Shown here: positions 1 through 64,000 of the stretch, piece after piece
Layout: every line of letters starts with the position of its first letter
Position numbering within the stretch: position 1 is the first letter of the stretch
IMG/VR virus record: IMGVR_UViG_3300049472_000168
Location: 64,001-128,000 of that record
Length of the DNA: 64,000 nucleotides
Direction: 5' to 3' (one strand)
Source of the DNA: a virus
Taxonomy: Duplodnaviria; Caudoviricetes
The notes under the pieces: generated by a model
Seen by the model: only the letters and a program-made list of their open reading frames with translations
What the model was told of the DNA's origin: nothing
The model's database searches: none
Program-made: the position numbers and the translations under genes

Positions 1-66
1 TCAGATGGTACCCCTATCCTAGATCACCACAAACCAGACATCTTCCCTGTTGAAATCACAGGACCC

Positions 67-3000
67 ATGACAAACAGGCCACATACGCCTCATGAGGATT
101 TCAGGGCAAATGGATACATGAAAGCAGCGGTAAAGAAGGGCAATCCCAAGAGGGGATACTACTATCGTAATGTCGGCGAAGACTCAGGCTCTATTTCTGC
201 TGTGGTTCCTCCTGGTGGGGCCCATCTTAGAAGGCTAGATAGATCCCTGAGCAAGGCCGAATCTAAACCCAAAACACCCAAAATCCCGAAACCTCCGGAA
301 CTTGTCGTTACCCACAATCTGAGCGAAGACAAACTAAAACATGCCTCTGAGATAGGTGGTTTGATTGCTCCGTCTATTGCGATCCACCACAAAGAATACG
401 GCCACGACGGATTTGGAGAAATCTCCTTAATCGCTCCTCCCCATGTCGTAGACCCCAAGACAACCCCTGTTTTTGATGCCGATATCTATAGTCCACGACA
501 TCCTAGAGTTTTTCATAGTCTGAAGCCTAAGGAAGCCAAGGAATTCCTGACCTGGATCCGCCCCCACCAAAAAGAAGTCTCTAAGCATTACGCCAGCTTC
601 GATTCATTCGGCATCCACTTTAATTCGGACCAGATAAGCAAAGGCTTCGAGGATGGCCTGAGGCATAGCTTCCTTTCCGAGAAGGCTCCCGAAGTACTTA
701 GCAAAATTAAGGAGTCCGCAAAACCAACAACCATCGGGACGTATGAATACGACACCGACTGGGGAGCAATTCGGTATGGTATTCGCCAGCACATCGAGGA
801 TAGCGGACTCAAACCAGAATACGAGAAATATGCCAAAGAAAAAATAGCCCCAATACTGGGTGACAGATACTTCCTCAAGAACGGGAAGAAGAAGCCCTAT
901 ACCACGGAAAATGTTCTCAAAGAACTAACTTCTACGATAAGAAACGGCGAAGGCGGCATGTCTGGAGGCATGGGTCAGATCAGAGCTGCAGGGGCCAAGA
1001 AGTTCCGTTCCTTTGATCAACTCAAAGGCCATCAGGACAAATTGGGCAGGTATGGGGACAGCAATTTTCCATCCGAGATAGTTTCTGGGGACGGTAGACA
1101 GGTTAAATCCGTCAAATCTGCTAATTCAAAGAACTTCGAGGATATCTCTGATGCCCTGAAAACCGCCAATGATTCTGGATTTTCGACATGGGGCAGTTTA
1201 GACCAAACCTCTGATGTCATCAAACATCTGTATAAAACAAAAAATATCGATTCCGCCCTCAGAGCTGGAGGATTCAATCCAGAAAAGGTCAGTGCCGAGA
1301 CCAAAGCTAAGATCAGACAGTTAGCAGCAGACCTCGTAATGAGCCCTACCGAATACTTCGAGGCGAAACCTCAACGAGTCGTCGGAATCAATGAATTCAA
1401 AGCCGCCGCTATCCCTCATAACGCATCTCCTGATGTTGTGGGGCTCCTCAATCGTCATGGTATCCGACACATCGAGAGATACCAAAAGGACGACCCCATA
1501 GACCGAAAAAGGGCTGTACAGAGGGCGGCTGAGGCCAATGACTTGATGCTATCAGAGGATGACTTCTGGGAAGCTCTAGAATTTGAAGAACTCAAGAAAT
1601 CAAGAGATTCCGAGGTCCAGTCACTACTTAGACATCCGGACCCCGTAGAACGAAGTCTTGCCCTCAAGTTAGATAGCTGTAGTTCTCATGATATCCTGGA
1701 GGCTTCGCTAGACCCTCATCCGGATGTCTGGGCAGAGGCTCTGAATCATCCCGAAGCCAAACATGCTAGATCTGTTTTGTTGGCCTCTGCCAGGGCCCAT
1801 GACGGTACCGACCTCTGGGACCGACATCTTCACATCCTGAGCAATCCTGACCTCCCCGCAGCTCACGTCCATAAGCTGTACGACACCGTTCTGGGCGATA
1901 ACTCCCTGGAACCAGATATCAGGGCATCTCGACTCTACCAGATTTCGAGGCATCCTAGCTTTGGTGATGTCGAGATTCCCGAAGACCTCCACAAAGCTGA
2001 ATATCTGCTACCAGACCTCCACGGCGATGTCAATGAGCCTACTAGACCAGAGCTGGAGCCGCTAAAGGCTGCGTTTGGTACAGCTAAAACTGACAGGACA
2101 CCCAGTAGTAAGCAAATTACAAAGACCGGTGTCGAATCTGGAAAGAAGGTCGTCAACATCACGACCCCAGATGGGCCCCAGAGGCTACTGCTGAAGCCCT
2201 ATAAGACACTTTATAACACGGGTTGGCAGGAATTAAATTCCCAAGCTCTATATCACGCCGCTGGGATCGGAGACCTCCATCAAAAATCCTTCGTTACCCA
2301 TTACGAAGGCGAGCCCCATGTCGCAGTTCTGATTGAGCCCGGACATACTGCTGGATCTATGAATGATCTGATGCCTGGCCCAAAAACCAGAGCAGACGCA
2401 TCTGTGAGGAAGGCCTATGCCTGGGATCTGATTAAGCCACATCTTGGAGATGTCTCGAAGATCCATGTCATGGATTATATCCAGGACAACATCGACAGAC
2501 ATGATGAAAACCTACTGATTAGACCCGATGGCAGGCCTCTAGCCATAGATAATTCGGGGTCGGAAATACTCTGGGATCAACCTCATCATGGCTTCGAGTA
2601 CTTCTCCAGGAACCAAGGCAATTCCTTGACAGATGGAAGACTTGACGATCACATTGACACAATCAAATCGTGGTGGCCTCAGGTCGGACCCAAAATCCGA
2701 AGGGCCCTTTCCGATAGACTGAGGGACCTGCCTGAGGACAGAAGGAATTCTGTTATCAAACATTTTGGGGTCAGATTAAATCACCTCGACGACATCGCCA
2801 GTGGCAAGCTCCAGAAAGCCATCAAAGGCGCTGACCACCTCAAGGGTCCTGCCGCTGCGGTATCGGACGCCCTAGAAGACAAGCAATACAAGACGACGAA
2901 AGCGATTTCACCTCTGGACCTGTCATATTTTGCGGGTCAGGCCAAATTAGCAGAAAACAGAAACCATAGGATAGAATCATTCGAGGAACTCAACACAGCT

Positions 3001-5820
3001 CCTCATGATATTCAGCCAGAATCCCATACTCTAGACGGCATCGAGCCCAAAACGGTATACAGGAATCCTCAGACCCAGTCTCGGCACATGGTGAAGTCGG
3101 CACATTCTCCATTTTTGATGGGAGTGTTTCGCCAGATCCCTACATTCGAGGATTCCGAAGGATTCAAGCAAAACAAAGACTATTTCTACGAGGCCAATCT
3201 AAATTCTGGATGGTCAGAGGCCACGACTCAGGAATTGTATAAGGCAGGAGGGATTTCTGGTCTCTGCCAGTCGTCTCATATCGCTGATGTCGGAGGAAAA
3301 CCAGCACTAGTCATCCATATGGCTCATCACAGCTATGAGCCTATAGCTGATGTCCCGGCTACGGCAATAAATTCTTCGGTTGGTAATCCGGAGGGTGCCG
3401 AAGCATTTCGCCGGATTGGGTGGATGGATCGGCTGACCTTCAACTCAGACCGCCACGCCGGAAATCTCATGTTGAGCCGCAGCGGTGGCAGGCCTCTGGC
3501 CATAGATCACGGCAGATCTTTTTATGTCCCACACAGAGCAACACATGACGGGACCAAAACAGAAGATGTCGGACCTTTTCGTGCCAGTAAAAGTGAAGCC
3601 GAAAAATGGGGAAGACATTCGGCTCAGGTTCTTGGAGATAATTCCAGAGGATATCCAGACAAATTCTGGTGGGATTCGACCAAAGATGCAATGAAGGCTA
3701 GGTTTCATGAAATCGTCGATGCCACTGCTGGAGAGCATAGAGATACCTATATTAGCCATTTCGACCACAACCTAAGTCTGATGGATGCTGAGATTCAGGC
3801 CCATTATGCCAAGGAAAAAGAGAAAGCCGAGGCCTATGCCAGGGCTAAGCCTCAACGAGATGCTGAGAACGATGCGCTATTTGCGGAGTTAAATAAATCA
3901 GATTCTGGAACCGCTATGGCCCAGAACTTGGCTCGGCTCATCTCTGGACGGACTCGATCTGTAGAAAACAAACAGGCCTACGATATTCTTTCTGATCCCA
4001 AGCATACCGATGAAGTGATAGAGGCCATTAAGTCCAGGCCCGCTTTGGCTACAGATATCCTAGACCTAGGAGCTGAGGTCGGTGGATATAGAGATCTATT
4101 GAAGAGGATGCCCGATCCTGTAGTCAATGCTGTAGCTGATCATATCGATAAAGACCATCCCAACTCTAGTGTTTTCCTATACCAAATGGCGAGGCAGGGG
4201 GTTCTTAGTAGACTGACTCCAGATGTGTTGTCCCGGTACATATCCCATCCCAAGGCTGGGCCGGAAATGATGTCTGCGGTAAATGGAGCAAAAAACTCCG
4301 GATTCGACGGATCAAAGGTTTCAGAGAAGGACTGGGAGAACTATCTCAAATCTCCGACTACAACTGGTTCTCCTAATAATGCCTCTAAGGTATATAGGTT
4401 AAGAGTCCTTCATGAACTGGGAGGAAACGTATCTGATTCCGCTATCTCTAATGTTGTAGCGGAAATAAATCAAGACCTAGGCCCCTCTGCTCGCCAGAAT
4501 ATTTACAATAATATAGCAGCATACTCCAGAATTCCGGATTCGGTCTGGCCCGAAATGGTCGAAAACGCCCCCGGTGCCCTGCTACAAAATCCGAGACACC
4601 AAAACAATACCCCAGAACAAGACGCAGCCATTCTTAGGTCTGCTGTGGTGAAAAGGCAGTCTACTGAGATAGATGAAAACGACGCCCTTCGATATCCACA
4701 TGGCGAAATCAAAGGTAGGATAGAGAGAGCCTTCCTGAATTCAAGCCATTTGTTTGGGCAAGAGGAAAAGGCTAATCTGAATCAACTATTCAGAATGCAT
4801 CGGCTCGACCCCGATACCTTTAAACACCCAGACCTAAGCACCCAGGATGATATTCGATTAAGAGGAGGAAAGAAACACGGTGCTATTGACGTAAGAACTA
4901 ATACAATGAGACTTCGTCGTCTCAGAGACCACATCCTTCAGACCGGTAAAACAGAACTGAGCCCGAAGCACTTTACCCCAGACCTCAAGCCGCTACTTGA
5001 ACAGATTCCTTTTGCTAGGACTAAGTCTGGAGACATCTCGGCTGACCTAATACAGAAAGCGATTGACTCCACGCCTTCAACAAAATTCAATTGGGGCACG
5101 TCTGAATGGGATGGTGTCCAGAGACATAGTGTAGATCCATCTCACGTCTTCCAGCTCGATGTCTCCACAGATCACATCAAAAAAATGCACGAAGCCGGGG
5201 TTCTGGATTCTTTTTGGAAAAGACAAAAGATATCAGAAACCCATCCCATAAATACTCACACTGTGGGATGGGTCAGATATACCGGAAGACTTCCTATTCC
5301 TGCCTATCATGATCCCGGCAGTATCTTTATTGACGAGATCCAGAGCGATCACGCCGTACCTTATGTGAAGCAAATCGAATCCGAGACTCGTAGAGAATAT
5401 CCAGACGATCCAGCAGCAGTTGCTTACGCAGTAGACCGGGCCCAAAAACACTTACCCCTAGAACACCAGAAAAAGATCAACGAAATTATATTCGGTAGTG
5501 TTCATCCCAACAAGGTAGTAGCTGAGGCATTCTTGCAACATCTCAGAAACCTGGGAGATGGCAACACCTCAATCAGAACCCATACCGTGGAGTCTAAACT
5601 GCCGATTTCATTTAGCCACAAAGACGACAGCGACCGACCTACCCCACAGACGGCTCCTGTTCACTTCAAGGATACCTACGAAAAGATGCCCAAGGAATGG
5701 GGCATGAAACCGGCAACCTATGGAGATTCTCCAAGGATCCATAATACCGAGACCGGACCAGAAATGAAAGGCAAGCCGATTCAGGCCGGGGTGGTCCGCA
5801 AGACGGAAGACGTTGAATAG
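67..5820 (+). CDS. Large polyvalent (multi-domain) protein, 1917 aa: N-terminal conserved domain, HEAT-like repeats, two HipA/PI3K-like kinase domains, helical region, C-terminal EIQSD-motif domain; probable virion-internal protein
   Basis: Two kinase-like units: LLKPY..WQE..DYIQDNIDRHDENLL..PLAIDNS and MVKS..WSE..DRLTFNSDRHAGNLM..PLAIDHG. HEAT-like LLRHPDPVER/LDPHPDVW. GWVRY...IFIDEIQSD near the C-terminus. Junction motifs SLSKAE, ELKKSR, DLHKAE, KLQKAI, ELNKSD, LIQKAI. Confidence 0.75.
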   Translation: MTNRPHTPHEDFRANGYMKAAVKKGNPKRGYYYRNVGEDSGSISAVVPPGGAHLRRLDRSLSKAESKPKTPKIPKPPELVVTHNLSEDKLKHASEIGGLIAPSIAIHHKEYGHDGFGEISLIAPPHVVDPKTTPVFDADIYSPRHPRVFHSLKPKEAKEFLTWIRPHQKEVSKHYASFDSFGIHFNSDQISKGFEDGLRHSFLSEKAPEVLSKIKESAKPTTIGTYEYDTDWGAIRYGIRQHIEDSGLKPEYEKYAKEKIAPILGDRYFLKNGKKKPYTTENVLKELTSTIRNGEGGMSGGMGQIRAAGAKKFRSFDQLKGHQDKLGRYGDSNFPSEIVSGDGRQVKSVKSANSKNFEDISDALKTANDSGFSTWGSLDQTSDVIKHLYKTKNIDSALRAGGFNPEKVSAETKAKIRQLAADLVMSPTEYFEAKPQRVVGINEFKAAAIPHNASPDVVGLLNRHGIRHIERYQKDDPIDRKRAVQRAAEANDLMLSEDDFWEALEFEELKKSRDSEVQSLLRHPDPVERSLALKLDSCSSHDILEASLDPHPDVWAEALNHPEAKHARSVLLASARAHDGTDLWDRHLHILSNPDLPAAHVHKLYDTVLGDNSLEPDIRASRLYQISRHPSFGDVEIPEDLHKAEYLLPDLHGDVNEPTRPELEPLKAAFGTAKTDRTPSSKQITKTGVESGKKVVNITTPDGPQRLLLKPYKTLYNTGWQELNSQALYHAAGIGDLHQKSFVTHYEGEPHVAVLIEPGHTAGSMNDLMPGPKTRADASVRKAYAWDLIKPHLGDVSKIHVMDYIQDNIDRHDENLLIRPDGRPLAIDNSGSEILWDQPHHGFEYFSRNQGNSLTDGRLDDHIDTIKSWWPQVGPKIRRALSDRLRDLPEDRRNSVIKHFGVRLNHLDDIASGKLQKAIKGADHLKGPAAAVSDALEDKQYKTTKAISPLDLSYFAGQAKLAENRNHRIESFEELNTAPHDIQPESHTLDGIEPKTVYRNPQTQSRHMVKSAHSPFLMGVFRQIPTFEDSEGFKQNKDYFYEANLNSGWSEATTQELYKAGGISGLCQSSHIADVGGKPALVIHMAHHSYEPIADVPATAINSSVGNPEGAEAFRRIGWMDRLTFNSDRHAGNLMLSRSGGRPLAIDHGRSFYVPHRATHDGTKTEDVGPFRASKSEAEKWGRHSAQVLGDNSRGYPDKFWWDSTKDAMKARFHEIVDATAGEHRDTYISHFDHNLSLMDAEIQAHYAKEKEKAEAYARAKPQRDAENDALFAELNKSDSGTAMAQNLARLISGRTRSVENKQAYDILSDPKHTDEVIEAIKSRPALATDILDLGAEVGGYRDLLKRMPDPVVNAVADHIDKDHPNSSVFLYQMARQGVLSRLTPDVLSRYISHPKAGPEMMSAVNGAKNSGFDGSKVSEKDWENYLKSPTTTGSPNNASKVYRLRVLHELGGNVSDSAISNVVAEINQDLGPSARQNIYNNIAAYSRIPDSVWPEMVENAPGALLQNPRHQNNTPEQDAAILRSAVVKRQSTEIDENDALRYPHGEIKGRIERAFLNSSHLFGQEEKANLNQLFRMHRLDPDTFKHPDLSTQDDIRLRGGKKHGAIDVRTNTMRLRRLRDHILQTGKTELSPKHFTPDLKPLLEQIPFARTKSGDISADLIQKAIDSTPSTKFNWGTSEWDGVQRHSVDPSHVFQLDVSTDHIKKMHEAGVLDSFWKRQKISETHPINTHTVGWVRYTGRLPIPAYHDPGSIFIDEIQSDHAVPYVKQIESETRREYPDDPAAVAYAVDRAQKHLPLEHQKKINEIIFGSVHPNKVVAEAFLQHLRNLGDGNTSIRTHTVESKLPISFSHKDDSDRPTPQTAPVHFKDTYEKMPKEWGMKPATYGDSPRIHNTETGPEMKGKPIQAGVVRKTEDVE

Positions 5821-5846
5821 ACCAACAGACCTGGTATAATAAAACT

Positions 5847-6047
5847 ATGCAAGTCACAATCACACACCTTCACAACTCTGCGGTCGAAAACTTCAGGGGT
5901 GAGCCAAACCAAATCGGCCAGCAACTGTTGACACGGTTTCCATGGCTCTCCTACGACCCCTATAACCCGAATCACAGCCCCAGTAATTTCCCCGATATCA
6001 TTGCGAGACTAGCGGCTCAGCAGAATATCCATGTCAAAGTGATGTAA
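5847..6047 (+). CDS. Small protein (66 aa), stand-alone paralog of the N-terminal domain of the downstream kinase
   Basis: MQVTITHLH..FRG....LLTRFPWL aligns with MRLEIKNLH..FEG....LFYRFPWL of 6047-7345. Upstream TGGTATAAT-6nt-ATG. TAATG overlap with the next gene. Confidence 0.7.
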   Translation: MQVTITHLHNSAVENFRGEPNQIGQQLLTRFPWLSYDPYNPNHSPSNFPDIIARLAAQQNIHVKVM

Positions 6048-7345
6048 TGCGTCTAGAGATCAAGAACCTCCATAGCGAGACCTCGCAAGTTTTCGAGGGC
6101 ACCGAATCTGAAGTCAAGCGAGACCTCTTCTACAGGTTTCCTTGGCTGGCGAAGAAATTTGGCCTTCACGCCTCTGTAGGTATTTTGATTCACTCCCTGA
6201 ATCAGACCCAAGCTGTTGAGGTCATAGAGGAACCCGGAGATATCGAGGTTTCTGATATCTCGAAATCTGAAGTCATCAAAGCGCATCTGGGCCATTCCGA
6301 CACGTTGGAATCCGCACTTAGAGCAGCGGCTTTTCTCAGTGGGAAGGCAATAAATCCCGAAGCCATCAGAGCGGCTAGAAACACCACAGACGATCCCCAC
6401 GAGGTTGCTCTGATTGCTGCTGGACTCGGTATCGACAAGTTGAAGGCCCTCAAGGCAGTAATGACCTGGGACGAAGCCAAGAAATCAGAGACCAAGCCCT
6501 ATAAACCAGAAAACGTCCAGGCCGTGACTCCGGCAGGTAAAGAATTTGCAGATGCCGTCAGGGCGGCTGCGGAGTCTGGGGATATTTCTGAGGTCGATTT
6601 AGGTGGAGTCCACAGCGGAGGAAGCCTCCTGGCCAAGACTCCGGAGAACTCCACGATTCTGCTGAAACCGGGTAAGGGTCAGAACTCTCAGAGAGGTGCT
6701 CAGGATTCTTCGGGATCCCAGCCAAAGAGGGAATCTGCATTTTATGCGGCTTCCAAGATTTTAGGAATCCAGGATTTCATCCCGGAAACCCATCTTCTCC
6801 TGATCGATGGCGTCGAGTATTCAGCCATCCAGTTGCTGCCCTGGGACTTCCACGACATGAACGAGATGAAGGCAAAGGACCCCAGCGGTCCCAGGAGACT
6901 GCTTTCGCTCTACCTCAGCAGAGGAGACCTCCACAAATGGGCAGCAGCGGACTACATCTTGGGCAACCCAGATCGTAATGCTGGGAACATCATGATCAGA
7001 GGAGATATCCTCAATCTGATTGACCACGGCTCAGCTTTTGATGGAGAAAACTTCGACCCCGTCCATGATAACAAGAGCTTTGTCCCATATTACCTCAGAG
7101 TCTTTGTACCGAACTGGGCAGATCTCGACCAGGAATCGAGGTTTAAGGCGGCTCCACGAGTTTCTACAGAGATGGCAGCGGAACTGGGGGCCTGGGTCCA
7201 GTCCATCGATACCGATGCCTTAGCTCATGAGATATCGAGATACGGCATCGACCCGACCCCAGCCGTTATCAGACTTCAGAGATTGAAGGAAATCTGCTAC
7301 ACCATGGCCCCAGACCTAGCGATCAATTCGCTTTGGACTCTTTAG
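6047..7345 (+). CDS. HipA/PI3-PI4-kinase-like protein kinase with N-terminal accessory domains
   Basis: LGGVHSGG glycine loop, LLKPG Lys, RESAFY helix-C Glu, DYILGNPDRNAGNIM catalytic loop, LIDHGSAF. Confidence 0.75.
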   Translation: MRLEIKNLHSETSQVFEGTESEVKRDLFYRFPWLAKKFGLHASVGILIHSLNQTQAVEVIEEPGDIEVSDISKSEVIKAHLGHSDTLESALRAAAFLSGKAINPEAIRAARNTTDDPHEVALIAAGLGIDKLKALKAVMTWDEAKKSETKPYKPENVQAVTPAGKEFADAVRAAAESGDISEVDLGGVHSGGSLLAKTPENSTILLKPGKGQNSQRGAQDSSGSQPKRESAFYAASKILGIQDFIPETHLLLIDGVEYSAIQLLPWDFHDMNEMKAKDPSGPRRLLSLYLSRGDLHKWAAADYILGNPDRNAGNIMIRGDILNLIDHGSAFDGENFDPVHDNKSFVPYYLRVFVPNWADLDQESRFKAAPRVSTEMAAELGAWVQSIDTDALAHEISRYGIDPTPAVIRLQRLKEICYTMAPDLAINSLWTL

Positions 7346-7898
7346 CTATCTTGGTGTAGTCTGTCTTCTTTTTGGACGCATGACAAGTCTTCATGCATTT
7401 CTCAGCATGTAGCCTGGCTCTGATCGCGGTTATTTTCTTCCGAGTCGATACGACTTTATGGGCATACCCCGAGACCTCTTTCTTCTGGGCGACAAAACGA
7501 GTCGGCCCCTTGTTATAGGCCGTCAAAGCATGGGTCCACTTCCCAAACCTTTTATGGAGGTCGGCTAGGTATCGGGCCCCGATTCTGATGTTGTGCTCGA
7601 TTCGACCCGAATCGTAGTAACCCATACCAAGGGATGTAGCCACAGCTTTAGCGGTAATAGGATGGAGCTGGAGTAATCCGACGCAGGCCATATGGGATTT
7701 AGCCGAGACAGTATATCCTGATTCTACCTCAACAGTAGCTATCAGGAGGTCCTCTGGCACCCCGGATTCAACACTAGCAGTCGTTATTGCTGTAGCCAAC
7801 CTACGAACTTTACTGGACTCCATCTCAAATCCACCAGACTTGATAACAGCAGACAGGTCATGGGGCGATATCGCCAGGATCAGAGCTGCCCAGATCAT
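7323..7898 (-). CDS. Lytic transglycosylase (SLT domain) with N-terminal hydrophobic signal
   Basis: VESGY catalytic Glu, GLLQL, NIRIGARYL and ALTAYNKG motifs. Confidence 0.85.
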   Translation of the reverse strand: MIWAALILAISPHDLSAVIKSGGFEMESSKVRRLATAITTASVESGVPEDLLIATVEVESGYTVSAKSHMACVGLLQLHPITAKAVATSLGMGYYDSGRIEHNIRIGARYLADLHKRFGKWTHALTAYNKGPTRFVAQKKEVSGYAHKVVSTRKKITAIRARLHAEKCMKTCHASKKKTDYTKIAKESKAN

Positions 7899-8107
7899 TT
7901 GGACTCCATTCGGCTGGTGTCGAAGGGATTCTTCGGGAAGTATCCTTTGTCATTCCTGCTGACCAGCCAGTCCATGATTGGGATCGCGACATACTTATCA
8001 GCCCGAACCAATGTCGCCCTTTCTTTAGAGAAGGTTTCAAAAATGGCCTCGCCTGTACGTAGACTTACAACAACCCACGACGACGGATTTTTCCAAGGAT
8101 TCGACAT
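7895..8107 (-). CDS. Hypothetical phage protein (70 aa)
   Basis: ORF directly behind a TTGACA-17-TATATT-6-ATG promoter; ATGA overlap with the SLT gene. Confidence 0.65.
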   Translation of the reverse strand: MSNPWKNPSSWVVVSLRTGEAIFETFSKERATLVRADKYVAIPIMDWLVSRNDKGYFPKNPFDTSRMESK

Positions 8108-8121
8108 ACCTCAAATATAAA

Positions 8122-8883
8122 TTATTTGGGTCCAGTTGTCAAGTCTACGGGATCTACTTCTACACAGAATCCTGGATTGAAATGGATATTCTCCCCTTGG
8201 TATCCCGCAGGATTGCACACAACCATAGTCTTTCTAGCGATATAACTGAAGCTGTCGTGAGTATGGCCATGGGCCCAGTATGAGGCCTCCTGGAGTTCAA
8301 CGATATCTCTGATATCATGGAGGAAGTATCGATTCAGAGGATTTCCGAAATATCTCCGATGAATACTTCCGGGATGTGGCAGATGATGGGTGACGACAAA
8401 ATCCCCTTTCTTTACCGTCTCTTTGAGATAGGAGAAAGAGCCCTCAGCGACAGGATAGATCCAGGAGTAGATGTCCTTGATCTGAGAAAAATCGGAGAGA
8501 TTGAGGTCTCCGAATTCAGGATATGGCGCATGGCGAAACCACAGTGTACATCCTACAAACCTGATGCCTCCTAGTGTGACCGTTTCGTTCTCCAAGACAT
8601 GGAGCCAAGGGCATTTATCAGCCACGCCTCGGACCCTCCATAGGACACGGTCTCTGGTCTCGCCATAAAACTCGTGATTGCCCAAGACATAGACTATTTC
8701 TTTGCCTCTGAATCGATTACAGATGTCTTCTAGGATGTCTACCTTTGAACAGATGTCTCCTGCCATCACTAAGACATCAAAAGACCCCTCAGCGATGGAT
8801 TCTAGGACTGCCTTGTAGCTGAAGTAATCCAAAAACTCCAGATGGAGGTCTGATACTACTTTTACTCTCATCGATTTTCCCAT
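8122..8883 (-). CDS. Calcineurin-like metallophosphoesterase
   Basis: DLH, AGD, GNHE, THH and HGHTH motifs. The start is probably the internal Met (MRVKVVSD) at about 8871. Confidence 0.85.
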   Translation of the reverse strand: MGKSMRVKVVSDLHLEFLDYFSYKAVLESIAEGSFDVLVMAGDICSKVDILEDICNRFRGKEIVYVLGNHEFYGETRDRVLWRVRGVADKCPWLHVLENETVTLGGIRFVGCTLWFRHAPYPEFGDLNLSDFSQIKDIYSWIYPVAEGSFSYLKETVKKGDFVVTHHLPHPGSIHRRYFGNPLNRYFLHDIRDIVELQEASYWAHGHTHDSFSYIARKTMVVCNPAGYQGENIHFNPGFCVEVDPVDLTTGPK

Positions 8884-10253
8884 AGCAATCCCAAGGCTTC
8901 CTGGATACAGACTTCCTGGAACTGAGCCGGAGTCATCTCGGTTCCTTGTACTCTATTTAATAGGGCATCTACGATTTGGGGATCCTGGATGATTCTTGAC
9001 GCAATTTTTAGACGACCATCACGATTCAGGCTGTCCGGCATCTTGAAGACCTTATCGATACGTCCGGGACGGCTCGCATTGGCTGCGGCCAAGGCGGGGT
9101 CTACGTTATCGATGTGGTTTGTTGTGATCACAACAACGATGCCATTGGTTTTTTCGACCCCATCGATACAGTTCAATAAGGCGTCATAGGTCAATCCGTT
9201 GACCAATGACTTTCTCAGATTAAAAACTGCATCGATATCCTCGATCAGGATGATGCAGGGAGACCGAGTCGCCACGATTTTGGACCACGTCGAGGTTAGG
9301 TCTTCGTTGTCCATTGAGGTCAGGTCAGGGATACAAATCGGCAGACCTAAGGACTCCCCAACGGCTCTGACAATTGATGTTTTGCCAGTACCAGGAAGAC
9401 CATGGAGGAGGTATCCACGACGCCAGGGCACCGCTCTGTCTGTATACCAGGATTCATTTGCAGACCAGAAGTCAATATCCCTGATGAACCCAGCTAGGTC
9501 TGGATGGATATACAAGGAATCGGCTTCTTTGTTGGTGAGTGGAGGGGCTCCGATGTCAGATTCCTTCCATCCCAGAGGTTCCCTGCCAAGACTTTCGTCG
9601 TCATCCAGGGAATCTTGTTTAAGCCTTAGCTCTGTCTGCTCCGACCTCTCTTTTGAGGAACCATAAAACCTCCAGACACAGAATCTAGTTGGTTTGTTCT
9701 GTTTCGATGTAATCTGGTTGTAATGAATCGCGGCTTCAGCCATCAAGGTATCGATATCAAGCATCCCTCTCAGATATCTGAGGGCGGGGTCCGTGGTGTT
9801 ATTCTCCTCTTGTCTAGATCTGGCGACTACAACTGGGATCCAGCCTTTGTAGAAGAAGACGCGGTCACCCTCAGATAGGGTCCGGAAGATGACGTGATAT
9901 CTGGCTTTGAGTGATTTGATCCAGACAGGGTCTGCGATGAATCTTTCTGAGCCACCGATAATAGACCTATTACAACTGGCCTTCAAGTAGGTCAGAATCA
10001 TGTCGGCAGCGTGAGAACTCATCGACTTCTTCGGGACCACTGTTTCAGCGATGAAGGCAAAAACGGTCCCAATTGCATTTAAGACCGCCTTCAGAAAGCC
10101 GGAATAGATAAATGCCCAGATCGCCACTCCGATCCCGACACCAAGACCGAGTTCTACATACGAGATATTCAAAACGGAATCCTTTGTGGTGAAATAATGT
10201 CTTCTTTGATCGTACGGAGCGAGGCCATCGCATGGAAGTTGGACCCTGACCAA
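8868..10253 (-). CDS. BCS1-like AAA+ ATPase with N-terminal transmembrane segment
   Basis: WY...PWRRGYLLHGLPGTGKTS Walker A, ILIEDID Walker B, LLNCIDG, TTNH, DPAL..RPGRID. Likely start is TTG at 10172 (TTGA overlap with the upstream gene). Confidence 0.8.
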   Translation of the reverse strand: MVRVQLPCDGLAPYDQRRHYFTTKDSVLNISYVELGLGVGIGVAIWAFIYSGFLKAVLNAIGTVFAFIAETVVPKKSMSSHAADMILTYLKASCNRSIIGGSERFIADPVWIKSLKARYHVIFRTLSEGDRVFFYKGWIPVVVARSRQEENNTTDPALRYLRGMLDIDTLMAEAAIHYNQITSKQNKPTRFCVWRFYGSSKERSEQTELRLKQDSLDDDESLGREPLGWKESDIGAPPLTNKEADSLYIHPDLAGFIRDIDFWSANESWYTDRAVPWRRGYLLHGLPGTGKTSIVRAVGESLGLPICIPDLTSMDNEDLTSTWSKIVATRSPCIILIEDIDAVFNLRKSLVNGLTYDALLNCIDGVEKTNGIVVVITTNHIDNVDPALAAANASRPGRIDKVFKMPDSLNRDGRLKIASRIIQDPQIVDALLNRVQGTEMTPAQFQEVCIQEALGLLWENR

Positions 10254-10603
10254 GGAATCCTGACCTCCGGCCTGTCCTTCGGCTTGAAAAGCCGGGAGTA
10301 GCCCTCGACTCTTGATAACGCCCTGAAGACATCAAAGGCCGATCTCTTCAGGTCTGAACCCAGCATAGATTGTAGATTAATAACTTGGGATCTGAACTCG
10401 ATATCTGATTTCAGGTAAACCATGACATGCAGTCTAGGACTATTTGGAGTCGAGGACTTCGAGTGCCAGACCACGAGATGATCGATATCGATAATTCCGA
10501 GTTCAGAAGCAAATCTGATCTGAGAATTGAAGGTTTTGATGGCTTCTTCGACCCTAGCTTTATCGGCCTCTAAACTGTAGTTCTGGTATTTTTCATTGGT
10601 CAT
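10169..10603 (-). CDS. Hypothetical protein
   Basis: 144-aa ORF tightly packed in the minus-strand operon. Confidence 0.55.
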   Translation of the reverse strand: MTNEKYQNYSLEADKARVEEAIKTFNSQIRFASELGIIDIDHLVVWHSKSSTPNSPRLHVMVYLKSDIEFRSQVINLQSMLGSDLKRSAFDVFRALSRVEGYSRLFKPKDRPEVRIPWSGSNFHAMASLRTIKEDIISPQRIPF

Positions 10604-10849
10604 TTAATTATTCCTTATTCCTTGCAGAGCGAGCAGTCGGTCGTGATAAAATATCTTTCTGTCAGCTAGGGTGCAGTCTGGATTCTGGAGCAGGACCCAA
10701 CCTTCGGAGGTCTGGACGTAAGTGGAGCCGTCTGAGCTATAGGCGAAAAGCTCGTAAGGTCCCAGAGGCTTAACATTTCTGGTCCAACGCTTGTAGTCCT
10801 CGCCACGGATACAAAAAGGAAATCGGTCCGTGATATGAATAAAACTCAT
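10604..10849 (-). CDS. Hypothetical protein
   Basis: 81-aa ORF abutting its neighbour. Confidence 0.5.
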   Translation of the reverse strand: MSFIHITDRFPFCIRGEDYKRWTRNVKPLGPYELFAYSSDGSTYVQTSEGWVLLQNPDCTLADRKIFYHDRLLALQGIRNN

Positions 10850-10979
10850 CGACGATACCTAGATTTGAATAGTTCCCATCCGGATTCCCAGGAATCAGCT
10901 TTTACCGCAGCATCCACTATATCAATAGTGGTAGGAATCGCAAGAATAATCAGGATGACGAGTCCCAAGGTTTTCATGT

Positions 10980-11267
10980 TTTGATCTCACCAGTTATCCA
11001 GTCAATTCTTGTTTTTTTTGCCGTAGGTATCAATTACAGCATTGACATAAACCAGGCTGGCTTCGGCATAGAGCCTGAGGCCTTCGGCCAAGAGTATTCT
11101 TCCTTCGATCCAGAGCTTATCGCCTTCGATTGCCGAAGCGTTGAAGTCAACCCAGAGTTTTTCGGCTTCGGTCTTGAGTTTATGGCCTTCGCCACAAATC
11201 CTTTTGCTTTCAGCATAGATTTTTTGTATTGGTCCCAGGCCGCTTCAATTTTTGGATGTTTTTCCAT
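10980..11267 (-). pseudogene. Heptad-repeat (EGxKL-type) protein interrupted by two 1-nt homopolymer indels (pseudogene or assembly error); paralog of 26937-27110
   Basis: MEKHPKIEAAWDQYKK, then in another frame IYAESKRICGEGHKLKTEAEKLW..EGDKLW..YVNAVIDTYGKK, then back in the first frame RIDWITGEIK. Shifts fall at an A6 run (11220-11225) and an A8 run (11012-11019). The 3' end is approximate. Confidence 0.6.
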
Positions 11268-11298
11268 TTGTTTAATATATCGGAAATCCAGAACAGAG

Positions 11299-11697
11299 TC
11301 AACTCTCGATCAGACCTAGAGCAGATTTCTTTTTTTCGACTTCTGCCAGATTTTTGATTCCCTTTGGATGTGGGGTCTTGAACCCCCAGAAGATTCCAGT
11401 AAAGCAGCCTAACCCGACCTCTACACAGGCCAGGAGCCATCCTAGATGGCCTCCGAAATAGATCGTAGGTATCGCTGCCAGTAATCCAACAGCAGATGTC
11501 AATCCCAGCTTGAGTTCAACAGATCTCAGATATCTGGGGTAGTCAGGAGAGACATCATTTACACATCTATCGCAGAGGGTCCAAGTATGGGGTTTTTCTG
11601 GATCCAAGGAACGCAGGTCTCTGGCATCGCTGTAGCCACAGATTTCACATCGTATCTTGTAGATCTGGTTCCATGTCTCAATTTTTACGTGTTTCAT
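11299..11697 (-). CDS. Hypothetical membrane protein with CxxC zinc-ribbon
   Basis: CEICG...CDRC followed by two hydrophobic helices. Confidence 0.55.
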   Translation of the reverse strand: MKHVKIETWNQIYKIRCEICGYSDARDLRSLDPEKPHTWTLCDRCVNDVSPDYPRYLRSVELKLGLTSAVGLLAAIPTIYFGGHLGWLLACVEVGLGCFTGIFWGFKTPHPKGIKNLAEVEKKKSALGLIES

Positions 11698-13174
11698 GTT
11701 TCCCTTCCACCCAGGTCAGGTGGGATTTGGCACGAGTGATTCCGACGTATGCAATATTCTGCTCCTCATTCACATCAGGACCCCAGCTATGCTTGAAGGT
11801 GTGTTGAATCAGGTAGACACGGTCCCATTCAAGCCCCTTCGCCTTGTGAACCGAACTCAGAACAACAGCAGGCCTCGGATTGTTGTCGGAGTCCTCGAAC
11901 AATGAGGACAGTCTAGTACCGATTTCAGATGTAGAGGTTGACACCTCGGCAAGGGCTTTCAAGGTCTGGGCCTGGTCCTCGATCAAGTTGATCTTGTCCC
12001 GGTACTGATCCGAATCCGGGTTGCCATGGGTTTTGCTGATCTTATTTGCTGCCCAGGTATCCAGAGCCAGGATATAGCTTTCGATTTCCTTGGCATTGAT
12101 TTTGCCGTGGATGGCCCCAAGAGTCTTCCCGATATCCCGGCCCTCGATGTAGGCTCGCTTGCCGCTACGGATGAACTCCAGACACAGCGTCATCAGAGGG
12201 GCATTTTTGCGACTAACAATGGCCTCTCCAGGCTTTGCTGTGATCGAGACCTTAGAGATATCGAGACTATCTACAGTACCATCCGGAGCCGAATCCGCTG
12301 CGCGATAATCAGGGACCAAGATCTTAGCCAAATTAACCACCGCCTTAGGGCATCGATAGGTCGTGGTCAGAGGAAAGACCTTCGCCTTCAACGTGGCCTT
12401 GAGGCGCTCCATGCCACGGACATCGGCTCCACGGAAGCTGTAGATGGCTTGGCGAGGGTCACCGATCAAAACGATGCGGCCACGGGGCTTGCAGGCCCTC
12501 TGGGCCATGAGAAGCTGCGTCGAATTCATGTCCTGGGCCTCATCGACGACGACCAAGTCAAACCACGGTCGCACCCACTTCATAACAACTGGCAACCAGA
12601 GCTGGTCGTCAAAGCTGATTCGGCCCCGAGGGTCTTGCTTCTTCGAGGCTTCCAGAACCTTGGCAGCAATGACGCAACACATCTCGGTGGTCCAGCCTTC
12701 GCGTTCTGCGTTTCCTTCTGGTTCCAATCCACGAGCATTGGCCATGTTGACCAGGTCCTGGTATGACGCAAAGGCGCAGGTGTTCTTTGCGAAGCTGACG
12801 ATATCCTTGATGACAACCGTTGGCTTCGTATTGAAGCGACGGAAGCCATCGGATTTAAGGGCCTCCTCGATTCGGTCAAAATCGATGGAGTCATCAGGTT
12901 TGGCATTCTTCCAGTTCTGGAGAACAAAGCGGTAGCCGAGACCGTTCAGAGACAGAACCTGAGTCTTGGGGTCTTTGATCTTGAGCTTGGCTTCATTTAC
13001 ATTTTTTCGGTTGAATGCGAGGTAGACCTTTTTCTCTTCAGGAGCCAGGCCCATACCTTCTTTTACGGTAGTCGTCTTGCCGGTACCAGCACGGGCCTCG
13101 ACCATGAAATGGGAGGTTCCTGTTCGGAATTCCTCGAAAATGGCGTTTTGCTCATCAGACCACATCGTTTTCAT
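11678..13174 (-). CDS. UvrD/Rep-family (SF1) helicase
   Basis: EARAGTGKT, LAFN, VVVDEAQD, IGDPRQAIYSFRGA, TYRC, SSVHKAKGLEWDRV, YVGITRAK. Confidence 0.9.
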   Translation of the reverse strand: MKTMWSDEQNAIFEEFRTGTSHFMVEARAGTGKTTTVKEGMGLAPEEKKVYLAFNRKNVNEAKLKIKDPKTQVLSLNGLGYRFVLQNWKNAKPDDSIDFDRIEEALKSDGFRRFNTKPTVVIKDIVSFAKNTCAFASYQDLVNMANARGLEPEGNAEREGWTTEMCCVIAAKVLEASKKQDPRGRISFDDQLWLPVVMKWVRPWFDLVVVDEAQDMNSTQLLMAQRACKPRGRIVLIGDPRQAIYSFRGADVRGMERLKATLKAKVFPLTTTYRCPKAVVNLAKILVPDYRAADSAPDGTVDSLDISKVSITAKPGEAIVSRKNAPLMTLCLEFIRSGKRAYIEGRDIGKTLGAIHGKINAKEIESYILALDTWAANKISKTHGNPDSDQYRDKINLIEDQAQTLKALAEVSTSTSEIGTRLSSLFEDSDNNPRPAVVLSSVHKAKGLEWDRVYLIQHTFKHSWGPDVNEEQNIAYVGITRAKSHLTWVEGKHETRKN

Positions 13175-13236
13175 GAAATAATTATATCGATTCTACCGAA
13201 TGTTGTCAACAATAAATGGGCCCCAATCTTTTAGGC
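13175..13236. promoter_or_regulatory. Representative divergent promoter pair: leftward sigma70-like TTGACA-17-TATAAT (leaderless) and rightward CAATCTT putative late promoter
   Basis: The same arrangement recurs at 19960-20015, 27111-27160, 29220-29270, 38506-38543 and 50146-50197. Confidence 0.7.
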
Positions 13237-13536
13237 ATGAATATTCCTAGTGGTCAGGTGTCATATCGTAAGAAGATAGGTAGATCTGCGTCTGGAGATG
13301 TCTTCGGTATCGGAACTATAGGCGGATTGCACCTCGTCGTAGCGGCTAGGTCTGGGTCCAAAATGGAAACCCTCGGCGCAGGTAGCCATCCCGGTATTGC
13401 CAGGCATCTTGCTAAAAAGTTCGATACCACAGTTGAATTTACCGAACTCAATAAATCCGAAACTTTAGAACTGCGTCATTTCGAGGATTTATTGCCGGGG
13501 TACGAAGAACTCACCCTACAGCTTCGCAATGGATAA
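13237..13536 (+). CDS. Hypothetical (putative late/virion) protein
   Basis: ORF 13216-13536; start revised to ATG 13237, 6 nt after CAATCTT; contains ELNKSE. Confidence 0.55.
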   Translation: MNIPSGQVSYRKKIGRSASGDVFGIGTIGGLHLVVAARSGSKMETLGAGSHPGIARHLAKKFDTTVEFTELNKSETLELRHFEDLLPGYEELTLQLRNG

Positions 13537-14365
13537 AGTCAAGACTGAGATCCAAGATGTCCTGACGATGGATATCCCGTCAGGGCTATCTAGCGCATTT
13601 GATATCGATGCGTTTGACGACGCCATCGAGGCCCACGGGGTCAGGTTTGTCCATTACCGTGGGATGCGTAACCCCGTAGGGATGATCGATAAATTCGATT
13701 CCAGACGACCTGATGCCGATCATAGTGGCGCCTCCAACGGATTGATTTATACCAAAGCCGGATGTTTCAGCGCCTTATTCACCGGCAATTCCAAGACTCT
13801 GAGGTCTATGGAAGGTGGCTACATCAATGCGGCAACAGCCCAGTTGACACCGACCCGGAAATACAGGAACTGTGAAGATTTTGTTTACTTGGCCCCGATG
13901 GACAGGCTCTACCTCGAAGAGGAAACCGTATTAGTTAGTCACCAGCAACTGGTAGATGCCCATGAGACCGGGGTCGATAAATTGAAGTTCCCTGCTGAAC
14001 GGGTCCAGGACATCGTAGACGCCACCAATACCAGATATAGTTCCTCTGACTACGTACTGGAAAATGGTCAGATCCGATGGACAACCCAGAACAGGCCGGG
14101 AACCAACCCAGAGACCGGCAAAGGCAAGGTCTATGCGGTTAGATACCTTTACCGCCCGTTTTGGTATATCGATAGACTGATTCACGAGGTCAGGGTCTCT
14201 CAGCAGGAGAATCCAATTACAGGAGAAACCAGAGCGGTAAGAATGCCGCAATCCGCTGTTGTCCAGCGGGAATACGTGTATGAATCGGAGCCCCAAGATC
14301 CTGAGGCTCCAGAATCTCCACGACAACAGAAGTCCCCTCGTTCAGGAGGCTTCGGTCCACGATAA
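13529..14365 (+). CDS. Putative head-tail connector / neck (head closure) protein
   Basis: Size, late-gene context and the pattern FDDAIEAHGVRFVHY..G..YTKA..LAPMDRL..YAVRYLYRPFWYIDRLIHEVR resemble neck proteins of large myoviruses (recognised by eye). Confidence 0.5.
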   Translation: MDKVKTEIQDVLTMDIPSGLSSAFDIDAFDDAIEAHGVRFVHYRGMRNPVGMIDKFDSRRPDADHSGASNGLIYTKAGCFSALFTGNSKTLRSMEGGYINAATAQLTPTRKYRNCEDFVYLAPMDRLYLEEETVLVSHQQLVDAHETGVDKLKFPAERVQDIVDATNTRYSSSDYVLENGQIRWTTQNRPGTNPETGKGKVYAVRYLYRPFWYIDRLIHEVRVSQQENPITGETRAVRMPQSAVVQREYVYESEPQDPEAPESPRQQKSPRSGGFGPR

Positions 14366-15144
14366 TGACAGACAAAGATAAATTCTTGGCCGCCACCATC
14401 GGGCTCAGAGGTCTGAGTGCTTTAGAGACTTTGTCCAAGGCGTCACCAGACCTCGAAGCCTATTTGCCGGTCAGAACAGTTATTTCTTGGATCCAAGAGG
14501 TCCAGGACTGGTCTGGTCCGATTCCTGGTACCGATTCCGTTGCTGACTTCAAGAAATCCTTAGGGGCCTGGTACGGCACCGTTGGAGTCGGAGATTCTAG
14601 TTACCTCCTCGATAGCTCCGATATCGGTTCAGTGGCTGCGGCTATTTGTTGCAGTATCGGGGCGGCCCCGGGTAGACCCGAACTCAGGGATATCGATATC
14701 GCTAGACTAGGCAAAACCATTGATGCCTTGGTTAAGGCCACGTCTGGAGCCAAAGGACTAGCCGCCGCTCCTCTGGGACACACCGACAAAATTCCTCCGA
14801 CTCTGAAGGCCCCTGATACCGATAACAAAAAATCTGACAAAAAGAAACCAAAGAAACCCGTGATTCCAAAACCACAGGCCCCAAAGGTTCCTCTAGACCT
14901 GACCGCTGAGGTCGAAGTCGCCAAGACCCCAAAGATGAAGCTGACTCTGTCCGAGGCTAAAACCAGGTGTCAGCTCTGCAATATCCCCCAGTTTGTTTCC
15001 AATAAATTTGTCGGCTGCTACTGCTTCAGAGACCTAGCCAAATCCGTACGGACTACCGAGATCCCCGGAGGCCTAGAAATTACACTAAAGGGCTGGGACG
15101 AGGACGCCACGATTACTTTGAGAGAGGCCCTAAAACATGAGTAA
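14365..15144 (+). CDS. Hypothetical putative virion protein with Pro/Lys-rich linker and CxxC/CxC motif
   Basis: Coupled ORF; TLSKAS, LVKAT and DLAKS motifs; CQLC...CYC. Confidence 0.55.
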   Translation: MTDKDKFLAATIGLRGLSALETLSKASPDLEAYLPVRTVISWIQEVQDWSGPIPGTDSVADFKKSLGAWYGTVGVGDSSYLLDSSDIGSVAAAICCSIGAAPGRPELRDIDIARLGKTIDALVKATSGAKGLAAAPLGHTDKIPPTLKAPDTDNKKSDKKKPKKPVIPKPQAPKVPLDLTAEVEVAKTPKMKLTLSEAKTRCQLCNIPQFVSNKFVGCYCFRDLAKSVRTTEIPGGLEITLKGWDEDATITLREALKHE

Positions 15145-15613
15145 TGACACGGCTTTGGTGTGGAACAAGAGATTTCCGATTCTAGATGAATCGCATCAAC
15201 ACGACCTGGATGCCAGGGCGGCGGTGAACGAGTTCAAGAACAGGCTTCCTCGACAGGTTGCCGAGGAACGAGCCCACAAGGATTATATGAGGGAGCACGC
15301 CATTGCGGCAGCGGCCCATCATCTTCTTGGTGTCAGGGCTAGTCATGCCAGTGGCCACGACGAAGCCGCAGCGAAGCATGGCGAGGCTTATGCTGGAGCA
15401 ATGAAGGCAGCGGGGCTAGACCCTTTCGGTGCTCCCCATGAGGATATCTTGAATCATATCAAGGCGAATAAGCCCGAAGTCTACAGCTTTAAGGCACATC
15501 CGGCAGATCAGCTCTTTACCCCAGAACACAGGGAACCGGACGAAGCCGATACCCATATCCAGAAACTGCTGGAGGGGCTAGGGTCTCTACGACAGAGACT
15601 TACCTCTAAATAG
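15137..15613 (+). CDS. Hypothetical protein (His/Ala-rich)
   Basis: 158-aa ORF overlapping the upstream stop. Confidence 0.55.
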   Translation: MSNDTALVWNKRFPILDESHQHDLDARAAVNEFKNRLPRQVAEERAHKDYMREHAIAAAAHHLLGVRASHASGHDEAAAKHGEAYAGAMKAAGLDPFGAPHEDILNHIKANKPEVYSFKAHPADQLFTPEHREPDEADTHIQKLLEGLGSLRQRLTSK

Positions 15614-15821
15614 AGGGCATCTCTTGATATCAAGGTCCGTGGTTATCTGATATTTGCCACCGACCAAATCGATATTAGCAGACATCTTTTTTCCACAGAC
15701 CCGACACCTGCAACAGACTATGCCTTGTTGCGGTTGGGATCTAACGAATTCGACAAAGACCGAATCATCGACGACATGACCGAACTCTAAGGTCTGAGAC
15801 ATGATGAGGTCTCTGATGTAT

Positions 15822-16253
15822 TCAGGAGACTTTTTCACTTTGTCGGGCTTCCGCTTTGATCTGGGTGTCAACCATCCATTCGCCGCAGTACTTCACGATG
15901 TCTGCCATGGCTTCAATCATAAGTGCTCTTGAAGCAAAGACATCGGTTTCGACAACCTTGCCCATGACGTTGTCACAGACAGCCCTAATGCTGGATGCCT
16001 GTCTATTGGCTTCTTTTAGGACCCAGCTCGGATTCTTTCCGATGACGCAACAGATCACAGATGCCGTATCTCGTTGGAATTCCTCTAGTCTGTAGTCTAT
16101 CTTTTCGTTCAGCGCAATCATGATTTCGAGGTAATCCTTTTTAAACCCCTCCTGTTTTGAGGCCGGAATTTCTGCTGCCAGTCGTTCGGCATTGGCTTCA
16201 AGGATTTTGACTTTTTCTGGGTCTAGTGGCATCTGGCTCCTGTTATAGAACAT
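15822..16253 (-). CDS. Hypothetical protein
   Basis: Upstream TTGACA-18-TATGTT promoter and an AGGAG Shine-Dalgarno before the internal Met (MPLDPEK). Confidence 0.55.
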   Translation of the reverse strand: MFYNRSQMPLDPEKVKILEANAERLAAEIPASKQEGFKKDYLEIMIALNEKIDYRLEEFQRDTASVICCVIGKNPSWVLKEANRQASSIRAVCDNVMGKVVETDVFASRALMIEAMADIVKYCGEWMVDTQIKAEARQSEKVS

Positions 16254-16784
16254 ACCAAATAATCGCGTAGTGTGTCAAGTGGTGTACGGCTTGATGAGGA
16301 GGGCGATCATTTCCAGACGCCTCCGGTTGTGAGTTCAATTTTGTCGTCTGTCTCCCTGAAGAATCCAATATTGGGGTCATTTGTATAGGTCGGGAGGTTT
16401 GGATCCAGATTAGCAGGTTCTACATACCAGAAGACCGGTCCCCAAGGGGTTGGAATGTACTTAGGAGCGGGGGTAGGAGCAGGGGCGACTTTGCCCGCAA
16501 CAAAAACCGCAGCCAGCCGACTGAAAAGACTTCGACGATTCATAGCATTTCCTCCGGCAATATCGCCCTTGCCACCGCAACCAGCGTATCGATAGCTTTA
16601 TCGAGAGTAGCGGAATTCTCCCTACATCTGTAGATATTGCAATCGGCCTTGGTTTTCTTGTACTGCATGGCTCGTGATAAAAGTTCGTAACGTACAGCTT
16701 CGCGTTCAGAACGAGGTCTTTTCAGGATTTCTCTGAATTCATCGACTCCGTATTCTTCTTGTTCTGGTGTTAACTGATCCATGG

Positions 16785-17993
16785 CTACCCCTGATAATCT
16801 CTAATTGCCTTGCCGATTGGGAGATAAGGAATATTGTCGGAGGTCATCCTCTTGTAGGTGACTGTAAGCTGCTTGCCCTTCCACAGTTCTGGCTTCTCCA
16901 GAAGCTCCCTGCGATATGCATAGGTACCTTTTAGTCTTGGATAGAACTCTTTGCCTTCTGAGGTCACACAAGTAAAGGTCCCTGCGGTTCCAGCATCTTT
17001 GCCTCTGCCCTCGTTGACACCAACGATCTTGAATTCGTCATCCTGGAACGGCTTCATCTTTTGGAGGTTCTTCGACCTCTTGTCACATTCGTAGGGAGCC
17101 GCAGAATTACGGGCCATGGCCCCTTCGTATTCTTGGTCCAAAAAGTTGTCATAGAATTTCACTAGAGTTTCTAGGTCCTGGACTCTGTGAGTTCTGACGA
17201 GCTGGACAATGTCGTCGTCGCTGGGCAGGATGTGAGTTGAGGTGCGACGAGGAATAATATCAATCAAGGCCGCAAATCTTGACTTAAATGGAGTCGTCTC
17301 AGTTACGACGTGGTTCTCAGTCGAGATGTCGATACAGTCATAGACGTGGTACTGCATCACCTTGTAAAGCCCCTCGGCATCAGGAGCATCCTTACGTAGA
17401 ATCGAGATCAAATCCTCGAAGCTATTTCGGTAGTCGTGGTTGTAGAGTTCGCCATCCAGGACAACTATGCCACCAGGAAATCTGGCTTCCAGCTCCGCAA
17501 CGATATGAGGAACCGTTTTGATCGGCTTCCTCGTCCTGGACCACAACGTACATTTGCCGTTGTCAATAACAGCGATGCACCTCATACCATCTAACTTGGG
17601 CTGGACGTAACAAGGAAACTCGATGCGCTTCTCCAGTTCGTCATCCTTAGGGAACGACTTGTTCGGAGCCAGCATGGGGGCGTAGCCGCCCAGAATCACG
17701 GTATCATCGACTTTGTCCGATACCGCGTCATCGATATTCTCGACGTAGCCTTTCTTCTTCTGCTTTAACCAGCGGGATTGTGCTTCGTTGGCGGCTTGTT
17801 CTTCTGCTGATGTCGAATTCTTTTTATTTAGGTTTTTGCCTGTAGTAATGGTTTCCTTGAGATACTGCTTCTTGCCGTCGATGTGACCGAATTCGACGTG
17901 AATCGTGGAGTCTGTGACCCAAATCTTCCACTCCTGAATAGCCGAGGTCTGGGTTTTTTGGAATAGAACAGGGAATGACAATTTCATCAGCAA
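16785..17993 (-). CDS. ATP-dependent DNA ligase with N-terminal WGR-like extension
   Basis: QPKLDGMRC (KxDG), LDGELY, YHVYD, EGAMAR, LQKMKP and a C-terminal OB-fold. Confidence 0.9.
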   Translation of the reverse strand: MLMKLSFPVLFQKTQTSAIQEWKIWVTDSTIHVEFGHIDGKKQYLKETITTGKNLNKKNSTSAEEQAANEAQSRWLKQKKKGYVENIDDAVSDKVDDTVILGGYAPMLAPNKSFPKDDELEKRIEFPCYVQPKLDGMRCIAVIDNGKCTLWSRTRKPIKTVPHIVAELEARFPGGIVVLDGELYNHDYRNSFEDLISILRKDAPDAEGLYKVMQYHVYDCIDISTENHVVTETTPFKSRFAALIDIIPRRTSTHILPSDDDIVQLVRTHRVQDLETLVKFYDNFLDQEYEGAMARNSAAPYECDKRSKNLQKMKPFQDDEFKIVGVNEGRGKDAGTAGTFTCVTSEGKEFYPRLKGTYAYRRELLEKPELWKGKQLTVTYKRMTSDNIPYLPIGKAIRDYQG

Positions 17994-18274
17994 TTACCTT
18001 TGCATTGGACAGAATTGAAACCGACATAGGCCGGTCCTTTACACTTCGGACATGTATGTGGAAACTCAGGATCGACTGTGGATGTCGGACTCATATCGAC
18101 ATCAATCTTGATGAATTTAATAGGGGTAGGGAGGGATATCTTGTACCAACCCTTCTCCATAGCATCGATGAGGTCCTGCATTGTGTTGATTGCCATTTTA
18201 GGTCTTTCTAAGAATTTGCCACCACTGTAGGTATATATTTTGTATGGGACGCCAGAGATTAGCATTGTGGGTCT

Positions 18275-18877
18275 TTATTCCCGAAAGGATACGTCTACAA
18301 CAAAGATACAACGGATATCAACAGGCAGCTCAAGATACCATTCATCAAATCTGTCCAGTAGGGCTGTGGCTTCTAGATCTCCGAGTGATGTCGGAATGCT
18401 TATCCTAAGTTCCCTGCCGCCTTGTACGATCTCAAGCTTGGGTCTTTCCTGTAATTCAAACAACGAGTAAATCCGTTTTGCAGCTTCAAAAAGGGCGTCC
18501 AGTAGTTTGTCGTTCGGGAAAAACCCCCACAAATCCCTGATATCGGATGGGGCGATGTTGTAGAAGTACCAAAACTCATGGAATTGACGTAAGCTAAGGG
18601 CTAAGGTACCGTTTGTAGTCAGGGTTACGGGATCTTTGGTGATGAACCCTCCGTCATAATTAGGAACGATATACTCTTCTTTAGGAGGACTCAGGCACCC
18701 AATGGACGCCACAAGAGTCGCCTCGTATTCATCAGGAGACATAAAATCAACCCAAGGCCTTTTGAATTTTTCCTTGACCAACTCTGCTCCTTGCCTGATG
18801 TGTTCCTCGGTTAGAGCGACTCCCTCCATTGGCTTGGGGTCTGTTGTCGTCCTGTCTATTCCTGAAAAATCATCCAT
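18275..18877 (-). CDS. Hypothetical protein
   Basis: 200-aa ORF coupled to the upstream phosphatase. Confidence 0.5.
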   Translation of the reverse strand: MDDFSGIDRTTTDPKPMEGVALTEEHIRQGAELVKEKFKRPWVDFMSPDEYEATLVASIGCLSPPKEEYIVPNYDGGFITKDPVTLTTNGTLALSLRQFHEFWYFYNIAPSDIRDLWGFFPNDKLLDALFEAAKRIYSLFELQERPKLEIVQGGRELRISIPTSLGDLEATALLDRFDEWYLELPVDIRCIFVVDVSFRE

Positions 18878-19612
18878 GTTTCACCTGCTCGAATGTTACT
18901 TCACCGGTCCTCAGATCCTCGATATAAGCTGTTAACCTGCCGCCGAAGCAGCATCCTGTATCGATACCAAAGGTGTTGTTTGAAATAACAGGATTCTCCA
19001 GGCTACCGACGTTGTGGCCATAGACCACTCTACCAATGTTATTGGTTTCTGTCCAGAATACTGAGTCCTTTGGCTGCTCGAAATCCTCTCCCAAGCTGGC
19101 AGGAACCCAGACTCCATTCTTCTGTTTTAGATATCTGTTATGGACTAGGTTGATGACTTTTTGATCCAGAGGGTCCTTGGGCAGAAACCCGGCATGAGTA
19201 ATCCAGGTGCCGTTGACATTTATTACGCCGTGGCCGTTGCCCATCCATTCGATGTGTTCTGGAGTCAGGCCAAAATGCATCCTATTAAATTCGGTCCCTC
19301 TCCAAAAAACACCAGTTCTACGGTATCTGACATGCTTCATGTCGTGATTCCCGACGCAGAACAACGTGCTTCCTGGAGGTCTATTAGACTCCATTTCCAT
19401 CAGCAAACTGATGACTTCGGCAGATTTTGGACCCCTATCGACGTAGTCTCCTGCAAAAACGACCAAATCAGTATCAGCCACTACGAGATTGGTGATGAGA
19501 TCGATGGTTTCGATTAAGCCAGCCATGGATATCCCCTATCACTATAAGTCTGGAGTATTCCTGGGCCCCTACATATTTGACTACTGGTGGTGAATTAAAA
19601 GAGGTCAATCAT
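18870..19612 (-). pseudogene. PPP-family (ApaH/lambda-phosphatase-like) metallophosphatase with a frameshifted 5' end
   Basis: GDYVDRGP, GNHD, THAG, YGH and IDTGC lie in ORF 18870-19526. The missing first motif IGDIHG is in another frame just upstream. Removing one G (about 19519) and one T (about 19597-19600) gives MIDLFNSPP...IVIGDIHGCLIE starting at the TAATG overlap (19612). Confidence 0.7.
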
Positions 19613-19959
19613 TATTCTCCACGAAGATAGTCGTCATAGCTGTAGTCTTCTTCGAGGTACTGATGACGGTCTACAGCTTCCATCTGGGTCTTGAAATCTT
19701 CAAGATTGCTGGAGTCCAGGCTCCAGCGGGTTTCATCTAGGGCTGAGACAACCTCTCTCTTGAAATTTTCGGCGTAGAGGTCGGCAAAACTAGGCCCGAA
19801 CTCGGCGGTCAGGATAGACCTAGAGAGGTGTTCCGGCTCGGACCCGTTGTAGCCCCAATCAAAAGGCTCCCCGCGCTCCATAGGTGTCAAAGGCCTCCCA
19901 TTGATGGTTACGACTGCTTTGCCGTAGATCCTGCGACCGGTATAAGTATTCGATGACAT
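19612..19959 (-). CDS. Conserved-type hypothetical phage protein (FDWGYxGSxP motif, DUF6166-like)
   Basis: YTGRR..FDWGYNGSEPEHLSRSIL..FKREVVS; leaderless sigma70-like promoter upstream. Confidence 0.6.
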   Translation of the reverse strand: MSSNTYTGRRIYGKAVVTINGRPLTPMERGEPFDWGYNGSEPEHLSRSILTAEFGPSFADLYAENFKREVVSALDETRWSLDSSNLEDFKTQMEAVDRHQYLEEDYSYDDYLRGE

Positions 19960-20015
19960 GATTCATAAATACCACGATTTATTAATGAAGTCAAGGGATA
20001 CCAATCTTTCCTGGG

Positions 20016-28343: not shown

Positions 28344-28927
28344 TGGCCATAGTTGAATCCGAATAAATAGGTCTGTCCGTTTATTTTTACTTCGGAGTCA
28401 AAACTGCCACAACATCCTCTTTGTTGCGCTTTGCGATATCTCCTGCGGTCTGGAGAATTGCTCTTCAGGGCCCATCTCCAGTTATCGACGCATTTCTTGT
28501 CTGCTGATGCGTCTAGGATTGCTGCTTCGATTTGGTGTCCAATCTCAAACCCGTATTGATTTATTGGAGAACTCAGCCTTCTCCTGTGGACAGCATCCCT
28601 GGCATCAAATCTGGCCTGTTTTACAATAGACCTCGCCAGGGCCTTATTTTTTGAGTCAATGACTTGGAGAGGCTTCCTCATCGAGCCGATGCCCTTTTCC
28701 TCCATGTCCTTAAAGACCTGTTTCCAGTACTGCTTATCATAAGAGCCGAAAAATAGCGATTTCAGGTAATTCCGTACCTCAAGCCTACAGGTATTGAAAT
28801 GCTCGCCCTCCGGCATCTCGCCACAGGCGCAGATTTCCACAGCTCCCTCTCCTGGTCGAAAGAATCCTGCCCAGCCCGGAAGGATTCTAGGATCTGAAGG
28901 ATGCATGAATCTGTAATTATGTCTCAT
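28340..28927 (-). CDS. Hypothetical protein
   Basis: 195-aa ORF ending GCCGSFD...FGFNYGH. Confidence 0.55.
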   Translation of the reverse strand: MRHNYRFMHPSDPRILPGWAGFFRPGEGAVEICACGEMPEGEHFNTCRLEVRNYLKSLFFGSYDKQYWKQVFKDMEEKGIGSMRKPLQVIDSKNKALARSIVKQARFDARDAVHRRRLSSPINQYGFEIGHQIEAAILDASADKKCVDNWRWALKSNSPDRRRYRKAQQRGCCGSFDSEVKINGQTYLFGFNYGH

Positions 28928-29219
28928 TTCCTGCTCGACGCCTGGTGCGCTCGTTCTGAATGGTCTTCAGGTTGTAATAGATCGTCCGGATATCTTCTTC
29001 CATGGCTCCAAGACTCAACATACGCTCGGTATGCTCGTCTTCGGCGGCAGCGAAAGCCTCATTTCCCAGGGGATAATAATCCCTAACATGAGGAGCACAT
29101 TGACGCAGGGCCTTCTCCAGATTCCGGATGGCATCCAGGGCGTCTGAATAGGTCTCTGTCAAATAATCCAGACCGCTTCCGTTGAGGTGAATCGCTGGCA
29201 TCGTTGGTGTTTTGCTCAT
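28917..29219 (-). CDS. Hypothetical protein (IHLNG..PHVRDYY motif)
   Basis: Start revised to 29219, behind TTGACG-17-TATTTA-7-ATG. Confidence 0.6.
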   Translation of the reverse strand: MSKTPTMPAIHLNGSGLDYLTETYSDALDAIRNLEKALRQCAPHVRDYYPLGNEAFAAAEDEHTERMLSLGAMEEDIRTIYYNLKTIQNERTRRRAGNET

Positions 29220-29317
29220 GCATTTATAAATACCAGGGTTTCGGGCTGGCGTCAAGACCTTAATCTTACAGGCTGGAAGGAAATCCCTTTTGAGGGGGAT
29301 TCAAAAGGAGAACAACC

Positions 29318-29725
29318 ATGGCGAACGCGATTTATACGGCAGCAAAAAAGGCACTTCTGGACGGCGATATTGACCTCTTGGTCAACGATATCAAGGCCGT
29401 ATTGGTAGATACCAACGATTACACCCATAACATCGCTACCAACGATTTTCTCGATGATATCAGTGCTGGTGTAGTCGCGACCTCGGCCAATCTCGCAAAC
29501 AAGACCTCTACAGGTGGAGTCTTCGATGCCGATGATGTCGTTTTTTCGACCGTTACCGGGGATGTCTGCGAGGCCGTTGTTCTCTATGTTGATACCGGGG
29601 TGGCTTCTACTTCTAGACTGATTGCCTTTTTCGATACCGGAGTAGGATTGCCGGTGACTCCTGGTGGCGGCAATATCACGATTACGTGGTCCAATGGGGC
29701 CAACAAGATTTTCTCGTTGACATAA
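29318..29725 (+). CDS. Virion structural protein (minor tail/fibre-associated)
   Basis: MANAIY..AK..LL.GDID...IKAVLVD..Y...FDADDV.F...LIAFFD...PGGGNITITW, a pattern of phage minor tail proteins; AAGGAG Shine-Dalgarno. Confidence 0.65.
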   Translation: MANAIYTAAKKALLDGDIDLLVNDIKAVLVDTNDYTHNIATNDFLDDISAGVVATSANLANKTSTGGVFDADDVVFSTVTGDVCEAVVLYVDTGVASTSRLIAFFDTGVGLPVTPGGGNITITWSNGANKIFSLT

Positions 29726-29744
29726 TCCCTTTGGGGTCCAATAA

Positions 29745-30284
29745 ATGCCCACTCGTACTTATGCTATTTATGTTGGCCGTAAAAGTAACGGAAGCATCGT
29801 CTATTCGTCTTTTACGCAGCCAACACCTACGGCTGAACAGGCCCTCACTTCAGTAGTGAGACGACTCGGCGGGGCCCCCGAGGACTACGCCGTAGTCCTG
29901 CTTACGGATGAGACCTTATTTAATAGGATTAGCGCCAAAGAACTCGTCACTCTCCGAGTACAGGAGACCAACGGAACCTGGGACCTGGTTGCTGACTTTA
30001 GTCAAGAAGACAATGTTGTTGTTCTGAGTCCGAGTTTTTCTAGCAATATGATCCAGTACGGGAATAACGTTACTATAACTGTAACTGCCTCTAGGTCAGT
30101 AAATGTGTCTGCTAAGATCCCGATCAATACTCCAATCGGGAATGCTTTGCTTCATCTAGATTTCGTCGATGGAATTGCGACTAGAACCATCAATCTTTCC
30201 CATTTCGGTAGATGGATTATTCCTGCCTCTAGAACAAATACTTGGAAAATTACTGAGGACGCTACAGTAAACGCGTTTATCTAA
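29745..30284 (+). CDS. Putative structural protein
   Basis: Beta-rich ORF inside the structural operon. Confidence 0.5.
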   Translation: MPTRTYAIYVGRKSNGSIVYSSFTQPTPTAEQALTSVVRRLGGAPEDYAVVLLTDETLFNRISAKELVTLRVQETNGTWDLVADFSQEDNVVVLSPSFSSNMIQYGNNVTITVTASRSVNVSAKIPINTPIGNALLHLDFVDGIATRTINLSHFGRWIIPASRTNTWKITEDATVNAFI

Positions 30285-30287
30285 AAC

Positions 30288-33002
30288 GTGGCAATTGTTT
30301 CAATACAGCGAGGATTCTCTTCTCTAACAGAGTCTCCTGACAACGTAGCAGTACATGCACTTTCGTCTGTTACCCTCGCAAATACAGTAGTATTCTGGCA
30401 GCTTAGGGCTGACTCCTACAATCCAAGAGCAAGAGCAGCAATAGTTCGTCTTACAGATGTAGACGAGCTTACGGTCGAAATCTTTGGTGCTTCAGGCGTA
30501 GACACCACGATTCAGTGGTGGGTTGTAGAGTTTGACGATGTCACGGTACAGGCAGCAGTATATGCGGCATCAGGCAGTAACACATCGCAAACCGAAACAA
30601 TAAGCACTGTAGACCTAGACGAATCGTTCCCGATATCGTCAAATATATCGTCCTTGACTAGCTGGTCTTACGGTGAAGGTATTCGCGTACTGCTACCGTC
30701 AACTACGCAGATAAGATGGCGAGCGGCTTGGTTTCTAGATGGACGTAATTTAAGCTATCAGGTCGTCTCATGGCCAGGGGCATCGGTACAACATGCTTTA
30801 TTGGGGCTCAACGACGCAAGCACAGATAGCGACACCGCCTCGATAACTGCTGTAGATCTAGACCGAACATTCGTTATCTCTTCGTCATATATCGAAGCGG
30901 CTGTAGGTGTTACAGCGGGTAGCGATGTCCCATTGGTGTCATTTGACGACACCGACACGATCAGGATTCAGCGTCCCTCTGGTGGGTCTACTGCGTTTTA
31001 CGACGATGGATCTGAAAAGGGTTGGGGTGCAGAAATCGTCGAATTGCCGACCGGATATACTGTTCAGTATATATCCGGAACAATTGCAAACGGAGATTTA
31101 TCAGAAGACGTATCGATTACAGCGGTCGATCCAGACTCAGTCGTTATCGGTGCCGGTCTCTGGAGCTGGGCAAGCGGGCACAGCTCATCTGGCGATGCCG
31201 GTGATTCTTGGAGCACGGCAACACTATTTGATACCGATACACTTAGAGTTGAGCGTGATTCGTCTGGCACAGATGCTAGTTATGCATTCTTCGTTATTTC
31301 ACAGGATAGCGCAGATCTCGTAGTTGAACCCAACGGCATAGCCCAAGGAACAGCTCTGGGAGATCCTTCGGTAGCTCTAGATCTGTCTCCAGGCAGTATT
31401 AGTCAGAGCATCGCTCTGGGTAGCCCGTCTGTAGTTCTCGATCTGTCTCCAAGCAGTATAACTCAAGGAGTAGTTCTAGGGGACCCGTCAGTAGCTCTGG
31501 ATCTGTCTCCAGGCAGTATCGCTCAAGGAACCGCTCTAGGAAGCCCTTCGGTGTCTCTAGCCCTGTCTCCGGACAGCATTGGTCAGGGAATAGCTTTAGG
31601 TAACCCTGGGGTCAGTCTCGAAATTTCCCCAGAGGGAATCGGCCAAGGAACAGCCTTAGGTAGTCCGTCGATATCCCTAGACATATCTCCTGCTAGTATC
31701 GTTCAGGGCATCGGCCTGGGTAGCCCTTCCATAGCGGCAGGACTAAATATTTCTCCAGACAGCATTGGTCAGGGAATCGTCCTAGGCAGCCCCTCGGCAG
31801 GACTAAGTGTTTCTCCAAATAGCATCGTTCAATCAATCAATCTGGGAGAACCCACAGTAGTTGGACCCGGAGGAATCTCTCTAGGAAGCATCCAGATTCA
31901 GATCGTCCTAGGCAGTCCCGAAGTCTCTGCCCAGGTAGCTTTTAGTTCTCAGCAAAATAATGAACTTCCCCGTAGACCTAATCTATTGGTCAGGGCTCTA
32001 CAGCCTCTACCTAAATCCATGACCGAAGCCAGAGGAATCCATCAGTCCGACGTAATAATGAGGACAGCTCTGGTAATGGCGATAGCCGACTTGAGAGCCA
32101 GACCTTGGCTGCTTGAATACGTCTTTGCCTCATTGATTGACGATTTAGAGACGGCTCATATCTATGGCGAAAAAGAACGCCAAAAAGCCAAGGAATGGTT
32201 TCTTAACACCGACATCCCTGTAGTCATGGATTACAGGATGGATGACATCGAAGGGACCTGTATATCGATATCGCTAGTGGAATCCTCTGAGGCCGAAGTG
32301 ACTCTAGCCGATGTCCACTATATCCCGACCGAAGAGACCGAGGCAGTATGGCCTCCTTTGACCTCGGAATTTACTCCGACCTCATATTATGCGACCACAG
32401 GGATAATTGGGATCCCAACAGAAATCGGGGACGGCCTCGTCATTTCTCCTGGCATGGTTCTGGTCGATTCCAGTGGCAAACACCACGAAATCCTCGGAGT
32501 CTCGGATCGATATACGATTCAGATAGCTCCAACTGTCGCCAATTTTACGTCATCTCTGATTAAATCTTCAAAACCACGACTCATTACGTCTATAGAATCT
32601 GTCTCGATGCGGGAATCCTACAGAATAGGCTGCCACGCCCATGGCGAACCATTCTTCTTGACCTGGCTCCATGCCATTGTTGTGTTTATTCTGTTGAAGT
32701 ACAAAGAAGCTCTCCTGGAGGCCAGGGGATTTGAGAGGTCTACCATTTCGTCGGCCCCATTCTCTAAGAACGAAGCCTTTGGTCAAGAAAACGTCTGGAC
32801 CCGATTTATTACTATCAACGGATATGTCCGTCAGTACTGGCCCAAGGCTAGCGGCGAAAGAATCCTAAGTGTCGGTGCCGATGGCGGCATCAAGTATTCC
32901 AGAACCGGGGAACTAGCAGAGGTCTTTGTACCTCAAGACGGCTTCGAGGATGGCGAGGCACCCTGGATGAGCCAAGACGGTGTCGGAATTATTGTCAAAT
33001 AG
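30288..33002 (+). CDS. Structural fusion protein: beta-repeat N-terminal domain, 20-aa tandem repeats, C-terminal putative tail-terminator/neck domain
   Basis: Repeated S/T-rich units (AVDLD..F.ISS), about ten repeats, then a globular domain from MTEARGIHQSD (32019). Confidence 0.55.
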   Translation: MAIVSIQRGFSSLTESPDNVAVHALSSVTLANTVVFWQLRADSYNPRARAAIVRLTDVDELTVEIFGASGVDTTIQWWVVEFDDVTVQAAVYAASGSNTSQTETISTVDLDESFPISSNISSLTSWSYGEGIRVLLPSTTQIRWRAAWFLDGRNLSYQVVSWPGASVQHALLGLNDASTDSDTASITAVDLDRTFVISSSYIEAAVGVTAGSDVPLVSFDDTDTIRIQRPSGGSTAFYDDGSEKGWGAEIVELPTGYTVQYISGTIANGDLSEDVSITAVDPDSVVIGAGLWSWASGHSSSGDAGDSWSTATLFDTDTLRVERDSSGTDASYAFFVISQDSADLVVEPNGIAQGTALGDPSVALDLSPGSISQSIALGSPSVVLDLSPSSITQGVVLGDPSVALDLSPGSIAQGTALGSPSVSLALSPDSIGQGIALGNPGVSLEISPEGIGQGTALGSPSISLDISPASIVQGIGLGSPSIAAGLNISPDSIGQGIVLGSPSAGLSVSPNSIVQSINLGEPTVVGPGGISLGSIQIQIVLGSPEVSAQVAFSSQQNNELPRRPNLLVRALQPLPKSMTEARGIHQSDVIMRTALVMAIADLRARPWLLEYVFASLIDDLETAHIYGEKERQKAKEWFLNTDIPVVMDYRMDDIEGTCISISLVESSEAEVTLADVHYIPTEETEAVWPPLTSEFTPTSYYATTGIIGIPTEIGDGLVISPGMVLVDSSGKHHEILGVSDRYTIQIAPTVANFTSSLIKSSKPRLITSIESVSMRESYRIGCHAHGEPFFLTWLHAIVVFILLKYKEALLEARGFERSTISSAPFSKNEAFGQENVWTRFITINGYVRQYWPKASGERILSVGADGGIKYSRTGELAEVFVPQDGFEDGEAPWMSQDGVGIIVK
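31321..31930 (+). repeat. Degenerate ~60-bp (20-aa) tandem repeat, about 10 copies
   Basis: Consensus (D/E)LSPxSIxQGxxLGxPSVxL. Confidence 0.85.
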
Positions 33003-33013
33003 AAGAGGAAACC

Positions 33014-33247
33014 ATGAAAGCAGTTATAGAAGGTATCAGTTGTGAGGGGACCCCAGAGGAAATCGCTGAAATCGTAAGGCTTCTGAAGGATCCCCAAACA
33101 TTTCAGGTTCCCCAGGTCCCTTTTATTCCTCAATTCACCTACATATGCAGTCACGATTTCCCTCAGATATGGCATGGCGTGATTCCTCCGGTCTGTTCCA
33201 AGTGTGGACTACAGGCGCAGTCCTCCTCACTAACCTTTACTGTTTAG
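33014..33247 (+). CDS. Small Cys-containing hypothetical protein
   Basis: GAGG Shine-Dalgarno; EGTPEEIAE and C.HDFP...CSKCG motifs. Confidence 0.55.
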   Translation: MKAVIEGISCEGTPEEIAEIVRLLKDPQTFQVPQVPFIPQFTYICSHDFPQIWHGVIPPVCSKCGLQAQSSSLTFTV

Positions 33248-33249
33248 CA

Positions 33250-35151
33250 ATGGCACATAACAGTTACGCTTGGCATGATGGTCATACCTCGTTCCATCTC
33301 GGAATGAAGAAGACAGATCATCCCAACACCATGGCTCATGGGCCCATAGGAAATGACCAGGCCGCTGGGGTGGGGTCGAAAGACTACGGCAGGATGGCGG
33401 CACCTTATGGTACTGTGACGAAGGGCGTCAAAACCAACCTCAAGTTTTATCCTTTGGAAGGCAAGCACCAAGAAGCCTCGAAGCAGGTAACAGATCATGG
33501 CTACCAGGTTTATTATGCCGGTGGCCCCCATGGGAAGCCAGACCTAGCTACTAAGAACTACAATACTAAAAATTTGATGATATATGACCCCAGTGCTGGA
33601 TCTGGAGGCGACTTCGGGGACACCTCCTATACCGACGCCTGGCGTAAGACCCATGAACTGGCCCATGCTTTGACTTATGGAGATGTCAACAGTCTCTATG
33701 GCGAAGGTCGAAGGATCGGAGCATTAGGCAAACACAGGACCCCGAGAGAAGCCAAAAGAGCGGTTCATTGGGAATGGCTAGTTGCCCACAAACAGCGAGA
33801 ACTGGCTAAGCAACTAGGTGTCCATATCAGTGATGCTGATTTTAATCGAGAAACCAATACGGTTATGCATGATGCCGTTCATCGTGCTATCACGGGCAAG
33901 TTCAGCGAACCCGGAGACGAAGGATTTAGTCCTCACCCTCACAAGGTTCCTCTGGAAACAGCTCTAGGTATGATTGACCAAGAATCGAAAAGACTCGGAC
34001 TCAGGCATGACGACGATCTATTGCAGAAGTCCGAATTAGTCAAATTTTGTAGCCCTGACACAGAACTTAATCTTTCCGTTACTACTGGGAGTCACATGGA
34101 CGCCAAAACACTTAAATCCGAACTAGCTAAATCACTTCGCAGCGTTGTTGAGGCCCATGCCAAGACTACTACTGGACTCATCGCATCAGAATCCAGAGGT
34201 CTCGAAAAACTCAATAAATCTGATATCGAGAAATGCGGAGAAATCGAGAAATCCGATGTCGAGCCCGCAGAGTCTTCGAGCTGTCCCGGATGTGGTGGTG
34301 AATCCCACGAACTCGGCCCCATGGGTCGGAGGAAGCATTTTATGTGTAAGGGCTGCGGCCTGACCCACAGCAGAGGGGAAGAGACTCCCTCTAAGGAAGT
34401 CAAGAAAGAAGAGCTTCCTGCTGTTAAGGCTGCTGATGAGAAGCCACGAGATGGCGCCGTGATGCCTGATGACAAAAAGTCTAAGGTTGTCGATGCCGAA
34501 GGTGCCGGTGGTGATGTCTCTAAAGGCAAGATGGCTAAGAGGGAGACCGCATTCGTCAAGAAGCCCGCTGCTGATGACATCCAGGCTCCGATTAGCGGTG
34601 GTGAAAAGAAAGCTGCCGGTATCGGATTCCTTAACGGCCTGATTTCAAAGTTTCATGGTGCCGGAGACAAGACCTGGGCTAAGACTGGTCAGACAGCCCC
34701 TAGTCCCGGTGCAGTGGCAAGACGAACTGGTTCCAGAATGGCTCTTGCAGAGATGCCTCATCAGAACGATGGTGCCAAGATGCAATCCAACGGGACCACT
34801 GTCCCAATGGGCAAGACAACTGCCGAAGAAGCCAACAAGGAAATCAAGGGCTTCAAGTCTATCTTCAATAATCCTACGGCTTTCCCCAAGGGTAAAATGT
34901 CCTTTACCGGTGGCCATACTTCAGTGGCTGGAGCCGACAAGGAAATTCGAGGCTTCAAGTCGCTGAATCTGAAGCCTCCGATGGTCAAGGATGAGATCCC
35001 AGCAGCTCCAAAGGCTCCCTCAGCCAAAGCGACGAAGCCCCCTAAGGTCGCCCCTGTTCCGACTCCGAAGACCCCTAAAGTCGAAGGCCCCAAGGCTCCT
35101 GGAGCCACGGCAAAGGCTGAAAAGAAGTCCGACAAGAAGTCGAAGAAATAA
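33250..35151 (+). CDS. Multi-domain putative head-internal protein: zincin-like HExxH domain, zinc ribbon, Pro/Lys-rich tail
   Basis: THELAH; CPGC...CKGC; dense K|S motifs (LLQKSE, TLKSE, LAKS, LNKSD, IEKSD). Start revised from 33145 to ATG 33250. Possible internal start at 34096. Confidence 0.6.
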   Translation: MAHNSYAWHDGHTSFHLGMKKTDHPNTMAHGPIGNDQAAGVGSKDYGRMAAPYGTVTKGVKTNLKFYPLEGKHQEASKQVTDHGYQVYYAGGPHGKPDLATKNYNTKNLMIYDPSAGSGGDFGDTSYTDAWRKTHELAHALTYGDVNSLYGEGRRIGALGKHRTPREAKRAVHWEWLVAHKQRELAKQLGVHISDADFNRETNTVMHDAVHRAITGKFSEPGDEGFSPHPHKVPLETALGMIDQESKRLGLRHDDDLLQKSELVKFCSPDTELNLSVTTGSHMDAKTLKSELAKSLRSVVEAHAKTTTGLIASESRGLEKLNKSDIEKCGEIEKSDVEPAESSSCPGCGGESHELGPMGRRKHFMCKGCGLTHSRGEETPSKEVKKEELPAVKAADEKPRDGAVMPDDKKSKVVDAEGAGGDVSKGKMAKRETAFVKKPAADDIQAPISGGEKKAAGIGFLNGLISKFHGAGDKTWAKTGQTAPSPGAVARRTGSRMALAEMPHQNDGAKMQSNGTTVPMGKTTAEEANKEIKGFKSIFNNPTAFPKGKMSFTGGHTSVAGADKEIRGFKSLNLKPPMVKDEIPAAPKAPSAKATKPPKVAPVPTPKTPKVEGPKAPGATAKAEKKSDKKSKK

Positions 35152-35184
35152 TTTTAACTTAAGCAGATCAAAGGATAACGCACT

Positions 35185-37692
35185 ATGGCACAACAATTCG
35201 CTACCGACTCCGGAGTTCTAACGATTCCTGGAGCCTATCCCATCGTCAAGGTCCAGAACAACCCCAGTGGCTTGGCCACAACTGGCGTCCTCATGGTTGT
35301 TGGTGAGGCCGATTCAGGCCCCAGCTATGCCGAGGAATCAGACCTGAGCCTGAACGCTTTCGGTCCGGATCAAATCGGTGATGTCGTCGCCAAGTATCGC
35401 TCAGGCCCCATTGTCGATGCCTTCAGAGGTGCTGTTGCTGCATCCAATGATACCGGAATCACAGGTAGCTTCGGTAGGTTCCTGGTTGCTAAAACCAATA
35501 CCTCGGCTAAAGCTACTGGAACAATTCCTGCTATCGGTGGTGGAACCTACGCCAATATCAGCGATAAGTCAACTGGTAAGTCTGGTAACTTGATTTCCAG
35601 AGTTCTGACCTCGGCTACGACTGAGGTAGTTCCTTCTACTGGTAATATCGTTCTCTGTCCTCCTCAGGTCAGCACTGATGTTGCCTTCCGCGTCAACGGT
35701 GGAGCCGAAGTTACGGCTTCGTTCTCGGCTGCGAATAGCCCGACAACGATGGCCGCTGCCATCAGCGCATTGGCCGGTGTTGTTGCTACGGGTGGTGTTG
35801 ATAGGCTTACCGTTAATGCCGTTGCCGGTTCTTTGACGGTTGCAGTTGTCAGCGGTTATGCCGTTACTTTCACCATCACTGGCGCAACATATAACGTGCT
35901 GCCTTCAGTTGGTGATATCCTTTATGTCCCCACGGGTAGCCCCCTGGCTACTGCTAATGAGGGTACTTATGTAGTCACCGCTGCTGCTGGTACCGTTATT
36001 TCGGCTCGCAAGCTACTCGATGCTGCCGGTGCCGGTTCTGCTCTGACGGCTCCTACCGCTGAGGGTCCGATTGCCATCGCGGCAACAACCGACCTGAAGT
36101 GCTACAGCCCTGTGGTTATTTCTAACGAGGCCGGTGTTGTTGTTCCGGGTCTTGGAAAGTCGCTGGAAGTTGCAAATACCAGCACTGGAAATTTCGGGTC
36201 CATTGCTTATGTCTTTACCTCAGCAACTGCCAGCCCTCCGGCTGCTAATGCTACCTTCGTTTCCACCTCTGTGGTTCCTACGGTCATCACGTCTTCGGCT
36301 GAGTACGGTGTCAGCATTAATACTGCAAAACAATCCGACAACATCTCTGAAACCGTCACGGTCCAGGGCCAGGTCTGGTTGACTCTTGGTTATACGGGCA
36401 CCACGGCATCGGCTGTGATCTCGGCTGGTGTCATGACGATCACGGTTACGGGTGGAGCCGGGGCGTCTCAGACCATCACGCTGGCTGACTACCCCACAAT
36501 CGCAGACCTCTGCCAATACCTCAACTCCTTGACCGGATACACTGCGGCTCCTGCCACAACAGCTCTGGGTCAGAAGGCCTCTACATCCTTGGACGCCGGG
36601 ACCTACACCATCGCTACCAAGCATGGTGCCAAGACCGGAAGAATCAAGGCAGATGGTTACCGGTTCTTGACTGAAGTCAATTCTGGAAACATCCTCGTCG
36701 ATATCTCTGCGGTTATCCCTGCAACAGCCCTGGTCGGTCTCCCCGATGTGGCTTCGCTGGCTTTCCTCAGCGGTGGTGCCAGAGGTGCAACGACTGATGC
36801 TGCCGTTCTGGGGGCTCTGGATGCGCTCAAGGCGTGTCGAGGCAACTTCGTTATTCCTCTATTCAGCCGAGACGCATCATTCGATATTACTGATGGCATC
36901 ACGGATGCGGCGTCAACCTACACCATCGACAGCATCAATACAAATGCCAGGGCTCACGTCCTGGAGATGTCGCAGATGAAGAAGAGGCGTCCGCGTCAGG
37001 CCTTTGTGAGCTGTCGCGACACCTTCACCAATGCCAAGAACAAGGCCGGTAACATGGCGTCCTCCAGAGTCTACATGGGCTTCCAGGATGTCAAGGACAC
37101 GAACTCTGCTGGTGTTCTGACTCAGTTCCAGCCCTGGATGCAGGCAGTCAAGGCTGCTGGTATGCAGGCCGCTGGGTTCTATCGTCCGATTGTTAACAAA
37201 TTGGTTAATGTATCGGGGGTCTTGCATCCTGGTGGTGGTTTCAATGACCAGTTGGATTCCAACATCGAAGATGCCTTGAAGGCTGGTCTGAATCCTGCGG
37301 TTCGTGCCGAATCCGGTGGCTACCGCTGGATCAGTGATCAAACCACCTACACCAGAGATGATAACTTCGTCTTCAACTCGGTCCAGGCCGTATATGTCTC
37401 CGACATCATTGCTCAGACCGTGGCTCAGCGAATGGAACTGGCCTTCGTCGGTCAGTCTGTGGCTGATGTCAGCAGTGTTGTTGCCAAAGCCGCTCTGGAC
37501 CGCATCATGGGCGATATCCTGAGACTGAAACTGACAGCACCTTCTGATGATGGCGCCCTTGGTGGCTACAAGAATGCCTCGATTAAGATCAACGGACCAT
37601 CAATGGTTGTGAGCCTGGAAGCGAAGCTCGCTGGCGCGCTTTACTTCATACCAATCACCTTCTTGGTGACGCCAGTCCAGCAATCAGCTTAA
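35185..37692 (+). CDS. Contractile tail sheath protein
   Basis: PGAY N-terminus, VVGEADSGP, LSGGARG, DQTTY, C-terminal FVG...YFIPITF; 835 aa; AAGGA Shine-Dalgarno. Confidence 0.85.
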   Translation: MAQQFATDSGVLTIPGAYPIVKVQNNPSGLATTGVLMVVGEADSGPSYAEESDLSLNAFGPDQIGDVVAKYRSGPIVDAFRGAVAASNDTGITGSFGRFLVAKTNTSAKATGTIPAIGGGTYANISDKSTGKSGNLISRVLTSATTEVVPSTGNIVLCPPQVSTDVAFRVNGGAEVTASFSAANSPTTMAAAISALAGVVATGGVDRLTVNAVAGSLTVAVVSGYAVTFTITGATYNVLPSVGDILYVPTGSPLATANEGTYVVTAAAGTVISARKLLDAAGAGSALTAPTAEGPIAIAATTDLKCYSPVVISNEAGVVVPGLGKSLEVANTSTGNFGSIAYVFTSATASPPAANATFVSTSVVPTVITSSAEYGVSINTAKQSDNISETVTVQGQVWLTLGYTGTTASAVISAGVMTITVTGGAGASQTITLADYPTIADLCQYLNSLTGYTAAPATTALGQKASTSLDAGTYTIATKHGAKTGRIKADGYRFLTEVNSGNILVDISAVIPATALVGLPDVASLAFLSGGARGATTDAAVLGALDALKACRGNFVIPLFSRDASFDITDGITDAASTYTIDSINTNARAHVLEMSQMKKRRPRQAFVSCRDTFTNAKNKAGNMASSRVYMGFQDVKDTNSAGVLTQFQPWMQAVKAAGMQAAGFYRPIVNKLVNVSGVLHPGGGFNDQLDSNIEDALKAGLNPAVRAESGGYRWISDQTTYTRDDNFVFNSVQAVYVSDIIAQTVAQRMELAFVGQSVADVSSVVAKAALDRIMGDILRLKLTAPSDDGALGGYKNASIKINGPSMVVSLEAKLAGALYFIPITFLVTPVQQSA

Positions 37693-37710
37693 ATATCTGT
37701 AATCATTAAC

Positions 37711-37738
37711 GAAAGCCCAGGTTTTACCCTGGGCTTTC
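37711..37738. terminator. Intrinsic (probably bidirectional) terminator between convergent genes
   Basis: GAAAGCCCAGG-TTTTAC-CCTGGGCTTTC hairpin. Confidence 0.75.
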
Positions 37739-38163
37739 TGCTTTAGTCCTCGAAGGCTTCCCGAAACGACTTCATGGAACGAAGCAAATCGGAAGTCTTG
37801 TTCAGACGCTTTCGCGTCAGGAAGAATTCTCGCGAGCTTTCAAAGACGTTGTCTCCGTTTTGCTGCATCTGTAGCAGGTCGTCGGCAAGCTTGTCCCGGA
37901 GGAGGACCAAAGAATTCCGGAAAGGGTCGAAATTTGGAAGATTTGTCATTTTTTGTTTCTCCAATCACAATGCACTTGTCTGAGTATTTTCCTTTAGCCA
38001 GATAAGCAGGCGCTCCCTGGGCCTTCAGCGATGAGCATTTTAAGGCCTCATCCTCGTTGTTGATATTGGTAGTGCAGAACCCAACGAAGAAAGAAAAGAG
38101 CAAGATCCAAGAGATAACACATATCACCCACCAGATGTTTTTCATTTGATTAATATATCCGAT

Positions 38164-38505
38164 CTACTTGCTGAAGTCAAGGATTTCTTCTGACCCATCA
38201 TTCCGAAACAATGTGGCCTCGATGTCTTGGCCGCCAAATACGTCTTCGCAGTATTTCTGGGGACTCTCCCAGCCCTTGACACCTTTGGAGTAGAGGTCAA
38301 ATACACTGCCTCCGAGCACGGGGACCTGGTGATATTTCCAGATCTGAGATGGGTCGTAGTTAGGGAAGATGAGACCTCCTCCCCTTGCTTCGACATATAA
38401 TACGGCTTGGTCTTCGACCTCGTCGTAACAGACCAAAACCTCGTTGGCTAGTTCGCCACAGAAACCGTCGTAATCCTCTGGTCTCAAGTGTTTTATTTTA
38501 TCCAT
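38164..38505 (-). CDS. Hypothetical protein
   Basis: Behind TAGACA-18-TATCGT-6-ATG. Confidence 0.55.
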   Translation of the reverse strand: MDKIKHLRPEDYDGFCGELANEVLVCYDEVEDQAVLYVEARGGGLIFPNYDPSQIWKYHQVPVLGGSVFDLYSKGVKGWESPQKYCEDVFGGQDIEATLFRNDGSEEILDFSK

Positions 38506-38543
38506 GGCCTCACGATATCACCTAAACCCAATCTTGTCTAGGC

Positions 38544-38894
38544 ATGGCTCAGACTCTTAATATCACAGTAGATCAGGGTTCGGACTACGAGCAAATCTTG
38601 ACCTTCAAAGACTCCACAGGAACCCCCATCAATATCACGGGATGGACTTTTGCGGGTCAAGCCAGAACCAGTATCGAAGCCGCGAGTCCTAGCGTTACCT
38701 TTGATTTTACCCTTTTGGCGCAAAGCGGCGCAACCCTGGGCCAGGTCGTCTGGACGGTCCCCGCAGCCGAAACCGAACCCCTGGGAACCTCGCAAGTGGT
38801 CTTGGTCTATGATGTAGAACGAATCGATGCGTCAGCTAAGGTCTTAAGAATTCTTCAGGGTACTATGACGATTAATCCGGAGGTTACTCGTTAA
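38544..38894 (+). CDS. Ig-like baseplate/fibre-attachment structural protein
   Basis: NITVDQGSDY...PINITGWT...Q.R...YDVE...RILQG...PEVTR pattern; CAATCTT upstream. Confidence 0.65.
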   Translation: MAQTLNITVDQGSDYEQILTFKDSTGTPINITGWTFAGQARTSIEAASPSVTFDFTLLAQSGATLGQVVWTVPAAETEPLGTSQVVLVYDVERIDASAKVLRILQGTMTINPEVTR

Positions 38895-39461
38895 ATGCCG
38901 ACTGACTGCACCCCAGTCGATGTCATTCAACAACCCGTAGAACTCGAAGTCCTACAGGTACAGAATCCTATTGACATCCTCCAGACTTCTACTGAAATCG
39001 ATATTGAGGCCTCGACTAGTCCTATCGATGTTGTCCAGACCTCCACTCCTATCGATGTTGTCCAGACCACTGTTCCTCTTGATATCTCACAGTCTCTGAG
39101 TCCTATTGAAGTCGTCCAGACCTCGACAGGAATCGAGATAACTGAGGTCCAGAATCCGATTGAACTCATCCAGAGCACGCCTCAGATTGAGATTCAACAG
39201 ACCTCTCCTGTCATCGATGTCTCGACTCCAGGTGTCCAGGGTGTTCCTGGTCTAGGTTCGCCTTGGATCACATATGCCATGTTGTGGGATACGGCCCCTA
39301 CGGTTGCAGGCAGCGTTGCTGCCGGAACCGTCTTTACTTACACCCTAGATGGAAATACTCGTTACCGCTTGGTACCGGAACCTTACGATCCTAGTGATGA
39401 CGCCTTTTATGGCAGCTTCGCCGGGATGGTGTTGTCAGATCTTATCGTAGCCAGAGCCTAA
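38895..39461 (+). CDS. Structural protein with 9-aa PI(D/E)VVQTST repeats
   Basis: About 11 degenerate nonapeptide repeats (38910-39225), then a short GVQGVPG segment. Confidence 0.6.
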   Translation: MPTDCTPVDVIQQPVELEVLQVQNPIDILQTSTEIDIEASTSPIDVVQTSTPIDVVQTTVPLDISQSLSPIEVVQTSTGIEITEVQNPIELIQSTPQIEIQQTSPVIDVSTPGVQGVPGLGSPWITYAMLWDTAPTVAGSVAAGTVFTYTLDGNTRYRLVPEPYDPSDDAFYGSFAGMVLSDLIVARA

Positions 39462-39473
39462 GGAAAATTATAG

Positions 39474-41165
39474 ATGTCTATTAATACAGATTTTGAGATT
39501 CAGAACGACAAAGATATCCGATATATTGGTGCCGCCCATGGTGCATCTGGAGCAGGTTACTACACTGTTCTGGAGTTCCATAGATGGTTGCAAGATTTGG
39601 CAGATGATGCGTCTTCGGCTGGGGATGATTTTCTGGATATCACGCGAGATACCCCCTCCGATAAGTCGTTCGACACCATTATCAATTTGATCAATGGATT
39701 CAATGTTGATGATACGGCGGCGGAACACCTATATGGCGGATCCATTCTGCAAACCAACGGAGATGTAATCTACGACGGTGTTCAGATCGTTGCTAATGCC
39801 GGTGTCCATGTTGAAATCGTTCAGAACGGCGCAATTATTGCGAATGATTTCTGGAACTCGGTTCCATTTGGATCAAGTAACAAAGGCTTGAATCCCGATG
39901 TTGCGACTGGTACGGCAGCTCGATTTATGATTAAAGTCCGGACTGGAGCGGCTGATATCGATGGGCGTCGTCTATTGTTCCAAACCAGAGAATGGGGATT
40001 TACCTACTCTGAATTCAGGGTTCCAGGAACAGGCCGTGGTATCAACGTCGTACCTCTGACCTATGCAGTTGACCTAAATAATCAGACTGTCATCGGTACC
40101 ATTGCTGCTATTGGCGATATCGCAAACGGCACCGAGGGCTACAACGGTATAGATGTCAATAATGATGGCTCCAATGAGTTCTATTACTCAGAGTGGGATC
40201 GTGGTGCGAACTCGATAAATACATTCTACGAAAGAATGAAATGGCTGACCCGACGAGGATCGGCTTCAACAATCTACGGCCTCAATGGTGAGTTGTTCCG
40301 TGGCATCACACACGAAATCAATATAGATACCCCTACTGGTACTTTCGATGCCAGCGAAAACGTGTCTTGGTCTGGTGGTACCGGCAGGATGCTGGCAATT
40401 AATAGCCCTACGGCAGGAACCAAGATGTGGATCCAGCTACTTACCGGTGTTGCCCCGACCGACAACCAGACTATCACTGGCGGCACTTCATCTGCAACCT
40501 GTCTGGTTAACGTCACAGTCACGGACCGCACTCTATCATTTCCGTTCTGTGGCGTTTCTACCGGTACCAGCCTCATCGGCGCGTTCGGTTTCGGTGTCGA
40601 AGCTCTTGATCTGTCTGCAAACGATAAGGTTTTCGACCTAACAAATACTCAGCGCCAGGCTCCGAACTACGTATCCTTCACGGTACAAGGAATCGTAAGC
40701 GGCGAGGACTATGTCCTGGTTGCCCCTGCTAGCGGCGGCGTCATCGATCTAGACTTCTTTACTCTTAATGGAGCCCTGACCGGAGCCGCTGTAACTAGCG
40801 TAGTCGTCAATGAGGCTATTCCGGGCGACACCCCGGCCACAGGAACGCTCCGTATTCTAAGGGCAAGCGGTGCTTATTCACGGCATCCTTACAGTGCGTA
40901 TAATGCGGGTACAAAGACCTTTACAATTACTAGCCATGATTTTTCGTCTAATAATGCCGCTGATGATGCCAACTGTTATCCTAGCTATATCGACAAACTC
41001 GCAGCTGCTACCAGCGAAGCCTTCACAACGGTCTATGTCTCTGATCGGTCTTTGTATGTCCGTGTCCGAGACGGTGGCGTGACACCAATTAAAACATTTG
41101 AATCTACCGGTACCCTTGGTTCCGCAGGCGGCAGCGCAACAGCAGTACGTACTAGCGACGCATAA
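39474..41165 (+). CDS. Virion structural protein (fibre/appendage-associated)
   Basis: 563 aa, G/T/S-rich, inside the structural operon. Confidence 0.6.
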   Translation: MSINTDFEIQNDKDIRYIGAAHGASGAGYYTVLEFHRWLQDLADDASSAGDDFLDITRDTPSDKSFDTIINLINGFNVDDTAAEHLYGGSILQTNGDVIYDGVQIVANAGVHVEIVQNGAIIANDFWNSVPFGSSNKGLNPDVATGTAARFMIKVRTGAADIDGRRLLFQTREWGFTYSEFRVPGTGRGINVVPLTYAVDLNNQTVIGTIAAIGDIANGTEGYNGIDVNNDGSNEFYYSEWDRGANSINTFYERMKWLTRRGSASTIYGLNGELFRGITHEINIDTPTGTFDASENVSWSGGTGRMLAINSPTAGTKMWIQLLTGVAPTDNQTITGGTSSATCLVNVTVTDRTLSFPFCGVSTGTSLIGAFGFGVEALDLSANDKVFDLTNTQRQAPNYVSFTVQGIVSGEDYVLVAPASGGVIDLDFFTLNGALTGAAVTSVVVNEAIPGDTPATGTLRILRASGAYSRHPYSAYNAGTKTFTITSHDFSSNNAADDANCYPSYIDKLAAATSEAFTTVYVSDRSLYVRVRDGGVTPIKTFESTGTLGSAGGSATAVRTSDA

Positions 41166-41177
41166 TACGGAGATGGA

Positions 41178-44012
41178 ATGGCCAATCAAACCGTTAGTGC
41201 TAACGCAAATTTTGACGACGCAGGAATCAGCGGTCTAGCTAACGGCGAAGATATCACCATCAATACTGGCGCCACATTAACTATTAACAGTGATGTCAGA
41301 TGGGGTCAGCAAGCAGCCGTTATCGGGGCTATCACGATTGATAGTAGTACAGGAGGCACCTGTACGATTGACGGTACCGATGTCTGGTGGATTCCGTTTG
41401 ATGCCTCGTCTGGAAACGTGCCGACCCTGGGGACGGCGGGAACCGAAGATTGTACGGGCAGCGTCGCTGGGTCCGGTGAATTCCTCGGCATCTGGACGGC
41501 GCTCGGCGTGGCTCCTTCGGCTTCTGGCGGTGCGATGCCAGGGACGGGATTCCTCAAGTTAAGGCAGCGTTCGGTCGCGTTCGCCGATAACGAGGTCATT
41601 ACGTTGCCAGGCGGCGCAACCTGTACCGTCAACAGCACGACCGGTGGCCAGCGCGGGTGGATTCATGTTGTAGGGGAAGAAGCCGCGACAATCACTGTTC
41701 CTCGTGTCGGTCGATTCGAGTCTTTGGGTGATTGGTTTGAATTAGGTACTACCAATGGATCTGATGATCAGACGTTTCAGTTTTATGTTGCTGATCAGTG
41801 TCCTGCTATCCAGGTAGAAACTGGTTCTGGGACCGGTATTTACGAATGGTGGGTTTGCGCCGGTACGACAAGATGGGCGCAAGCTAATTTGCGTGTAGCT
41901 ACAGATGCTCGTGGCAAGATGTTCGGATGTTCTACGGCTGGAGTCATAACAATTGCAACTAGAGTAGGGAACGACTCAGGTTTCAAGCCTGTGTCTGGTT
42001 GCAAGGTGAGGGTTCCGAATATTCACTACTCATCAAGCACTTCGGCAAACTGGGCCACAAATTTACGCAATACAACATTGGCTACGAGATGGGATTTTAC
42101 CACTACGTCAGCAGGAGATATCGAATTAGATAAGTCGTCTCTTAATATCTATGCATCTTTTTCGCAGCCCTATGCCGTTGTGGTTACTGATTGCGGCTTC
42201 CTGGATCAGCTTCTGATTTCCGAGTGTGCGACGGAGCCCGTACTGACTAGGGCAGTAGTTGGTCTTTCGGCAGCGATTGATACCGCACCGATAAGCATAG
42301 CGTCATGCTTTTCTGGCGTCACAATGGACGGGTGCGTGGCCCTTAAGTACGAAGCGGAAAGCGCAGATACCGGAACTACGGTAACCGACTGTGACGATGT
42401 CACGATCACAGGCGGCATTTATTACACGTTCGGCGACAATACTGCGGCAACCCTGAACCGTGGCGCTGGTAGCACCGGCGCACTGACGCTTACCCGTGTG
42501 ACAAATAGCGTGCTCAACGATGTTGCTGTTATCGGCGCATCGTGCAGGATTGTCTCGTGCATCAATGTTCAGATCAACGACCTGGTTTTCGGGCATCAGG
42601 TCGAGGGGCAGACGACCAACAGCACGAACCCTGTTTCGGCTATCGACATCAGCGGTGCTTCGGCGGACATCGTTGTCGATGGGTACGGCGGGAACTTCGC
42701 AGCGATAGCGAACATTCACCCCTACAACGCAATTGTTGCTATCGCTGCATCCTATGATTGTACGGTTCAGAATATCGGAACCCCTGCTTCTCCCTATGAT
42801 TGTGGTAGCGCGAACGCATGTGCCGGTGGTGTCGCCCTGGGCGGTAACGGTTCTGGTCATAAAATCAAGAGAGTCTACACCACGAATGCCAGAACAGGCG
42901 GTGCCACCGACACGAACTCGGATGCGAGGATCGAATACGTCAACGTTTGGGGCGACGGAGCGGATACGGGCTTTGTATTGAATGCCCTGAACTCAACCGC
43001 CAAGGGGCTGCGCTCGACAAACCCAACAACCGGTGCCACGGCAGTTTATGGTACCCATTTCTACGATACATTTGTGAGTACGACTGAAGCCAGACTCGTA
43101 TTTTTGGCCAATGAACCAACCGATCTAAGTGGTACCAAACTACAGACAACCGCAGGAACAGCGGTTTATACCTCGACGGGTCAGGTGAAGCTACTGGCCG
43201 TCAATGATGCAATCGTTTGGGAAATGGACTACTTCTGTCTCGGGTGGACGGCGCTGAATAACGCTTCGCCAACGTTCAGCGGAACCAACTCGGCAAATCA
43301 CACCATAGATTATCAGATCGATACCGGATCCGGCTGGTCCAGTTGGAAGACTGCAAACGGTACCAATCTGTCGGGAGAGACTATAAGCTCTACCACTGGA
43401 TTCAGGCTCAAGCTGCGGGCAACCTGCAACAGCGCCAGCACAACAAATGCAATTATTAATATCAGGATCACAGGGACCACAACTTCTGGTGCCCAACAGG
43501 AACAATATCCTCTGCAAACCGTTCCAGTTTCGGTAACTACATTAGATGCAGCTAGTTCCTCTGATATCGAATCGGCTCGGATTCTCCTCAGAGCATCTAC
43601 AGGCAGCACTGTTACGATTACTAGGGCCAGCAGCACGGCTACCGTTACTCATACGGCACATGGATTCCGGAATGGCAAAAAAGTTGTTATATCGGGAGCA
43701 GTTGAAGGCGAATATAACGGGATCAAAACCATAACGGTTGTTGACGCCAACACCTACACCTATACCGTGAGCGGAACTCCAGCTACCCCAGCAACGGGAA
43801 CAATTACGTCGTATCGTGTCATTCTAGACGGAGCCACGGATTCCAACGGATTGCTAACAGACCCCGAAGTCGAATTGATTGGGTCCAGCCTTGCGGTATC
43901 GGGTACGGCAAGAAAAGGAACAGCGGCACCATACTATAAACCAACACCGTTGTCCGGAACCGTGTCTACCTCTGGTCTTTCCATTACGTCGTATCTGGTC
44001 GGAGACGCATAA
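41178..44012 (+). CDS. Tail fibre/spike-like protein with probable beta-helix region
   Basis: 944 aa, T/G/S-rich, beta-helix-like periodicity, C-terminal ATVTHTAHG beta module. Confidence 0.6.
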   Translation: MANQTVSANANFDDAGISGLANGEDITINTGATLTINSDVRWGQQAAVIGAITIDSSTGGTCTIDGTDVWWIPFDASSGNVPTLGTAGTEDCTGSVAGSGEFLGIWTALGVAPSASGGAMPGTGFLKLRQRSVAFADNEVITLPGGATCTVNSTTGGQRGWIHVVGEEAATITVPRVGRFESLGDWFELGTTNGSDDQTFQFYVADQCPAIQVETGSGTGIYEWWVCAGTTRWAQANLRVATDARGKMFGCSTAGVITIATRVGNDSGFKPVSGCKVRVPNIHYSSSTSANWATNLRNTTLATRWDFTTTSAGDIELDKSSLNIYASFSQPYAVVVTDCGFLDQLLISECATEPVLTRAVVGLSAAIDTAPISIASCFSGVTMDGCVALKYEAESADTGTTVTDCDDVTITGGIYYTFGDNTAATLNRGAGSTGALTLTRVTNSVLNDVAVIGASCRIVSCINVQINDLVFGHQVEGQTTNSTNPVSAIDISGASADIVVDGYGGNFAAIANIHPYNAIVAIAASYDCTVQNIGTPASPYDCGSANACAGGVALGGNGSGHKIKRVYTTNARTGGATDTNSDARIEYVNVWGDGADTGFVLNALNSTAKGLRSTNPTTGATAVYGTHFYDTFVSTTEARLVFLANEPTDLSGTKLQTTAGTAVYTSTGQVKLLAVNDAIVWEMDYFCLGWTALNNASPTFSGTNSANHTIDYQIDTGSGWSSWKTANGTNLSGETISSTTGFRLKLRATCNSASTTNAIINIRITGTTTSGAQQEQYPLQTVPVSVTTLDAASSSDIESARILLRASTGSTVTITRASSTATVTHTAHGFRNGKKVVISGAVEGEYNGIKTITVVDANTYTYTVSGTPATPATGTITSYRVILDGATDSNGLLTDPEVELIGSSLAVSGTARKGTAAPYYKPTPLSGTVSTSGLSITSYLVGDA

Positions 44013-44546
44013 ATGGCGATTTCGATGAATTGGCTGACTCAAAGAATTACGATACCTCAATCAGACCTTGTCCTGGTCTCAGGGGTTCTCTACGATCTTG
44101 ATGTCAATGCGTTAAGGCTTCAACTGAAGGACCTGGAGGATGGCGAAGGTATCGTTTTCCCCGATACCCATCGGCATAATACCGAAGTCACGCTTTCTGG
44201 AGTCACCTATGCCAGAACCTTCGAGATGATTAATGGCTACACCATCGAATTCCAGAATACCGGAACACCTTATACAGTGAGATGTACGGGGGCCAATCAC
44301 AACCTGGCCGATGTCTTTGTCCCCGGAGCCTCGGGGGTCAGCCTAATCATCGGCAACTCAGCAGGCTTGATTGTTGCTGGCGGTGGTGGAGGTGGCGGCT
44401 ACACCCCGGCCCAAATCGCCGATGCCGTCTGGGATGAGACAAAATCGACACATACGACGCCAGGCAGCATGGGCGATGCCTTTGAAATCATCAATGAAGG
44501 CATCAAGAAGGCGTCGATTCTGGTTCCTCATCTTGAGGATGTCTAG
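44013..44546 (+). CDS. Structural protein (IADAVWDE motif)
   Basis: Gly linker then TPAQIADAVWDE...GSMG. Confidence 0.55.
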   Translation: MAISMNWLTQRITIPQSDLVLVSGVLYDLDVNALRLQLKDLEDGEGIVFPDTHRHNTEVTLSGVTYARTFEMINGYTIEFQNTGTPYTVRCTGANHNLADVFVPGASGVSLIIGNSAGLIVAGGGGGGGYTPAQIADAVWDETKSTHTTPGSMGDAFEIINEGIKKASILVPHLEDV

Positions 44547-44551
44547 AGTAT

Positions 44552-45049
44552 TTAATATTTCTTGCCGTTGTCCTTCAATCGGTTTTCGATCTTATGATCT
44601 TCTCGCGTAGCGTTGTATTCCATCTTCTCCAAGATGGCCCCTAGCAGGTCATAATTCTGATAGGCACAGTAATCGAGGATTCGAATAACCGTATCGGCCA
44701 TCTCGACTTCGGCCATGCGCCTGTGAGGCAGTTTGTCGTCCATCAGGTTTTTCCGCTCGCCTTCGAGGGCTTCGGATAGCTCCGAATGGATAAGTGCGAT
44801 CATCTCTCCCTTGTTGCGCTCAAGCCTACCGCCGGTTTTCAGGTCGGTGTACCAACCAGCCTTGACGGAGGCGTGATGGCAGGCATCGAGAAGGTCTTGG
44901 AACTTAACATCTTTGGTCATATCAATTGTCTCCATTTCGTAGCTGTAACAAACATAATCAATCTGTGGTCCTGTCGCACCAAAGCTTTTGAAGCTACGCA
45001 CTGGCGTTGCTGGTAATTGGCTGGTACGAACAAAAACTCTACTCTCCAT
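44552..45049 (-). CDS. MazG-like NTP pyrophosphohydrolase
   Basis: IALIHSELSEALEGERK...EVEMADTVIRILD...KMEYN..R. The true start is probably internal (about 44927-44942). Confidence 0.8.
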   Translation of the reverse strand: MESRVFVRTSQLPATPVRSFKSFGATGPQIDYVCYSYEMETIDMTKDVKFQDLLDACHHASVKAGWYTDLKTGGRLERNKGEMIALIHSELSEALEGERKNLMDDKLPHRRMAEVEMADTVIRILDYCAYQNYDLLGAILEKMEYNATREDHKIENRLKDNGKKY

Positions 45050-46001
45050 TTACTTCGGAGTCCGGAAAAAGCCGACATCGGAGTCCATAGACGTGATCAT
45101 GTCTGTCGTAGGCCATTGATTTGGCGGAATCCTCAGACAGCGCCTCGACTACTTTTTGTATCGGATATGTGAACCCAATGGCACCGATCTTGCGACCATG
45201 GAATTGTAGGACGTATTTCCTCTTCTTGGTGGGGCCTCCGATCATCGTGAGATCGGTCCCCGCCTTGAAGGCGTCTTCAGTTGCATCGATTCCTGATTTC
45301 ATCGTGGATTCCTTGCAGCATATTCCAATGCTAGTTCGCGGGTTTCAAATGTTGCTACTAGACGGTAGTCTTTGGTGTAGAGCTGCCAATGAATTTTCTT
45401 TACCCTACCGACCCGAACAGCCACTGGGTCCATCAAGTATCCATGAATTGCGGTAGTTCTCGTCATTTAATCCTATCCATGTCCGGTCGAGTCCAAGGGT
45501 GCGTCCGTCTTCCGACGTGCAGTCATATTCTCCTAGATCATCTGGACCCGACACAACAGTATTTTTTTCTATCAAACTTAGCTACCCATTTGGTGCCGAT
45601 CAGATAATCAACGAAAGGAATGGGGGAGGCAGTTCCTTACCCTGCTCCACTGGTTCGATTTGGTACTTGTAGTCGAGATCTGATCTCAATTGTGTTTGAA
45701 TAAATTCCTGGGCTTTTTCATAATCCCTGAACCAACACATTAGAGTAGTATCATCATCTTCATCGCAGAGATTCCTAATCACGACATAGATCTTATTCAT
45801 CGTAGGCCTCTTTGAGATTCTCGTACTCAAGCAAAGTATCTTCGATTTTTGCCGGAAGCAGATCACAAGGTTTGCTATCTAGGCCCAGGATAGGATACAT
45901 ACCCGCCTGGACACGTCGTTTAACAACCTCCAGATGATGAATCGCCTTGTCCAGGAGATCGCGGGTTTCCCTTAGCTCCATCTGGTTTTCAAGTTCAGTT
46001 T

Positions 46002-46289
46002 TCATCGGTAAGCCATTCCGTAAGGAGTCACTGCTGATGCCCAGGTCTCAGGTTGATAGAGGTTTCCTCGGGCTCCCTTGGCAGGAGCCTTCCAGGTTGC
46101 TGCCTTCAAGATGTCTCCTGACTCCACATCTACGAAGCCGAAGACGGACCGAGACGATACATCGGTACAGACGATCTTGTGATATTTTCTGCCCTTCTCG
46201 ACAACAAGGGTCTTCTTGAACGGGGTCTGGATACCTTTGGTATCGACGACATCCTGACAGAAAGCTACGAATTCCTGAAGTGTTTCCAT
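46002..46289 (-). CDS. Conserved-type phage hypothetical protein
   Basis: GRKYHKIV...SVFGFVD..GDILKAATWKAPAK..RGN motif; leaderless promoter. Confidence 0.65.
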   Translation of the reverse strand: METLQEFVAFCQDVVDTKGIQTPFKKTLVVEKGRKYHKIVCTDVSSRSVFGFVDVESGDILKAATWKAPAKGARGNLYQPETWASAVTPYGMAYR

Positions 46290-46326
46290 TTATTTAATAT
46301 ATCCGAAGTCCGAGAGAATGTCAATA

Positions 46327-46593
46327 TTATTCAATAAATAAATGATAGACCAGTTTCTGGGGGCCAATTACCGTACCGATGTAGGTATGACCTGGATCTT
46401 CGTCTCCGGTATAGACTACATGGATTTGACGCACTTTTACGTAGGAGTGGTCTACTCTGGCCCAAATCGCTAGATTGTATTCATCCCCGGGATCTACTCC
46501 TACGGATAAGACAGTGTCGAGTTTCTCCGGTAGCAGCATGGGATGAATCCCTGGGTACATCGGAAGCGTATATTTGTAGATTTTAGTCATCAT
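46327..46593 (-). CDS. Hypothetical phage protein
   Basis: IYKY.L...LSV...IWA.V...YTG...YIGT...VYHLF pattern. Confidence 0.55.
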   Translation of the reverse strand: MMTKIYKYTLPMYPGIHPMLLPEKLDTVLSVGVDPGDEYNLAIWARVDHSYVKVRQIHVVYTGDEDPGHTYIGTVIGPQKLVYHLFIE

Positions 46594-46924
46594 TGTTGTT
46601 TAGCCTCAATTGCTCTTCTAAAAACGGGCCTTTGACTCGGTCCCACTTGGCGATGCAGGCCGGGTGGATTTCAAAAGTTCGGGGGTCATGGCCCAAGAAA
46701 TCTCGTAGCTCGTCGTGACCAAATCCCCCACGCGCCGCAAGGCGCTCTGCACTTTGGCCTGGATACAGGGCCGCATAGACGTGCCACGCCTCGATATGCT
46801 CCTCCCAGGTGATTGAGCCTGGTGGCAACGCCTTCAGGTATCGTCCGCCCCAACCTAGCTTGTCCAGCTCCCAGCCCTGGTCGCCCTGTACCGGTGCGCG
46901 CCGGATATCTTCCTTAATTGTCAT
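46583..46924 (-). CDS. Hypothetical protein (QSAERLAARGGFG motif)
   Basis: ORF behind TTGACT-17-TATTTT. Confidence 0.55.
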   Translation of the reverse strand: MTIKEDIRRAPVQGDQGWELDKLGWGGRYLKALPPGSITWEEHIEAWHVYAALYPGQSAERLAARGGFGHDELRDFLGHDPRTFEIHPACIAKWDRVKGPFLEEQLRLNNNDD

Positions 46925-46957
46925 TTATTCCCAAAATACAGGATTATGAACCAGAAG

Positions 46958-48412
46958 TCAAATAGAAATTTTCCATTTCGTTGTTCCCAGATCCCAGATC
47001 CTGGAATATCCGGCAGCTATAGCTAGTTCTCGTTCTGTTTTGTTAGGGTCTCCTCCAAACCTCTTAAGTAAGATGTCCTTCCTCAAGGTAAAGCGGTGAT
47101 ATCTCTTCTGGGATTTTACGTAGTGGTAGGACTGCGGAGATCTACTGACCTCAACAAATCCAGAAGCAGCATAGACATCGCCTCGACTCCATCTATTGTC
47201 TGAATAGGAGAATACCTCAGTAGCTCCTGTCTTGGCTTTGAAGGCTTTTAGGATTCTACTCAGCCCTCCTGGTATCGAATGGTTCGGCTTGGAACAAAAC
47301 CTAGACAATTCCCATTCATTTGGCTTGATTCCTCGGCTTGGATTGCCTCTAGCAAACGTAGCTATAGCCACCAGGTTCCCGACGTACGATAGTCCGATAT
47401 GGATTCCAGGTCTCGACTTCTGAAGATGCCAGTTTCCCACAACTTCTCTGGCTTTCTCAGGAGAGATTTCGACAACTTCGCACTTCCTGGCCCCTATAGA
47501 AACCTCGTTTTGGCCAAGAATAGATCGCAACCTGGCCTTTACCTTCTCTTCAGATTGCAGCCATTCATCTTCAAAGATGACGATAAGTCTACCTCCTGTG
47601 CTGGCTATTTTGTCTGCTTTGGTCTTGATCCTAGTCTTGGCATCAGCTCCCAGGGCTTTTTCGCTGTGCCAGTAGAGACCATCATATTCTATGGCGATTT
47701 TACGGTCAGGGACCCAGATATCCACCTCCAGAGGAGGAATTATTTTACGACTCCTGGAATAGGCTTCGACTCCAAGACTTCTAATGTAATCGTATATCTT
47801 AGTCTCCGCCTTTGACGCTTCGCATCCACAGCTCCTCCAGATACCGGACAAAAATCCGTTTATTTTGGGATAAAACTTGTCACCACAACTACATATTACC
47901 TCTATTTTTTGGTGGACACCAGAAATCGGTCCAGTTCTGCTAGAGTCCTGAACCTTACACCCACCAGAAGCCGCTATATCATATAAATCCTCGTAAGTAT
48001 ATGTTGATGTCTTGACCTTCCCGTCCCTGGGTAGACATCCGCAACTTTTTACATACCCATGAACCAATCGATAGACCTCAGGGGAAAATTCGACACCACA
48101 CCGACAAATGAGCCTGATTCGGTCATCGGCCTTCAGGTGCCGGGAAAAATCTACAACTACAAACCCTTTAGCGATAGCGGCTTCTTTGATTTTTTCTGGT
48201 GTGTTGAGTCCTGGCTTCCCTTTATTGCAAGAACAACAACGCTGTCCTTTTAGAATTGTCCAGGCCATAGCATTAAAGTTACCGCCGCACTTCTCACAGA
48301 TCGCTGTTACCTTAGTTTTGGTTGTTACTTTGTGGGGCAAATCAACAAACTCTAGGTCCGTCAGGAGTAGTTTTTCAGTAACAGTAAGAGCGGTAATCTT
48401 TTTATTGTCCAT
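46958..48412 (-). mobile_element. Hef-like homing endonuclease: Cys-rich ribbons, Vsr/PD-(D/E)XK nuclease, C-terminal GNAT-like domain
   Basis: CxCG...SCGC repeats; SKAE..IYDY..LEVDIW..IAIEYDGLYWH..IFEDEW; IGARKC..WELSRFC..SYSDNRW..Y.ASGF. Confidence 0.7.
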
Positions 48413-48430
48413 AAAAGAAAGGTTCTCTAG

Positions 48431-48907
48431 ATGTCTGCATCAAATATAGTACATGGAGCAAGAGCCAAAGTCTTGATTAATAACAAGCTGATTGGTTTCT
48501 TCTCGAATGTTAGCTTCGGCCTAACCTACGAGGCTCAGCCCGCGTATGTCTTAGGTAAGTTTGCACCTGCTTCTATAGATTATGTCGCCCAAGACGTGGT
48601 CCAGATCACAGCCTCTGGCTGGAAAGTAGCCGGGGCTGGTTGGCATGATGGTGCAGGTCTTCCTAAGCTCCAAGATTTGCTGACTGCTGACTACATGGAC
48701 TTCCTTGTTATGGACCGCGTCAGCAATGCCCAGCTGGCCCATATCAAAAATGTCAGGGCAACTTCAGCTTCTGGCGGATTCTCCAATAGGCAGCTGTCTG
48801 AATCCACCTTCACCTTCATGGGCATCTATATCAGCGATGACTCCGCAAGTGGTGGAAACGAAGAGGATGCCACGGCGAACCTGGGTACCGAAATCGGCGG
48901 GTCCTAA
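48431..48907 (+). CDS. Tail tube protein
   Basis: 158 aa; HGARAKV.IN...G...VSFG..Y...PAYVLG pattern of myovirus tube proteins; TAATCTT upstream. Confidence 0.7.
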   Translation: MSASNIVHGARAKVLINNKLIGFFSNVSFGLTYEAQPAYVLGKFAPASIDYVAQDVVQITASGWKVAGAGWHDGAGLPKLQDLLTADYMDFLVMDRVSNAQLAHIKNVRATSASGGFSNRQLSESTFTFMGIYISDDSASGGNEEDATANLGTEIGGS

Positions 48908-48946
48908 TCGCGTCGGGTAGTTCCAGGAATCATCCAGTCCTCAAGT

Positions 48947-48979
48947 GAAGAAGACCACCCCAAAAGGGTGGTCTTCTTC
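48947..48979. terminator. Hairpin terminator downstream of the tail tube gene (inside the convergent ORF 48904-49155)
   Basis: GAAGAAGACCACCC-CAAAA-GGGTGGTCTTCTTC, a 14-bp stem. Confidence 0.6.
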
Positions 48980-49190
48980 GCTTTTCTGATGTGTCCGGAC
49001 TCCAGGACGAGTTCGATGAACTGTGGCGAGACCTGGTATTTTTCAACTACTTTGTGGGCATTGCCGTAGTTAAAAACAGTGTAGTCACCAATCCTAAAGT
49101 CCTGAGCCGGTTTGGCCTGGACATAACCTATACCTTGGAGATGAATCATTGGCATTTATTAAATGTACCAGATCGGTCTCCGGATGTCAA

Positions 49191-49805
49191 CTAGGCATAA
49201 GGGAACTTGTGGGCTTTCATCCAGTCGTGGTGTGCATGTTCGTCATCAGGAAGCTGAGGAAAGTTCTGGAGCAGGACAAAATGCCCCAGTTCGTGGCCTA
49301 GAGTAGATATGACGGCTTCATAGGTTTCCTGCTTCTTATGGATTAAGATCTCGGTACCGTCACAGGTACCTCTGGCGGTGCCACCATTAATCCTAGGAAT
49401 CGGGTCAGTTACAAATCGGATCTTCTTTTTCTTGTACTTGGGTCCAAACGGATTCGGGACATGGTAATTATCCCTGAACCAGGTCGCAACTTCGGCTTCG
49501 ACCTTGTCGATATCGTAGAAAAAAGGAAGTATTCCTGTTTTCTGGGAATCTCTTGAGATCTCGAAGTCAAAAAGGGCACTGTATCCTACGATACTATCCT
49601 TGTAGTCCTGTCGGAGCCTGAAGAAGCGGTAAACGATGTAGCAGGCCGCTACCCAGGTCGATGCCAGGACGATCAGAGGAGGAACCCAGTTCTCCATCCC
49701 TCTGATCGCAATTGCCCCAGCTACCGCAGCGGCTGTAAATCCAGCAGCCATCAAAACGAATAGCTGAACTGCGGAATCTCGGATATCAAATGTCTTAAAT
49801 CTCAT
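49191..49805 (-). CDS. Membrane protein with zincin HExxH motif
   Basis: Two N-terminal transmembrane helices; TLGHELGH. Confidence 0.6.
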   Translation of the reverse strand: MRFKTFDIRDSAVQLFVLMAAGFTAAAVAGAIAIRGMENWVPPLIVLASTWVAACYIVYRFFRLRQDYKDSIVGYSALFDFEISRDSQKTGILPFFYDIDKVEAEVATWFRDNYHVPNPFGPKYKKKKIRFVTDPIPRINGGTARGTCDGTEILIHKKQETYEAVISTLGHELGHFVLLQNFPQLPDDEHAHHDWMKAHKFPYA

Positions 49806-49836
49806 GTTCTTCTTTCTTTGTTAGTTATGACGCAGG

Positions 49837-49909
49837 TGGCCTAGGCTGCGGTCGAACCAGCAACCTTCTGCTTTTCAAACAGACGCTCTACCAATTGAGC
49901 TACCATGCC
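49837..49909 (-). tRNA. tRNA-Phe(GAA), with stem mismatches
   Basis: TCTGT-TTGAAAA-GCAGA anticodon arm and canonical D-loop; A.G mismatch in the acceptor and G.G in the T-stem. Confidence 0.75.
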
Positions 49910-50197
49910 TGAATATTTTAAAACCTACTACCTCTAATGATTCCTACTAGCCGCTCGATGTCGGATTCGTCTGCTGCCTGAAGAATAGAATCAGGCCTGG
50001 CGTTAGGATTTACGACCTCAATAGCTTCGATGAAGGAAGTGATGATCTCCTCTGTTTTGACCTGGTCTTCCCTGTCGTCTTCGTCAACACATTCATTAAC
50101 ACTGAAAACTCGTCCTTTGGATTTACTGAAGTATACGGGTGTCATCTATAGGATTTAATCATATCTGTAAAGAGGTGTCAAGCCCAATCTTTACGGG

Positions 50198-53100
50198 GTG
50201 TCGGATATTCCAGAAAACCTACGAGACTATCTCCACGGCATCGCGCTGCGTCCCAATGTTATTCTGACTCCAGCCGGGGTCGATGGACCCGATGACGAGC
50301 CGTGTCTTAGAACTCTAGGACCGAACCAGGGCCAGAGCTTCCCTGGATATATCGAAGGGTTGCCCCAAAAGCTGAATCCAGATAACGAGGACATCCTTGC
50401 CATTATGGATTCAGAGGATGGGTTACTCAAAAAAATCAATTTAGGAGATTTAGGTGGGGGGTCGATTGAGGGTGGTTCCAGGGCTGACTGGACCGGTACT
50501 AGATTCTATGCTGTAGATAACGTCCTGGGTGATGACGAAAATTTGGGTTACTCCGATGTTGACATGCTATCGGCTGGAGCCGTAGCTGTCAAGACGCCTG
50601 AAAGATTAGCCGAGATTATTCCTCCTATAGGGGATCCTAGTCACGTCTTGGTCATCGCCTTAAAGGGTCGAACCGGCCAGTACGTTGGGCCCGACGGTTC
50701 TACGATTGCGAATTTTGTCAAGGCGCTGTATGGGTATGGCAACATCGTTGTCCGCAGCACGGCAGATTTCAGCAACGATGCCACCGACGAAAGACTCCTG
50801 GGCTCCGAAACTGTCCTTGGCCCCTACACCGTTGACACCGGGGCTACGACATCATCGATCCCCGTGGTAGGTGGAGGACTCCCAACAGACAAGTCGCCCT
50901 ATGCCTACAGGATCAGATTCACATCTGGAGCCCTGGTAGGGACAACGCACTACCACTGGGAAAATAACACATCCAGCGTGATCACCCCTGGCACCAACAC
51001 GACCGTGGCGGCAACGGCTGGTGACACCTTTGTTGTTGAGAAGCCTAGCGTTGAACTCGGGACATTCCAGGTATACATATCGAACTCATCGGCAAATCCT
51101 GGGGACTTCAGTGTCGCTGGTATCGAATGTCAGACGAAGCTGTCGTTAACCGGTTCAGGTGGGACAGTTAGGGTTGCATTTATCAATATTGTCGGGAGTG
51201 CCACCACTCGCATCGTTGGATTCAGGAACTTAAACTGTTCAAAGGATTATCTGTCACCTTCGGGATCGTCGAGATCGCCCGGCACGGGGATGCGTGTTGA
51301 TTCAACGGGATCGGTTATTTTTGAACAGAACGACCGTGTAGCTGTCCTCAGTCATTCATCGTTCCGAGGCACGGGAAATTTCAATCTATTTGCAAACTCC
51401 ATTACGTCTGCAACGCATGGCGCCCTTTATTTAGACAAAACTACTAAAAAAATCGTCTGCTACGGTAATGGTAATGCGGGCTCTGTTGCGACCTCTGCAC
51501 ATGACGGAATTCTCGGAAACAAAGGCTCATCCACGACAAGACCGATCCGACTCGGTGGCACCGGATCGAATCATTGGCAAGGTAGCTTCGGTATCTGGGG
51601 TCTTGTCCTCGAAGATTCCCAGTTCGTCTACTGGACCGGCACCCAACTCGGCCTAATTATCAACAATGTCACCGGAACAACTTCCGCACCGTACCCATTC
51701 AATTTTGAGGGTCTCTATGGCTCTACCATCCGTATGGGTATCGAAGCCGCAAACACTGCGGTTGGAACAGGTGACCCAGGTGTGTCGGTCGCTGGCCACA
51801 ATCCTCTCCGATGGGATGATCTGACAAAAACCAATGTCATTGATGTCAACGGCAACAACTTCATCGGAACCGGTCTGAATATTGTCACGACATCTGTTGC
51901 TGTTTCAAATCAAAGCGCAACGAACTACGAAGTCGGAGATATAGTTCGCGGTAACGGCGTGGCGAATCAAACGACACGGGCATATGCCACGTCGCTTGCT
52001 GATGCCGAGTTCCTCGGTGTCGCGATAGCAAAATCAACGAACGGTTCAACAGCTCTTATCACAAACGGTCCCTTCGCAGTCTGCAATTTTGACAGTGCTC
52101 CGACTCCTGGAGCAATAGCTTATTTGTCAACGACACCGAAGATGTTGACTACGACAATTCCACTAAATACAGGAACCAATCATGTTCTTCCTGTCGGGCG
52201 TGTAATCACAGTTGTTAGCGGCACACTCGCAAAGGTGGCGATACAGGCTTCGGCGGTAGCTGCGATTCCAGCATTTGACGCTCGCACATCTTATTCGGCC
52301 AACTGGCCTATGTCGAAGGTTCGTTTCTACCTGATCGACCCCGTGGCTGGTGATGATACCAGGATCGGATACTACGACGGCGATCCACTTGAAGTCCTCA
52401 ATGCCGCAACGATGACTTCATTGGCTCTAAAGACTTACGAGGAATTCTACGACAGAATTCCCAAACAGGGTAATGGTCGTGCCGTGGTTGTTTTGATTAA
52501 GGGAGATCAAAGCATAACGACGACTCCAATCGTCGCGTATAAACGAGACGGAATAACAATGGATTCCATCAATATAGATGGGTTCATTGGATATTCGTAT
52601 ATGGCGATTCGTTGCAGTAATTTTACCAATGACTCAAACGATGTAATAGATCTTTGTGGCTATACTCCAGCAGCGTTAAATGGTCCCAATGGAGACAACT
52701 CATGGACACTCGGTTCATACACTGCTCCAACCATGACAATTGCAGCTGGTACCATGCCAGTAGACACATCATTTACTGGGGCCAAAGTTCAATGGAAGGG
52801 TAACATCACCTCTGGTTTGCGAACTCTGGGCACATCATTACAATGTGTGCAAACCTCCACTACGGCTGAGTTAGCTAGCTCTACTACAACTTTACCAGCA
52901 CCCAATGATGAATTCTTTTTGAGAAAACCATCTGTTAGGTTTGCAGGAATCATAGGCAAAGCAGAAGGTGGAGCTTCCACTGTAACAGGAACACGAGCCC
53001 CAAATCCAGTACAGGTGTGTGGTTTTGATATTCAGCTTCAAACTACCAATACTTCTATTGATCATGCAGGATCTGTTGGGTTTATTTTTGTTGATATAAG

Positions 53101-56100
53101 TAACGTCGTATCTACAACTGGAGTAAGTCTACTTTTTGCTGATGGGATCGTGGGTCTTTCGGGTGTTTACAGGAGAGAAGACAAGACTACAGCTGCTACT
53201 ATTCGCAATGTTTTAACGATCTCAGCAAATACTCCAGAAAATACTGGCTCTACTCTATTCTTTAGAAACTCATCATTTGCTGCATCAGCTCCTGGTTTTA
53301 TTTTTGCAAAGTCTAGACTTAACGTAAGTGGAGCTATTGTTAGCGATTCCCTACCCTTTTTCTTTTATTCGAGCACCATACATGGTCCGTTAATAATTGA
53401 GGGGGGACAAATCACTTCGCTGGGTGGTAGCTCCTCTACCAATAGGTTGCTTGCTCGCGGTGGTCCGCTAAACAGTCGCCCTTGTGTTGGTATCAGATAT
53501 GGCGCAACTATTGGATTTAACTATATACATTGTGGCCCATATGGTGGCTGGGGCATAGAGGTCTCTACCGGCGATAGCGATGGAAACATTATAGGACCAT
53601 GTACTGTTACCGGCATGACAAATGTGACAGGTACTGTGCCAGGTGGTTATGGACTAAGCTTTATTGGTAGCCAAATCCGTGGTTCATACGGAGCCACTGC
53701 ATTGATTGGGTCAGGCAACACTGTAACCGGTATCAATGCTGATGTTAGGATGTGCCATTTCGATCTTACCTGGGCACAAGCCACAGCAGAAGAGCGAATA
53801 GATACACAGGGTAATAAAATTATTCCTACCGTAACTGGTGTTACCAATAGGATTCAAAGAGTAGCAACTGGTTCATGGCTTCGTCTGCCAGAGACTATAA
53901 CCGATCCTACAGAGGTCCCGACCACAGGAATGGTAGATGTCTGGTTTAATGCCACAACTGACATAGAGCAGGTTTCTATTAGGGATTCCTCGAATGATGT
54001 ATTTCGACTCCCTATGATGAGTACTGGGGCGGCGACTCGTGTCCCTTTTTACGGAAATAATAGTAGGCTGGACTCCTCCCCAAACCTCACCTTTGATGGT
54101 AACTATTTAGATCTAATTTCCTCCCCTACAGTGGCCTCTGCTGGAGGTGCGGTATGGGATGGGATGTCGGTTGGAGGCACCCTAACTCTAACAGGAACCA
54201 CACTTACATCAGCCCTTTCTCTGACTGCACTTGCGGCTCCAACAATTACGGCAGGAAGCGCAGTTACGGTAACTGATGCAGCAACGCTCAATATTGCAGG
54301 AGCCCCAGTAGCAGCAGGATCTGCAGTTCTAACAAATTCATGGGCACTAAGAGTCGCATCGGGTAACACCTTTTTAGGAGGAAATCTCCGATTTTCTGGC
54401 AGTGGATCTGCAGCAACAGCTCTTATCCAGATTGCCAATACTGCGAATACCGGTATATACGGATCTGCCTCGACTGTTAACATAACAGCGGCAGGTTCCA
54501 ACAGCTTCACCGTTGGACAATACAGTGTCCATTCACACCAGTTCCATCAGTTTGCCAACGGTACAGGGGCAAGCTCACCTGCTATTACTTGGATCACGTT
54601 TGGCCCAGATTCCAGGGCTGGGCTTTTCTACGAGACTGGTGGAAATCTAAAGATATCGTCATCTGCAACAACCACAGGTGGAACCGAACGAGGAACTCTA
54701 ACCGATGGCGTCGGTAATTTTGTATGGGGTACCGGAGCACTAACTACCAGTACCGCTGATGGCTACGTCTACATCACTTCGATGCCTGGCACCCCTACGG
54801 GATCGGCAGCCAATACAGCATATACGGGTCGAAATCCCCTTGTCATAGATTCAACAAATAATTTACTATACTTCAAGAACGGCGGCATCTGGTACGCAGC
54901 AACGGGAGTCTCGGGCACAGGAGTCAACACCCGCGTTGCCCATTGGACCGGAACCGGTTCCCTTGGCAGCACGTCTACATTTACTTTCGCATCAGGAACC
55001 CTGAGTACGCCTAATATCAGCGTAACTGGAGTCATCACTGGGGCCACATTAATCAGCAGTACAAATTATAGCGTCACAGCCTATGGCACCATTGGCGCCC
55101 CAAATATCACGGCAAATGCCGACAACCAGACCGGACTGTCGTGGCTGTCTGCGGGTGTCATGGCTCTGGGGACCTCGAATGTCGAGAGACAACGCTGGGA
55201 TGCTAATGGCAACGTCATCATCGGAACCGGCGCCCTTGCAACAAATGCAGCAAACGGCTACTTCTATACCCCAACCGTGGGTGGGACACCAACGGTAAAT
55301 CCTACCTCATATTCGGGTCGGACACCAATTATCGTCGATACCGTCAATGACCGACTATATTACCACAACACGACGTGGAAAGCTGTCGGAAACGTCAGCG
55401 GCACCGGAGTTGCGAATAGGGTCGCATACTGGAGTTCAACCAGTAATCTCTCGAACTCTGCAAATCTCCTCTTCGACGGAACATATCTCGGTATTCCCGA
55501 TGGATCCGCAGCAAATCCGGGGATGTACCTAGTTGGTGCGACTACCACCGGTATCTGGAGAGTTGCTGCGAATAGTATCGGATTCTCAACCAACGGTGTC
55601 AACAGATTTGCGATTTACACCAATGCTGTTGAATCGTCGTTGCCGATCTGGGTGGCCAACGGCCTCGTAGGTAGCCCCAGCTACAGTTTCTCGAATTCGA
55701 CCGGGACCGGGATGTACCTCGTATCGGGTGACTATTTGGGACTAACAACCGGTGGTAATATCCGGCTATACTCCACAAATAGCAATGCTGGGGCGACGCT
55801 AGTCTTCCATGCTGAAGGTGGTATCAGGGTTCCACTTGGTTCGGCAGGGACGCCTTCGATTCGGAACCTTACGGCAACGAACACGGGTGTTTTCTTCCCC
55901 GACTCCGACATGGTTGGATTCAGTAACAACGGGGTCGAGTCCGGAAGATTCAACAATAATGGGAACCTACAACTAGGCTCAACGGCATCTGACATCACCG
56001 GATACAAACTACAGGTGACGGGCAGGTCGATATTTACGATGGCGCAGGATTTGTGGTCTAAAATGATCATGACTGAGAACGGGTCAGGCGGCGATGTCGT

Positions 56101-56497
56101 AGTTGACATCCTTAAGTTCTACGTCAACGACACCTACAGCACTCCGACAGAGCGACACGGCGGAAACATTGGCGTCCAGATGAGGTATCCCGAGGGAATA
56201 CCGGAGGTGGCTGGTCTTGTTATCACTGGCAACTCTAGGATTCGCTTGGTTGGAACTACCTACATTGATGGGGATTTGTACCCTTACAGTGATGACACCT
56301 ACGACATCGGATATTCATCTGGTCGGTGGAACGATCTGTATATTAACTCCATAGACTTCGGAACCCCTAGTAAACAAGCCAACGGGACCGTTGCCGTAAC
56401 ACTTACTTCCCTGGGTCCTTCTGGAGCGAATACTACAGTAGTCGAGTGGCTAAAAATAACTCTCGACGGAAATACCCGATATATCCCATGCTGGTAA
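50198..56497 (+). CDS. Long tail fibre / receptor-binding protein (2099 aa)
   Basis: T/G/S-rich, internally duplicated modules, GTG..NRVAYW and fibre-type GS...PS..F..D..TG repeats; CAATCTT-6-GTG upstream. Confidence 0.75.
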   Translation: MSDIPENLRDYLHGIALRPNVILTPAGVDGPDDEPCLRTLGPNQGQSFPGYIEGLPQKLNPDNEDILAIMDSEDGLLKKINLGDLGGGSIEGGSRADWTGTRFYAVDNVLGDDENLGYSDVDMLSAGAVAVKTPERLAEIIPPIGDPSHVLVIALKGRTGQYVGPDGSTIANFVKALYGYGNIVVRSTADFSNDATDERLLGSETVLGPYTVDTGATTSSIPVVGGGLPTDKSPYAYRIRFTSGALVGTTHYHWENNTSSVITPGTNTTVAATAGDTFVVEKPSVELGTFQVYISNSSANPGDFSVAGIECQTKLSLTGSGGTVRVAFINIVGSATTRIVGFRNLNCSKDYLSPSGSSRSPGTGMRVDSTGSVIFEQNDRVAVLSHSSFRGTGNFNLFANSITSATHGALYLDKTTKKIVCYGNGNAGSVATSAHDGILGNKGSSTTRPIRLGGTGSNHWQGSFGIWGLVLEDSQFVYWTGTQLGLIINNVTGTTSAPYPFNFEGLYGSTIRMGIEAANTAVGTGDPGVSVAGHNPLRWDDLTKTNVIDVNGNNFIGTGLNIVTTSVAVSNQSATNYEVGDIVRGNGVANQTTRAYATSLADAEFLGVAIAKSTNGSTALITNGPFAVCNFDSAPTPGAIAYLSTTPKMLTTTIPLNTGTNHVLPVGRVITVVSGTLAKVAIQASAVAAIPAFDARTSYSANWPMSKVRFYLIDPVAGDDTRIGYYDGDPLEVLNAATMTSLALKTYEEFYDRIPKQGNGRAVVVLIKGDQSITTTPIVAYKRDGITMDSINIDGFIGYSYMAIRCSNFTNDSNDVIDLCGYTPAALNGPNGDNSWTLGSYTAPTMTIAAGTMPVDTSFTGAKVQWKGNITSGLRTLGTSLQCVQTSTTAELASSTTTLPAPNDEFFLRKPSVRFAGIIGKAEGGASTVTGTRAPNPVQVCGFDIQLQTTNTSIDHAGSVGFIFVDISNVVSTTGVSLLFADGIVGLSGVYRREDKTTAATIRNVLTISANTPENTGSTLFFRNSSFAASAPGFIFAKSRLNVSGAIVSDSLPFFFYSSTIHGPLIIEGGQITSLGGSSSTNRLLARGGPLNSRPCVGIRYGATIGFNYIHCGPYGGWGIEVSTGDSDGNIIGPCTVTGMTNVTGTVPGGYGLSFIGSQIRGSYGATALIGSGNTVTGINADVRMCHFDLTWAQATAEERIDTQGNKIIPTVTGVTNRIQRVATGSWLRLPETITDPTEVPTTGMVDVWFNATTDIEQVSIRDSSNDVFRLPMMSTGAATRVPFYGNNSRLDSSPNLTFDGNYLDLISSPTVASAGGAVWDGMSVGGTLTLTGTTLTSALSLTALAAPTITAGSAVTVTDAATLNIAGAPVAAGSAVLTNSWALRVASGNTFLGGNLRFSGSGSAATALIQIANTANTGIYGSASTVNITAAGSNSFTVGQYSVHSHQFHQFANGTGASSPAITWITFGPDSRAGLFYETGGNLKISSSATTTGGTERGTLTDGVGNFVWGTGALTTSTADGYVYITSMPGTPTGSAANTAYTGRNPLVIDSTNNLLYFKNGGIWYAATGVSGTGVNTRVAHWTGTGSLGSTSTFTFASGTLSTPNISVTGVITGATLISSTNYSVTAYGTIGAPNITANADNQTGLSWLSAGVMALGTSNVERQRWDANGNVIIGTGALATNAANGYFYTPTVGGTPTVNPTSYSGRTPIIVDTVNDRLYYHNTTWKAVGNVSGTGVANRVAYWSSTSNLSNSANLLFDGTYLGIPDGSAANPGMYLVGATTTGIWRVAANSIGFSTNGVNRFAIYTNAVESSLPIWVANGLVGSPSYSFSNSTGTGMYLVSGDYLGLTTGGNIRLYSTNSNAGATLVFHAEGGIRVPLGSAGTPSIRNLTATNTGVFFPDSDMVGFSNNGVESGRFNNNGNLQLGSTASDITGYKLQVTGRSIFTMAQDLWSKMIMTENGSGGDVVVDILKFYVNDTYSTPTERHGGNIGVQMRYPEGIPEVAGLVITGNSRIRLVGTTYIDGDLYPYSDDTYDIGYSSGRWNDLYINSIDFGTPSKQANGTVAVTLTSLGPSGANTTVVEWLKITLDGNTRYIPCW

Positions 56498-56513
56498 AGC
56501 ATAACAGGAACAA

Positions 56514-56948
56514 ATGACCATTACACTAAGAAATGCAAGACAACGAACCGCAGCAACCACTGTAGAAATCCGAGAATATCACCGAATCCTTCCAGCAAAT
56601 GGAAGAGGCGACGATTCCTGGACAATCGTTGTTTCTGTCGGTGGTGTCGGAATCCCCCTTACCGTCAAGAGACAACCAAATCAGGATGTCAGGCAACCTG
56701 TTCTGGATGGCGAGGGTAACCAAGTCACAGACATCAACGGTCCAGTGTTTGAGACTGTTTCGCAGCCTCAACCCGATCTCGTTGATCGATTGACAACGAC
56801 AGGAGAAATCGGACGCGAAACCATTGAGGTCGAAGGAGCATTTGACGCCTTCCAGGATGCAATCGGTGCCAGAGGAAATATTGAAGTCTTGATGAAGTCC
56901 GCAATGCTTGTGGTAGGAATGATTCCGGCATCGCTTGACCCGGCTTAG
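56514..56948 (+). CDS. Putative fibre-associated/chaperone protein (paralog 1)
   Basis: Immediately downstream of the fibre gene; shares W...G....T.K.QP...PQPD.VD.L....IG.ET.EV.G with the next ORF. Confidence 0.55.
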   Translation: MTITLRNARQRTAATTVEIREYHRILPANGRGDDSWTIVVSVGGVGIPLTVKRQPNQDVRQPVLDGEGNQVTDINGPVFETVSQPQPDLVDRLTTTGEIGRETIEVEGAFDAFQDAIGARGNIEVLMKSAMLVVGMIPASLDPA

Positions 56949-57318
56949 TCCAATGATTCAACTACAAACCCCGATATCAGGTGTCTCAGAAATCGAAGTA
57001 GTCGGTGCTGAGAGAACCCAGGAATCCTGGGAACTAGATCTAAAACTAGGAATTGCGGTCCTACATATAACCATTAAATCGCAGCCACCGAATCGTAGAG
57101 TCAAAAGAAATGAAGACGGCACTTCAAAGGCTGACGAAGGGGGTGCTCTCGAAATCGAGGAAATTCCGCAGCCCGATATTGTCGATATCCTCAGATCTGA
57201 CTATATCGGAATCGAAACAGTTGAAGTCGACGGAATCCTAGAACTTTTCGATTTAATCGAATCTGAAGAGGGTGTCGAGGCCGCCTTGATTCAATCCGGA
57301 ATCATTCCAGAATCATAA
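56935..57318 (+). CDS. Putative fibre-associated/chaperone protein (paralog 2)
   Basis: Paralog of 56514-56948. Confidence 0.55.
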   Translation: MTRLSPMIQLQTPISGVSEIEVVGAERTQESWELDLKLGIAVLHITIKSQPPNRRVKRNEDGTSKADEGGALEIEEIPQPDIVDILRSDYIGIETVEVDGILELFDLIESEEGVEAALIQSGIIPES

Positions 57319-57327
57319 TCTTTCCTC

Positions 57328-57741
57328 TTGGCTATCAATCGAGATAGTCGTTTCAAAAGAGGAAATATGTCAGAGAACACGATTAAAGTAGAGGTCAGCG
57401 GCAGAGAGGCCTGGAACCTCATGGTCCATGTCAAATCGGGTGCTTATAGCCCCAGCGGTCACGAGGAATTCCAGCAACTACGCGAAACCCTTGCGGTTTT
57501 TGGTATGCTGGATGCCTATGAAGATCTGCTCCAGGGCATGTCCCAGGAAGAGGCCGCAGGTCTTGCTCAGAAGCTCAGCGTTAGAGACAAGAAAGTTCTT
57601 GAACTGCCGCGTCGAATCATCAATTTCTTCCTCGAAAAGGTCAGTGCAGGCAAGATGCATCCTGAACTTGCCATCGTCCTGAGCCCCTTAATTGAGAGGC
57701 TCAAAGACGCTAAACGTGGGGAATACAAAGCGCCGGAATAA
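57328..57741 (+). CDS. Hypothetical helical protein
   Basis: TAATCTT upstream; probable start at ATG 57367 (GAGG Shine-Dalgarno). Confidence 0.5.
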   Translation: MAINRDSRFKRGNMSENTIKVEVSGREAWNLMVHVKSGAYSPSGHEEFQQLRETLAVFGMLDAYEDLLQGMSQEEAAGLAQKLSVRDKKVLELPRRIINFFLEKVSAGKMHPELAIVLSPLIERLKDAKRGEYKAPE

Positions 57742-58082
57742 TGGAACCCGAACCTGGATTTCCCCAGAGAGTCTTTGATACCGCTTTGGAGCGGCATCCG
57801 GTCTTTGAGGAATTCCAGGAGTCCCTAGCCGAAGTCATCGCCTACACCATAGACGAGACCTCGGCAGAGGCCAAGGTTGCGCTAACCAACAACCTGGTAC
57901 AGCATCTGGGGGAGTTCTGGAGTCTTGAGCTAAGACGAAATTCGGACCCAGCATTTCAGGCAGCGGTTAAGGCAGTGATTCAGTCTACACTGAATTGCAT
58001 CGCTCAGATCGCTATTGTTGCCGAGATGGACCCCAGCTCAGAACTGGAAGACGCAATTTCAGAACCGAAAGGGACCGCCTAG
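57741..58082 (+). CDS. Hypothetical protein
   Basis: TAATG-coupled ORF. Confidence 0.5.
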   Translation: MEPEPGFPQRVFDTALERHPVFEEFQESLAEVIAYTIDETSAEAKVALTNNLVQHLGEFWSLELRRNSDPAFQAAVKAVIQSTLNCIAQIAIVAEMDPSSELEDAISEPKGTA

Positions 58083-58200
58083 ATGCCAAAGAAAAATCTT
58101 GCCCCAAGACAGAAGCCTAGACCTCGGAAAAAGACAGCAGAGGTTGTTGTCGAGGTCCCCGTTTTCTTTTTGATCAGTCTAGACGACATCAAGAGGATAA

Positions 58201-58270
58201 ATGACTTAGCCGTATCTAAAGGCTTCGGCGATGACTTAGCCGTATCTAAAGGCTTCGGCGATGACTTAGC
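58201..58270 (+). repeat. Perfect 30-bp tandem duplication (2.3 copies), in frame within ORF 58083-58307
   Basis: ATGACTTAGCCGTATCTAAAGGCTTCGGCG x2 plus ATGACTTAGC. Confidence 0.95.
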
Positions 58271-58933
58271 GGCTCTGGGGATCAGTGTTGAGCCCTTATC
58301 TGACTAAATTGTCGTAAAAGTCAGAAAAACGGGATCGATCACTTGGCGAGCTTCGCAAACGTTTTCTTGTGCTTGGTGAGTACCTTGTTGATCGTGTACT
58401 CCCGGTCGTTCGGCAACGCGGCTGCGATATCGTAGCGAACAACAACCCCGACGCAGTGAACGGGGCCCTGAATCGTCGCGTTCTTGGCGTTCGCTCTCAG
58501 CCACAGTACGACTTCCCAGATCGAGACTATCGAAGGACCACAGAATCCACGCTCCCTTGCCGCTGCTCTGAGCTGTTCCCCATATGTCCATGGGAATTCC
58601 GCCATTGCTATTACGGTCTGGTCTGAGTATTTGAGGTGTTTGTCCATGTTCCTAGATCCCGAGATTGTCATAGATTTTGATAGACGAAGTGTTCCAAGGA
58701 CCCCTAAAGGGAGCCGCTGTCTCGTCTGGACCTTTTGGTTTGATCCCTAGAGCCAGTTCTGTTCCCAAACCTGCGGTCTCAGAAGAATCTAGGGAATGTC
58801 GTGGTTTTGCGTTTTTGCTTTGCATCTGATTGGTACAGAAAAGCAAAGAAAAAGACAAAAGATCTTTCATCCTTTTACTGATATCCATGTCGTATGGCCT
58901 CCTACAGAAACCTACTCCTGATACCTGGTGATG

Positions 58934-59533
58934 TCAAGTAGATCTCAAGCTATCCCTCAGCTTTTTAATCCAGACATTACGCTTGGCATAGGTCTTTTCT
59001 TCCTTCTTCAAGGAGTCTTTGGCATATTTTAGTGATTGGCGAAGTTCCCGGAGCCTAGATTTCTTCCATTTATAGAACGGAGGAAACAGGTCTCGCTTCA
59101 GATAATAGTCCTCGTGGCTACAATCGAAATCAATTGATGTTTTCAATTGCTCCTGCATGAATTTCTTCATCCCGACATGGTCTCTGGATGGTGGAGTCCA
59201 GGAATCGACCATTACGAGCATCCTTTCATAGGCTGCTCGCTGGTTTCTCATCTTCCGGAGACCTTCTACTACCTCTTCCATCCGACGCTTTCGTTCTTTT
59301 AGATAGAGGCGCTTCAAGGAGTCGTCATCGGCAGACTTGAATTGTTCCAATTCCTTTTCTGTCTCTTGGACCCGTCTAGGATAGTATCCGTCAGGAGACA
59401 AGTTATCTGGGATCTGGGCATCAAGGGGGGCATCTCGCATATCGACCAAGGCTCCAAATGCCCTGGCGCATTTCACTGCAAAATCCTCGAATGATGTATT
59501 TGATGTGATATCTGCTGTGTATCCTGTTGGCAT
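58934..59533 (-). CDS. Conserved-type phage hypothetical coiled-coil protein
   Basis: MPTGYT...F...CARAFGA...MRD...W.PP..H...K.FM.EQL..SIDFDC. Confidence 0.65.
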   Translation of the reverse strand: MPTGYTADITSNTSFEDFAVKCARAFGALVDMRDAPLDAQIPDNLSPDGYYPRRVQETEKELEQFKSADDDSLKRLYLKERKRRMEEVVEGLRKMRNQRAAYERMLVMVDSWTPPSRDHVGMKKFMQEQLKTSIDFDCSHEDYYLKRDLFPPFYKWKKSRLRELRQSLKYAKDSLKKEEKTYAKRNVWIKKLRDSLRST

Positions 59534-59557
59534 CTTGTTCCTTTATATTTATTGAAG

Positions 59558-59631
59558 TGACCCCGGCAGGGCTCGAACCTGCTGCCTGAACTTTAGGAAA
59601 ATTCCGCTCTATCCAGATGAGCTACGAGGTC
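59558..59631 (-). tRNA. tRNA-Arg(CCU)
   Basis: GACCTCG/CGGGGTC acceptor, GAATT-TTCCTAA-AGTTC anticodon arm, TTCGAGC T-loop. Confidence 0.9.
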
Positions 59632-60135
59632 TTCTGTTAGGCTCTCAGTCCCAAGAACTGACTGTGAATCGATACGGATTTCTTCGTGACTCCCAGTTGC
59701 CATCAAGAGTTATGGCCCAGAACCGGTCTTCTGGATTGAAGATGTTGTGGAGGTCCAAGATCTCTTTCTTCTGTTCTGGGGCAAGCTCTGACCATGACCT
59801 ATAACCTTGCGCCCTGAGATCTTGAGATTTCCAGTAGGCATCACCCATACGCCTGGAGACATCATTGAAGTGGACATCGAACGGGTCTCGGCCTTCTCCT
59901 GGTAGTTTCATGGAGCGACCTTCTTCACATTTTCAATAATTCTCTTGGCCGCCCAAAGGGGCAAGGAGAATGACTTACCACTGTCTTTGTCACGTACTCC
60001 GAAGTCGGGATCGAATCCGTATACATCAACTCCAAGTATGGATTCTAGTTTGGATGAAATCTTACGCCACTCATCAATATATTTTTTAGTGCTAGATGTT
60101 AGCTTGCCACTGGGGAGTCTGTGATGTTTATCCAT

Positions 60136-60480
60136 TTATTCCACCTCAGAGAGAAGACCTTCGTCGGTTTTGTACATGGCATAGTTGGTCTCGAACCAGG
60201 CCTTTACAGCCAAGTCAGTGTTTCGTTGCGAGAAGTAGGTATCAGGACAAGTATATCTAATGTCTGTCTCCAAGACTTTCTTGATCTCTGTGATGTAGGC
60301 GTCAAGGATTCTCTGCTTCTCCGAATCCTTCAGCTTCAGGATGTGCGTAGTATTGAACCGTGACAGCTTGGGTTCGCCAAGACAGTCAATAGCGTATTCT
60401 CGGACACCATCGATATAGACGAGCCCCGGGGCTCCGCTACCATCGGAATAGACCTCATCGATTTCAATCCTGATTTCCAT
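60136..60480 (-). CDS. Hypothetical protein
   Basis: Start revised to 60480, behind TTGACA-17-TATATT-6-ATG. Confidence 0.55.
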   Translation of the reverse strand: MEIRIEIDEVYSDGSGAPGLVYIDGVREYAIDCLGEPKLSRFNTTHILKLKDSEKQRILDAYITEIKKVLETDIRYTCPDTYFSQRNTDLAVKAWFETNYAMYKTDEGLLSEVE

Positions 60481-60770
60481 TTGATTAATATATCGAAGTA
60501 CTCTGAAGATGTCAACTATTAAATACATCCTCTTCGGTTATGTCAAATGGACTCACCTTGTCCTGAAGTTCTTGGATCCCAGACGGCGTCAGCTTAATAA
60601 ATGCCATCTTCAGTGCCTTGATCGTCGCGAAGGCTCCTGGCATCCAGACATCATTTCGACTCCAAACATAGGCCTGTTTGCCACCAGTACGGGCCAATGG
60701 ATAAATCACACCTATCCCGGGCTCTACCATTCCGCGCATTACTGATTTTCCCATATCTTCTTTCCTTTCG

Positions 60771-60843
60771 TGGGCCCTGTCGGATTTGAACCGACGACCA
60801 CCGGTTTATGAGACCGACGCTCTAACCGCTGAGCTAAGGGCCC
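60771..60843 (-). tRNA. tRNA with CAU anticodon, probably tRNA-Ile2 (lysidine type)
   Basis: GGGCCCT/AGGGCCC acceptor and CTCATAA loop; lacks initiator features; resembles bacterial Ile2 tRNAs. Confidence 0.8.
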
Positions 60844-61117
60844 GTTGACTTCTTCAGGAAGTCTAAGATCTTGTCGATATCTTCTGTAGTCAGGATAACG
60901 GCAGGATACCAGGCACCGACATCGGGACCGTTCTGGCGTTTTTGGAGGATGTGGATTCTGCCTCTTTTATCTGCTTCGACGTATCGGTAGTATCTCACTT
61001 TGCCTTCGTGGGAGTCGGGCCCTTTCTTTTCCCATAGCGGGTGTCTGATATTCTCGCGCAGCAACACGGAGTTCTCCGGGAGCTGAATCGGCCTCATATC
61101 ATATTCTTCATCCATCG

Positions 61118-61198
61118 TGGGGACGGAGAGACTCGAACTCTCACGCCGTGAGGCAACGCACTCTAAATGCGCCGTGGCTACCATTACACCACGTCCCC
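61118..61198 (-). tRNA. tRNA-Leu(UAG)
   Basis: GGGGACG/CGTCCCC acceptor, TTTAGAG loop, long variable arm, TTCGAGT T-loop. Confidence 0.9.
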
Positions 61199-61764
61199 TG
61201 GTTGCGCCCACGCCTTGATTTGAACAAGGATCTGCGTCGAGATCTGATCTTTGGTCATAGTCGATACGTTGAATGTCAGGGCGTGATTAAATCTACCCCC
61301 TGGGGTATAAAGAAAGAGGTTGCATTGAATGATTCCTGTCTCTTCTGGTGGTCTTGTCTTGACATTCGCACTAAGTTTTACAGCGATGTCTCCTGTATTT
61401 TTACGAACCGTTCTAATGATTTTACCTATGTCAAGGATAGTGTCCTCTGCTATCTCTGCAATCTCGAAAGTGCTTTTCATTTTGACCTCTTCAGATACAT
61501 CCAGATCCAGCGGTAAGATACCGCAATGATTCCAATGGCTGGCAGAATTTCTTGTGGACAGATATGCATGGTGTCATCCTGGCATCGGGGTGAGGTCTGG
61601 GTCTGAATGACGGCTATACTGGATGTTTTCCGGAGTCCCCGCCATTCTCAAGGCATATGCCAGGTCTTGGGCCTCGGCCTCGGAGAAGGCTATGGAGAGC
61701 GGATTGCCTCCTACCATAATTTTGAGAACCACAGGATTGGGCTTAATTTTTGAGACTGTCCATT

Positions 61765-62297
61765 TTACCGACATTTTGACCTCTTCGCGATTTTGGTACC
61801 GATCCACCCCGGAAACCAGAAAAGAGTAAATGGAACAAAAAGAAGAGGCCACAGAACCATCATCCACATCCTGTCGGTGTAATTTTGTTTTATTGATTCC
61901 CACAGAGCAAACCGGCTGAGCATAAGTTCTCGGCCCTTCAGCACCCCTAGACAGAACAGACCCACAAAAAGGACACTGAGGTAGATTGCAATATAGATTT
62001 TCACTCTCGTTGTCCTTTTTGTATTTTATAGCCATTCCTATAGGAATCAAATATCTTGTAATCCTCCGAGACGAAGTAGTACTGACGACCGATTTCCTTA
62101 GGGATTCCGACCAGAATCGCTGCGGCTATGGCTACTGGCCACAGTACAACGAATAGGAAATAGAATCCTACCTTGAAGGGTTCCGACTTTGATCTCTTGG
62201 TCGGATACCTCCAGGCCGCATCTCGGTAGCCCCAGACCACGGCACCAAACATCAGGATGAGTAGAGAGATAAAACCGTAAATTGACAAATAAATCAT
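61765..62297 (-). CDS. Two tandem paralogous small membrane proteins (62001-62297 and 61765-62004)
   Basis: Both have an IY..IY N-terminal hydrophobic helix and a VLWP....P..IG segment. Confidence 0.55.
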
Positions 62298-62328
62298 TCC
62301 TCAAACCTATATTAAATAGCTTCTGATG

Positions 62329-62601
62329 TCAAATGTTTTTGTAACGATCATAGCTGCGAATAGGGGACTGTCGGTTGGTGTGTTTTGAAACAATGGAGTA
62401 AGGAATTCCTCTGCCTTTAATAGCCTCCAACAACAATCCGGCGTCACAGTCTTCTTCGAGGTACGAAGTCTGCCCATTGATATAGGAATACGAGGAGACT
62501 TTATCGGCAATTCCCAGACTGATAAGCAGAGCCGTCTTGACTGCGACCCAACCGTGGCCTGGGTCTGAGTAGAACTTAAGGACCAGTTGTTTTGTTTTCA
62601 T
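62329..62601 (-). CDS. Conserved-type phage hypothetical protein (DPGHGW / YLEEDCDA)
   Basis: Motifs; start revised to 62601, behind TTGCTT-17-TATAAT-7-ATG. Confidence 0.65.
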   Translation of the reverse strand: MKTKQLVLKFYSDPGHGWVAVKTALLISLGIADKVSSYSYINGQTSYLEEDCDAGLLLEAIKGRGIPYSIVSKHTNRQSPIRSYDRYKNI

Positions 62602-63291
62602 GAGACCAATTATATATCGGAGCCGATCAAAAAGCAAACAAATAATTCAAAATGATACTACCTTGACATTTTCTTACTTCCTGATAGCATCAAACATCAT
62701 GCAGAGCAGAATTATTCTGGACAACTTCGGACTCATCGAAGTCGAAGATATAGGAACCGACCACTGTAGGGCTCTGGCCAAGGGCGACTACTACTGCGTC
62801 CCCCATCCCGTAGGTGGTCATTCCGAGGGTAAATACTACGTCATCACCGACAAGGTATTCCTGGCCCCAGACATTGGAGAGCCTTACTACCATATCTATG
62901 CATCATCTAGTGTCTATATCCATGAAAGTTTCAATAGGCCATGAGCGAACCAAAAATTGTTCAGGTCTTGGAGGCACCTGAAAATCTGTTCATGCTGTAT
63001 AGAGGTGGCCACAGGGAGCGAGTCAGGCTCCTGGCCCTGGTCCAGTCCCCAGGAGGCAAGACCACAGTGGAAGCTCTAGAGCTGACTCAGGACGGATTCG
63101 AGCTGGTTAGCTCTAACCCAGATTTCCAGGGCATCTATTCTCCCGAAGACGGAATACAATCTTCAAAGGAGGACTCCGACATCTGAGAATGATATCCACT
63201 ACCCGACATAGACACCTGATTGAATCAGGATACCTGTGTCCTGGGCAGGAGTCTGGCTTTCCTTCCAACCAAAAACAAAGAGGAGAACCAG

Positions 63292-63993
63292 ATGCGAGCT
63301 ATTAAAAAATGGGTTGTTTGTTGTCTTGTTGCGGCATTTATTTGGATCGGAGCCCCTGAGGTAGTTTCTCGGAAATCCGATGATATCACGTTCCAGGTCG
63401 AAGCCAGTTGTAAGGCTCCCTGCATCCCGGTCGGTGCCATGGTCGGCCCCATAAATGCCGAGATGGCCGACGGGCTGGAAAAGTTCCTGGCCTCTGCGAA
63501 AAAGTCGAAGGCTGTAGCCGTTGTGATCGGAATCGCCAGCCCCGGAGGCGATTTCATGGCGTCAAAACGGATTTTTGACACCATTAAGGCCTCTCCAGTT
63601 CCGGTTCACTGCTATGTTCAAGGCATGGCGGCTTCTGGAGCTTTCTGGGCTCTTCAGGCCTGTACGACCAGGAATGTAGATCCCAAAGCCGTATTGATGG
63701 CCCACACCCCAAGGGCAACCTTCCACGGCACCGTAGTAGTCAATAAAGCGGCGGCATACTTTCTACTAGAACAACTAATCAGTAGAGAGGCTCAGATGGT
63801 TCATGACTTGGCTCCTCGGATGGAGATGGAGGAATCCGCCATGATTCAAAAATTCAACGAGGGCGACTGGGTGATGACACCAGAAGAGGCAGTTGCGGCT
63901 AAGGCTATTGATAGTATCGAATCCAAGGGATTCGGTAGCTATCTTGAAACCGTGACCTCCAAATATAGGAATCAGAAATGGCGCCGCAACTAA
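63292..63993 (+). CDS. ClpP/S49-like serine protease with N-terminal signal or membrane anchor
   Basis: IASPGG, GMAASGA (catalytic Ser), LMAH, W..T.EEA....ID; AGGAG Shine-Dalgarno before ATG 63292. Confidence 0.75.
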   Translation: MRAIKKWVVCCLVAAFIWIGAPEVVSRKSDDITFQVEASCKAPCIPVGAMVGPINAEMADGLEKFLASAKKSKAVAVVIGIASPGGDFMASKRIFDTIKASPVPVHCYVQGMAASGAFWALQACTTRNVDPKAVLMAHTPRATFHGTVVVNKAAAYFLLEQLISREAQMVHDLAPRMEMEESAMIQKFNEGDWVMTPEEAVAAKAIDSIESKGFGSYLETVTSKYRNQKWRRN

Positions 63994-64000
63994 GACCCAA

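Follow-up and report, generated by a model that had tools for sequence, protein, structure and literature searches.

A predicted head-maturation protease site at the module junctions of giant late proteins in a myovirus related to Myxococcus phage Mx1

An uncultured myovirus related to Myxococcus phage Mx1, with a 138-kb genome that is about 84% complete, encodes giant multi-enzyme proteins in which a short lysine-centred motif stands at nearly every module junction. The same motif is enriched in the canonical head substrates of this phage, whose protease and capsid protein are homologous to those of SPO1-like phages, and it is conserved across the clade. The favoured reading, to which we assign a probability of about 0.65 on the strength of the sequences, is that these late proteins are co-assembled in the prohead, cut at the motif by the head-maturation protease and delivered as enzymes with the DNA. 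The basic idea is not new, having precedents in phage polyvalent proteins and in Alt and the internal proteins of phage T4. The novelty lies in a Lys-specific protease code of Herelleviridae type that recurs at nearly every enzyme junction, together with the fusion of the protease itself to effector-like domains. The window referred to below is the 64,000-nucleotide stretch of the genome that was analysed; all features located in it lie on the plus strand.

The head module and its protease

The polyprotein genes lie within the late structural block, alongside the terminase, portal, MuF-like and capsid genes, and the head genes of this Mx1-related phage are of the SPO1/Herelleviridae type. The preliminary description had proposed that the prohead protease be sought elsewhere in the genome, and a protease of Herelleviridae type was indeed found 8 kb upstream of the window, encoded between the portal/MuF-like and capsid genes. 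The 1240-aa product, P0006, carries the protease domain in its N-terminal ~175 residues and a GGDEF cyclase domain at its C-terminal end. Residues 1-165 align with the head maturation protease of CP-51 (blastp E 7e-6), and profile-profile comparison of the N-terminal domain with the SPO1/CP-51 protease (hhalign) gives a probability of 96.9% and an E value of 1.5e-10. H52 (in NWEH) and S133 (in SIEGS) are invariant in four relatives, and the orthologue in Mx1 is annotated as a putative prohead protease.

The major capsid protein, likewise encoded upstream of the window, is 56% identical to that of Mx1 and distantly related to the capsid proteins of SPO1 and CP-51. Its N-terminus, which had been singled out as the place to look for the same xK|S/A motif, contains an L-x-K|A site, QALIK|ALEAG; across four relatives L10, K12 and A13 do not change, whereas the residues before them vary. 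This site aligns with ALNK|ALEAG in SPO1 and ALNK|ALSAG in CP-51. The capsid protein of Listeria phage A511 is reportedly cut at Lys23|Ser24. The scaffold protein (genome positions 57241-58125) bears six to seven motif sites, and the portal protein also carries the motif. The scaffolds of SPO1 and CP-51 contain 11 sites each against 1.2 expected, and zero sites are present in the downstream tail proteins of these two phages. When all lysines in 38 scaffolds were considered, blind to the motif, Leu was over-represented 3.3-fold at P3, Ser 2.3-fold at P1' and Glu 2.5-fold at P2'.

Enrichment of the motif

A strict form of the motif, [LVIM]-x-K|[AST]-[ED], was counted and compared with the expectation from within-protein shuffles. 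It is 8- to 10-fold over-represented in the polyproteins (16 observed vs 2.08 expected) and in the canonical head substrates (10 vs 0.99), with p values of 1e-7 to 1e-9; the polyprotein class was picked because of the motif, so that its p values are post hoc, and the independent evidence is that of the head substrates and of the relatives. Large tail-region proteins show no enrichment (1 vs 0.72), and all other proteins of the genome contain 17 sites where 12.6 are expected. The enrichment over background is real. Among individual proteins, the strict motif occurs six times in P0001 (0.55 expected) and five times in the full-length P0007 (0.83 expected). Control motifs, in which R or E replaced K, the order was reversed, or G, N or Q occupied P1', were not enriched. 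Codon choice at the sites varies freely, indicating that the motif is a feature of the protein rather than a DNA repeat.

The P0001 polyprotein

The 1392-aa P0001 (20641..24819) was dissected with Pfam, PHROGs, AlphaFold and Foldseek. Its N-terminal half comprises an mCpol domain (residues 1-147), a helical region (187-274), GNAT1 (287-413), a phrog_2563 domain (about 447-562), formerly described as a GNAT-like stretch, and a ParB_N-like domain (about 616-695). These are followed by GNAT2 (about 700-850), an R-S-ExE module (about 893-1082) that is a candidate ADP-ribosyltransferase (ART)-like domain, GNAT3 (about 1100-1290) and a tail (1329-1392). Lysine sites are present at eight of the eight junctions, at K146, K274, K431, K436, K568, K689, K694, K856, K893, K1082, K1088 and K1307 (codons at 21076, 21460, 21931/21946, 22342, 22705/22720, 23206/23317, 23884/23902 and 24559). 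The lysines listed in the preliminary description for 20641-24819 and 67-5820 were all correctly placed, but two of those in P0001, K856|E and K893|G, have a non-canonical P1' residue.

The mCpol assignment (PF18182) rests on a Pfam score of 34.1 bits (cut-off 26.4) over all 114 positions of the profile, and the first 120 residues match the Panoptes OptS structures in Foldseek (TM 0.85, rmsd 1.9 Å). The candidate ART-like module is less well defined. In an alignment of seven homologues the H-R, S-W and S-A-W positions are invariant, and E-x-E is found in most rows without being invariant; zero Pfam matches at E<=1 and zero PDB profile matches were obtained, and its structural model (pLDDT 46) is unusable.

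In an AlphaFold model of residues 1-450 (pLDDT 81), terminal helices end at K146 and K274, K431/436 fall in a linker that is disordered, and the weak matches K96 and K368 lie inside domains. Sites and borders also coincide in homology blocks defined blind to the motif: 45% of 535 block endpoints fall within 10 aa of the six strict P0001 sites, compared with 9-10% for random lysines (positional tests, p < 2e-4), although many of the homologues are related and neither these endpoints nor the conserved columns count as independent events. Model and endpoints together bear out the claimed position of the motif at domain borders. The flanks of the sites are more disorder-prone than those of other lysines (p 7e-4), and a site precedes 9 of the 12 GNAT modules by 15-37 aa.

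P0007 and other proteins of the window

P0007 had been read as an ORF at 67-5820. It is a polyprotein with sites, as proposed, but the window holds only the C-terminal 1939 of its 2167 residues (1..5820), the ORF beginning 683 nt further upstream and opening with a NUDIX domain. The order of modules is NUDIX, a WWHGTPSG domain, a PBECR5 nuclease-like domain, helical repeats, two PI3/PI4-kinase-like domains, a helical region and a C-terminal domain of no assigned family (Pfam: NUDIX 1.2e-22, PBECR5 2.8e-18, PI3_PI4_kinase 1.5e-12). Junction lysines are encoded at 253, 1597, 1993, 2815, 3895, 5056 and 5800, with K134 upstream of the window. Homology blocks in relatives stop at residues 136-141, 309-311, 757-761 and 873-901, which are site positions.

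P0004 (6047..7345) is a PI3/PI4-kinase-like protein of 432 aa in which the motifs reported earlier, ISK|SE (K73) and AKK|SE (K146), lie in the N-terminal region together with K78. Homologues have sites at similar positions (K68 and K149 in the relative L010, K237 in Mx1). From its sequence, P0004 is a candidate cargo protein whose N-terminal piece could be removed. The dense occurrence of the motif that had been seen at 33250-35151 also holds: P0003 (33145..35151, 668 aa) has four strict sites, K56, K295, K358 and K369, against 0.34 expected. An HExxH motif (HELAH) lies in its N-terminal domain, and the protein also has a zinc-ribbon-like segment of the Cys4 type and a tail rich in Lys, Pro and Ala. 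Neither Pfam nor PHROGs gave a family assignment for P0003, and the Atlas search offers a weak lead at most.

Small late proteins are encoded beside a virion structural protein gene at 13216..15144. The motif had been noted at 13237 and 14365; there is none exactly at these positions, the nearest being K80 (LNK|SE), the one strict site of ORF 13216-13536, and K25 of ORF 14365-15144, which has five loose sites. These sites hint faintly that the products are possible minor head or internal proteins.

Conservation among relatives

The pattern recurs in Mx1, in 80 loci of metagenomic relatives and in 145 clusters of homologues. In the clade, 175 sites are found in scaffolds (9.2 expected), 23 in portals (5.1 expected), 66 in homologues of the protease polyprotein (14.5 expected) and 30 in homologues of the other polyproteins (6.2 expected); the 145 homologue clusters of P0001 contain 221 (37.1 expected). 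The P0001 mCpol family as a whole exceeds 250 clusters, in which a variable enzyme cassette is followed by a conserved C-terminal tail limited to this family. The sites persist despite the shuffling of domains. EYLxK|A is kept in 126 of 141 P0001 homologues, and [LVMI]xK[SA]E columns are also conserved across about 140.

Proposed mechanism

The head-maturation serine protease is proposed to recognise [L/V/I/M]-x-K|[S/A/T]-[E/D]. It would trim the capsid protein after K12, shred the scaffold, clip the portal at both ends and release itself at a conserved site behind its own domain. The same site would act at nearly every module junction of the P0006, P0007 and P0001 chains, where the motif is set; P0004 probably belongs to the system and P0003 possibly does, its membership being uncertain. 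The chains would be co-assembled into the prohead, and the activated protease would cut them into single folded enzymes, too large to exit the shell. These would then enter the cell with the DNA and, in the first moments of infection, target the nucleotide signalling, RNA and proteins of the host. The reading of the motif as a prohead-protease site came through each of the in-silico tests proposed in the preliminary description, while the cleavage, packaging and injection of the polyproteins are steps that we infer.

Alternative explanations

The polyproteins might be cut in the cytoplasm, in the manner of RNA viruses, or in the head but without delivery, so that the modules act late in the producing cell or fill the head internally. 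This is unlikely, given that the genes adjoin those for the portal, MuF-like and capsid proteins in the late structural block, and that enzymes altering host signalling, RNA and proteins would hardly be useful if their synthesis began only as the cycle closes. Moreover, T4 Alt and head proteins of SPN3US provide precedents for packaging and ejection (PMC5512222, PMC10052503). It is true that, for an enzyme strictly confined to the prohead, fusion to over 1000 aa of sequence that is not scaffold is unusual. However, P0006 contains a 25-aa stretch that copies the capsid N-arm with 68% identity, which suggests that the protease polyprotein is co-assembled with the shell, and the fusions to the protease ORF, of GGDEF here, of a P0004-like kinase module in four relatives (L023, L028, L033 and L036) and directly of ParB-like modules in relatives, are themselves evidence for location in the head. 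No capsid-targeting sequence common to the polyproteins was found, as this alternative would have it; P0001 and P0007 show no N-terminal targeting peptide and start directly with mCpol and NUDIX, respectively, their first sites being K146 and K134.

Alternatively, the motif in the polyproteins could be an uncut linker or helix-cap signature at recombination-competent borders, with only the scaffold, capsid and portal proteins as real substrates. Two sites do cap terminal helices, modules are duplicated and shuffled along with their flanks, and EYLxK|A is nearly invariant, as in a structural element; it may also belong structurally to the C-terminal helix of mCpol. Even so, a linker signature is an improbable explanation for an identical five-residue pattern that saturates the scaffolds of the clade and of SPO1/CP-51, that is kept while adjacent linker sequence and codons diverge, and that is absent from the large tail proteins, themselves multi-domain, which this genome encodes. 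Nor would it account for the lack of enrichment of the R, E and reversed controls, or for gene boundaries in relatives that coincide with sites: the cyclase gene of Mx1 begins at the position of P0006 K1020|T, and in the relative L011 the gene is split near K855.

That some other protease cuts at the sites, be it a phage ClpP-like enzyme, the HExxH domain of P0003 or a host enzyme, is more doubtful still. Metallopeptidase domains are predicted to process polyvalent proteins (PMC5512222), and HELAH in P0003 would fit; this domain, however, has no family assignment, and the motif is common to head substrates of Herelleviridae, whose protease homologue sits between the portal and capsid genes. 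The genome has two ClpP-like genes, one at genome positions 8795-9394 and one in the window at 63220..63993, a serine protease with a PF00574 match (E 5.2e-15), but both lie outside the head module. ClpP acts by processive degradation, not by cleavage at a defined Lys|Ser bond. An origin by chance or composition, as might be expected of a short motif in long Lys/Glu-rich proteins whose loose four-residue form shows only a 1.3- to 1.4-fold enrichment across the genome and is found within domains as well (K96, K368, K1226, K1309), was tested against the shuffles, the flat controls, the positional tests and the replication in relatives, and was rejected, its probability being negligible.

Comparison with known systems

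The closest likeness to head maturation as proposed here is with SPO1-like phages (SPO1, CP-51, A511), which share a homologous protease and capsid protein, with an aligned L-x-K|A/S capsid site. SPO1 and CP-51 also have a motif-saturated scaffold and sites in portal and protease. Their protease is a stand-alone protein of 253-256 aa, however, and the substrates seen are structural, whereas here the protease is the N-terminal part of a 1240-aa chain with a GGDEF cyclase at its other end, and the motif also punctuates multi-enzyme proteins.

To call this a new system, as the preliminary description did, was an overstatement, because capsid-packaged polyvalent proteins (PMC5512222) and processed, injected head proteins were already known. 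Polyvalent proteins, described by Iyer, Burroughs, Anand, de Souza and Aravind in 2017, are giant, multi-domain proteins of phages and conjugative elements for which packaging in the capsid and proteolytic release are predicted (PMC5512222). The present proteins resemble them in combining unrelated conflict-type domains in one chain (mCpol, three GNAT and ParB_N-like in P0001; NUDIX, PBECR5 and two kinase-like in P0007; GGDEF in P0006), in belonging to a portal-terminase phage and in their extensive domain shuffling, and PBECR5, ParB-like, kinase and acetyltransferase domains are common to both. For polyvalent proteins, autoprocessing by an embedded zincin-like metallopeptidase has been proposed, in work that describes neither a junction motif nor any involvement of the prohead protease (PMC5512222). 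Such a peptidase is common but not obligatory in them; P0001 and P0007 have no match to a peptidase family in Pfam and show no embedded metallopeptidase, and it is instead the site of a serine prohead protease that marks the junctions.

In T4, the prohead takes up the non-structural proteins IPI-III and Alt, among them an ADP-ribosyltransferase; gp21 cuts these at a short consensus, and they are injected together with the DNA (PMC5512222, PMC9026906). There, cleavage follows Glu and strips a single short capsid-targeting peptide from the N-terminus of proteins with one function, while the cuts predicted here follow Lys, at up to eight internal junctions per chain, and no N-terminal targeting peptide was seen. 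In phiKZ and SPN3US, the prohead proteases (gp175 and gp245), which also cut themselves, act at a short motif on numerous proteins of the head interior, enzymes among them, that are believed to reach the cell (PMC10052503, PMC5694885), those of SPN3US being of the known kind of protease-processed, injected head protein (PMC9026906, PMC10052503). The cuts reported in these phages remove N-terminal propeptides, which are mostly discarded, rather than separating strings of enzymes, and the specificity of the protease differs from the Lys-specific site.

The N-terminus of P0001 matches the fold of Panoptes OptS, a minimal CRISPR polymerase (mCpol), and the sequence profile of this minimal palm-domain cyclase. 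OptS, however, is a stand-alone bacterial defence enzyme, whereas the predicted mCpol domain here heads a family of late phage polyproteins.

Phage and head gene module

The record containing the window is linear, 138,265 bp in length and estimated to be 84% complete. Its capsid protein is 56% identical to that of Myxococcus phage Mx1 and about 25% identical to those of SPO1-like Herelleviridae (SPO1, CP-51 and relatives). Mx1 has a genome of 169.6 kb and a long contractile tail; its genome announcement contains neither proteomics nor an analysis of the proteins considered here. At least 154 IMG/VR contigs, many of them 150-180 kb in length, encode a capsid protein 54-71% identical to that of this phage, and thus represent a sizeable uncultured clade. 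The DNA of the polyprotein gene has no close match among GenBank phages.

The head module sits upstream of the window and its coordinates are given in genome numbering. It comprises the terminase (45533-47536), the portal (48523-50595), a MuF-like minor head protein (50596-51387), a 1240-residue protein ending in a GGDEF domain (52327-56049), an acidic, Pro/Glu-rich scaffold-like protein of 294 residues (57241-58125) and, just upstream of the window, the major capsid protein (58147-59544).

A probable prohead protease and its predicted recognition site

It had been proposed in the preliminary description that the motif [LVIM]xK|[AST], found at the domain junctions of large polyproteins, is cut by a prohead protease encoded outside the window. 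Such an enzyme was found upstream, as the N-terminal part of the 1240-residue protein. The first 165 residues of this chain align with the head maturation protease of CP-51 (E 7e-6), and a profile of four Mx1-like sequences matches the SPO1/CP-51 protease profile with a probability of 96.9% (E 1.5e-10). The His of N-W/Y-E-H and the Ser of S-I/V-E-G are invariant, and the Mx1 orthologue is annotated as a putative prohead protease. Pfam and PDB sequence searches gave no match to the protease, which is too divergent for them; its identity emerged only when it was compared with the SPO1 and CP-51 enzymes, pairwise and by profile. Models of the HK97-type capsid (PF05065) and of the S78 and S77 proteases had no matches in the whole genome.

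The capsid protein carries the same type of site, as the proposal would predict. Its N-terminus consists of about 11 variable residues followed by L-x-K-A-[LM]-E-A-G, in which L10, K12 and A13 are invariant in four relatives, and it aligns with ALNK|ALEAG of SPO1 and ALNK|ALSAG of CP-51, at the position of the cut reported at Lys23|Ser24 in Listeria phage A511. The scaffolds of SPO1 and CP-51 contain 11 [LVIM]xK[AST] sites each, against 1.2 expected; their proteases contain 5-6, their portal N-termini two, and the downstream tail proteins essentially none. The scaffold of this phage has 6-7 sites, the last of which, TLTK|SDRDL, is also conserved in Mx1 and in the IMG/VR relative L010. When all 1037 lysines of 38 clade scaffolds were tabulated without regard to the motif, Leu at P3 was enriched 3.3-fold, Ser at P1' 2.3-fold and Glu at P2' 2.5-fold. 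Taken together, the capsid, SPO1/CP-51 and scaffold data indicate that proteases of this family recognise the motif. The case for a protease site is strong, and we put the probability that the motif is the site of the head protease at roughly 0.85.

Immediately after a K|A site, the protease chain also contains a 25-residue copy of the mature capsid N-terminus (genome 53176-53250). The two segments, KAIEAGSLDGAPSSRTQGAALQRED in the protease chain and KALEAGSYDAAPGTLTQGSALQIED in the capsid protein, are 68% identical, and a similar EK|ALSAGYE..NPEDMEGG segment occurs in the SPO1 and CP-51 proteases. The copy may mimic the capsid N-arm and dock the protease in the prohead.

Enrichment of the motif

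All of the lysines listed in the preliminary description for the two main polyprotein ORFs are present where it placed them. With within-protein shuffles as the baseline, the five proteins most enriched genome-wide for the strict form of the motif, [LVIM]xK[AST][ED], are exactly the three polyproteins, a 668-residue protein (window 33145-35151) and the portal. The canonical head substrates (portal, protease chain, scaffold and capsid) contain 10 strict sites against 0.99 expected (p 1e-7), and the polyprotein candidates 16 against 2.08, the p-value of 8.5e-10 for this latter class being post hoc, since the class was picked on its motif. The head-substrate class and every test on relatives are independent of that choice. 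Neither the large tail-region proteins (1 observed, 0.72 expected) nor everything else in the genome (17 observed, 12.6 expected) departs significantly from expectation. A DNA-level repeat recurring at the junctions is ruled out as the source of the motif, because the codons at the sites differ freely. Enrichment is lost when Lys is replaced by Arg or Glu, when the motif is reversed, or when G, N or Q is placed at P1'.

Relatives show the same distribution. The top motif proteins of Mx1 are the scaffold, the NUDIX chain and the portal, and across 80 loci the enrichment is 19-fold in scaffolds, 4.5-fold in portals, 4.5-fold in protease chains and 4.8-fold in other polyprotein homologues, with flat controls. 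In 145 homologue clusters the motif occurs 221 times against 37.1 expected, while controls stand at 0.55-fold.

Domain content of the polyproteins

Pfam and PHROGs agree with most of the domain labels originally assigned from the sequence. Two labels fared less well: the 'ART-like' module has no match in Pfam or in a profile search of PDB sequences, and the sole match of the 'GNAT-like' unit (residues 447-562 of the 1392-residue protein) is a PHROG of unknown function. The 1392-residue protein (window 20641-24819) contains mCpol, three GNAT domains and a sub-threshold ParB_N. The ORF at window 67-5820 is the tail of a 2167-residue ORF, which begins with a NUDIX domain at a point 683 nt upstream of the window and also encodes PBECR5 and two PI3/PI4-kinase-like regions. 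One kinase-like region is found in the 432-residue protein (window 6047-7345), and GGDEF in the protease chain. The mCpol domain (window 20641-21081) matches the mCpol structures of Panoptes OptS (TM 0.85); its presence together with NUDIX and the GGDEF of the protease chain suggests that the phage may interfere with the cyclic-nucleotide signalling of its host.

A conserved tail of about 65 residues, at positions 1329-1392 of the 1392-residue protein (window 24625-24816; consensus ...NGKVKVQHADGKKSWKQVRAGMIQ...GANSHPVSSREPG.K), forms the extreme C-terminus in all of 66 homologue clusters and in the Mx1 mCpol protein. In this family, a conserved head (mCpol and helical unit) and the conserved tail thus enclose a variable enzyme cassette. 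As a general capsid-targeting signal this tail was rejected, being restricted to the mCpol family.

In the alignment of the ART-like module, H-R, S-W and S-A-W are invariant and E-x-E is kept by most rows; its AlphaFold model has a pLDDT of 46, too low for a fold search. The module always begins with [DE]-L-x-K|G-A-M-x-R-L-x-P-F-x-P (window 23317-23350 and homologues), with Gly at P1', and the same post-site peptide recurs before a second ART-like copy in the compared protein P0143.

Sites at module borders

That the sites lie at domain borders, as originally suggested, is borne out by four independent lines of evidence: an AlphaFold model, the ends of homology blocks, gene boundaries and disorder. 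Residues 1-450 of the 1392-residue protein were modelled from a 50-sequence alignment (mean pLDDT 81). The terminal helix of the mCpol domain ends at 147, and residues 150-184 are disordered. Residues 187-274 form a four-helix domain, which a short weak linker joins to a GNAT domain (287-413); from 418 on the chain is again disordered. Terminal helices end in K146 and K274, and K431/K436 fall in disordered sequence; K96 and K368, which are loose matches without an acidic P2', are buried within domains.

A search of 1.84 billion cluster representatives identified 253 clusters related to this protein at E<=1e-30, the best 150 of which were re-aligned by phmmer, blind to the motif. Block ends cluster at 145-154, 260-279, 430-439, 685-694, 855-859 and 1085-1089, and block starts at 280-294, 565-589 and 1305-1340. 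Forty-five per cent of the 535 internal endpoints fall within 10 residues of the six strict sites, as opposed to 9-10% for random lysines or positions (p<2e-4). A Lys site is present at 8/8 junctions and is canonical at seven; the junction 5' of the ART-like module uses K|G, followed by the conserved G-A-M-x-R-L-x-P-F-x-P. Shared blocks of the 2167-residue protein end at 136-141, 309-311, 757-761 and 873-901, corresponding to sites K134, K313, K761 and K893.

Gene boundaries in relatives also coincide with sites or lie close to them. In Mx1 the cyclase has a gene of its own, the start of which matches LNK|TE (K1020) of the 1240-residue protein; the equivalent chain is split near K855 in the relative L011 and lacks the segment from ~391 to ~769 in L010. 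Finally, the flanks of strict sites are more disorder-prone than those of other lysines (p 7e-4; TOP-IDP scale).

Conservation through domain shuffling

Modules shift between chains across relatives, and the site travels with the junction, answering a question raised in the preliminary description. NUDIX stands at the N-terminus in this phage and in L010 but inside a 1479-residue protein in Mx1; the ParB-like and GNAT modules of the 1392-residue protein are found in the NUDIX chain of Mx1, and mCpol with its helical unit forms a stand-alone 468-residue protein in that phage. VQK|SE of this phage is VQK|SE in Mx1, LHK|AE after NUDIX is LKK|SE in L010, and LHK|AE before the WWHGTPSG domain is LAK|SD in the compared protein P0014, despite a different upstream domain. 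A site lies 15-37 residues upstream of the Y-[ST]-H-[LV]-L anchor in 9/12 GNAT modules from six proteins, and two of the exceptions use K|M. Among 140 homologues, the post-mCpol column has the consensus E-Y-L-x-K-[AS], with K in 126/141, and the column after the helical domain [LVMI]-x-K-[SA]-E, with K in 114/141.

The cargo fused to the protease is itself strongly variable within the clade, judging by the size and module range of the protease ORFs. Those of four relatives (L023, L028, L033 and L036) are 1132-1569 residues in length and carry kinase-like modules, with a ParB-like module also in L036; that of L010 is short, at 727 residues.

Are the polyproteins head cargo?

The preliminary description had also envisaged that the polyproteins are packaged in the prohead, cut and injected. 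This interpretation is partly borne out: its protease-site part stands on the motif, capsid, protease and border data; packaging and injection are still inferred. Several observations argue for head cargo. The genes are part of the late structural block; the protease belongs to the core components of the prohead and is itself fused to over 1000 residues ending in a GGDEF cyclase; and the protease ORFs of L023, L028, L033 and L036 bear modules that are found here in separate polyproteins. Prohead proteases normally act within the assembled prohead, so selection for their sites implies that a protein is located there. Against this, no capsid-targeting peptide common to the polyproteins was found. 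The polyproteins are probably cut at the motif, and delivery of the pieces into the host is somewhat favoured.

A fuller scheme can be put forward tentatively. The Herelleviridae-type prohead protease would act as a dicer, and, with a portable L-x-K|S-E junction code, any enzyme module could be joined to the protease itself or inserted into a chain loaded into the capsid. Separate folded enzymes would be released from this chain inside the head and then shot into the host with the DNA. Comprising two nucleotide cyclases (mCpol and GGDEF), a NUDIX hydrolase, kinases and acetyltransferases, such a payload might rewrite host cyclic-nucleotide immune signalling (e.g. Panoptes, CBASS or type III CRISPR) ahead of any phage gene expression.

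Comparison with known systems

The 'polyvalent proteins' of phages and plasmids were defined by Iyer et al. 2017 (PMC5512222), who predicted packaging of the phage ones and their release through an embedded metallopeptidase. Their account includes neither a junction motif nor a role for the prohead protease. In T4, Alt and the internal proteins are packaged and, after a single cut by gp21, injected (PMC5512222, PMC9026906), while the head protease of SPN3US takes off N-terminal propeptides, which mostly exit the head. This phage combines a polyvalent-protein architecture with a Lys-specific, Herelleviridae-type prohead protease as the predicted processing enzyme and, unlike these systems, has sites at essentially every junction and a protease fused to cargo. 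Our literature search found no paper on such processing in Mx1-like phages or on a junction motif in polyvalent proteins.

If the cuts occur, a single late gene would yield separate enzymes in stoichiometric amounts, already loaded in the capsid; this would be a bacteriophage counterpart, for injected cargo, of the polyprotein strategy of RNA viruses. It would also provide the processing step that was only a guess for phage polyvalent proteins. The motif offers a simple sequence rule by which to predict which proteins are capsid cargo, and where unknown domains begin and end, in a large, almost unstudied clade (at least 154 metagenomic contigs, with >250 clusters of mCpol-headed proteins), and the payload (mCpol, GGDEF cyclase, NUDIX hydrolase, kinases, acetyltransferases and a PBECR5 nuclease-like domain) leads to testable hypotheses of instant counter-defence. 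As Mx1 can be cultivated on Myxococcus xanthus, the claim is open to direct test.

Other features of the locus

The 668-residue protein has an N-terminal HExxH domain followed by a cluster of sites and a Cys4 zinc-ribbon-like segment (window 33145-34030). The HExxH domain has no family match, an Atlas search giving sub-threshold leads only, and may be a zincin-like peptidase. Two ClpP-like protease genes lie outside the head module, at window 63220-63993 on the plus strand and at genome 8795-9394 on the minus strand. The late block is interrupted by insertions of homing-endonuclease-like genes, one of which (phrog_314; genome 51761-52327) separates the MuF-like gene from that of the protease chain. 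A small gene (phrog_5356; window 20016-20564) is located directly 5' of the gene for the 1392-residue polyprotein.
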